The notes beneath the pieces were generated by a model. That model made no database searches, was not told the origin of the DNA, and was given only the letters and a program-made list of their open reading frames with translations. A stretch of 38,272 nucleotides of DNA from Dimorphilus gyrociliatus (lineage: Eukaryota > Animalia > Annelida): contig CAJFCJ010000121.1 of the NCBI GenBank assembly GCA_904063045.1, positions 1 through 38,272 of the forward strand. Reading direction: 5' to 3'. Both the position numbers and the translations under genes were made by a program. Of this stretch, positions 1 through 38,272 are shown in pieces (the first letter of the stretch is position 1; each line of letters starts with the position of its first letter).

Positions 1-1084
1 GTAATGGTGATCTGTGGCTGCATCACTCAATAACAGTCCAACAACATCCTACCAAGGTGCCCATGTTACAAGTGCAAACATTACCTTAACATTTAAACAC
101 CGTTATACTTTTGTTCTAACCAACTACCAGCAGGCATTTGATCTAGCAGATGAGCCAACTTGTAATATGAATCACAAGAAACCAAGACAATTACAGCTGA
201 TATCTATGAATTGACTTGGAAGAAATTGAAACAAGAGCAGTAAATGTCAAGTGTATCTAAGAACTAATTTTTACACTTACTATTTCTTTGGAGCAAAGAA
301 GAGGAGGATTGTTAACTCAGTTTCAAAGTAACTCATGATCAATGCAGACAGATGATAAAAGACAAACGATCTTTTCAAGGAAAACCTTTAATGGTGAAAA
401 GAAACACTTGGATCCACCAAGATCAGTTTCCTGCTGCTACACATGGCCAACAACGACCAAGGTGCTGGAATACACCACAATTATCCAGTTTGGCAAAGCA
501 TATTGGCAACCTCCTAATATGAAAATTACAACTAATCTGGACTACCTGGAAGATTGTTTACCAGGGCAGTCCTATTGTGAAACAGAAGAGGCAATTATTG
601 TCTTTAGGAACCTCAAGAATAATTAACACTTGGGCAACAATCACCATGGATAAAAATTAGCAACAGAATTAGTTGTATCAAATTTGCTGGTCACTATTCT
701 TGTCCAGGGTATTCTATTCTGGACATCCTTATCAAGATAAGTTTATTGATGGAATTGGTGGTCCTGGAACAAAAGTACTAGTACCATGGAGGAACAGAGT
801 TTAATACAGGAAACAAGCAAGGAACACCTATACAATTTGCTACAATATCAGAAGATTGGCAAAAATGAAGAAAAACGACTATTAAACTATCCAATAAAGT
901 TAAAGAACAAATTATACTATACAAGCGAAACAACCCTTACCAAGTCTTAACCAATGGTACAGAGAAACAAACACAAAGTATAAACTAATGAGAAATAAAG
1001 GCACACTCAAGGAAGTTGTGATATATCATCTACAAAACCCATTAGTCATCTTACTGGGAGCTGGATAACTATTATATCCAAGAA
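1..1084 (+). pseudogene. Frameshifted N-terminal part of a viral-type glycoprotein (env) of an LTR retroelement
   Basis: Cys/Trp-rich fragments lie in alternating frames (YTYYFFGAKK..HDQCRQMIKDKRSFQGKPL; CCYTWPTTT..EDCLPGQSYCETEEAIIVF) directly upstream of the 1085 ORF, with several frameshifts and stops. Confidence 0.6.
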
Positions 1085-2368
1085 ATGCTGCAAGCAGTCA
1101 ATTGGACAAGGGCAACAAGACAATCTGTCACGATTTCAAAATATGTATACAGTGAGAAAAGAATCAAAAAGAAGGTATTACCAACATTGGGCATATGGTA
1201 TAAAGGACCACCAGCCAGAGAATTTAAGATTACCTATGAAGGAATTTATTTTACTCTACACATGAGAATGGCTAAAAAGCAGATGAAGAAGGAAGCAAAA
1301 CTGAAACATAAGATAAGTAAAAACCCATACCACAAATTCCCATTGGAAATGAGAGAAGCTGCCCAAACATCTACCTTACTACATGGTATTGATTCAAATT
1401 TTAAGAATTTAAAAAAGTTTACCCAACAGCTGTCAAGTCTTCTCTGCAATCAATTTGTTCAAAGAAGCAGAATGATGGCATTACTAGCAAATTTGGATCC
1501 TCAATTGACCACAGTGTTAACAAATGAGTTGGGAATGCACAGTAGTCAGATGGGAGAATTAGCTATAATTAAACAATGTTCACCAATAGCCTCAACAGAA
1601 GTAGTTTGTGACTTAAGCATGATAAAAAAGAATAACAAATGTTCTCAATTTTTACTTGTCACCATGAACAACCTGCTTTTCCAAGTAGAACCAGTTACTC
1701 ATGTTTTACAGCAAGTCAATCCTGAAGAGATTACCTATAATGAGTGTAAGTTTAACAAGTTATTCTACAAAACAACTCACAACCCATTAAATCCTATAAG
1801 AAACCAACCAATGAAAGACAAAACATATGTGTATTATTCAGAAAGAGGATGCAGATTTCACACTGTGTCTGCAAAATCCATGCAGTTACATATCCACAAT
1901 CACCTTTCTGAACCAAAAATTGAAATTGCCAGATTAGCTGATCTACTCCACCATGGGGTAAAGAAGGATATTGCATACCAGCACTCAAAAATTAAGCAAG
2001 TTATCAGTTCACTGGAACAGAAGCAGGCAAGGTATGATAACATGGTCACTGTTGCAGAGAAAAATGGCATTGTACCCAATTTATCTGGAATTAAAAAGTT
2101 TTTCCATAGTTGGTACTATAAACCTGGGAAAACACTTTATGTTATCATACGAAATATTTGTTTGAGTATTGTAGTGTCAATGGTATGTATCATCATTTTC
2201 AACTATATTATTGGAAGAAGAAAACAAAGAGAAGAAATTGCTACCCCAAGTGAGAGCACAGATAACTCTCCTGAAAACCCAAAACTAATGAAACAAAGTT
2301 GTAGCTTTAGTCAACATCAAACTAATGAAGAAGAACAACCACCTGTAATTCTCATTAAATCAAGATGA
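1085..2368 (+). CDS. env-like class III fusion glycoprotein, C-terminal part (herpes gB / chuvirus G-like)
   Basis: LCNQFVQRSRMMALLANLDPQLTTVLTNELGMHSSQMGELAIIKQCSPI..V..SMIKKNNKCSQFLLV matches the spacing of the gB central helix motif (WCELQ..LNP..SARMLGDVMAVSTCVPV..C). It has a C-terminal TM helix (IIRNICLSIVVSMVCIIIFNYII) and a cytoplasmic tail, and is followed by a PPT and LTR. Confidence 0.7.
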   Translation: MLQAVNWTRATRQSVTISKYVYSEKRIKKKVLPTLGIWYKGPPAREFKITYEGIYFTLHMRMAKKQMKKEAKLKHKISKNPYHKFPLEMREAAQTSTLLHGIDSNFKNLKKFTQQLSSLLCNQFVQRSRMMALLANLDPQLTTVLTNELGMHSSQMGELAIIKQCSPIASTEVVCDLSMIKKNNKCSQFLLVTMNNLLFQVEPVTHVLQQVNPEEITYNECKFNKLFYKTTHNPLNPIRNQPMKDKTYVYYSERGCRFHTVSAKSMQLHIHNHLSEPKIEIARLADLLHHGVKKDIAYQHSKIKQVISSLEQKQARYDNMVTVAEKNGIVPNLSGIKKFFHSWYYKPGKTLYVIIRNICLSIVVSMVCIIIFNYIIGRRKQREEIATPSESTDNSPENPKLMKQSCSFSQHQTNEEEQPPVILIKSR

Positions 2369-2384
2369 AGGGACTCATCTTCAC

Positions 2385-2398
2385 AAAGAAGGGGGAAG
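2385..2398 (+). other. Polypurine tract
   Basis: AAAGAAGGGGGAAG lies immediately before the TG start of the LTR. Confidence 0.85.
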
Positions 2399-2399
2399 T

Positions 2400-3034
2400 T
2401 GTACAACTTTGGTTATATTTTACATGCTTGAACTCTATTATTTTATGCAACATATACATGTACATCTTAAAACCTACGCAAGAAAATGCTAAAACATTGG
2501 CCAAACATAAGTCTGATTAGTCAGCTTGAAGGTTCATCTTTAATTACCAATAAAGGTTTGGCCAAGTTATAATTTAATTAACTTGCCTAGGGTGTGGCCA
2601 AGTTATAATTCAATTAACCTTCCTAAATGTTGAACCTTGTAACATCCTGTTACTAAAGATAAATATGAACTACACATTTCGGCAACTGTAAAGTGATGAT
2701 TGGATGTCAGAGACAAACCTCAAAGTATATAAATCCTCATTATTCTCATTTGGCATGCAGCTTCCATCTGGACCCAAGGACCTGGGAAAATCATCTGGAA
2801 ACAACCTCCACTGGAACCATCCATCTACTCCTCAACATTGGAAGACAGTTTGGTAATTTGGCAACCTGCTATTACAAACTATCTACTCTGCTATTGAACT
2901 CTCATATTGTTACTTGCTTAAGTATTATTATTGCGAATAAACCATTTTAATTTAAACATTTGTTTAAAGGTTCGAGTAGAACCAGTATTGTTATAACTTG
3001 CAAACGCATAGATTTTGCCAGCAAGAGCAGTACA
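2400..3034 (+). mobile_element. 3' LTR (635 bp)
   Basis: TGTAC...GTACA termini, preceded by the PPT and near-identical to 22011-22639. Confidence 0.9.
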
Positions 3035-3206
3035 TTGATATAAAAAGGATATTTATTATGTTTTTATTATTTTAACTGTCAAAATGTCTATTTTTTTTCC
3101 TGATCAATATATTTTATGAAACTTTACATATTCTAATTTCAATTTTTACTTGGGAAGTTTTTAGCATATATTTTCAAAAAACAAAAACTAAAATATTTGT
3201 AAACAT

Positions 3207-3548
3207 TTAAGCTTCATCAATTGTAAAAAAGTAATCAACTGGCAACTTGTCTACTTGATTTGCAAGCAAAATTGACTTTAAACCTAAAACTGCATTAATG
3301 TTCAGAATAGTCTTTAGCATGTTATCCTTGATAGTTGTTGAAAATTGCAGTTGTTCTTCTTCCAATTCATCAATTATTACACTTAAGATGTCCCTGATTG
3401 AACTTAGAAAGAAGCAATATTGATGGATAAATTCATCATAAATCTCAGTAATCATGAGCTTGTGAATGTCATAGTATTCTATCAATTCAGGCAATAAATG
3501 ATTTACTTCTTGTATTAAATTAGTGATAGCTGATTGTAAAGAAGGCAT
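3207..3548 (-). CDS. Hypothetical helical protein, divergent from PLE ORF1
   Basis: 113-aa ORF whose ATG directly follows a splice-acceptor-like TTTTTTCAACAG. No recognisable domain. Confidence 0.35.
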   Translation of the reverse strand: MPSLQSAITNLIQEVNHLLPELIEYYDIHKLMITEIYDEFIHQYCFFLSSIRDILSVIIDELEEEQLQFSTTIKDNMLKTILNINAVLGLKSILLANQVDKLPVDYFFTIDEA

Positions 3549-4147
3549 CTGTTGAAAAAATATTGTTAATAAAATTACATCAGCAACTTTAATTATTACT
3601 TAACTGTAATGATGTTATTCACTTCTCTCAGTGATCCTAAGAGTCCAAAATCTCAATTGAATATAAAGTCTATGGAAGAATACATTTTACTTTATATAAA
3701 ATGAATTATTTTTCTTTCTAACTGATAGATATTTTTATAAAATAAAAGTAAAGTTTTCAAGCTTGGTTTAAATTTTTCACTAAATGTTAAAATTGAAAAT
3801 ATTTAACTGATTAAAAAAGTACAAAATATATTGCTTTGTAAACTCTTAAACTAATTTTAACATATTCAAGATTTTCAACAAAAAAGAAATAAAATTCATG
3901 TGGGAAAGTGTATATGGAATAATCTCATTATACCAGATTACATTACATAACATATCAGTGTTATATAATTCCTATAAAACATTTAAATTCAATCTAAAAT
4001 TTTCATTTTGTGTTTGTAAGTTGATTATCTCACATCAATACATTTCACCATTTTAAAGAAGCAATTGAAAATTAAAGGATATCTGTGGTATCTATTTATT
4101 GTTACTCTTATATATAAATTATTGAATATTTTAATATTGCAGTGAAT

Positions 4148-5629
4148 ATGAACATAAACCAGCAAGCTTACTTTTCAAAAGTAAGACCTTGGGTATTCCC
4201 AAATATGTTTGAAAAGAGGAGCATTGACATATCTCCAGAAAGAAATGATGAATTTGTGAAACAATTGACAAACCAACTTAACTTCATTGCAGGATTCATT
4301 TCAAAACAAAAGAAATCATATAATGAAATTGTTGATTTAAAGGCTGGTCTCTTTTTTAAAGATCGAGAAATGTTTACAAAAGAGGCAGAAGAGGAATGCA
4401 AAAAGAAATATGCAACATTTCAACAATCTTTACTTGACATCTATCAACAACAATGTGAAATGTTTCTTGATCTCAACAATTATGATAACCTGTTTATCTT
4501 TAAGAGATATGTCAATGATAGACAATTAAAGAAAGCTTTAAGTACTATAAAGAAGGAATACAGCTCTGAGGAAAATTTCAACAATTTTCAAGAAAAGGTT
4601 ATAGAATTTTTTTCAGAGGCTAATTCTTCTGCTTCTAATTCTCAAGAAGAAAATAAAATAAATAAAAATATTGAAGAAACAGAAACAGAGGAAACTGATA
4701 TACATAAGACTCTTGATAATCTACATTGTCCTGAAATAATTGAAAAGCAAAATGATAAAGAAAATACAACAGAAATAACTAATAATGACCAGTCAAACCA
4801 AGAAGCTACAATAGAAGAGTATGTTGAAATTGAACAAGAAGTTCATAGCAATAATGAGGAAATTGTAACAATTGTACCAATAAAGCATATTTCAAATGTT
4901 AGAAAGGAAGAAATACAAAAAATATTACAAGTAACTGATCATTCAAGAAAGTTTACAAACACTCAAGTTCTAAATAGAAATTATTACAACAGAGATTTGA
5001 AACTTTCTGAAATGTTTTCTAAAATTGGATTCAATTTTAAAACAGAAACTGAAGCAAAAAATCATGCAAAGCTTCTCAAACCAATAAAAGAAATAAATTC
5101 TGACATTATGATTTTGGGAAATAGCTCATTTAGAGATGTCAATATTAAAAATTTATGCTCTTTAAAACTATTAAATGATTTAGAGAACTACAGTTTAACA
5201 GTTGTTAACATCAGTAAATTGTTAGCAATAGATTTGGAAGAAATTGTTGGAAAATGGAACTTGGATTTTAAAATTCTTATTCTTCATGTAAACCTAAATG
5301 GAGTTGAAGTTGATAGTTTTTTAAATTTATTAAATGGAAAATTTACTGATTCCAAAAAAATCATATGCTCAATTCCTTACACAAATAGAGAACATATACC
5401 AAAACCAGAGGAATTTACAAAATTGCAGCAATTTGGTTTGAAAATATTGGATCTGACAAACTTGGAATCTTTGGGATATAAAGAAAATCCTACAGGAAAG
5501 TCAAAAGGGAAGCATTTAACAAAAACTGCACAGGAATTTTGTATCAACTTATGCCTAAAATGCTGTTCTGAAAGCTTAAATGGAAACCAGGTAGAAAATT
5601 TCTCTATTTACAACTTCAATAGCAAATAA
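4148..5629 (+). CDS. ORF1 of a Penelope-like element with a C-terminal SGNH/GDSL-esterase-like domain
   Basis: About 493 aa: helical N-terminus, Glu/Asn-rich linker, then ILGNSS / ILILHVNLN / GKHLT, which resemble SGNH blocks I, III and V. A putative 5'-UTR intron runs from GTAAGT near 4017 to TTGCAG at 4142. The ORF overlaps the RT frame. Confidence 0.55.
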   Translation: MNINQQAYFSKVRPWVFPNMFEKRSIDISPERNDEFVKQLTNQLNFIAGFISKQKKSYNEIVDLKAGLFFKDREMFTKEAEEECKKKYATFQQSLLDIYQQQCEMFLDLNNYDNLFIFKRYVNDRQLKKALSTIKKEYSSEENFNNFQEKVIEFFSEANSSASNSQEENKINKNIEETETEETDIHKTLDNLHCPEIIEKQNDKENTTEITNNDQSNQEATIEEYVEIEQEVHSNNEEIVTIVPIKHISNVRKEEIQKILQVTDHSRKFTNTQVLNRNYYNRDLKLSEMFSKIGFNFKTETEAKNHAKLLKPIKEINSDIMILGNSSFRDVNIKNLCSLKLLNDLENYSLTVVNISKLLAIDLEEIVGKWNLDFKILILHVNLNGVEVDSFLNLLNGKFTDSKKIICSIPYTNREHIPKPEEFTKLQQFGLKILDLTNLESLGYKENPTGKSKGKHLTKTAQEFCINLCLKCCSESLNGNQVENFSIYNFNSK

Positions 5630-6630
5630 GTACATTGTTAATTTAAGTAAATATGAAATTCCCAGAGATGTTGAGGAATTCTTAAATTTAGGTTTAAAGT
5701 TTACTTTTCACCAACAAAGTAAAAGCAATTGGCAAAAAATATCTACATTAAATTTAGAGGAATTTTTTAAAAGGTTGATTTTTGTTGATAAACATATTGA
5801 AGGTGAAAGTGAACCTTTAGTAAAAGATTGGAGACCAAAGAAACAAAAATCAGAATTAACACAATCATTTTCAAACATTTTTTTAGATGACTGTATAAAA
5901 GATTTTAAAATTGATTGTAAAAGGTATTTGAAACAATTTCAATTCAATAACATCAACAACCCTAAAAATAATAAAAACTTTAAACTCAACAATCAGACAC
6001 TAATGGAAAGTTTAAAATCATTTTTCTCATTAGACATTATAATAAAATCTTCTGACAAAGGATCATGCCTTGTTATTCAGAATAGAGAGGACTACTTAAA
6101 AATGTGCCAACATCTAATATCTGATGAAGAACAATATTGCCTTTTAACAAATGGACATGTTTTTACTAAACAAAATATTAAATACTATAAAGATCTACTG
6201 AAAAAGTATAAATATTGTATTGAAAGTAGTCACTTAAATGCACTATTGGACTCATTAAAAGATTGTAAACCAAGAAATTTCTATGCTCTTCCAAAAATTC
6301 ATAAGGAACAACAAACTGATTGGATTGTACCCTTTTCAATTCCAAAAGGCAGACCAGTAATTTCATGTTTAAATAGTGAAACTTATGAAATATCAAGATT
6401 TATTCACCATCTACTCTATCCAATAAGTAAACTTCATCCTTCTTTCATTGAAAATAGTACAGATATTTTACACCATCTTCAAGATTTAATAATACCAAAT
6501 GATGCCCTTCTAATTACAATGGATATAAAAAGTATGTTCTCTATAATTGATACACATTCTGGATTAAATGCTATTGAATATTTCCTTGAGAAATATTCAC
6601 CATTTGGAAAAGACAATCAGATATTCAAAG
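5595..6630 (+). pseudogene. Penelope-like reverse transcriptase, 3'-truncated
   Basis: The frame is open from 5595 with PLE motifs IVNLSKYEIP..FLNLGLKF, IKSSDKGSCLVI, FYALPKIHK, GRPVISCLNSETY and LITMDIKSMF (motif A). It runs into an AT-rich repeat before motifs B and C. Confidence 0.88.
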
Positions 6631-6631
6631 A

Positions 6632-7172
6632 ATTTATAATCAATACTTTTTACAGAACTCAATTCTCTCTTACAGTTCAAAAGTTATGGCACCATAAACT
6701 TTTCACTATTAAATATCATCTATACAGTTCATACAAAACATTTGTCATACAAAAAATAACTCTAATAAGATGTAGAACTTTCAAACTTGGTATAAAAATT
6801 ATAATTGGTACACTGATCACAAATCTTTTTACAGAATTCAATTATCTCTTATAGTTCAAGAGCTATGGTGTTGTAAAGTTTGGTTAATATTTTGGCATAA
6901 AAACTTATATAATAAATATTCATCATGTAAAAACTAACTTTGTTATTAATAAATGTACGAATTTGAAAATCGATATATAGCTCAATTTTGTTATGCTGAT
7001 GTCAAATCTTTTTACAGAATTCAATTATCTTTTGTGGTTCAAGAGTTATGGCACAGTAAAGTTTTGTCAGTATTTTGTCATTCAAGCCTATATAAGAAAT
7101 ATTCGTCATGTAAAAACTAACTTTGTTATTTGTAAATGTAGGAATTTGACATTTGGTATATAGCTCAATTTC
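6632..7172. repeat. ~180-bp AT-rich tandem repeat (core AAATCTTTTTACAGAATTCAATTATCT)
   Basis: The core recurs near 6645, 6826 and 7003, and again near 9960 and 10141 on the other side of the MULE insertion. Confidence 0.75.
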
Positions 7173-9936
7173 GAATTATGGAGAAAACGTCCACTGGAGA
7201 AAACGTCCACTGGAGAAAACGTCCACTGATTGGAGAAAACGTCCACTGGAGAAAACGTCCACTGGTTGGAGAAAACGTCCACTATGTGAAGAATATATTA
7301 AAAAATACTTTTTCAAATTTAAATTTTTATTATTGATTTTGAGATATATCCAATACATTCCCATAATGCAATCACTTTTGGTAGCCATTTTGAAATCCAG
7401 ACAGGAAACAGTTCTGGGATCTTCTATGTTTTTCATGGAAAGTGAATATTGTGCATATTTCATCTACAATTTTTCAGAATTTTTTGCAGTTTGAAATATA
7501 TTTCACTATTGAAAACCATCAGACAAAACACAAACTTTAGAATTGATATCAGTAAGTTATAGAATATTGTGTTGAAATGATTTATTTATAAATTAGCTTT
7601 ATTTTTATAGCAGCCATTTTGTTTATCATTATTGTTAATTGTTTAATTTTTAAATTTATACAGTTGGTTATTGATAGAGATTCCAAATTGAACTTGGCAC
7701 CAATTTGTTACATTTGTGAAGAGAGAATATATGGAAGACAAAATCAAGAGAAATGTCAGCTTTGCTGTCATTTATTTAAAATACATAAAAAATGTTTGGA
7801 TTATAAAGGTTTGTTTAAGTTTTTTGTCACTATCCTTCCTTACAAATATGTTTTTATATTTTTTCACAGATCAATCATTTTATTGTAACATTTGCTGTGA
7901 CATATCAATGAAGAAATGCATTGTTGCACTTCAAAGGCTACCTTCTAGTGCATCTGCTAATGAAGAAATAAGACAAACACCAAATTTTGATACAGCAAAT
8001 AATAGAAATGAGCAAACTATTGTTTGTGAAAATCATTGTGGAAATTCAAGTGGAAATGATACAAATGGCAGTATTATGGAATCACACAATGTTTTAGTTG
8101 AAGATCTTCCAGCTCAGCAAAATAATATGATGGAAGTTTCATTTATAGTTTCTCCAAAATCAGATTGTGAGAAAGAAAGTTATTCATTTAAAATCTTAAA
8201 GGGAATGAGCCAGAAAGGAAAAGATTTGCTACTTTTCTACAATTTCTGCTACAATATTAAAGAAAAAAGAAACAAGACAACATTCTCGATATGCAGTGTT
8301 AGGAACAAAAGAAACAAATGTTCAGCAACAGTTAGTCAGCATGGGAACAGTTTTTATCCTGGAAAGTTATCCCATTCTCATGAAAGAGTACCTGATTTGG
8401 AACAAAAAATAATGATTAGGAATGAACTAAAAAATGCTTGTAATAAAGATATCAGTAGTTCAGGAAAACATTTAGCTGAAGATGTTCTGGTGAAACATTG
8501 TAGTTCTGGTGAAGTTATTCCATCTCTAGATAATTGTACAAGACTGGCAAACTGGACAAGAAAGAAGTTTAGACCAGCTGAACCTCAAAGTATTCACTTC
8601 AACTTGGCTAAAACTTTTATTCCTGATGATTTTTTACAAATGGATATACAAATGGAGAATGATAGAATACTAATATTTTCAACTACAAAGCAAATTGAAT
8701 TATTATCTAAAGGCAAAATATGGTTTATGGATGGCACATTTAAATGTGTGAAAGACCCTTTTTATCAACTTTTTTCTATTCATGGATTTATAAAAAAAAA
8801 TGGAGAAATAAAACAAATTCCAATGGCTTTTGCTTTTATGGGATCTAAGAGAAAGACAGCCTACAAGAAATTATTTAAGGTACAATAATTTTGCATTTTA
8901 AATTGAATAATCTAATTTGTTAAATTAACAGGCAATACAAGATTTAACAAATGGGCATAGCCCCAAAAAAGTTGTTGTAGACTTTGAAAAAGCTATTTGG
9001 AAAGCACTATCATTCACTTATCCTGAAGCAAACATTAAAGGGTGTGTTTTTCACTGGACACAGGCAATATACAGAAAGATTCAAGTAATACTTTAATTTA
9101 GTATTTGAGGTCTAGATAGAACTGACATATTTATTTCCAGGAATTAGGATTATGTAAGATGTACAAGGAGAAAAAAGCTGAATATAGAATCATGAAGAAA
9201 TTAATGGCATTACCATTCCTGCCCTCTGATCTGATAGAACCAACATTTAAGACTATTAAAGAAATAAGTCCTATTGAAATGAAGTCTCTATTGGAGTACA
9301 TTGAGACACAATGGATAAATGGATTTTATAAACCAGAGGTATGGTCTGTTTATGGTGAGGCTATAAGGACAAATAATGATCTTGAAGGATGGCATCACAG
9401 GCTTAACAAGAATCTTTGCTCTAACACTGCATTCTATTTGCTTTTAGATGAACTGAAAAGAGAGGCTGATCTGATAAAGCTATATAAAAAATTACTGAGT
9501 GAAAAGAAAATTTGTAGACAGCAAAGAAAAGCATATCAGAATATTCAGAGCAAAATATTCAGCTTATGGGAACAATTTGAAATTGCCTCAATTACCTCCC
9601 TGGACTTACTTGATAAAGCTTCTGACATTTATTCACCAGTTTAAAATACCTTTATTCTTTAATGTTGTTACACTGTTGTCAATCATTCTTGTTATATTGC
9701 TTCTTTTTGCTTAATCAATATATTAATATTTAAATATTTGTAATTCTTATTATTCATTTTTTCCTGTCAAATTGCTCTAAAAACTCCATCTATCAAATAT
9801 CTTATATCTTACTTTGAAGTTTTATAATGGACGTTTTCTCCAGTGGACGTTTTCTCCAAGCAGTGGACGTTTTCTCCAAACAGTGGACGTTTTCTCCAGT
9901 GGACGTTTTCTCCAGTGGACGTTTTCTCCTGTACCC
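7173..9936 (+). mobile_element. Mutator-like (Phantom-type) DNA transposon, full length
   Basis: 9-bp TSD CTCAATTTC at 7164-7172 and 9937-9945, G...C termini, and inverted arrays of TGGAGAAAACGTCCAC at 7179-7283 and 9826-9929. Confidence 0.92.
7664..9644 (+). CDS. Spliced PHD-FLYWCH-MULE DDE transposase (start exon unresolved)
   Basis: Exons 7664-7808, 7870-8879, 8932-9084 and 9141-9644 join in frame through GT-AG introns. Motifs: C4HC3 PHD, FLYWCH-like, WFMDGTF, VVDFE, GCVFH, RTNNDLEGWH. Confidence 0.85.
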
Positions 9937-11046
9937 CTCAATTTCGTTACGCCGATGTCAAATCTTTTTACAGAATTCAATTATCTTTTGTGGTTCATGA
10001 GTTATGGAGCTGTAAAGTTTGGTCTATATTTTGGCTTATAAGCCAATACAAAATAATCGTCATACAAAAATTAACTTTGTTATTAATTAAGATAGAGTTT
10101 GGAAATTTTGTATATAGACTAATTTACACCTGACAATCCTAAATCTTTTTACAGAATTTAATTATCTTTTATCATTTTTGAGATATTTGGCATTAAAGTT
10201 TTGTATAATTTTAAAGCCATAGAAAAACATTTTTTTTAGATTTTAATCTGTTACATCTTTTGAAGAGATATTTGTTTTTTATCACAATTCATATATGTTT
10301 TTTTTTCAATTTAAAAAAAACAAAATGTACATTTATTTTTTAATTTTTTAGCACAACATGTAAGTTCACTTTTTTATTGACACATTGATATTTTCAAGTC
10401 AAACAGGTATATTTGTTTCAAGTAAAACATTGGATAAACAAAAAAATTTTACAACACATATCACAGGACATTTTCTTTGAAGATATTTTTTGAGCATAGT
10501 GGTAAAGAGGGATAATCCTTGTAGATAGCCAAGTCCAAAGGGGTACAGATATTTTTTCAGTCCATCCAGCAGTCTTGCCTTTCAAATTCCAATATAGCTG
10601 CCATTTATGAAAAATAAAATTAAGTTAAATATTTTCCTTCATATTAACTTTTAACAATAATACTTGACCTTTTTTTCAGAGATTTTTTTTGCCAAAAGAT
10701 ACTTAGCATAACCAGTTTATTTATCAACCACAACTCCTCATTTTGAAAAAAAATATAATCTATTTAAAATATTACACAACCTACAATCCTAACAGTTCTT
10801 AATTTCAATTTTTTGCAACATAGAATAGTCTCCTCATACAAGATTAAAATCCCTGTTGCTGTATTCTAAGTTAAATACCTAGAGAAACAGTGCAATTAGA
10901 GCAATCATCTCAAAAAAAGATTAAGACCCCACTTGCAAAAACACTTTAAAATAATTCCTAAACTTACAAATATTTAAAATTATTTAAAAAACCTAGTTAC
11001 TTTAACTCATAAGTTAAAATTAAATTACAAAACCAAAATTTAAATT

Positions 11047-11064
11047 TAACCCTAACCTAACCCT
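11047..11064 (-). repeat. Short interstitial telomere-like repeat
   Basis: TAACCCTAACCTAACCCT contains both the 6-mer and 5-mer units, in C-strand orientation. Confidence 0.55.
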
Positions 11065-11554
11065 ATTCTTTTAATTTTAATTCAAGTTCTAATACCAAAA
11101 ACCTAAAAACCAGAAAAATTTGCAATCAGAGTAGTTACCTCAGAACAAGATTACTACCCAGTTTGCACCCTACAACTCTACAATACAATTTTTGCTATAA
11201 TACCTAAACTTAAAATTAATTTGTTTTAATTAAAAAACCCTTTGATCAACATGGAATAGTTTTCCCATACAGGATCAAAATTCATGTTGTCATACCTAAA
11301 CCTTAAATATATTTTTTAACAATTAAACCTTTTTTAAAATTTATAAATCAGCCTAAATACAAAAGCCTAATATACCAGAAAAACATTGCTAAAAGAGTAG
11401 TCACCCCAAAAAAGGATTAAAACCCAGTTTGCTAACAACCTTATATAGCCTAATTTAAAAGAAATTGAAGAAATTTTTTGAGCATTTTCTATTTTCTTCC
11501 TTCTTACATCTCCTAACTGTAAATATACTTTTAAAAGATAATGATACTTGAAAC

Positions 11555-12445
11555 TTATAATGGAATAACAACATATACTGGGGCTGTTCTCATTCATGAA
11601 AATTATGCCTTAACCACAGCCAGTGTTGTTAAAAATCAGTAAATATTGATTTTATATCTATTTTTTTGTTAATAACTGAAATTTATTGATCTTGTTTTTT
11701 TCTTATCTTTTTATATATTATAGACAAGCAATTTATAGAATTGTGGTAGGAACAGATTCTTTTCCTGGAGGCAAAACCTATGAGGTTTCAAATATAATTA
11801 GACATCCAGAATTTAGCAATGGTTTTGAGAATAACATTGCTCTTTTAAAATTGAAAAATATTGTAAAAATGTCAGAAAAAATTAATATTGCCTGTGTTTT
11901 AAATACAACTCTAATTGGCTCTGAAAATCACAACTGTTACATTTCAGGTTTTGGAAGATTATTTCCTACAGAATGTAAATTCATAAATAAATTGTACTCT
12001 TTGCAATTAAAAGGGTAATTTATTATTTATTTTTTTTTCAAAAAGTTCAACTTCCTCTGTTAAGAAAAGCAAATCAAAAATTAAAGACAAAATTACAGTG
12101 TAATCAAATAGTACCAGATGTCAATTTAAATTATGACAAAATTGTCCGTTCTATTGGAGAATCAGGAGAACAAGCATGCATTGTATGTAAAACAGAATTA
12201 TCTGTAGATATTCCTTTTTTAATTTGAGTTTTCTCTTTTGAAAAGAGTGATTTAGGTGGTGGATTATTTTGCAAAAGGAATAACAGATGGACATTGTTTG
12301 GTATACAATCAAATTTTGTCAAAGGATGCAAATATGGGTTAACTATTAACCAATAAGTTGGATCCTATTACAATTGGATATAACAAACAATATTGAACCA
12401 ATAAGAATAAAGAATGAAATCTATGATTTGTGTCCTCTTAAATGT
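11555..12445 (+). pseudogene. Spliced trypsin-like serine protease homolog, non-catalytic, with a premature stop
   Basis: GAVLIHENYALTTASVV, ENNIALLKL, CYISGFG, ACI|SDLGGGLFC and VGSYYNWI. Catalytic His, Asp and Ser are replaced by Ser, Asn and Leu. An in-frame TAA lies near 12354. Confidence 0.75.
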
Positions 12446-12759
12446 ATGTGTGAGTGAAGTTCTGAATATTATAAATGTATAAATATATGCTTCTCTTCTT
12501 TGGCAACTTATCATTTGGCTTCATTTGACCTGACCTTGTTTTGTCCTTAGAATATGAGATCAGATCAACCTGCCTGATAAAGTTAAAAGAATAAATTAAA
12601 ATGAAATTGTTAATGCAACTATGAAATACAAAACTACATTTTCTAAAGGTCGTGCTATAATAGAGAAGCTATTTTGTAAAAATTGAAAAATAAGAAATTC
12701 CCCTATTTAAAAATAACTTAAAATGAACTTGGCTTTTTCTTTTTCTTCCTTTTAAAGTG

Positions 12760-13442
12760 AGAAAATAAAACAGGATAATCTCAATTACCTATCAGTTGTA
12801 TCTAAAGGATGGTACTACATCAATATTGGAACAAAAATGAAAGCAGCAACCTCTGCAAAGATTGCCCTAACAATTAACAATGAAATGAGATCTGAATGTT
12901 CTTTTGGTAGAGGACATACCAAATTCAAAAAGTGCTGATCAAGCATCCAGAACATTTGTTGTCTATTTAAATTCTACTGACCAATTGAGGTTAAAGCTTA
13001 TTAGTGGAACAGTTGACGAAATAGCCTTTATGACAGCATTCCGGCTAAATGAAACTGTTCCAAAATTCTATGCTTATAGAACATCAATTTCCCTGTTGTA
13101 TCTACAACAAAAATACAATATGACAAGATAGTTCTAGATTCCCATGAATCGTGGAATTCCAATCAGAATAGCTACAGAGCAAGCCAACCAGGCATGTATT
13201 ACATTGATGTATCAGTTGGAGCATTGGAAAGACAACAAGTAGTTGTTCGGATTCTTAGAAATAACATAATACAACTTTCAATGAATAGAGTTAGTACTAC
13301 TCATCAATCATATGATACACTCAGTAGAGGAAATTTAGTTAAAATGGTCAAGGGAGATCTAATCACAGTTGAAACTATTGATAGTCTTTATAGTTCTGTT
13401 TGGAAGTTAGTTTCACTAACAATATTCTACGTTTCGAAATAG
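12760..13442 (+). pseudogene. Tandem C1q/TNF-like domains, frameshifted
   Basis: Two GWYYINIG / GMYYIDVSVG motifs, each followed by (A/L)SR..VV.L / LSRGNLVKMVKGDLITV..LYS..SLTIFYV. The reading is split over several frames. Confidence 0.55.
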
Positions 13443-14068
13443 ACAGATGTTGTCATTTGATTCATTTTGAATTGAAAAATTTTCAAATGATTGATGACAT
13501 ATCTTGTGTTGAAATGAAGCAACAATTATTAATCTTTGTCTTTTTATAATCATAAAGTCTGATTTTATTAAAAATTATTCCAAATTTCATAAATAATAAG
13601 AATAATAATGCTAAAATGTTATTTTTAGCTTGTCATCTGTTTTCAAACTAGACATTTAAAAACAACTTTCTCCAACTTTGAAAAACAATAGTTCATCATT
13701 CTTCTTGCCTCAATGCAGTGAATTTTTTCCTACAGTATGGACAAGTATTTTTTATCTGTCTTGTCCAATTTTTTAAATTCGTCATGTAAAAAACTAATTT
13801 ATTTAGAAAGTTTGTACATAGATTAATTTCCATACACCAAAAACAAATCTATTTACAAAATTTCATTATATATTTATTGTTTAAAAATGCTTATTTTTTG
13901 TTGCTTTTTGTTCAATATGTTGAGAGTGTTTTTTCCTTTTCTCAGCTACTGAATATGACTTTTCAAAGATATCCCCATCCAGAAAAAATTAACCCAACAT
14001 TTACAAGTTTTACTTATAATAGTCTCTTGATACAAATCAAGCATATTCTATTAATTGTTTTTAATTGA

Positions 14069-14974
14069 ATGAACAATAATTTTGGAAAATCTTTTGAGAC
14101 TCTTTTCAATAGTCATATTTTGAGTTATCCATTACTTGGAAATTTAAAAATTTATGAACACAAAAAGCTATATAACAGAATCAAACTTCACTTTGAGGAA
14201 TTTCAAGAGAATGTCAATACTGAGATCAAGAATTATTACAAAGAACAAATTGACTTAAATCAATTTTTTTATTTAAAACCTCTTCTTAAAACTCCTGCAA
14301 GTTGGGGACAAGTGGAGAATTCCTTACCATATGTCATTTATCAAGTACTAAAGACTAAACCCAATTGTATGGAGGGTGCTGAAATATTTAATGATGTAAT
14401 TGCTGAAATCAAAGAAATGTATTTTGATCAACTTGTTGAACCAGAAGTAAATGAACAACTCAATTCAACATTGATAATTGATAATCAAAACCAGAATGAA
14501 ACAAGCCATTTTGCACCCACATCAACTTCATCACCAATACCAATATCAAATGAAAATGAAAATGATAATGAAAATTGTAAAAAAATTAAAGATGCTAATG
14601 AAAGGTATTTTAATTTGGAAAACAACAATCATTTAGCAATTAGGTCTTTCAATTTTCTGGAAGAAATTGAAAGATTTTTTCCAAAAAGAAAACAAAGAAA
14701 AATTTTAAAAACATTTTGCCCCACAATGGATTTTTGTACAGAAACTGTAATTATATCAGACTATTTTACTGACATTAAAGTTCCAGATTTTAAAAAAATT
14801 TTTCAAAAAAATAATATTAAGAATGTTCAATTATTATTATTCAAAAAGTTATCATTCAATACTTTTCCATATTTGCTGGTTGAGTGGCCTTTAAAGGATA
14901 AAAAAATTATTGTCATTTTGAAAGAATATCCAAAGAAACTCAAATTTGAAATTGTTGACTTTTTAAAGTTATAA
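14069..14974 (+). CDS. Hypothetical intronless protein (301 aa)
   Basis: Long ORF in very AT-rich DNA with a helical N-terminus, Asn/Glu-rich linker and alpha/beta-like C-terminus. No domain recognised. Confidence 0.45.
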   Translation: MNNNFGKSFETLFNSHILSYPLLGNLKIYEHKKLYNRIKLHFEEFQENVNTEIKNYYKEQIDLNQFFYLKPLLKTPASWGQVENSLPYVIYQVLKTKPNCMEGAEIFNDVIAEIKEMYFDQLVEPEVNEQLNSTLIIDNQNQNETSHFAPTSTSSPIPISNENENDNENCKKIKDANERYFNLENNNHLAIRSFNFLEEIERFFPKRKQRKILKTFCPTMDFCTETVIISDYFTDIKVPDFKKIFQKNNIKNVQLLLFKKLSFNTFPYLLVEWPLKDKKIIVILKEYPKKLKFEIVDFLKL

Positions 14975-15389
14975 CCTAATATGCCAAAGGATATCTACTT
15001 ATTTTAAAAAAATATTTTCCAAGTAGGATAGAAAATAATTTGGGTTGGAGTGGCTTTCATTTAATTGATTTTGACCCAAACAAATATAAAAAAGAGCAGA
15101 CAATGTTTCTTAAATTTATAAAATATGTTTTTTTGGAAAAGAAATTGGTTTAGAAACAATATTTTCTATTTCATTTTTATTTGTATATATGTTTTTAACT
15201 TTTATATTCAGTTTTCTCTTTTTCTTGTACTTTTTTTCTATATATATATATATATCTTTGTGTATTTCAACTTTTGTAGTTTTTTCTACCTTTTTCTAAT
15301 AAATTTTAGTTTTCAATTTTAAACAACCGTCTTACATATTTTCTTATTTATTCTTTTATAAAGTTTATAAACATCTTCTGACAATAATT

Positions 15390-16640
15390 TTGCTTCAAAT
15401 TTGATCAAAATCGGCCCAGTAGTTGCTGAGATATGGATTCTTTTGAATGTTGTACTGTAACACTATTACAGGCTAATATAAAGAAGAAAATATTCGTCAC
15501 AAAAAACCTAAATTTATTATTAATAATCACAGAGCTTTCAAATTTTGTACATAGACTAATATTGATATGCCAATTTCAAATCTTTTTACAGATTTTAATT
15601 ATCTCTTATAGTTTTTGAGTTATGGTGCGTTAAAAAATAATACATTTTCTTATATAATTCATTATAATAATTAATATTTTTTAAATGACATATACTTAAT
15701 TAATGTATGAAATTGTTTTAAACTTTGATTTTGGTGTGTTTTTTCTTTGACTGCTAACTTTCTACTACCTAGAGTTGAAAGTACATTTAGGATTGCAAAA
15801 TTCCAATTCATAGACTTCATATTCAAAGAATATAAAAAAGAACAAACTTGTCTCTTGAAACTTCTGAAGCAGTTTTTGAAACAATTATATAGACAATAAC
15901 TTTATCATTATTTTTCATTTCATATGTTTTTAATTCTAGATTATAGAGATTTATTTGTTTTTCATTTTTATATACCTTTTTCTTTTTAAATAAAACAACC
16001 TTTTAAAACAAATATTAATACTTTTCTTTCAATTAACTTTTACAATTTTGATTCATTGTAATTTAATATGGTCTCATTCTGTCATTAATTTTACTTCAAA
16101 TTTGATCAAAATCGTCCAAGTAGTTGCTGAGATATGGATTCCTATGAATGTTATATTAAAACTCAGCTTGTAACATTAAAATATCCGTCATCAAAAACCT
16201 AAATTACTTATTAATTATCATAGAGCTTTCAAATTTTGCACATAAACCAATATGGATATGCTGATTGCAAATCTTTTTACAGAATTCAAATATCTCCTAT
16301 AGTTTGGGAGCTATGGTGCGTTAAATTTTAATGCAGTTTCCTTATATAATTCAGTATTCTAATTAATATTTTTTAAATGAGAAATACTTAATAAATGTAC
16401 CAATGGTCTTTCTAATTGTACATATTTTTTTTCTGACAATAATTTTGGTGAAAATTTCATGAAAATTGGCCAAGTAGTTGCTGAGATATGGATTCTAAGG
16501 AACACTACATATATACTCTGTTGTAAGCCTTAAAATATTCATCAGGAAAAAACTAGATTTATTATTAATTATGATAGAGCTTTGAATTTCGTACATATAC
16601 TAAAATTGACTTCCTTATCTCAAATATTTTTATTGAATTT
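15390..16640. repeat. Degenerate dispersed AT-rich repeat units related to 6632-7172
   Basis: AAAAT(C/T)G(G/T)CC(C/A)AGTAGTTGCTGAGATATGGATTC occurs three times (near 15408, 16108, 16463). The AAATCTTTTTACAGA core follows the first two copies. Confidence 0.6.
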
Positions 16641-17371
16641 ATCCTTTTTATTTTTCAACCTAGCTTGCCTTGAAGTTTAGTGCATTTTCCTTCTAAAATT
16701 CATTATAAAAATTATTATGTTTTAAATAGGATATATTGAATTGATATAATGAATATATTTCTAAACAGTAATTTCAATTTTCTATTGCATTGAACTCTTA
16801 CAGTAAGTTCTCATACACAGACTTTGTTAGATTATCAGTTTTCTCACAGTTTACTAATTTCATGCTGTCACATATCTGTTAGCATTATATAATTTTATCT
16901 AAGCTGGATTAGCTTGTGGCATGTTCCCACAGGATTTTCCATGTGTCTTATATATAAGGTGAATATGTTTTCACAGAAATCATTTATAGTTTGAAGATTA
17001 AGGAGTCAGCATCACATTAAAAATAGCTGGTCTTATGAACAGCTTCTACAATTCCTTTCAAAATATACATCCTTCAATGATAGAATGGTATGTAGATATG
17101 TCATTAAACAGGAAAGTGTGTTATATATATTTGGAATGTTTTATTCACATGGTTCATATTTAGTTTGAAGAAGGAGTCAAAATCACATTTAAAATACCCA
17201 ATTAAATGAACATCCCCTACAATTGCTGATGATATTAAAATGGTATGTACAAATTCTGATATACAGTATCATAATACATAGCACTTTCAATATGATATAT
17301 ATTAAAAAAAGACCTGAAGAAGTGAATTCCCTATTGGAATCCTTCAACCTCTCTGTAGGTGTAGGTTAATA

Positions 17372-17428
17372 GACCCTGATGAGTCCTTGGTCATAAAAAT
17401 AGAGAGGAGGACAAAACCATGGTAGGTC
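17372..17428 (+). ncRNA. Type I hammerhead ribozyme with a core mutation (GAAA to AAAA)
   Basis: GACC CTGATGA GTCC..GGAC AAAA CCATGG TA GGTC; identical to 36737-36793 except for the core G to A change. Confidence 0.8.
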
Positions 17429-19538
17429 AAGTTGGTAGGAAAAAAATTTAAGAAAAAAATTTTTTCTGTTGGAAATTGTTTTAAATGTCGATTTTGGTGT
17501 ATTTTTTCTTTGACTGCTTCCCAAAATCAACTGGGACTCTTGAAATGTGAGAATCCTGTTTCTCTTTTTTGATTTAGTCAAAAAAAAACCCTTTGCAAAC
17601 CCCAACAAGTAAAGAGAATGTGGAATGAGAGGAACTAATACATAAACCTTAATCAATGACTAAAACAAAACTTTTTCCATAAGATTGACTTTTTTCAATT
17701 CAAAATTAAATTTTTTGACTTTAGCTTTCAAAATTTTTTCTTTTTACTTTAAAAAAGGGATAAAGATTCTTAAATATGTACCTGTGGTGTAATTAACATT
17801 TTTGGTAAATTGCTAGAGTTTGTTGTGTTGATAATGTCTTGCTGTTAAAACCAAATGATGAAATTCTTTAGAGTCAGTATACACTTATGGTGATTTTAAA
17901 TTTCTGATGGTAGTAGTAATATATCTTTGTACATTTTTGATTACTTTTGTAAAAGCTTGTATAGTTTTGTACATTTTTGTATTTTTTAAAATATTGCTTA
18001 AAATAAGTTGTTGATGTTTTTATCATGGTGATTTTAAATTTTCTCATGGTTTTAGCTTGAGTATGAGTTTTTGCTTGAGTATGAGTTTTAGCCTGAGTTT
18101 GAGTTTGTTTTTTAGTTTGATTGTGAGTTTAAATTAAAATTTGAGTTTAATTTGTGTATTAAACTGGTTTTAATTTGATGTAAATATGGTTAGTAGTTTA
18201 CAGATTTTTTTTGTGATCTTTATAAAGGTTTCTATATTCTTCCCAAATCTTTTACATTTCTAATATTTATAAAAATCCCCTATTGTAGTATATTGTAGAG
18301 AACATTTTAAATATTCTCAGTAACTAACCTTTATTCTTAAGCTAAAATTAAAAAAATACTTTTCTTATCAATCTACTTCCAGTATAAACACCACCATATT
18401 TGACATTAAAACATTTCACCAATTTTAATATCACTCACTTCAAAAACTCACATATATTCTCTTAATTTTTTCCAATCCATTCATTAGCCAAAACAATGAA
18501 TCATAACTGGCTCAAACAAATGAATGTTGGAAAAGACTCTTTCAACTACCAATACCATAAATTGTAATCTTAATTCACTACATGGAATAATCCTTCCATT
18601 CCAGTAACAAACATAAATCATAAATCAATAAAGGAATTAGGAACCTCTCTATTCAGCATACAAAACACTCTTCCCAATCCATTCATTAGCCAAATCAAAC
18701 TATCTGGAATTAACTAAATGAATGTTGGCAAGAAACTTTTACACACAAAAACAGATTACCTAAGGCTTTCACACATTTACTTACAAATGATTTATTTAAC
18801 CCACTTTCCAATCCATTCATTAGCCAGAACAACCTATCACTTGGCAAAGTAAATGAATGTTGGAAAATACAATACAAGAAAAACAGGTTAGTCTTCAAAC
18901 AATATTATTTAATAATTTGCAAATTAACAATCCTCTAATCTTTAGCCATAAAATTAAATTAACCATACTTTCTACATAATACAACATATGTATCACACTT
19001 CATTCATTTACACTCACTTATTTTATATACTTTCAATTAATTAACCAATTCCTTTACACATACTTAATTCATCAACTAGCCATAAATAATAATACAATTC
19101 ATACTTTTATTTTTTCACTTTTTCAATTTTGAATTTTTACTTTTATTAAAACTTTTATTGTTATTCCATTCCTGGTTGCTACTATTTACCCAACTTATTT
19201 TATTTTATTCTATATCACTTTTCTTATTTTTTAGGTCTGCAATTTTTGTTTTTTCTGTCTTTGCTGTTTTTCCAAACTGTCAGTATATATATCCCCTCAA
19301 TTTACTGTTATTTATTCCTTACACTCTGATTCAAGTCCATAGATGCTTTCTTTAATAACTTGTTAATTTAAAAAGTTTTAAACTATTTTGGTCTCTTATT
19401 TTAATTTTTAATTATTTTTTAATTTAATTCCAAATTTTACTCCACAAGAATCTTTATCAACAAACAAATAAATAAATCAAAAATCTAGAGAGAAACTTCT
19501 TATAAGATTCTCAAACCTCTCTGTCATGTAGCTCAGTA

Positions 19539-19599
19539 GACCCTGAAGAGTCCCAGGTTTAAAAATTTAGTAGAGAGGGGGACGAAACCAAGGTAGGTC
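19539..19599 (+). ncRNA. Type I hammerhead ribozyme (intact core)
   Basis: GACC CTGAAGA GTCCC..GGGAC GAAA CCAAGG TA GGTC; predicted cleavage after GUA at 19595. Confidence 0.88.
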
Positions 19600-19920
19600 A
19601 AGTAGGTAGGAAAAAAATTTAAGAAAAAAATTTTTTCTGTTGGAAATTGTTTTAAATGTCAATTTTGGTGTATTTTTTCTTTGACTGCTTCCCAAAATCA
19701 ACTGGGACTCTTGAAATGTGAGAATCCTGTTTCTCTTTTTTGATTTAGTCAAAAAAAACCCTTTGCTAACCCTAACCATTTATACATTTATAATACAACA
19801 AAGTACAAATACTTGCATAATTCATTTTATTAAATTTTTCAAAATTTTATTGTATTTCAGTGCACAAAAGAAAGCAATCGTTTTAGCACATTAGTATGAA
19901 ATGTTATCTTAGCCTCATTG

Positions 19921-20215
19921 CTAACACTTGTCCCTACAGTTTTCACGTTCATTGCCAGGTACATTGTTACACTTAGTTAAGCAGTCCCATGTCTGTAAAA
20001 AACACATTGATTTTAATGTTGTTAATAATATATGTTACTCTTTTCAATACCTCTCCTGCTCCTCTCATATTTAATCTTTGTTGAAGTGCATTAATTAATT
20101 CTTTTCTTTCCATTTCTTTCAAAATGGATCTCAAAGTGTTTTCAGACAATGGCAGTGAAAAAGTCTGGAGAGAAAGACAAACAACCAAGCAAACAATTAG
20201 AAGTTTTTTCTCCAT
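19921..20215 (-). CDS. Secreted cysteine-rich peptide precursor (82 aa, 2 exons)
   Basis: Exon 20215-20039 encodes signal peptide MEKKLLIVCLVVCLSLQTFS plus a propeptide ending in KR. A 46-nt GT-AG intron (20038-19993) follows. Exon 19992-19921 encodes TWDCLTKCNNVPGNERENCRDKC*. There is a TATATAA near 20290 and an AATAAA downstream near 19830. Confidence 0.8.
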
Positions 20216-20293
20216 TTTATCAGAATGCAAAACTGTTTCCCTCAGAAAGAAAAGCAATATAAAAATGTCATTTTCTCTCCTGCCCTTATATAG

Positions 20294-20571
20294 ACCAGCT
20301 CAAAACTGGTTTAAAACAAGTTCTATTCTATAAATATAATGAAAGAATATTGTAGTTTTTAAAGAACTTTAAAACAAGTTCTATTTATTGTCAGTGTCTG
20401 AAAAAACAGAATGCACATACATTCAATAGATGAACAATGTTGAACTAATATTGCACTATGCTTGTATTGTAATTGTAGGCCTATGCCTTTTGTGTCAAGG
20501 TTTTTCAACCTACAATATTCTTTCATTATATTTATAGAATAGAACTTGTTTTAAACCAGTTTTGAGCTGGT
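20294..20571. repeat. 62-bp perfect inverted repeat (arms 20294-20355 and 20510-20571)
   Basis: ACCAGCTCAAAACTGGTTTAAAACAAGTTCTATTCTATAAATATAATGAAAGAATATTGTAG and its reverse complement. Confidence 0.9.
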
Positions 20572-20625
20572 TTCGTCCCCCTCTCTACTAAATTTTTAAA
20601 CCTGGGACTCTTCAGGGTCTACTGA
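20569..20625 (-). ncRNA. Truncated hammerhead fragment, inverted relative to 19539-19599
   Basis: Reverse complement of TCAGTAGACCCTGAAGAGTCCC..GGGGACGAAACC. The native 3' strand (TA GGTC) is missing. Confidence 0.8.
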
Positions 20626-21035
20626 AAAACAATACTACAGCAGAAAGAGAAATTGATCAATCAACAAGACCAGTTCCAATTAGAGCAACAGAAGAAATTC
20701 CACAAACATCAACTATTGCAGACAACACTATTGCTACAACACTAAGAGAACAAACTGCAATAACTACAACAAGTGATGAAGTAATTATTGAAGCTGCAGC
20801 CAGAGCAGAAGCAGCAACAACAGCATCAGCAGACACTGGAACAACTATTAAAATAAGTGATTGTAATGCAGTCAATTATACACAAACGGATATTGGTTTA
20901 TTAGAAGAATTGGGTATTAATTTAGAAATTGGCCAAGAAATTGAGATGGAAGAGATAAATGAAGTAGAAGAAGAAGAGGAAGAAATAGTAGATAAATTCT
21001 ACTTTGATTTACAAAAAAAAATGAAAGAAAAATAG
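20625..21035 (+). pseudogene. 5'-truncated Thr/Ala/Glu-rich ORF
   Basis: An open frame with no initiator (KNNTTAEREIDQSTRPVP...EEEEEEIVDKFYFDLQKKMKEK*) starts exactly at the hammerhead-fragment junction. Confidence 0.45.
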
Positions 21036-21046
21036 AGGTAGGTAAT

Positions 21047-21568
21047 ATGTTGATTGTTCAAAGAACTAATAATATTATTGTAGACACTGGTTCTTTAAAT
21101 ATAATTGATAAAACACAAAAAATATTTCTCAGAAAGGTAAAACCACAATTTACAAATGTTACTGATTATACCATTCTTACAGATCAATTTATTAAGTTAG
21201 GTGATAAAAAATGGGAAAAGGTACAATCTATGATTAAAACAGAAAAAAAAATACAAATATTTTGTATTGAAGATTTAAAAATGGGTGATTTACTTCCAAT
21301 TATAACTGGTTGGAAATTAATCACCAGTAATCTTTTTATATATTTAAAGAATATTCCAAAAGACATAGACATAAAAAAAATTGTTAAGCAGTTACCTTTT
21401 TCCAAAAATAATTTGTGTTTTACAAAAAAAACTTTTGACAAAGAAATTTGTCAAAATTTGAAAGTCATGGGATGTAAGTTATTAAATCATCCCAATGAAA
21501 TATGCAAAAAAGAGGAAACTCTTGTTATTAGATTGCTTAGAGAATTAATGTCTGCTGTTAAATGTTAA
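21047..21568 (+). CDS. Hypothetical intronless protein (173 aa)
   Basis: ORF begins 11 nt after the preceding stop; no domain recognised. Confidence 0.4.
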   Translation: MLIVQRTNNIIVDTGSLNIIDKTQKIFLRKVKPQFTNVTDYTILTDQFIKLGDKKWEKVQSMIKTEKKIQIFCIEDLKMGDLLPIITGWKLITSNLFIYLKNIPKDIDIKKIVKQLPFSKNNLCFTKKTFDKEICQNLKVMGCKLLNHPNEICKKEETLVIRLLRELMSAVKC

Positions 21569-21946
21569 TATGTTGTTCAATAATATTTGCTTTGTTTTTA
21601 GGCATTTGTATTAGTTATATATAAATTTATATCTATATTGTAATCTGTTTCATTTTTTAAATGTATATATTTTGGTTTGTTTGAAAATAATAAAAAAACT
21701 TTAAAATACAAAAGATAGTAATTATTCAATTTTATTATTTATCAATATTTTTTTCGTCAGGCTTTTACTTTCACTTAAAAAATTTCACTTTCACTGAAAA
21801 ATTTTTTTACAGGTTAATGTTTTTCTTTTCATGTGGGAAAATATTTCCAATTAGAATTTATAATACTATTATAATGACTTAAGACTGTTTTAAATTTTGT
21901 AAATATATATATATATATATATCTTTAGATGATATCATTAGTATCC

Positions 21947-22639
21947 TGTATAATGTTAATTAACATGTGTATATTTATGCATTTTATTGATAGTTTGAAT
22001 GTTATCTTGAAACTTTGGTTATATTTTACATGCTTGAACTCTATTATTTTATGCAACATATACATGTACATCTTAAAACCTACTCAAGAAAATGCTATAA
22101 CATTGGCCAAACATAAGTCTGATTAGTCAGCTTGAAGGCTCATCTTTAATTACCAATAAAGGTTTGGCCAAGTTATAATTTAATTAACTTGCCTAGGGTG
22201 TGGCCAAGTTATAATTCAATTAACCTTCCTAAATGTTCAACCTTGTAACATCCTGTTACTAAAGATAAATATGAACTACACATTTTGGCAACTGTAAAGT
22301 GATGATTGGATGTCAGAGGCAAACCTCAAAGTATATAAATCCTCACTATTCTCATTTGGCATGCAGCTTCCATCTGGACCCAAGGACCTGGGAAAATCAT
22401 CTGGAAACAACCTCTACTGGAACCATCCATCTACTCCTCAACATTAGAAGACAGTTTGGTAATTTGGCAACTTGCTTTTACAAACTATCTACTCTGCTAT
22501 CAAACTCTCATATTGTTACTTGCTTAAGTATTATTATTGGGAATAAACCGTTTTAATTTAAACATTTGTTTAAAGGTTGAGTAGAACCAGTACTGTTATA
22601 ACTTGCAAATGCATAGATTTTGCCAGCAAGAGCAGTACA
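21947..22639 (+). mobile_element. 5' LTR of the same family as 2400-3034
   Basis: TGTATAA...GTACA termini; matches the first LTR from 22011 onward; followed by a PBS. The exact 5' start is inferred. Confidence 0.85.
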
Positions 22640-22643
22640 AATT

Positions 22644-22661
22644 TGGCGCAGTCAACAGGAT
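22644..22661 (+). other. Primer-binding site, tRNA-Ser type
   Basis: TGGCGCAGTCAACAGGAT, 4 nt after the LTR, resembles the tRNA-Ser PBS TGGCGCAGTCGGTAGGAT of some insect gypsy-family elements. Confidence 0.75.
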
Positions 22662-22699
22662 AATATTTTGGTTTATTCAAAAGTTTTGAGAAAGTAAAT

Positions 22700-23334
22700 A
22701 TGGCAGAAGGAGGAAATGGAAATGCCACTGGGGCAGTTACAGACTCTAACCCTTCAACCCCAGCAACTCCAACAATTACAATTCAGCCAGCAGGAATGTC
22801 AGAAAGGCAACAAAGACTAATTGAAGACTATGATAGATTGGTGAGTGAAATGAAAAGAAATCGAATCACAATTCCAACAGATCATGGACATGGAACACAT
22901 CACCCAGCACAGAACCCAAATGTTGATATCACAACAGTTATTCAAGCATTAAGGGCTGCTTGGGACTGCCCTCAAAGAACTATTCTCAAGTTGTATGATG
23001 GAAGCAAGAGTGTTCAAAATTCAAGGAAGACTTTAATCAGGCATGTTATGCTTATGGTTGGATTGGTGAAGATGTTGTGAAAGCAAATCTTTTAGATTAT
23101 TTAACTGGTCCTGCAAAGGATTTGGTGTTGGCTCTGGATGGAGAGCCTACTGTGGAGGAAATATGGAAAGCCCTCCATGATGAATTTGATCTGGATCCTT
23201 TGGAGTATCAAGAGAAATTGCTTAACTTAAAGCAAATGAATGGCGAAAGTGTGGTTCAGTTTGTTAATAGAGCAAAGAAATTAATAAAGAGGTTTTCTCT
23301 GCCTAGACCATTTACTCAAATACATATTCTTTGA
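22700..23334 (+). pseudogene. gag: Retrotransposon gag, frameshifted and 3'-truncated
   Basis: Joining the two ORFs at CAAAATTC (near 23018) gives YDGSKSVQ-FKEDFNQACYAYGW..KANLLDYLTGPAKD..LKQMNGESVVQFVNR, which is Ty3/gypsy capsid-like. Confidence 0.75.
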
Positions 23335-23542
23335 ATGAAATACTGGTGTTTGTTGGTTAATTTTTACTGGAATTACATTTATTAAGACTACTTGTGGACG
23401 AACTTGAAAGGTTCTATTTGGACCAGTACTTTGGCACATTGGTAAATGATTGGAGAGGACAAATTTAATAGTGACGAACTAGGACTTCCTACAATTACAA
23501 TACAACAAAGTACAAGGACACAGGAGAATTTGTTTTAACAAC

Positions 23543-24165
23543 AGGGTTAGAGTTAGGTCTTGGGGTTAGGGATTAGCACAATCAGTACAGACTGGTAATC
23601 CCAAAAGTGCACACACACTTATAACCCTACTCAGCCAATAACTAGCCCTATTAATTTTCATTCACTGTCAATTTCTCTCTGTATCTCCAATAGGAGATAA
23701 AAAACTACTATCCTGATCATCCCCCACCCAGCTATTGGCCATGGTGAGAATTGTGTCATTGCTGTTGTCCAGGCTCTCTATGTTATTCACAATAGAGAAT
23801 TTGTTTTGTGGTTTATTGAAGACTGTTTTAATATGCCACCATGGGGATGGCCAACATTCTAATAGATTCAGAGTGTTGGTATTGTCCTCTTGAGGTGGAC
23901 CTTCAGTTCTTCCCTTTACTATAAGGCTACCCAATGATATCCCCAGTTTCAAGGCAATAATAGGCCTAATCGCTTTCAGTGGACTGTCATCATTAAGAGC
24001 ACTCCAGTGGTCCTTAAGTATTCTATTTACTTTATACCAAGGACTTGGATGGTAGACCACTAGTGGTACTATAGTAGTACTGTAGCAACCATGATCCTCA
24101 TTTAAGCCATAAGGAGTAACTGTATTAGCCTCTTTGATGTACCTTGCTTCCAAAGTCTGTAGGGT
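23543..24165 (-). mobile_element. 3' fragment of a Penelope-like element (GIY-YIG end, 3' UTR, telomere-complementary tail)
   Basis: LQTLEARYIKEANTVTPYGLN is a PLE GIY-YIG C-terminal motif, followed by PLVVYHP..ILKDHWSAL..PIIALKLGISLGSLIV. The tail is CCCTAACCCCAAGACCTAACTCTAACCCT at 23543-23571. Confidence 0.72.
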
Positions 24166-24202
24166 GGTTCAGGGACAGTTCGCCCCTGGACAGTTCGCCC
24201 CA
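24166..24202 (+). mobile_element. Isolated MULE terminal repeat
   Basis: GGTTCAGGGACAGTTCGCCCCTGGACAGTTCGCCCC is identical to the end at 27315. Confidence 0.75.
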
Positions 24203-24570
24203 GTGTTTTTATGGTAATATTCAAACAAAAGTTTATTAAATTCATTCCAAGGTTTTTCAGTAGCATCTCCAAAATGTTTATGCCATGTCATATTTGCTAT
24301 AGCCTGAATAGTTTGGGATGCCTGTGTAATAATAACAAATTGTCTTGTGTCAATATACAAATTTAATTCATGATTATTCCATATGAATTCTTTCAAAAAA
24401 ACATGTATATCATATCTGAAGTCTGTAACTACTTTTTTTCTATATGAACACTGTCTATTCATTTTTACAAATGTATCCTCTAAGCCCATGGATGAATAAG
24501 GATGAATGAAACCAATTAAAGGTGGAACCATTTCTAGAACTTTCAATTGTGTTAAAAGGTTACTTTGCAT
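24203..24570 (-). pseudogene. Unknown ORF truncated by the MULE terminus
   Basis: About 122 codons run without a stop into the TIR. Confidence 0.3.
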
Positions 24571-25044
24571 TGTTCAAACTTTGAAATTGTGAACTGTTAA
24601 ACTCTTAGGAAAGTATATAAACCCTTAGAATTTAACAGTTGTTAGCTTAGTTTTCTAACCTCTTTGATATTTTTAATACTGTTCTACTTTTACTTTCTAT
24701 TTTAGGGAGAATATATTATCTTCAATCAATTTCTTTTAAATTAATTATTATTTTTATCTATTTAGCATTTTATTTTTAAACTCAAAATTCTGACAGCTAA
24801 GTATTTTACCAATGATAAATTTGACAAAATCAGTGGGCAGAAGTATATAACCACATTATAACATTGTTTATGATTTAGCAAGTCCAATCTCTATGGTTAT
24901 CATAAGAGTTATGCCTTTAACCACTGTTATAACCATATATGTTTTAAAGACAATAGTTGTAGTTATAACAATATTATAACCACAAAATTCTAATAGCTAT
25001 GTGCTTTTTTCTATTAATAACTGAGTGTCTGTGTATAATATTTT

Positions 25045-25941
25045 ATGTTTAAGTATAGTTCAAACAGAACAAAGGAAGCAATAGATAAAACTATTGGAAC
25101 AACAATGAAAACCATTTGGAAAGGACTTGAACAATCATCAAGTACATTAAAATTTATTGATTTCCAGAAATGCTGTATGACAGAAAAAGATGGTCAAAAA
25201 CTTGGAAATCTCCTCAAAAAATGTTCTCAAATAGAAACAATAAGTTTATCAAAATGTTGGCATACCAAAGATGGATTTTTTAATATTTGTGATGGACTTG
25301 AAAAATCATCAAATACATTAAAATTTATTGATTTCAATGACTGTTGTTTGAATGAAGAGCAATGTTCAGCACTTGGAAATTTGCTCAAAAAATGTTCTAA
25401 AATAGAAACAATAAATATATCAAGAAGTTCAGATATCAGTAATGGATTTATTGCTCTTTGTGATGGACTTGAACAATCATCAAATACATTAAGGGTTTTT
25501 GATTTCAGTGGCTGCTGTTTGAATGAAGAGCAATGTTCAACATTGGGAAATTTGCTCAAAAAATGTTCTAAAACAGAAACAATAGATATATCAGGAAGTT
25601 GGTTTACAAGAAATGCAATTATTGCTATTTTTGATGGACTTGAACAGTCATCAGATGCATTAAAGTTTATTAATTTAAACTGTTGCTATTTAAATGAAAA
25701 GGAAAGTAGAGCACTTGGAAATTTTCTTAAAAAATGTTTTAAAATAGAAAAAATAAATTTATCAGGAAATCCATGTATGGGAAATGGATTTATTGCTATT
25801 TGTAATGGACTTAAACAATCATCCAATACATTAAGGCTTTTTGATATCAGTTGCTGTGATATGAATGATGAAGAGATTTCAAACCTGAAAAGTGTTTTTC
25901 CAAATGTTTGCTTAGCTGAAACATTCTCATTGGATGACTAG
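25045..25941 (+). CDS. RNI-like/NLR-type leucine-rich-repeat protein
   Basis: About five 56-aa repeats (TLKFIDF..CCLNEEQCSALGNLLKKCSKIETINIS..NGFIAICDGLEQSS) in a single exon. The N-terminus may lie in a missing exon. Confidence 0.8.
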   Translation: MFKYSSNRTKEAIDKTIGTTMKTIWKGLEQSSSTLKFIDFQKCCMTEKDGQKLGNLLKKCSQIETISLSKCWHTKDGFFNICDGLEKSSNTLKFIDFNDCCLNEEQCSALGNLLKKCSKIETINISRSSDISNGFIALCDGLEQSSNTLRVFDFSGCCLNEEQCSTLGNLLKKCSKTETIDISGSWFTRNAIIAIFDGLEQSSDALKFINLNCCYLNEKESRALGNFLKKCFKIEKINLSGNPCMGNGFIAICNGLKQSSNTLRLFDISCCDMNDEEISNLKSVFPNVCLAETFSLDD

Positions 25942-26249
25942 TGTGCACTTAGATATAGTAATACATCAAAACTTAGACATTAGCAATAAGGGTAGATTAG
26001 GAAGACTTCTATTTCATAGGAATTACATTGGTGCAACTTTAGAAAAACTTTTAATTCAAGAGTTAGCTTTTAGTACTTTAGAAAGAACTCTATTTTGCAA
26101 TATCATTCATCAACTGGTATTGATTTAGTTTATTGAATATTACAAGATTATACATTTTTTAATAACCCTTCTTTCCAGTGAGTTATTAGTTACAATTTTT
26201 GTATTGGCAGCCATATTTGATATTTGAAAGTGAATTTATTTTTGCAGAA

Positions 26250-27314
26250 ACTTAGTAATGGCACCTGTTTGTATTAATTGTAATAAAAGATTTTATGGCA
26301 GACAGAGAAAGATGAAATGCAGTGACTGCCAAGATTATGTCCATGCCAAATGCATCAAAGGTCTGTCTCTTTATATGTTTTTATTAAATTATTCACTTTT
26401 ATCATTTTCAATTTAGAATCTGAAAGAGTATTTTGCAATAATTGTGCAGAAAAGTTCAGGATTGAAGAAATTACATGTTCACTTTGTCATCATATCTGTA
26501 AAGGTGATATTTACTATGTAAAAACATACATTTATTTAACTTTGCTTAATATTACAGAAATGAAAGATGATAAGTGTTCTTCATGCAAAACTTTGAGTGA
26601 AAGATATTGTCTCATTAGTTTATCAGATGTGATTAATGATGATCCCACTGTAAAAGCTGCTCTGAGTTGTACTCATAATAACATGGTTAAAGACAATTGT
26701 AGTCTTAATGAAATTAACAATACTTCTAATATGGAGGAAAATTTATTGCATGAAAATGAAACTGAAAATAATGAGAATACTGAAAGCTCAGACAAATTTC
26801 ATATTATTATTGGTGGAAGTCGAAAAGGGAAAGATATTTTGACCAACAATGGCTATGCTTTTAATATAAAGTCTAGAAGTGACAAGAGAACCATCTGGAG
26901 ATGTTCTGTTAGAAATAAGAATATTCAATGTCCAGTTATTATTCAACAAAAAGGAAATATTTTCATAAAGAGTAAACATGAACACAATCATAACAAAAGG
27001 AAAAGCCTTATTGTGAATATTTCTGCTAGAAAAGAATTGAGAGCAATCTGTAATGCAGACATCAGGTCATCTGGAAGAGCAATTGCTGAAGATCTATTAA
27101 TTAATTTAAATCAAAGTGAAAATAACCTACCAAAACTGGAAAATCTGAGGAGATTAGCTAATATCAATAGGCAAAAATCAAGGCCTAAAGAACCAAACGA
27201 AATTGATTTTGAACTTAATACAACATTTATACCAGATGATTTTCTTCAAAGTGATATTGTTGTAAGAAATCAAAGAGTTTTATTATTTGCTTCTAAGCAC
27301 CAGCTATCTTTATT
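26250..27314 (+). pseudogene. 5' half of a PHD-FLYWCH-MULE transposase
   Basis: CINC..C..C..HAKC PHD exon, FLYWCH (GSRKGKDILTNNGYAFNIK..WRCSVRNK..C..HEH) and FIPDDFL..VLLFASKHQLSLL. It stops at the TIR at 27315, before the DDE domain. Confidence 0.8.
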
Positions 27315-30300
27315 GGTTCAGGGACAGTTCGCCCCTGGACAGTTCGCCCCAGGACAGTTCGCGCCATTTTAGAGACAGTTCGCCCCATTTTAAGGGACAG
27401 TTCGCCCTATTTTAGGAGACAGTTCGCCCCATATGTTAAAGGATAGCTGACATACTTTTTTGCTCTTCTTTATAACTTTTGAAGATAAGATATGAGATAT
27501 AAATGATAAATGAATGATATTTAGTAATTCTATTTGTATTATCAAGATGGAAATAACTAAGAAAACAAGTACATGATGTAAAATGTAAAATGAAATGTTA
27601 TGCAATATTCAACTGAACTAAATGATTCAAAAGATCATCTAGACTAATTTCCCTCTTTTCAAACTTATCCCAGTAGCTGAAAATATCAAACTGTAGATAT
27701 GGTGTAGTGACATTTCGGCCCAGGACATTTCAGCCCACTTTGGGACATTTTGGCCCAGGACATTTCGGCCCACTTTGGGACATTTCAGCCCACTTTGGGA
27801 CATTTCGGCCCACTTTGGGACATTTCCGCCTAAAATATTTCACCCCATGTTAGAAAAATAACATTTTAGATTTTGAAAAGGCTATATGGATGGCACTTAA
27901 AGACCAGTTTCCTAATTCTGACCTTCAAGGATGCTCTTTTCATTTCAAGCAAGCAATTTTGAGAAACATTCAGGTAGATTAAACAATACTGCAAACAATT
28001 AAATATTCATAGGAAATTTTTTGTTAGAAACTTGGATACATTAATGATTATAAAGAAAATGAATATAAAGGGAAAATGTTACAAAAATTGATGTGTTTGG
28101 CCTATCTTCCAGCAAAATTTATTGAACAAAAGTTTTTTCAAATAAAAGAAGAACTTTGTGAAAAGAAATTCTTTTCAGATTTGCTTGATTATATTGAAGA
28201 AACATTTATTAAAAGCAGCATTTGGCCTCCTAAATTCTGGTCTGTCTATCAATTGGCTGTGAGAACAAACAATCATGTTGAGGCATGGCATTCCAGGCTT
28301 AACAAAAACTTGAACATGGATGAGAACTTGTATTCCCTCATAAAAGAATTAAGAAGAGAAGCTGAGTTAGTAGAGATCTTTGAAAAGTTATTGTCCGAGA
28401 AAAAGTTAAGAAAGATACAAAAGAAGAAGTATCAAGATTTACAATTCAAAATATTTCAGTTGTGGAGTAAATTTGAAGAAAGAGAACTGAGTTTGGATGA
28501 ATTATTGGATGGACTTGTACATTTAAATATTTTTTAAAAGTTAACATTTCTTACTCTGCATTTTTGTTATTGTATGTTATATCATTCTTTTACTGTTTTG
28601 AAATTGTTTCCTTTCTTATTGAAAAAATAAACATAATCCATCATAAAATGGAAAGTTATATTCTTGAATATTAATGCTCTAAAATGGGCCAAAATGTCCT
28701 GGGCCGAAATGTCCTGGGCCGAAAATGCCCCAAAGTGGGCCGAAATGTCCAAAGTGGGCCGAAATGTCCCAAAGTGGGCCGAAATGTCCAAAGTGGGCCG
28801 AAATGTCCAAAAAGTGGGCCGAAATGTCCTGGCCCCTGTAGATATTCATATTTTTTTCTCTGCATTTTCTTCAACTTTTTCTCAGATAGCTGTATCTTAT
28901 AAACTTGTACCAACTCTGCTTCCCTTGCCAGCTCTTGTACCAAATTATACAAATTTCCATTTGCTTGTAAAGATTTATTCAATCTTGAGTGCCATCCCTC
29001 AACATTGTTGTTTGTCCTCACTGCCAATTGATAGATAGACCAATACTTTTGCTTCCATATTTTGCTATTGATATATGTTTTTTCAATATAATCCAAAAGA
29101 TCACTGTACACATTTTCTTCCAACAGCTTCATCTTTATTTCATAAAACTTTGAAGTGATGAATTCTTGGGGCAGATAAGGTAGACACATCAACTTTCTTA
29201 GCATTTTTCCATAATGACTCTTCTCATTATAATCATTTATATAGCCAAGTTTCTAGTGTTATACAAAGTATGAGAGGTATATTAAAAAGAGTTAAACATC
29301 AAACTATACCTGTATATTTCGAAGGATTGATTGCTTGAAATGAAAACAACATCCTTGTAAGTCAACTCCTGAAAAAACTTGTGTTACTGCAGTCCAAAGA
29401 CCTTTCTCAAAATCTAAAACAACTTTTTGTAGTTTTCTGTCACTTATTAAACAATCTACCGCCTATGAATGAAAAAACAAACATTCATTTCTTTTAAGAT
29501 ATATATAATAATTTTACCTTGAAAACTTCAATGTAATGCTTCCTCTTCTTTCCACTCATTAAAATAAATAAAAGTGGAACTTGAAGATATTCACCATTGT
29601 TTTTAATGAAGCCATGAATAGAGAATAGTTGATAGAATGGCTCTTTAACCACTTTAAAAGTCCCATCAATAAACCATATTTTACACTTAGCCAACAATTC
29701 CAATTGATATTTAGTTCCAAATATGATGCTTCTATGTTTTTCGCCTTGTATGTCTTTTAAAAAGAAATTATTTGGGATCTGATCCATTTCTAGTTCAAAA
29801 AATAAGTTATCTGGGTGTTTTGGCTTTTGATTTTCTTTATATCTGTTTGCTGATCTTTTAATTGATTCAATTTGAGGCAAAGAATTAGCATTGTCTCTAA
29901 AGTCCATTGCAACATCTTCAGCCAATCTTTTTCCAGACCTTTCACTTCTTTCCAAAATGAGTTTCTTTAAATGTACTCTTGCTTTGATTCTTTGTTCCAG
30001 ACTCTTTTCATTATTAAAATGAGTATGATCTTTTTTCACAATGAATCTTGAACCTTTTTGGATAATGTATGTTGTACAGCTTTGTGTTTTTGATCTCTGA
30101 GTACATTTCCAAGTTTTAGATGTTTTTGTAGTATTCTTAATTGTGTATGAGAAGTTCTTATGTAATAAAATATCTTTTCCTTTCCTACTTCCTCCTTCTA
30201 TTATTTGAAAAGTATCAACATTTTCAGCATCAGAACTGACTTCCTGACTTTTATTGAATGAAATTTCATCATGTACATCAATTCTTCTTTCTTGATCATT

Positions 30301-31109
30301 ATCTGATGAATGACTTCTTCCTTCCTCATTTTCCACAAAGTTATTTTCAAAATCAAATGATAATGTTAACTGTAAGCAGAATTTCATGTTAATAATTGGA
30401 GAAAGATTAAGTTTAATACATCACCTGATTTTCTTCCTGAAAGGTTTTATTAACAGTAGACATATGTTTAGGACTACTTTTATCAAATCCATTTTCTTCC
30501 ATCATTTGATCTACTCTTCTTATTCTGATAACAACTTGTTGTTTTGTAATATTGAAACAATCAACACAATAATCAGCATCTGCTTTATAAAAAAATTCAT
30601 TGAAATAAATGAAAAAAAATAAATTTGATTACCTTTTGAGCACTTTTGGTGATAAAAGTGTTTACATAATTTGCATCTTATTTTTTGCTGATTCCAATAA
30701 AATTTCCTCATACAACACCAACAGGTTTTTAAATTCATTTTTACACCAATCAATTCAATAGTTAAACCAATCTCTGTAAAGTATCATTCAAAATAATAAA
30801 ACTTCATTTAATTCAAAAGACTTTTCCTTCAGAGGAACAGGAAATAGATTTGTAAAAAAATCTGGTAACAGTAACATTAATGAGGTATGTTTTGCTGAGA
30901 ATATCAAAGATATAAAAATAACAGTAAAATAACAAATAACAAAATGTAATAAGTAGAACATCACTCTTTCCCTGCTGAAATCTTGAAAGGGACAAAGTAT
31001 CCCTGAAATGGGGCGAACTGTCCCCCAAAATGGGGCGAACTGTCCCTAAAATGGGGCGAACTGTCTCTAAAATGGGGCGAACTGTCCAGGGGCGAACTGT
31101 CCTGACCCC
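27315..31109 (-). mobile_element. Mutator-like element with GGACAGTTCGCCC subterminal repeats; transposase interrupted
   Basis: Inverted repeat arrays at 27315-27430 and 31010-31109. The spliced PHD-FLYWCH-DDE gene runs on the minus strand from ~30750 to the stop at 27598 and is split by the 27701-28836 insertion. No TSD found. Confidence 0.8.
27701..28836 (+). mobile_element. Internally deleted MULE nested in the previous element
   Basis: 9-bp TSD TGTAGATAT at 27692-27700 and 28837-28845; GGACATTTCGGCCCAC arrays at both ends. It holds only the C-terminal transposase half (DFEKAIW..GCSFH..RTNNHVEAWH). Confidence 0.88.
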
Positions 31110-31134
31110 AAGCAGGGCATAGGTAGTAACAGGA

Positions 31135-31350
31135 GGGGGGGGCAACAGAAAATGTCCCCAAGTGAGATTTTTGAAAGCAACGTTTCGGATTGCAAAATGG
31201 TTAGGGTGAGTGAAGTAGCCATTGATTTGTAGTTAGGGGGGGGGGGGTTCCTTCTAAGGGTCAAGGGTAATCAAAAAGGTTAGGGAGTGACAAGGGCTAG
31301 GTTAGGGTTAGGGTTAAATCATGCATTTGGGGACGTTTTCTGTCGTAACC
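31135..31350. mobile_element. Mutator-type MITE containing telomere-like repeats
   Basis: Flanked by direct repeats AGTAACAGGA (31125-31134 and 31351-31360), with inverted repeat ACAGAAAA(T/C)GTCCCCAA and an internal GGTTAGGGTTAGGGTT. Confidence 0.7.
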
Positions 31351-31830
31351 AGTAACAGGAATTCAGTCATGAATCAACCCTCTTAGTGAACAGGTCAAGT
31401 ATTACTTAAGGATACAGTTATATTATTCTTACAATTTGGTTCTATATCCCTCCCCCTTCAATTCTACATCTCTCTTCTAAGTGGCTTACCTGTACTTACC
31501 TACAACCCCACAGCAGGAAAGTACAATCCCATTAAAAGTTATTTGATAATACTTTGTTTGGAGTTTTTAAGACAATTTTATTTTTTTCACTCTACCAAAT
31601 GCATGACAATATTAGTTGTGATGAGTAGAGAAGTTGCTAAGTGAAATAGGTTGTAGCTTGATTTTAGATTGAAAAATGTTTAAAAAGAATAATTATTATT
31701 AGAAAAGTTAGAGTTGTTAAAAGTTAAATTCCTTCAAAAATGAGTAATTAAAAAACTCATTAACTTTATTAAATTAACTCTATAAGCAGTCCTGATGATC
31801 AACTGTCTAAGGATTAAGTAAGTATACTAG

Positions 31831-33701
31831 AAGTCATCTTCCTGGGCATCATCTCTATAGCAGTCATCTTCCTGGGGATCATCTCTATAGCAGTCATGTT
31901 CCTGGGGATCATCTCTATAGCAGTCATGTTCCTGGGGATCATATCCACAAAAGTCATCTTCCTGGGGATCATATTCACAAAAGTCATCTTCCTGGAGATC
32001 ATCTCTATAGCAGTCATCTTCCTGGGGATCATCTCTATAGCAGTCATGTTCCTGGGGATCATCTCTATAGCAGTCATGTTCCTGGGGATCATATCCACAA
32101 AAGTCATCTTCCTGGGGATCATATCCACAAAAGTCATCTTCCTGGAGATCATCTCTATAGCAGTCATCTTCCTGGGGATCATCTCTATAGCAGTCATGTT
32201 CCTGGGGATCATCTCTATAGCAGTCATGTTCCTGGGGATCATATCCACAAAAGTCATCTTCCTGGGGATCATATTCACAAAAGTCATCTTCCTGGAGATC
32301 ATCTCTATAGCAGTCATCTTCCTGGGGATCATCTCTATAGCAGTCATGTTCCTGGGGATCATCTCTATAGCAGTCATGTTCCTGGGGATCATATCCACAA
32401 AAGTCATCTTCCTGGGGATCATATCCACAAAAGTCATCTTCCTGGAGATCATCTCTATAGCAGTCATCTTCCTGGGGATCATCTCTATAGCAGTCATGTT
32501 CCTGGGGATCATCTCTATAGCAGTCATGTTCCTGGGGATCATATCCACAAAAGTCATCTTCCTGGGGATCATATCCACAAAAGTCATCTTCCTGGAGATC
32601 ATCTCTATAGCAGTCATCTTCCTGGGGATCATCTCTATAGCAGTCATGTTCCTGGGGATCATCTCTATAGCAGTCATGTTCCTGGGGATCATATCCACAA
32701 AAGTCATCTTCCTGGGGATCATATCCACAAAAGTCATCTTCCTGGAGATCATCTCTATAGCAGTCATCTTCCTGGGGATCATCTCTATAGCAGTCATGTT
32801 CCTGGGGATCATCTCTATAGCAGTCATGTTCCTGGGGATCATATCCACAAAAGTCATCTTCCTGGGGATCATATTCACAAAAGTCATCTTCCTGGGGATC
32901 ATATCCACAAAAGTCATCTTCCTGGGAATCATCTCTATAGCAGTCATCTTCCTGGGGATCATATCCACAAAAGTCATCTTCCTGGGGATCATATCCACAA
33001 AAGTCATCTTCCTGGAGATCATCTCTATAGCAGTCATCTTCCTGGGGATCATCTCTATAGCAGTCATGTTCCTGGGGATCATCTCTATAGCAGTCATGTT
33101 CCTGGGGATCATATCCACAAAAGTCATCTTCCTGGGGATCATATTCACAAAAGTCATCTTCCTGGAGATCATCTCTATAGCAGTCATCTTCCTGGGGATC
33201 ATCTCTATAGCAGTCATGTTCCTGGGGATCATCTCTATAGCAGTCATGTTCCTGGGGATCATATCCACAAAAGTCATCTTCCTGGGGATCATATCCACAA
33301 AAGTCATCTTCCTGGAGATCATCTCTATAGCAGTCATCTTCCTGGGGATCATCTCTATAGCAGTCATGTTCCTGGGGATCATCTCTATAGCAGTCATGTT
33401 CCTGGGGATCATATCCACAAAAGTCATCTTCCTGGGGATCATATCCACAAAAGTCATCTTCCTGGAGATCATCTCTATAGCAGTCATCTTCCTGGGGATC
33501 ATCTCTATAGCAGTCATGTTCCTGGGGATCATCTCTATAGCAGTCATGTTCCTGGGGATCATATCCACAAAAGTCATCTTCCTGGGGATCATATTCACAA
33601 AAGTCATCTTCCTGGAGATCATCTCTATAGCAGTCATCTTCCTGGGGATCATCTCTATAGCAGTCATGTTCCTGGGGATCATCTCTATAGCAGTCATGTT
33701 C
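31831..33701. repeat. 30-bp minisatellite with a 150-bp higher-order repeat
   Basis: Units ATCTCTATAGCAGTCAT(C/G)TTCCTGGGGATC and ATAT(C/T)CACAAAAGTCATCTTCCTGG(G/A)GATC in a 3+2 pattern, about 62 units, ending at the N. Confidence 0.95.
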
Positions 33702-33702
33702 N
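33702..33702. other. Assembly gap or ambiguous base
   Basis: A single n sits at an abrupt change of sequence type. Confidence 0.8.
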
Positions 33703-34313
33703 GGGTTAGGTCTTGGGGTTAGGGTTTTAACGCCCTAGAGTAGCACTCTCACTTTCTCCGTGAGTGATACCCTTGGAAGGTTGCGTTCCACATTGAAGAA
33801 TAACTATTCTGAATGACGGCAGGTTAATCTCTTAAGAACTGGGACCCTGAATTGTCAATTAGACGTGATACAAGGACCGTTCCTCCGATTACGGGAACCG
33901 GATGAGATACACCCGCTCAACTCAGAAAATCGCATCCAATAAAGGAAAAATAAGGACTTTCGGTTTCGAGCATGGTGCATTGCGGGATTCGAACCCACGT
34001 CTCCTGATTACATGTCAGTTATGTTACCACTACACCAAATACCTCCATGACGAACCTACCATCCAGATCTTCCTTATAGGATTTGTCTTTGGCGTCTTAA
34101 CCAAGTAATCATTTCTTAATGATTATCAAGCAGATAATTATTCGACAGAGAACCTCAGAGCCTTCCAAGTCTTTCACCCCTGAAGATAGGATCTGGCAGG
34201 GTTAGGTCTTGGGGTTAGGGTTTTAACGCCCTAGAGTAGCACTCTCACTTTCTCCGTGAGTGATACCCTTGGAAGGTTGCGTTCCACATTGAAGAATAAC
34301 TATTCTGAATGAC
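33703..34313 (-). mobile_element. tRNA-containing SINE-like unit with a telomere-complementary 3' tail (one 496-bp unit plus a 115-bp partial copy)
   Basis: 33703-33817 is repeated at 34199-34313. On the minus strand both copies end in AAAACCCTAACCCCAAGACCTAACCC. CpG is retained. Confidence 0.6.
33973..34043 (-). pseudogene. tRNA-like sequence (Pol III A and B boxes)
   Basis: GGTATTTGGTGTAGTGGTAACATAACTGACATGTAATCAGGAGACGTGGGTTCGAATCCCGCAATGCACCA. D, anticodon and T arms fold, the acceptor stem is 5/7, and the loop CATGTAA lacks U33. Confidence 0.7.
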
Positions 34314-34494
34314 AGGGTTAGGTTTGCAAAGGGTTTTTTTTTTGACTAAATCAAAAAAGAGAAACAGGATTCTCACATTTCAAGAGTCCCAGTTGATTTT
34401 GGGAAGCAGTCAAAGAAAAAATACACCAAAATCGACATTTAAAACAATTTCCAACAGAAAAAATTTTTTTCTTAAATTTTTTTCCTACCTACTT

Positions 34495-34555
34495 GACCTA
34501 CCATGGTTTCGTCCCCCTCTCTACTAAATTTTTAAACCTGGGACTCTTCAGGGTC
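34495..34555 (-). ncRNA. Type I hammerhead ribozyme (intact)
   Basis: GACC CTGAAGA GTCCC..GGGAC GAAA CCATGG TA GGTC on the minus strand. Confidence 0.9.
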
Positions 34556-36736
34556 TACTAAGCTGCATGAAAGAGAGGTTTGAGAATCTTAATAAGAAGT
34601 TTCTCTCCAGATTTTTGATTTATTTATTTGTTTGTTGATAAAGATTCTTGTGGGGTAAAATTTGGAAATTAAATTGAAAAAAAATTAAAAAATTAAAATA
34701 AGAGACCAAAATAGTTTAAAACTTTTTAAATTAACAAGTTATTAAAGAAAGCATCTATGGACTTGAATCAAAGTGTAAGGAATAAATAACAGTAAATTGA
34801 GGGGATATATATACTGGCAGTTTGGAAAAACAGCAAAGACAGAAAAAACAAAAATTGCAGACCTAAAAAATAAGAAAAGTGATATAGAATAAAATAAAAT
34901 AAGATAAAATAAAATAAAATAAGTTGGGTAAATAGTAGCAACCAGGATTGGAATAACAATAAAAGTTTAAATAAAAGTAAAAATTCAAAATTGAAAGAGT
35001 GAAAAAAATAAAAGTATGAATTGTATTATTATTTATGGCTAGTTGATGAATTAAGTATGTGTAAAGGAATTGGTTAATTAATTGAAAGTATATGAAATAG
35101 GTGAGTGTAAATGAATGAAGTGTGATACATATGTTGTATTATGTAGAAAGTATGGTTAATTTAATTTTATGGCTAAAGATTAGAGGATTGTTAATTTGAA
35201 AATTATTAAATAATATTGTTTGAAGACTAAACTGTTTTTCTTGTATTATATTTTCCAACATTCCTTTACTTTGCCAAGTGATAGGTTGTTCTGGCTAATG
35301 AATGGATTGGAAAGTGGGTTAAATAAATTATTTGTAAGTAAATGTGTGAAAGCCTTAGGTAATCTGTTTTTGTTTGTAAAAGTTTCTTGCCAACATTCAT
35401 TTAGTTAATTCCAGATAGTTTGATTTGGCTAATGAATGGATTGGGAAGAGTGTTTTGTATGCTGAATAGAGAGGTTTAATTCCTAATTCCTTTATTGATT
35501 TATGATTAATGTTTGTTACTGGAATGGAAGGATTATTCCATGTAGTGAATTAAGGTTACAATTTATGGTATTAGTAGTTGAAAGAGTCTTTTTCCAACAT
35601 TCATTTGTTTGAGCCAGTTATGATTCATTGTTTTGGCTAATGAATGGATTGGAAAAAAAATTAAGAGAATATATGTGAGTTTTTGAAGTGAGTGATATTA
35701 AAATTGGTGAAATGTTTTAATGTAAAATATGGTGGTGTTTATACTGGAAGTAGATTGATAAGTAAAGTATTTTTTTAAATTTCAGCTTAAGGACAAAGGT
35801 TAGTTACTGAGAATATTTAAAATGTTCGCTACAAACTATATATTCAACCTAATAAAAATATACTACAATAGGGGATTTTTATAAATTTTAGAATTGTAAA
35901 AGATTTGGGAAGAATATAGAAACATTTATAAAGATCACAAAGAAATATGTAAACTACTAACCATATTTACATCAAATTAAAACCAGTTTAATACACAAAT
36001 TAAACTCAAATTTTAATTTAAACTTACAATCAAACTAAAAAACAAACTCAAACTCAGGTTAAAACTCATACTCAAGCAAAAACTCATACTCAAGCTAAAA
36101 CAATGAGAAAATTTAAAATCACCATGATAAAAACATCAACAACTTATTTTAAGCAATATTTTAAAAAAATACAAAAATGTACAAAACTATACAAGCTTTT
36201 ACAAAAGTAATCAAAAAAGTACAAAGATATATTACTACTACCATCAGAAATTTAAAATCACCATAAGTGTATACTGACTCTAAAGAATTTCATCATTTGG
36301 TTTTAACAGCAAGACATTATCAACACAACAAACTCTAGCAATTTACCAAAAATGTTAATTACACCACAGGTACATATTTAAGAATCTTTATCCCTTTTTT
36401 AAAGTAAAAAGAAAAAATTTTGAAAGCTAAAGTCAAAAAATTTAATTTTGAATTGAAAAAAGTCAATCTTATGGAAAAAGTTTTGTTTTTAGTCATTGAT
36501 TAAGGTTTATGTATTAGTTCCTCTCATTCCACATTCTCTTTACTTGTTGGGGTTTGCAAAGGGTTTTTTTTTGACTAAATCAAAAAAGAGAAACAGGATT
36601 CTCACATTTCAAGAGTCCCAGTTGATTTTGGGAAGCAGTCAAAGAAAAAATACACCAAAATCGACATTTAAAACAATTTCCAACAGAAAAAATTTTTTCA
36701 AAAAATTTTTTTCTTAAATTTTTTTCCTACCTACTT

Positions 36737-36793
36737 GACCTACCATGGTTTCGTCCTCCTCTCTATTTTTATGACCAAGGACTCATCAGGGTC
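36737..36793 (-). ncRNA. Type I hammerhead ribozyme (intact)
   Basis: GACC CTGATGA GTCC..GGAC GAAA CCATGG TA GGTC on the minus strand. Confidence 0.9.
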
Positions 36794-37487
36794 TATTAAC
36801 CTACACCTACAGAGAGGTTGAAGGATTCCAATAGGGAATTCACTTCTTCAGGTTTTTTTTTAATATATATCATATTGAAAGTGCTATGTATTATGATACT
36901 GTATATCAGAATTTGTACATACCATTTTAAAATCATCAGCAATTGTAGGGGATGTTCATTTAACTGGGTATTTTAAATGTGATTTTGACTCCTTATTCTT
37001 CAAACTAAATATGAACCATGTGAATAAAACATTCAAAATATATATAACACACTTTCCTGTTCAATGACATATCTACATACCATTATATCATTGAAGGATG
37101 TATATTTTGAAAGGAATTGTAGAAGTTGTTCATAAGACCAGCTATTTTTAAGGTGATGTTGACTCCTTAATCTTCAAACTATAAATGATTTCTGTGAAAA
37201 AAACATTTATAATATATATAAGACACATGGAAAATCCTGTGGGAACATGCCATAAGCTAATCTGGCCTAGATAAAATTATATAACACCAATGTGGAAACA
37301 TGAAGTTAGTTAGTAAACTTTAAAATCACTGATAATCAAATTAAATCTGAGTGTGAGAAAGTTCTACAAACATGTTAAAGAGAGATAAGAGTTTGTTGTA
37401 ACTTGATATCAGCATTATAGTATTAGTGTATGTACTGAATTTCAAATCTCTATCTTAATTAACAACAATTAGTCAATAAACTGCAGT

Positions 37488-38272
37488 TTGGGTTAGGTTA
37501 GGGGTTAGGGTTAGGTTTAGGGTTAGGGTTAGGGTTAGGGTTAGGGTTAGGGTTAGGGTTAGGGTTAGGGTTAGGGTTAGGGTTAGGGTTAGGGTTTAGG
37601 GTTAGGTTAGGTTAGGGTTAGGTTAGGGTTAGGTTAGGGTTAGGTTAGGGTTAGGTTAGGTTAGGGTTAGGGTTAGGTTAGGGTTAGGTTAGGGTTAGGG
37701 TTAGGTTAGGGTTAGGGTTAGGTTAGGGTTAGGGTTAGGTTAGGGTTAGGGTTAGGTTAGGGTTAGGGTTAGGTTAGGGTTAGGTTAGGGTTAGGGTTAG
37801 GTTAGGGTTAGGGTTAGGGTTAGGTTAGGGTTAGGGTTAGGGTTAGGTTAGGGTTAGGGTTAGGTTAGGGTTAGGTTAGGGTTAGGTTAGGGTTAGGGTT
37901 AGGTTAGGGTTAGGTTAGGGTTAGGGTTAGGGTTAGGTTAGGGTTAGGGTTAGGTTAGGGTTAGGGTTAGGGTTAGGGTTAGGTTAGGGTTAGGGTTAGG
38001 GTTAGGTTAGGGTTAGGGTTAGGGTTAGGGTTAGGGTTAGGGTTAGGTTAGGGTTAGGGTTAGGGTTAGGGTTAGGTTAGGGTTAGGGTTAGGGTTAGGG
38101 TTAGGGTTAGGGTTAGGGTTAGGTTAGGGTTAGGGTTAGGGTTAGGGTTAGGTTAGGGTTAGGGTTAGGGTTAGGGTTAGGGTTAGGGTTAGGGTTAGGG
38201 TTAGGTTAGGGTTAGGGTTAGGGTTAGGGTTAGGGTTAGGGTTAGGGTTAGGGTTAGGGTTAGGGTTAGGTT
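37488..38272 (+). repeat. Telomeric repeat array, mixed TTAGGG/TTAGG
   Basis: A continuous G-strand array runs to the end of the window. Confidence 0.97.

Follow-up and report, generated by a model that had tools for sequence, protein, structure and literature searches.

Two copies of a non-coding, hammerhead-bearing element lie in the stretch of Dimorphilus gyrociliatus DNA analyzed here (contig 121, 38,272 nt in full, referred to below as the window), and their sequences suggest that the element RNA may be cut by its hammerheads, after which an enzyme encoded elsewhere in the genome would copy it onto telomeres. We consider it reasonably likely that they belong to a non-coding, non-autonomous retroelement family related to the telomere-adding PLEs (Athena/Coprina/Terminon), in which a repeated block, R, would be copied across the ribozyme cut by a reverse transcriptase (RT) acting in trans.

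Copies, limits and units of the element

A first-pass annotation of the window had described inverted copies at 16800-19777 and 34314-37370. There are indeed two copies, inverted relative to each other, 92-99% complementary over 13 collinear blocks and 95% identical overall. Their 5′ limits, however, reach to about 15374 and 37486, as 16800 and 37370 are the points where similarity between the two subfamilies of the element stops and not element ends. Copy 1 (15374-19777, plus strand) is internal and decayed; it was extended by the similarity of its 5′ part to other contigs (95-98% identity in locus L023 on contig 105, in contig 12 and in contig 207), and consists, in order, of an array of ~340-nt units (15374-16799), a 5′ region, repeat A, a leader, a body, repeat B and a tail. 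Copy 2 (34314-37485, minus strand) is the outermost unit of the chromosome end, capped by telomere repeats and 5′-truncated compared with the copies in L003 and L005. It is joined to the 5′-truncated end of another tailed element, an older neighboring unit of the stack (34197-34313, minus strand) that also follows a family copy in L008, where it is cut elsewhere. The two direct repeats of ~270 bp claimed for each copy were located at 17330-17606 (A) and 19500-19777 (B) on the plus strand in copy 1, and at 36532-36835 (A) and 34314-34591 (B) on the minus strand in copy 2.

Genome-wide, at least 60 hammerhead-bearing copies belong to the family. Its two subfamilies differ in their 5′ parts, each of which is >1 kb and ORF-less. 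Because the 5′ unit is also found alone with its own tail, the 3-kb stretch is best read from these arrangements as two chained mobile units of 0.8 and 2.2 kb, able to move separately, and not as a natural unit. No tandem monomer arrays of the animal-retrozyme kind were found in the element family, in which the motifs are 2.2 kb apart. Tandem hammerhead arrays of that kind are present elsewhere in the genome.

Hammerheads and the R block

Both a descriptor and the model R1 found four hammerheads in the window (98-110 bits on R1, E 1e-25 to 1e-28), in agreement with the claim of a minimal type I hammerhead in each repeat, except that one of them has lost a catalytic base. This is hammerhead A of copy 1 (17372-17428, plus strand, predicted cut 17424/17425, 98 bits), which reads GGAC-AAAA-CC, G12 being changed to A at 17413. 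Hammerhead B of the same copy (19539-19599, plus strand, predicted cut 19595/19596, 107 bits) has an intact core and a stem III loop of AA. In copy 2, hammerheads B (34495-34555, predicted cut after 34499, 110 bits) and A (36737-36793, predicted cut after 36741, 102 bits), on the minus strand, are intact and both have the stem III ACCAUGGU. Three of the four window hammerheads carry this palindrome, as had been noted, and intact cores likewise number three of four. A broken fifth copy (20565-20629, minus strand) was the only other comparable match of the descriptor or R1 in the window. While R1 thus recovered the motifs in the hammerhead-model search that had been proposed, Rfam models RF00163 and RF00008 gave 16-30 bits, below the gathering thresholds of 34 and 48.5; this is expected, since helix III has 3 bp with a 2-nt loop and loop II has 18-24 nt.

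Among 30 distinct copies, the CUGANGA ... GAAA core with H at the cut site is invariant in 24, and six have G12 changed to A. Helices I, II and III are paired in 99% of cells and four pairs are changed on both sides (compensatory); the alignment was fitted to the model, but none of 500 shuffles reached the observed pairing and slid controls gave at most two such pairs. The stem II variants of A and B were correctly described as keeping their pairing, their difference being a compensatory U-A to C-G change, and core and helices are conserved across subfamilies sharing 65-95% identity. On this comparative evidence the hammerheads are real, of the minimal type I that is typical of PLEs, and predicted to self-cleave. 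Their stem III loops, GU and AC, are fixed by A/B type and mutually complementary, which predicts an A/B double hammerhead. By folding prediction, the A/B heterodimer has a ddG of -12.5 kcal/mol, compared with -8.2 for A/A and -5.4 for B/B, the latter not hammerhead-shaped; monomers do not adopt the hammerhead shape (z about 0), whereas the A/B dimer does.

The R block extends from the predicted cut to UUUGC. In copy 1, R of repeat A (17425-17596, plus strand, from the cut site to ..TTTGC, with a terminal hairpin U6-GAU..UC-A8) differs by two substitutions and one indel from R of repeat B (19596-19766), which together with the tail TAACCCTAACC (19767-19777) spans 19596-19777. Comparison of the repeats of copy 2 placed R at 34326-34498 (B) and 36556-36740 (A) on the minus strand, with no substitutions and two indel events in A/T runs. 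In four of seven elements R shows no substitutions between an element's own two repeats, and in three independent subfamilies the identity ends precisely at UUUGC on one side and no more than 4 nt from the cut site on the other. We regard this as a new observation of LTR-like behavior, its limits apparently being the ribozyme cut on one side and the RT start on the other. An R without substitutions would be the outcome of copying a template with an end or a ligated joint at the ribozyme cut, and the 2.2-kb cut-to-cut RNA, for which the earlier lengths of 2171 nt (copy 1) and 2242 nt (copy 2) are correct, probably takes part in copying. Gene conversion could also be a source of R identity.

Telomeric ends and the candidate enzyme

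Family copies end in ..UUUGC followed by a variable 0.5-4.5 CCCTAA units (C-strand telomere repeats), with a hammerhead 171-201 nt upstream of this tail. The window tails are CTAACCCTAACC and, in copy 2 (34314-34325, minus strand), AAACCTAACCCT, as had been reported for the distal repeats. Tail flanks differ between copies and often consist of a 5′-truncated tailed element, either the same one or a different one; the tail junctions gave 20 exact matches, compared to none in a reversed control. An internal telomere-like motif, AAACCCCAAC (17597-17606, plus strand), follows R in every A repeat and is a candidate annealing site for a telomeric primer. The genomic tail seems to derive largely from such a primer and not from an RNA-encoded 3′ tail.

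Copy 2 abuts, with 0 nt between, a terminal telomere array (37486-38272) of mixed TTAGGG/TTAGG units, 787 bp long, which has its G strand on the plus strand and reaches the last base of the contig. This array at the window end was absent from the first-pass annotation. Family copies are 5′-truncated at many points and form head-to-tail stacks, and at two true chromosome ends, the right end of contig 121 (in the window) and the left end of contig 27, a correctly oriented family copy is the outermost unit. Contig 27 starts with a 489-nt telomere array, followed by a family copy whose truncation point corresponds to 18813, and its telomere contains a 16-nt mini-copy of the last bases of the element. 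In a mapping of copies relative to telomeres, suggested as a check, the family was present on 8 of the 13 contigs that have long telomere arrays, where 1.4 would be expected (P about 7e-6). All four copies lying no more than 5 kb from an array are in the expected orientation, although copy 1 and two further array-adjacent copies are in the opposite one. Interstitial arrays flank several family copies. Addition of the element at telomeres, in the orientation that telomere-primed reverse transcription would give, is supported by these arrangements.

The window copies have no ORF >97 codons, consistent with the reported lack of a long ORF between the ribozymes, and no RT remnant was found in the element at E up to 10. 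None of about 45 family repeats has a PLE RT just upstream within its own unit. As no copy has an RT, copying must be in trans, and having neither ORF nor RT, the element is filed as a non-autonomous relative of the EN-deficient PLEs and not as a member. The earlier idea of retrotransposition in trans onto chromosome ends gains from the non-coding body, the telomere-oriented junctions and the lack of an RT, but not in its assumption that the 3-kb stretch is one unit. The most likely candidate for the trans-acting enzyme family is a giant-ORF PLE lineage without detectable endonuclease, of which the window contains a fragment of the N-terminal RT region (5775-6854, plus strand). It has 12 loci with frames of 794-2414 aa, none of which gave a GIY-YIG match; five loci each have a hammerhead 3.3-4.4 kb downstream (36-42 bits on R1), and EN+ PLE loci gave no R1 match. 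The exact tail signature of the family was not found near giant-ORF loci, and the candidate RT is not linked to it by a shared 3′ end.

The element also contains other RNA-like modules. A C/D-box snoRNA-like module lies at 17847-17915 in copy 1 (plus strand; C box AUGAUGA 17855-17861, D box CUGA 17904-17907, terminal stem ACCA/UGGU) and at 36236-36304 in copy 2 (minus strand; model score 80 bits). Box C (RUGAUGA), box D (CUGA) and the terminal stem are invariant in 8 distinct copies with unalignable interiors, the closing pair being A-U, G-U or G-C. Rfam gave 23-29 bits for this module (thresholds 38-45), with matched families that differ between copies. Three conserved hairpins (18465-18869, plus strand) have invariant arms, UUCCAAUCCAUUCAUU / AAUGAAUGUUGGAA, and z-scores of -2.6 to -4.3, and showed no covariation.

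Proposed mechanism, alternatives and known systems

In the mechanism we propose, the A and B motifs of a read-through transcript would pair as a double hammerhead and be cut at both sites. An RT acting in trans, most likely supplied by the giant-ORF lineage lacking a detectable endonuclease, would prime from the 3′ end of a telomere base-paired to the AAACCC motif beside UUUGC and copy R as far as the ribozyme-made 5′ end. From there it would pass over either a ligated joint or a nick bridged by the hammerhead helices into hammerhead B, the body, the leader and R again, often running on into the A unit, and telomerase would re-cap the extended end. A more elaborate version, in which the two different ribozymes, 2.2 kb apart, excise a paired or circular RNA that carries a C/D snoRNP module and is copied onto chromosome ends by a telomerase-related RT, is one we regard as doubtful. 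If true, the element would combine a retrozyme with a telomeric retroelement, extending telomeres beside telomerase, and would be the first case of ribozyme cleavage setting a strand-transfer point, comparable to the retroviral R region.

Alternatively, the hammerheads may be passengers, with uncleaved full-length RNA as the template, RT starting inside repeat B, and R identity due to gene conversion. PLE hammerheads cleave poorly in vitro and are dispensable for insertion of PAc (PMC4209133, PMC11167929), which uses mainly uncleaved RNA with an internal RT start (PMC11167929); in our family, the sequence downstream of hammerhead B is kept in every copy, the monomer folds without hammerhead shape, and G12 is lost in 6 of 30 motifs. 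Nevertheless, we find this unlikely, given a core and helices conserved over subfamilies of 65-95% identity with four compensatory pairs, complementary loops fixed per type, and R limits that coincide with the cut and UUUGC in three independent subfamilies, whereas random-ended conversion tracts should sometimes include the loop 5 nt away. Conversely, a 2.2-kb cut-to-cut RNA circle, copied by telomere-primed rolling-circle reverse transcription, might be the sole mode of spreading. The double hammerhead is predicted to place both ends of the excised RNA side by side, the two repeats have the same R, in a diverged copy on contig 27 the internal junction and leader come after a B-like hammerhead, as from a circle or tandem, one copy begins 5 nt before the cut site, and other hammerhead families in the genome form 626-839-nt tandem arrays. 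However, in most long copies the second R is preceded by an A-type hammerhead and 5′ region, neither of which a simple 2.2-kb circle contains or could supply. The A unit moves alone, the family has no tandem arrays, and known animal retrozyme circles are five to ten times smaller than 2.2 kb (PMC7229834), all of which makes this route decidedly unlikely as the only one.

It seems very unlikely that the stretch is the 3′ terminal part of a giant autonomous Terminon-like element, its copies being ordinary 5′-truncated products. The 5′ end of the full-length element is undefined, the same strand carries a giant-ORF RT fragment 8.5 kb upstream, co-oriented stacks with giant-ORF RTs occur on contigs 51 and 3, and the ratio of repeats to RTs is about 45 to 12. 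Yet the intervening DNA is a mosaic whose segments reappear elsewhere beside different neighbors, and it has a tail at 11050-11065, intact giant-ORF copies (contigs 68 and 76) end in their own hammerhead class with no family repeat nearby, and the 5′ parts of the two subfamilies, ORF-less over >1 kb, differ. Insertion could also depend on the GIY-YIG endonuclease of an EN+ PLE, which would nick telomere repeats without end priming, as the silkworm elements TRAS and SART insert by endonuclease nicking of telomere repeats; sequence alone fits either route. EN+ PLEs in this genome, many of them intact, end in telomere-like tails (L052:7020-7065), one in L065 is correctly oriented directly next to a 600-nt TTAGGG array, and interstitial arrays lie beside several family copies. 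These tails and this adjacency keep endonuclease-driven insertion as a rival, though an unlikely one, as the family hammerhead resembles those by the endonuclease-less lineage and not those of EN+ PLEs, the family is outermost at two contig-end telomeres, and a 16-nt abortive copy lies within a terminal array.

A non-autonomous family copied in trans across its ribozyme cut would share features with several known systems. Like the EN-deficient PLEs, Athena/Terminons of bdelloid rotifers and Coprina of fungi, it has a hammerhead near the 3′ end, reverse-complement telomere repeats at that end, 5′ truncation by telomere repeats and head-to-tail arrays at chromosome ends (PMC8557442, PMC6431247). 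Unlike them, it has no RT or other ORF, its hammerhead lies 171-201 nt before the tail where theirs adjoins it, its two hammerheads are diverged and have stem III loops complementary to each other, and its host is an animal with TTAGGG-type telomeres. Plant LTR retrozymes also have a non-coding body flanked by hammerhead-bearing direct repeats, an RT from elsewhere and a repeat segment identical in young copies, but their motifs are type III, not minimal type I, and their cut-to-cut RNA is 0.6-1 kb, not 2.2 kb (PMC4918200). In our element, which is targeted to telomeres, identity is confined to the part downstream of the cut, and inspection by eye revealed no primer-binding site, polypurine tract or 4-bp target duplication; repeat A is followed by AAACCCCAAC and the leader, and the element is flanked by telomere repeats or other truncated elements.

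Animal non-LTR retrozymes, which derive from PLE repeats and are thought to be mobilized by PLEs, are likewise non-coding and low in G+C with type I hammerheads (PMC7229834; bioRxiv 10.64898/2026.07.22.740005). They are, however, tandem 170-400-nt monomers with one hammerhead each, whereas the present element, known here from DNA, has 0.8- and 2.2-kb units with tails and 5′ truncation. The Poseidon PLE of Anolis, PAc, shares an apparently fixed RT start downstream of the hammerhead, within a longer RNA, and repeats produced by the copying mode, but has an RT-EN ORF, AT-rich insertion sites and a hammerhead dispensable in vitro (PMC11167929); the identical block that begins at the predicted cut site distinguishes our element from it. 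Finally, while HeT-A of Drosophila telomeres, from a host without telomerase, is a non-LTR element that has a gag ORF and a poly(A) tail but lacks a ribozyme, it is, like the element described here, telomere-specific, without its own RT, and arranged head-to-tail with its 3′ end centromere-ward (PMC5537684).

Structure and telomeric position of the element

The window comprises the entire contig 121 (38,272 bp) of a 77.9-Mb, AT-rich animal genome. As the first-pass annotation had described, it carries two inverted copies of an element without a long ORF: 13 collinear blocks are 92-99% complementary, with an overall identity of 95%, each copy holds two direct repeats of ~270 bp (repeat A, proximal, and repeat B, distal and tailed), and no ORF within the element exceeds 97 codons. 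When the body between the repeats was searched for decayed ORFs, no trace of a reverse transcriptase (RT) or endonuclease was found at E values up to 10; positions 19393-19429 and their counterpart in copy 2 were masked in this and other searches. The 5′ limits originally placed at 16800 and 37370 had to be moved outward. Copy 1 (15374-19777, plus strand) belongs to a subfamily that extends 5′ to ~15374 via repeat units of ~340 nt, and copy 2 (34314-37485, minus strand) to a second one, whose upstream part is not the same; the latter copy is cut by the telomere at ~37486, while its relatives at two other loci, L003 and L005, continue for at least 875 nt. At three loci (L023, L024, and L026) the 5′ part plus repeat A stands by itself and has a telomere tail of its own, so we regard the 3-kb stretch as two chained mobile units.

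The telomere array beyond copy 2 (37486-38272, 787 bases) consists of mixed TTAGGG and TTAGG units and reaches the contig end; it has a 17-nt higher-order period. Throughout the family, by which we mean all genomic relatives of the two copies, the distal repeat ends in CCCTTTGC followed by 0.5-4.5 CCCTAA units, past which lie unrelated flanks, often 5′-truncated family copies (down to 90 nt) or other tailed elements. A genome search returned 20 instances of the exact tail junction, against 0 in a reversed control. Contig 27 opens with a 489-nt C-strand telomere array and passes directly into a copy whose truncation point corresponds to 18813; embedded between the telomere repeats of this terminal array (L006, 417-437) are 16 nt that reproduce the 3′ end of the element (the A-run and CCCTTTGC), a mini-copy suggestive of an abortive start. 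The orientation of copy 2, with the 5′ end adjoining the telomere and the 3′ end centromere-ward, is the one that telomere-primed copying predicts. Distance to telomeres and orientation, which had been suggested as a check, gave the following counts: the family is present in 8 of the 13 contigs having arrays of at least 8 perfect repeats, where 1.4 were expected (P ~7e-6), and all four copies lying no more than 5 kb from an array have the expected orientation. Among copies farther from an array, two of five are oriented as expected and three, including copy 1, are opposite. We conclude that the element, which is non-autonomous and telomere-adding, is a relative of Penelope-like elements (PLEs). 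The earlier account was largely right in what it observed and partly right in its interpretation.

Several other features of the contig were recorded. Its stacked units are plus-oriented in the left part and minus-oriented in the right part, and short telomere-repeat stretches at 11050-11065 (plus strand) and 31298-31313 (G strand) are the ends of other such units. An RT fragment is followed by an array of ~183-nt repeats, into which a FLYWCH/MULE-type DNA transposon (7179-9929) is inserted; both ends of the transposon carry 16-bp tandem repeats, in inverted orientation. A tandem array at 31828-33701, made up of 62 copies of a 30-bp unit and with a higher-order period of 150 bp, is open for more than 600 codons on both strands.

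Paired hammerhead motifs and other conserved structures

Four hammerheads had been claimed for the two copies. A structural descriptor applied to ~170 kb of window and loci recovered three complete minimal type I hammerheads, all of them in the window; the fourth, in repeat A of copy 1, has a mutated core (GGAC-AAAA-CC, in which the catalytic G12 is changed to A at a CpG site). Rfam's own hammerhead models scored the motifs below their thresholds, and a run at gathering thresholds returned only a tRNA. With a model built from 30 family copies, the four window motifs score 98-110 bits and at least 62 family motifs are found genome-wide. Subfamilies that are 65-95% identical overall keep the pairing in 99% of cells, with compensatory change at four pairs; the stem II difference noticed at first pass is one of the four (U-A in type A, the motif of repeat A, and C-G in type B). 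A type III reading of motif A, taken from Rfam's alignment, was rejected, as helix III would have only 2 pairs and the upstream hairpin is missing in type B.

Type A has a CUGAUGA core and mostly a GU loop on stem III, and type B a CUGAAGA core and mostly an AC loop. This loop pattern calls for some caution, as every loop change is a CpG transition and many copies are related by descent. ACCGUGGU and ACCACGGU are exact complements of each other; copy 2, which has an AU loop in both motifs, pairs perfectly too. Folding predictions favor a double hammerhead for A+B (ddG -12.5 kcal/mol), with -8.2 kcal/mol for A+A and -5.4 kcal/mol, in a non-hammerhead fold, for B+B. Single motifs are predicted not to adopt the hammerhead fold, in keeping with the tendency of PLE motifs to act as dimers (PMC4209133).

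A candidate pseudoknot may form between CCUCUCU, 18-26 nt 5′ of stem I, and the complementary AGAGAGG that is invariant in loop II of both hammerhead types (17340-17348 with 17401-17407, and 19510-19518 with 19572-19578); covariation was looked for in this pairing and none was seen, both sides being invariant. A fifth, partial type B hammerhead (20565-20629, minus strand) is identical up to GAAACC and is interrupted by a 272-nt insert (20297-20568) whose terminal inverted repeats are ~59 nt long; a TATA-like box and a small minus-strand signal-peptide gene follow immediately downstream of this motif.

The element also contains a module resembling a C/D-box snoRNA (17847-17915, plus strand; 36236-36304, minus strand), located 485 nt past each type A motif. 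Between subfamilies its boxes C and D and its terminal stem do not vary, while its interior is unalignable; 14 of the 15 genome matches to a model of the module fall inside family copies, and scores against Rfam are under thresholds. Kinetoplastid telomerase RNA uses a C/D domain (PMC10061497), a resemblance that we do not take as evidence. Three hairpins at 18465-18869 have invariant arms, and a search for covariation in them found none.

The R block and a proposed copying scheme

The block here called R runs from the first base past the predicted cut to UUUGC in both repeats (171-201 nt); in copy 2 the predicted cuts lie at 36741/36740 and 34499/34498. We compared the two repeats within each of seven elements. 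Four elements (L003, those on contigs 51 and 114, and copy 2) have zero substitutions in R, with two indels in A/T runs in copy 2; copy 1 has two substitutions, and the remaining two elements have 7 and 10. Different elements, by comparison, differ at a median of 13 positions, and the best R match of each repeat A is repeat B of its own element, although the subfamilies differ. On the 5′ side the last A/B difference lies in the stem III loop, 5-6 nt ahead of the cut, and on the 3′ side identity ends exactly past UUUGC, where repeat A continues into AAACCCCAAC and the leader and repeat B into (A/T)AACCCTAACCC.

With its limits at the ribozyme cut and the start of copying, R therefore resembles an LTR-element repeat in its behavior. 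The main rival explanation for this step is gene conversion confined to the most similar part of the repeats. Clustering of 5′ ends at the cut site was not seen; the ends are scattered, with one or two lying 5-6 nt upstream of the cut. A 5′-truncated copy on contig 35 (L022, 1437-1470) begins directly past telomere repeats at (G)TGGTA|GGTC, with 5-6 nt remaining ahead of the predicted cut; the coordinates of a copy on contig 44 (85253) put its start at the same point. Judged from the sequence pattern, RNA extending from cut to cut probably takes part in copying.

The most likely scheme would begin with annealing of a telomeric 3′ end at the AAACCC motif. The RT would copy R as far as the ribozyme-made 5′ end, pass a nick kept closed by the double hammerhead, or a ligated joint, and continue via hammerhead B, the body, the leader, and the second R, often into the A unit. 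Such a scheme would account for the A/T polymorphism directly past UUUGC, the tails, which vary and consist mostly of primer, the A units that occur solo, a diverged copy whose internal junction is preceded by a B-like motif, and the copy starting 5 nt before the cut. In the sole biochemical study of PLE hammerheads the ribozyme was dispensable (PMC11167929); the R footprint argues from the genome that cleavage takes part in copying.

Candidate source of the enzyme and relation to known elements

No family copy has an RT inside its own unit. The genome holds several intact PLE families with RT and a GIY-YIG endonuclease (EN+), as well as 12 loci of a lineage with giant ORFs (794-2414 aa) that shares ~45% identity with the RT fragment of the window (5775-6854); none of the 12 gave a GIY-YIG match. 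At five of these loci the family model detects, 3.3-4.4 kb downstream, a hammerhead with a score of 36-42 bits, whereas the same model has no match at EN+ PLE loci at E values up to 10, the EN+ hammerhead differing in sequence. The lineage lacking a detectable endonuclease is therefore the best candidate for supplying the RT, on circumstantial grounds. A 3′ signature common to the family and this lineage was looked for and not found, and comparison of the family with those RT loci that were available in sequence gave no common repeat. The giant-ORF loci, like contigs 98 and 80, were assessed by their coordinates; contig 98 (40-48 kb) has two tails spaced 7.1 kb from each other. Alternatively, insertion into telomere repeats may be driven by an endonuclease, as EN+ PLEs of this genome also carry telomere-like tails and adjoin telomere repeats.

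Among the EN+ PLEs, one with a 4728-bp tandem unit (L052) has a different minimal hammerhead (6395-6440) ~640 nt before its telomere-like tail (7020-7065), and another family (L065, 4014-4622) adjoins a 600-nt TTAGGG array. Other hammerhead families form long tandem arrays beside telomere repeats, with periods of 626, 698, 675, and 839 nt (contig 3, 5259-11689 and 36733-48655; contig 59, 123248-129646; contig 195, 6235-9663), which is the classic layout of animal retrozymes.

The RNA parts for a reconstituted telomere-addition assay, namely the 16-nt minimal 3′ end, R, and the GU/AC loops, are short and defined. The family joins the literature on retrozymes, which are non-coding ribozyme elements, with that on telomere-adding PLEs, in an animal with ordinary TTAGGG telomeres, and its hallmarks of telomere addition are the same as those of Athena, Coprina, and Terminons (PMC8557442, PMC6431247).

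Follow-up and report, generated by a model that had tools for sequence, protein, structure and literature searches.

A co-oriented stack of non-coding Penelope-like element derivatives at a telomere-bearing contig tip of the annelid Dimorphilus gyrociliatus

How does a contig end that is capped by telomere repeats come to carry a stack of non-coding modules, all of which face the same way? The question is raised by contig C121 of the 77.9-Mb, 349-contig assembly of Dimorphilus gyrociliatus (C-numbers denote contigs or scaffolds of this assembly). The whole contig, 38,272 nucleotides, constitutes the window analysed here. From its sequence it had been predicted that the tip is a head-to-tail stack of four retro-added modules. 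The co-oriented stack is real, and it comprises about two insertions, not four. The features of the window needed for the argument are listed below; A, B and C denote coding families of Penelope-like elements (PLEs).

33702, no strand: single N dividing the 30-bp satellite from the first tail; a putative junction
33703-34198, minus: 496-nt non-coding unit; its 3' tail, 33703-33724, has exactly the sequence of the family C tail (a coding family)
33973-34045, minus: tRNA-like piece (Rfam tRNA, 43 bits; ARAGORN, Thr-TGT)
34199-34313, minus: exact repeat of the unit's 3'-terminal 115 nt, interpreted as an upstream pseudo-LTR that belongs with the unit to one insertion
34315-34580, minus: 3' pseudo-LTR of the hammerhead element, with tail, hairpin and type I hammerhead (34495-34555)
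35255-35657, no strand: three hairpins of ~65 nt (near 35255, 35390 and 35594) with one nearly invariant arm of ~20 nt and variable loops
36238-36302, minus: box C/D-like unit with C, C' and D boxes and a 4-bp terminal stem
36546-36819, minus: upstream pseudo-LTR, 88% like the 3' pseudo-LTR, with a second hammerhead (36737-36793)
36820-37490, minus: the composite's 5' extension, which breaks off at 37490 here and goes on in other copies
37491-38272, plus: telomere array of 97 TTAGGG units, 35 TTAGG units and 3 others
16808-19777, plus: internal inverted copy of the hammerhead composite, 94%, its 3' end without a telomere array
23546-24165, minus: internal fragment of coding family C, in which the end of a GIY-YIG ORF runs into a tail of the same type

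Most of the predicted boundaries hold. The 496-bp unit, its 5'-truncated copy (100% identical to the unit's 3' end), the hammerhead element from 34314/34315 and the terminal telomere array, which runs from about 37490 to the contig end, all lie where they had been placed. RNA sense is minus, as indicated by the tRNA-like piece, by both hammerheads and by the coding partners, whose tails lie at 3' ends; thus, 5' ends do point toward the telomere. The telomere-like start on the plus strand that was ascribed to every module, GGGTTAGG, is present at 33703, 34199 and 34315, but the internal pseudo-LTR (~36548) starts without it. Four independent additions are rejected, because the '~115 bp' next to the telomere, listed separately in the prediction, is part of the hammerhead composite, other copies of which run through 37490 and beyond, and because the 115-bp copy reads as a pseudo-LTR. 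The longest stop-free stretch in the stack does not exceed 91 aa.

At the inner boundary, the satellite and the first tail would meet in a shared GGG if the N stood for two letters. The satellite (31828-33701) shows a higher-order periodicity of 150 bp, both of its strands contain open frames, and a 40-nt probe from it matches C121 alone. At the outer boundary, the mix of TTAGGG and TTAGG units recurs in the arrays on C27, C162 and C251; it is either a real mixed repeat or a product of homopolymer errors.

Elsewhere, the window contains two 630-bp LTR-like repeats (97%), within 1085-3034 and 22011-23080, the first preceded by a 427-aa ORF with a predicted membrane anchor and the second followed by a gag-like ORF. 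MULE/FLYWCH-like transposase fragments lie between short inverted tandem repeats at 7179-9929 and 26350-31102, and a single-exon leucine-rich-repeat ORF with 171-bp repeats lies at 25045-25941.

The first insertion is tied to family C at both of its ends. Besides the identical 22-nt tail, a short motif before the tail also aligns, and 9 of the 11 letters that follow the upstream tail, at the unit's 5' start, are identical to the start of family C (P about 2e-4, a post hoc observation). Thus, the joint at 34198/34199 mirrors the natural head-to-tail joint of family C. The unit and the 115-bp copy are probably one partial-tandem insertion with the 115 bp as upstream pseudo-LTR; partial tandems are a standard PLE form (PMC3846280). 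The variable 5' truncation expected of such modules is found as well: copies of the unit have a common 3' end and stop at 96, 115, 139, 193, 342 or 496 nt, older stubs having 76-88% identity. From these shared ends, the unit appears to depend on the endonuclease-bearing family C.

The tRNA-like piece within the unit has an A in place of U33 and an imperfect acceptor stem. It is internal, with a 153-nt leader before it, and sits at the tip of a longer hairpin (33940-34080) in which the leader pairs with sequence past the tRNA-like piece. The helix below the piece contains a purine-rich 4x4 internal loop, which we take to recall the loop E motif. Folding of the unit distinguishes the strands, with a z of -3.9 for minus versus -1.0 for plus. 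Given the runs of T5 (33950) and T4 (33929) that follow the tRNA-like piece, Pol III transcription from that piece would be expected to terminate without reaching the tail.

Several other identities for the unit were considered. A plain SINE was rejected for the leader before the tRNA and the T-runs after it, leaving aside the copy on C227, a single case that starts at tRNA position 1 to 3. Processing or chance microhomology would each suffice to explain that copy. At the same junction (L002:1480-1510) a telomere-like stretch of opposite orientation abuts the 5' end of the unit, an arrangement that would result if the two sides of a break had each been extended before being joined. No hammerhead was found in the unit, and a hammerhead with the tRNA in stem II was rejected, since the CUGANGA core is disrupted, although the 3' half matches. 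Telomerase RNA was also considered; the repeat-like stretch is at the extreme 3' end, and the copies are retro-like. Pattern searches for a host source of the tRNA piece matched only the two element copies.

The second insertion, the hammerhead composite at 34315-37490, consists of a pseudo-LTR, a 2-kb body, a second pseudo-LTR and a 5' extension. Its inner junction between pseudo-LTR and body is common to other copies, including diverged ones, which argues that the whole composite is a mobile unit. The upstream repeat continues into different sequence. Copies on C53, C35, C134, C125, C114, C101 and C162 match through 37490 and on, and six of the seven agree for 0.7-1.2 kb. Judged from these alignments, the composite on C121 is simply cut at 37490 and then capped by telomere repeats. 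Telomere-capped 5' truncation is established for PLEs (PMC3846280, PMC6431247). The last letters before 37490 resemble one telomere repeat.

Both hammerheads of the composite are of the minimal type I with a palindromic stem III. They lie 2242 nt apart (2.24 kb between cut sites), and the predicted cut of the 3' hammerhead, at 34498/34499, lies 184 nt away from the end of the tail. All six aligned copies have intact cores and stems; 8/8 stem pairs hold in them, one of them compensatory with both sides changed. Self-cleavage is putative, as the Rfam scores of both fall below the cut-off and the cores are intact by sequence alone. The hammerhead core is shared with coding family A, and the tail is more like that of family B; these resemblances seem to point to different families as the driver of the composite.

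Other RNA-like motifs within the composite are also conserved. The three hairpins are kept in diverged subfamilies, and the near-invariant arm has 56 genome matches, most of them clustered at loci of the hammerhead family. In three diverged subfamilies, the box C/D-like unit keeps its C, C' and D boxes and its terminal stem while its interior varies; its arrangement was equalled in 11 of 2000 shuffles, and its Rfam matches are below the cut-off. An autonomous master continuing past 37490 was sought on C53; the continuation there consists of repeats and an ORF that is not an RT, and another element breaks into it. A 301-aa ORF of the window (14069-14974), with no Pfam family, is 36% like a 406-aa ORF on C53. 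Each ORF lies upstream of, and co-oriented with, a hammerhead composite, and the two are possibly cargo of a longer unit.

The coding relatives of the modules carry telomere-like tails downstream of their ORFs. Family C, on C59, has an ORF1 of 334 aa and an RT+GIY-YIG ORF of 883 aa in a 5.53-kb tandem. Besides this extra ORF1, which family B has as well, family B carries an ORF3; both families keep the GIY-YIG motifs, and the endonuclease of family A looks decayed. In other samples, relatives of families B and C (L051, L052) have a tail-like stretch before ORF1. On C162, a full family B element with an intact-looking GIY-YIG has its 5' end to the telomere. The exact family C tail occurs 48 times in the genome, 21 and 27 times per strand, and only two of the 48 lie on scaffolds C1-C26. 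Thus, many 'internal' copies may be subtelomeric, on small unplaced scaffolds.

Family A is represented in the window at 3207-6660 by an element cut off inside the RT and 99.6% identical to a copy on C101. In the C101 copy the RT frame runs on through the decayed endonuclease, and the 3' part reads N. On C3 (L040:1-5870), a 698-bp tandem array with one hammerhead per unit ends in telomere repeats; this array is a retrozyme-like relative of family A.

Other contig ends carry the same modules in the same polarity, as the original prediction required. At all four telomere-bearing ends examined (C121, C27, C251 and C162), every module match is co-oriented and the end is capped by telomere repeats. 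At several truncation points, 1-3 letters are common to the module and the repeat added to it. The predicted alternation of modules with telomerase-type repeats is absent from the C121 stack, which has only the elements' own tails between modules. It is found at the C27 and C251 ends, where repeat runs separate modules and stubs as short as about 20 nt lie within the array. Of the long internal arrays, those on C22, C23 and C14 mostly have module stubs next to them, and one on C5 abuts DNA without modules. Modules also occur away from contig ends, on both strands, as in the inverted copy at 16808-19777. Inside C23 (755867-758714), two telomere arrays face each other, the result of either an end-to-end fusion or a mis-join.

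The genome also contains a TERT gene, which the original prediction had proposed to look for. On C10, a TERT RNA-binding domain passes the Pfam threshold, and an exon-by-exon reading of the exons after it finds the T, A, B' and C motifs. Telomerase activity may be presumed from the gene.

Support for the joints was checked in the assembled contigs of four runs, all DNA, with sequence outside the satellite, the N and the telomere array as query. Contigs of a run made for a different study contain two joints of the C80/C53 stack (hammerhead stub to unit tail, and unit at 193 nt to the next tail); thus, such joints exist outside the assembly. Among the contig pieces listed from the four runs, the junctions of C121 itself are unbridged. 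Positions 34045-34187 have no depth in any of the four runs and are single in the assembly, which may reflect a rare allele or a filter effect. Misassembly, or a rare allele among the pooled animals, is a very unlikely source of the module order on C121. The N at the left boundary, the empty interval and the older PacBio chemistry behind the assembly (PMC7854359) are consistent with such an origin. However, the same kinds of joints occur on C114, C80, C53, C27 and C251, rare variants are dropped by Logan contigs, and a chimera would give neither a leader that pairs beyond the tRNA nor a start that mimics family C.

The C121 stack probably arose when non-autonomous PLE RNAs were reverse-transcribed onto a free 3' end of DNA, tail-primed in trans and twice over, with telomerase capping afterwards. 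The 3' tail of the RNA, a reverse complement of a telomere-like repeat, would pair with the G-rich end, and an RT provided in trans would extend the DNA. In the first step, the 496-nt unit and 115 nt of the preceding 3' end, about 1.2 monomers, would be copied from a template that was tandem, pseudo-LTR-initiated or circular, most likely by the intact family C RT-endonuclease. The new end would next prime synthesis on the hammerhead composite, of which 3.2 kb would be copied; finally, telomerase would cap the truncated end. Retro-addition of non-autonomous RNAs with Athena/Terminon polarity had been proposed originally, and it is supported by the fixed 3' tails, the variable 5' ends, the agreement of the four ends, the coding PLE partners and TERT. 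Some of the subtelomeric spread could have come about by recombination. Free-end extension is to be weighed against endonuclease-driven serial insertion into the telomere-like repeats of an existing array, which would accord with the GIY-YIG motifs kept in families B and C, with the many internal copies and with several 3' ends that adjoin short repeat runs. Serial insertion is nonetheless unlikely: no telomere array lies inward of or between the C121 modules, no target-site duplication was seen in the flanks inspected, and 5'-truncated stubs capped directly by repeats are explained more simply by end extension.

A separate issue is what the modules do for the worm. The originally proposed 'hybrid system of end maintenance', if understood as a dedicated one, found no support in the tests made: all four ends are capped by repeats, TERT motifs are present, modules on both strands lie away from ends, and a GIY-YIG endonuclease is retained by the family that probably drives the 496-nt unit. 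The modules lie within all four terminal arrays examined and beside most long internal ones, few exact family C tails are found on C1-C26, and the conservation of the non-coding RNA motifs points to selection acting at the RNA level, all of which would suit a co-opted, needed second arm of telomere maintenance. Such a role is improbable, however, since in addition to the points above the long C5 array directly joins non-module DNA, and selfish elements would also be expected to conserve RNA motifs. We hold similarly little confidence in a variant in which the modules, as non-coding RNPs directed to telomeres and driven by endonuclease-bearing PLEs, would be needed to back up telomerase and would use host RNA handles (the box C/D unit, the tRNA-like fold and the miRNA-like hairpins) for processing, stability or localisation. 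Nothing in the analysis shows that the worm needs the modules, and a TERT gene is also present. The best reading is that the elements are telomere-targeting parasites or accessories beside telomerase that also land away from ends.

Attachment to telomeres via a reverse-telomere tail has been tied to endonuclease-less PLEs, and Terminons have been described from rotifers (PMC6431247, PMC8557442). Here, non-coding derivatives appear to attach in an annelid with telomerase, one of them apparently dependent on an endonuclease-bearing family, which blurs the division between PLEs with and without endonuclease. In the limited literature searched, no tRNA-containing PLE dependant that shares both ends with its driver was found, nor was any paper on D. 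gyrociliatus and Penelope. What C121 contributes is the two-insertion reading, the two-ended match between the tRNA unit and family C, and the conserved C/D and hairpin motifs. Because the worm can be cultured and the templates are short, a direct test of PLE RT priming on telomere ends is possible.

In Drosophila, a genus that lacks telomerase, HeT-A, TART and TAHRE are non-LTR elements of the Jockey clade that end in poly(A). Their likeness to the C121 stack, included in the original prediction, extends to polarity and head-to-tail stacking only; the modules here are PLE derivatives without poly(A) ends, beside TERT on C10. Like tRNA-derived SINEs and the tRNA-bearing TRIMs Helenus and Ajax (PMC10886601), the 496-nt unit is a short non-coding element with a tRNA-like piece containing A/B-box-like motifs, and it likewise borrows its 3' end from an autonomous partner. 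Unlike them, it has its tRNA internal behind the leader, T-runs after it, a PLE as partner and few copies. The modules fit non-autonomous PLE derivatives in having a pseudo-LTR or partial tandem (terminal repeats of 115 nt and ~270 nt) and 3' likeness to an autonomous PLE of the same genome (the unit to family C, the composite's hammerhead core to family A). With non-LTR retrozymes (10.64898/2026.07.22.740005) and MRC1 (PMC8557442), the stack shares a non-coding nature, type I hammerheads in repeated ends and 3' likeness to autonomous PLEs. The retrozymes, however, are tandems of short monomers with one hammerhead each, whereas the composite has widely spaced cut sites, a telomere tail and a mobile unit that spans both hammerheads.

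Partners B and C resemble endonuclease-bearing PLEs of the Neptune/Nematis type (PMC8557442) and differ from them by their additional ORFs and by telomere-complementary tails, which that work describes for endonuclease-less clades; the RT tree of relatives of B and C comprised unnamed rows only. The closest parallel is with the Athena/Terminon PLEs of bdelloid rotifers (PMC6431247, PMC8557442), and for these the predicted match in polarity holds. In both, 5' ends lie toward the telomere in head-to-tail chains, the 3' tail is reverse-telomere (short and variant in D. gyrociliatus), a hammerhead lies in the pseudo-LTR, and 5' truncations are capped by repeats. The Athena/Terminon hammerhead, however, is adjacent to the tail, and the 496-nt unit has none; those elements encode an endonuclease-less RT, whereas the D. 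gyrociliatus modules encode nothing and their likely driver has an RT fused to an intact-looking C-terminal GIY-YIG, in an annelid host. Thus, the C121 stack probably works like Athena/Terminon but, lacking an RT and with its hammerhead 184 nt from the tail, is not a Terminon.

Follow-up and report, generated by a model that had tools for sequence, protein, structure and literature searches.

Our analysis indicates that the stretch at 33703-34313 probably harbours a low-copy, non-coding and non-autonomous retroelement of 341-496 nt, which depends on the tail of a Penelope-like element (PLE) and is copied in trans by the PLE sharing that tail. The tail in common, the absence of further resemblance to the PLE, the varied and capped 5' ends, the unrelated flanks and the orientation are all observed in the genome. 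The window, i.e., the whole stretch of DNA analysed (38,272 nt), is the entire contig C121 of the 77.9-Mb, 349-contig assembly of Dimorphilus gyrociliatus. The published description of this genome makes no mention of Penelope elements, SINEs or telomeres (PMC7854359).

An earlier note on this DNA had treated 33703-34313 as one unit. The stretch was found instead to comprise a 496-nt non-coding unit, hereafter family A, and a 115-nt partial copy arranged head-to-tail, amounting to 1.23 copies:

33703-34198, minus strand: longest copy of family A, 496 nt, reading in the sense direction leader, tRNA-like module, body and tail
34046-34198, minus strand: leader, upstream of the tRNA-like module and single-copy in the genome
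34199-34313, minus strand: second copy, 5'-truncated, 115 nt, 100% identical to 33703-33817

In sense order the long copy consists of a leader of 153-155 nt, the tRNA-like module, a body of ~250 nt and a 20-mer followed by CC(C), while the truncated copy adjoins it on its sense-upstream side. The resulting partial tandem is compatible with a pLTR-like structure, and as a single instance it is equally compatible with successive terminal additions. The unit contains no ORF longer than 68 aa and no reverse transcriptase (RT) ORF. Its folding energy was -156.4 kcal/mol vs. -133.5 +/- 5.9 for shuffles (z -3.9). Cofolding of the leader with the 3' half of the body yielded a gain of -22.6 kcal/mol vs. 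-10.3 +/- 3.3 for mononucleotide shuffles (z -3.7), and a rod-like fold in which these two parts pair is predicted. When the body was compared by word-size-7 blastn with the entire window and with two PLE loci, no similarity to the PLE was seen past the tail.

A retrozyme reading of the unit was also considered and rejected. No Rfam hammerhead match was obtained in 33500-34500 at E values up to 5, and a motif script found no CUGANGA...GAAA core with helix II on either strand of the circularised unit. The same script was positive elsewhere, detecting hammerheads both in element E next to the unit and in a satellite of 675-bp units. Since it has no hammerhead, the unit is not a retrozyme.

The tail is the feature that connects the unit to the PLE. 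The 20-mer GTTAGGTCTTGGGGTTAGGG was found exactly at 23552, 33705 and 34201, always on the plus strand, and thus all three sites listed in the earlier note are present; allowing up to 2 mismatches added no further site in the window, and 100 shuffles gave 0. The respective features are the following:

33705-33724, minus strand: 20-mer that forms the 3' tail of the long copy, CCCTAACCCCAAGACCTAAC in the sense direction, holding two telomere-complementary blocks
34201-34220, minus strand: 3' tail 20-mer of the truncated copy, exact match
23552-24160, minus strand: PLE fragment (family B), internally deleted, with the C-terminal end of the ORF joined to the last 75 nt
23552-23571, minus strand: 20-mer that forms the 3' end of the family B fragment

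The RNA of the unit, whose sense strand is the minus strand of the window, ends in CCCUAACCCCAAGACCUAACCC, which contains two blocks able to pair with the G strand (TTAGGG) and is identical to the 3' end of the PLE encoding RT and GIY-YIG domains. As had been claimed, the tail is shared between unit and PLE: alignment gives identity over the last 23-25 nt, and blastn with word size 7 detects nothing else in common between families A and B. A genome-wide search for the 20-mer returned 52 perfect matches, and 97 matches when up to 2 mismatches were allowed, compared with 0 for the reversed control. At least three families with no other resemblance to each other terminate in it at their 3' ends, namely A (the unit), B (the PLE) and C. 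In the 40 of ~97 tail sites that were read, it always lies at the same end of its family's body, and the DNA beyond it differs at nearly every site. Some sites consist of the tail only with a cap-like CTAA in front, which is what extreme 5' truncation would leave. Given that three unrelated RNAs share nothing but this tail of 23-25 nt, the tail may suffice for template use and priming, and RTs of more than one family could make use of it in D. gyrociliatus.

Two minor observations concern the tail sites. Very often CCTG(A) or CTAACC follows the 20-mer, whatever comes after; judged from these sites, the tail may be a few bases longer, or certain target or joining sequences may be favoured. In family C, two tails face each other ~880 nt apart with identical sequence past each tail, and such inverted pairs are located at two loci (C40:83801-84718 and C42:31834-32752).

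Concerning the PLE itself, the 20-mer at 23552 is indeed, as proposed earlier, the 3' end of a GIY-YIG PLE fragment, and fuller relatives encode both RVT_1 and GIY-YIG. A fuller family B copy carries a 620-aa ORF with both domains, the latter a predicted endonuclease domain with a Pfam match of E 2.4e-7. In 5 copies the tail is constantly found 1858-1860 nt past the match to the ORF end. Family B is the commonest bearer of the tail, its last 75 nt being matched at 25 sites or more, and it yields internally deleted derivatives such as the one at 23552-24160. No hammerhead adjoining the tail was found in either family A or family B.

In the whole genome, family A amounts to ~6 young insertions of independent origin and 3 old ones. 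The junction of body and tail occurs in exact form 7 times, a copy number far below that usual for SINEs. The family is small and probably recent. The young copies start at different positions of the unit:

window, long copy: unit position 1
C227: unit position 155
C53:107922 and C80: unit position 304
C53:88783: unit position 323
C93: unit position 358
window, partial copy: unit position 382
C114: unit position 401

These copies are 98.5-100% identical to each other, and all of them reach the common 3' end except C53:88783, in which the last 35 nt including the tail have been removed by deletion. The unit is therefore neither single-copy nor a plain tandem, two possibilities that the earlier note had raised against itself, as there are ~6 young and 3 old insertions and the young copies have varied 5' ends. 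The note had also proposed a check for junctions at telomeric repeats; 5' truncation proved variable, and CCCTAA-type repeats were found at the 5' ends of four copies. Past the tail, the flanks differ between copies. The C227 and C93 copies reside in non-telomeric DNA, the former alone in AT-rich unique sequence, and no convincing target-site duplication was found at these two interstitial copies. The three old copies (76-88% identity) have tails of the same design with substitutions. A PLE subfamily with the variant tail CCCTAACACCAAAATCTAAC was considered as a co-varying partner and rejected, as only two of the old copies have this variant and no surviving PLE carries it; hence no co-varying PLE partner is shown.

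Some of these copies are related by duplication. Those at C53:107922 and C80 match without a difference across 2856 nt, and C53:88783 shares with them a tail-side flank of 1.45 kb at 99.6% identity vs. only 79% on the other side. As read from these flanks, the three copies (segmentally duplicated loci C80:1718-4910, C53:106422-109277 and C53:87283-90421) are one insertion spread by segmental duplication, so that ~6 independent young events remain. The pattern suggests a chromosome-end duplication followed by erosion and re-capping.

A different explanation of the whole family would be that the 20-mer is a subtelomeric variant repeat and that the unit owes its spread to segmental duplication, or to recombination of one chromosome end with another, and not to reverse transcription. 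The clustering of copies on small repeat-rich contigs, the duplicates on C53 and C80 with their 1.4-2.9 kb of common flank and the existence of tail-only instances agree with it. However, the 20-mer is missing, even at up to 2 mismatches, from the 785-bp terminal telomere array, and it always ends three unrelated bodies on the same side with unrelated DNA beyond. It is therefore not merely a variant telomere repeat, although the earlier note had allowed for this. In addition, the 3' ends of the copies coincide while the 5' ends differ, and the C227 copy is solitary in AT-rich unique DNA. We thus regard spread by duplication alone as very improbable. The combination of a shared 3' end, variable 5' cuts and CCCTAA caps supports instead a non-autonomous element copied in trans by a PLE.

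The position of the unit on the contig was also taken into account:

31828-33701, no strand assigned: 30-bp minisatellite, 62.5 copies with a 150-bp higher-order period, directly adjacent to the unit's tail
34314-34322, plus strand: AGGGTTAGG, joining the truncated copy to element E, which is stacked next to it, as read from the sequence
about 34317-37284, minus strand: element E, ~3 kb, without long ORFs, between the unit and the telomere
37486-38270, plus strand: (GTTAGG)n terminal array, 785 bp, at the contig end

Because the contig ends in (GTTAGG)n, its plus strand is the telomeric G strand heading to the chromosome end. The order from the unit towards the tip is the AGGGTTAGG junction, the 3-kb hammerhead-bearing element E and the telomere. 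The AGGGTTAGG at 34314-34322 is either a telomere-type cap or else element E's own tail. In the window, the unit's sense strand coincides with the C strand and its 3' tail faces into the contig, away from the (GTTAGG)n array, as priming on the G strand predicts. Family A combines reverse-complement telomeric repeats at the 3' end, telomere-capped 5' truncations and a 3' end directed away from the tip.

Based on these data, we infer that this particular PLE mobilises the unit in trans and that priming occurs through annealing of the tail. According to this mechanism, the RT of the PLE would act in trans on the unit RNA, whose tail would pair with the 3' end of a G strand, provided by a chromosome end, a nick or a break, and so prime cDNA synthesis. 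The end of the cDNA, often incomplete or later eroded, would then receive telomerase repeats, and the addition of more elements would produce the co-oriented stack at the end of the contig.

Several features of the surrounding DNA were recorded as well. Base 33703, at the junction of unit and minisatellite, is N, and for this reason the junction is only partly readable. The minisatellite is stop-free on both strands and thus imitates ORFs of 608 and 627 aa. Element E has its own, different tail (an A-run, then CCCTTTGCAAACCTAACCC) and internal repeats; a second copy lies inverted at 16885-19764, ~15 kb further inside the contig. PLE-type hammerhead cores of element E start at ~34551 and ~36789 on the minus strand and at 19543 on the plus strand, and a fourth core in the window starts at ~20615 on the minus strand. 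MULE/FLYWCH ORFs are also present in the contig. A scan for promoters and terminators gave no matches with the models used, which are bacterial while the host is an animal.

The second distinctive component of the unit is the tRNA-like module. ARAGORN called a single tRNA-like gene in the whole window, and the elements relevant to transcription by RNA polymerase III (Pol III) are the following:

33973-34045, minus strand: tRNA-like module, degenerate and Thr-UGU-like (ARAGORN, Rfam tRNA)
34037-34027, minus strand: A box, 10/11 of the consensus
33995-33985, minus strand: B box, perfect (11/11)
33946-33950, minus strand: T5 run, 22 nt past the module in the sense direction
33929-33926, minus strand: T4 run, ~20 nt past the T5 run

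The earlier note's observation of a tRNA-like sequence with A and B boxes on the minus strand is borne out by ARAGORN, Rfam and the box matches. The module scores 43 bits with the Rfam tRNA model (cut-off 29) vs. 62-75 bits for the 63 host tRNAs listed. In its acceptor stem the two outermost pairs (1-72 and 2-71) are mismatched, its anticodon stem has one non-canonical pair, and its position 33 is A instead of U. U at this position of tRNAs is universal. A search for a host tRNA source by blast and with 30-mers (up to 3 mismatches) matched the two element copies only, and scanning of 45 other loci, mostly tail-bearing, revealed no further tRNA-like sequence, so that the module is found in only 2 copies genome-wide. 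An origin by template switching from a mature, CCA-ended tRNA was rejected, as the register of the acceptor stem leaves no CCA after the discriminator.

These features bear on whether the unit could be a genuine Pol III SINE, transcribed from tRNA +1 through to the tail and then mobilised by the PLE. Such a view would account for the well-matched A and B boxes, for a module that is tRNA-derived yet as degenerate as SINE heads are, for the 3' tail common to unit and PLE, and for the start of the C227 copy at tRNA +1. However, the T5 and T4 runs, which are the same in both tRNA-bearing copies (window and C227), look like Pol III terminators. Animal Pol III normally stops at such runs. The terminator-free body expected of a SINE2 is therefore absent here, and a module occurring in just 2 genomic copies also speaks against a SINE. 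Furthermore, the longest copy reaches 153-155 nt upstream of the module, between it and the upstream tail, with a leader that pairs with the body, so that the tRNA does not form the 5' end of the window copy and the description of the unit as tRNA-headed is doubtful. Only the C227 copy begins at the tRNA; the longest copy begins upstream of it, and the other copies are truncated.

Even the C227 boundary may have a different cause. This copy starts at +1 to +4 of the tRNA, with +1 as called by ARAGORN and Rfam, and its 5' junction consists of a repeat in G orientation, GGGTTAGGGTT, abutting AGG, which overlaps the first AGG of the tRNA. The GGGTTAGGGTT preceding this interstitial copy (C227 ~11463-11478) has the G-strand orientation, opposite to the CCCTAA caps elsewhere. 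Owing to the overlap, microhomology could have set the boundary: it could reflect AGG-mediated joining to repeats that a telomerase-type activity had added at a break made by an endonuclease, and not the 5' end of an RNA. Taking both sides into account, we find a genuine Pol III SINE unlikely. Of the earlier proposal of a Pol III SINE mobilised by a PLE, the retroelement sharing its tail with a PLE stands, while the Pol III-driven and tRNA-headed part is doubtful in view of the T runs, the 2 module copies and the leader. As part of the reading that we consider probable, the module is a captured and decayed tRNA sequence inside the element. Pol III transcription of the full length from this module is improbable, and the RNAs that serve as templates more likely originate upstream, in the leader or through read-through.

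Position 1 is only a provisional 5' end of the unit, since the tail-to-leader junction would look the same in a telomere-capped truncated copy. This leads to another explanation, in which the unit is the 3' portion, or a chimeric product of template switching or transduction, of a longer PLE-type element that is missing from the assembly and picked up a tRNA gene and its terminator from genomic DNA. A 5' end that cannot be fixed is compatible with this, a tRNA with a T5 run close by resembles a gene that has kept its own terminator, the PLE family produces internally deleted derivatives (e.g., the fragment in the window), and foreign inserts are known in PLEs (PMC3846280). On the other hand, the 77.9 Mb contain no longer copy and the leader is single-copy, the body is unlike the PLE past the tail, the old diverged copies retain the combination of body and tail, and no close host counterpart of the module was found. 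A longer parent element thus appears quite unlikely to us.

A final alternative, which we put forward only tentatively, is that the unit is a tRNA-bearing, SINE-like partner of the PLE with a functional module, and that the short telomere-complementary tail alone is enough for recognition and priming by the PLE RT. In this case the tRNA-like domain would be located at the tip of a rod-like RNA and could act as a Pol III promoter, or as an RNase P-type processing site fixing the 5' end of the RNA at tRNA +1. The module would then have the role that hammerhead ribozymes are thought to have in other PLEs and in retrozymes.

A number of known systems resemble the non-autonomous element that we favour. 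The non-autonomous Chlamys elements of Chlamydomonas (MRC1 and others) share 3' ends with autonomous ones and insert head-to-tail, partial head-to-tail tandems being the usual form of PLE insertion (PMC8557442). Like the unit, the MRC1 type is short, lacks an RT, resembles its autonomous element at the 3' end only and forms head-to-tail partial tandems. In contrast to it, the unit belongs to an animal, shares only a telomere-complementary tail of 23-25 nt, carries a tRNA-like module and is stacked at a chromosome end. The non-LTR retrozymes of animals, hammerhead-bearing tandem units, have been proposed as PLE passengers (bioRxiv 10.64898/2026.07.22.740005), and hammerhead-bearing units of this type also occur in the D. 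gyrociliatus genome. They are similar to the unit in being small, non-coding, structured, tandem and presumably carried by PLEs, whereas the unit has no hammerhead core on either strand, just 1.23 tandem copies and a defined 3' tail.

With regard to telomeres, Athena and Coprina are endonuclease-lacking PLEs attached to telomeres via reverse-complement telomeric repeats with adjacent hammerheads (PMC8557442), and telomere attachment also characterises the rotifer Terminons (PMC8557442; PMC3846280). All three parallel the unit in their reverse-complement telomeric repeats at the 3' end, telomere-capped 5' truncations, a 3' end away from the tip and stacking. Unlike the Athena type, the autonomous element sharing the unit's tail has a predicted GIY-YIG domain, hammerheads do not adjoin the tail in family A or B, and the unit encodes nothing. 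Compared with a tRNA-derived SINE2 and its stringent-type LINE, the unit similarly has a tRNA module with boxes, an unrelated body and the tail of an autonomous retroelement; it differs in having a PLE and not a LINE as partner, in its internal T5 and T4 runs, in a module that is not the 5' end of the longest copy and in a copy number of about ten vs. thousands. In Adineta vaga, Penelope moves unrelated host sequences flanked by pLTRs in trans (PMC3846280). This cargo is likewise unrelated sequence moved by PLE machinery via terminal cis sequences, with a whole pLTR on both sides as the cis signal, while the unit has a short 3' tail only.

Trans-mobilisation by PLEs and non-autonomous partners with common 3' ends are hence documented (PMC3846280; PMC8557442). 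The earlier note was aware of no well-described SINE-PLE partnership, and in the literature searched by full text we found no account of a PLE partnered by a tRNA-derived SINE. However, non-autonomous PLE partners are already known (retrozymes, MRC1 and the A. vaga cargo), and for this reason only the tRNA-bearing form would be new.

As it stands, family A is a small family of interest mainly to transposon specialists. The RTs of PLEs are the closest retroelement relatives of telomerase, and their choice of template is poorly understood. The shared tail offers natural evidence that a telomere-complementary tail may suffice for a PLE enzyme. If the module were functional, as a promoter or as a processing signal, the parasitism of the SINE/LINE type would be extended to the Penelope class, and a new building block would be added to chromosome-end stacks in an animal with normal TTAGGG telomeres.

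Finally, two further PLE regions of the genome were noted. At C59:124600-129700, eight tandem 675-bp units lie directly upstream of the 620-aa ORF with RT and GIY-YIG domains, each with a canonical hammerhead core (CTGATGA, a 6-bp helix II and GAAA); this tandem is a retrozyme-like satellite next to a PLE. At C53:40501-41772, a 423-aa ORF with an OTU cysteine-protease domain is located upstream of a GIY-YIG-bearing ORF in another PLE region and, judging by its position, may be an extra ORF of that PLE.
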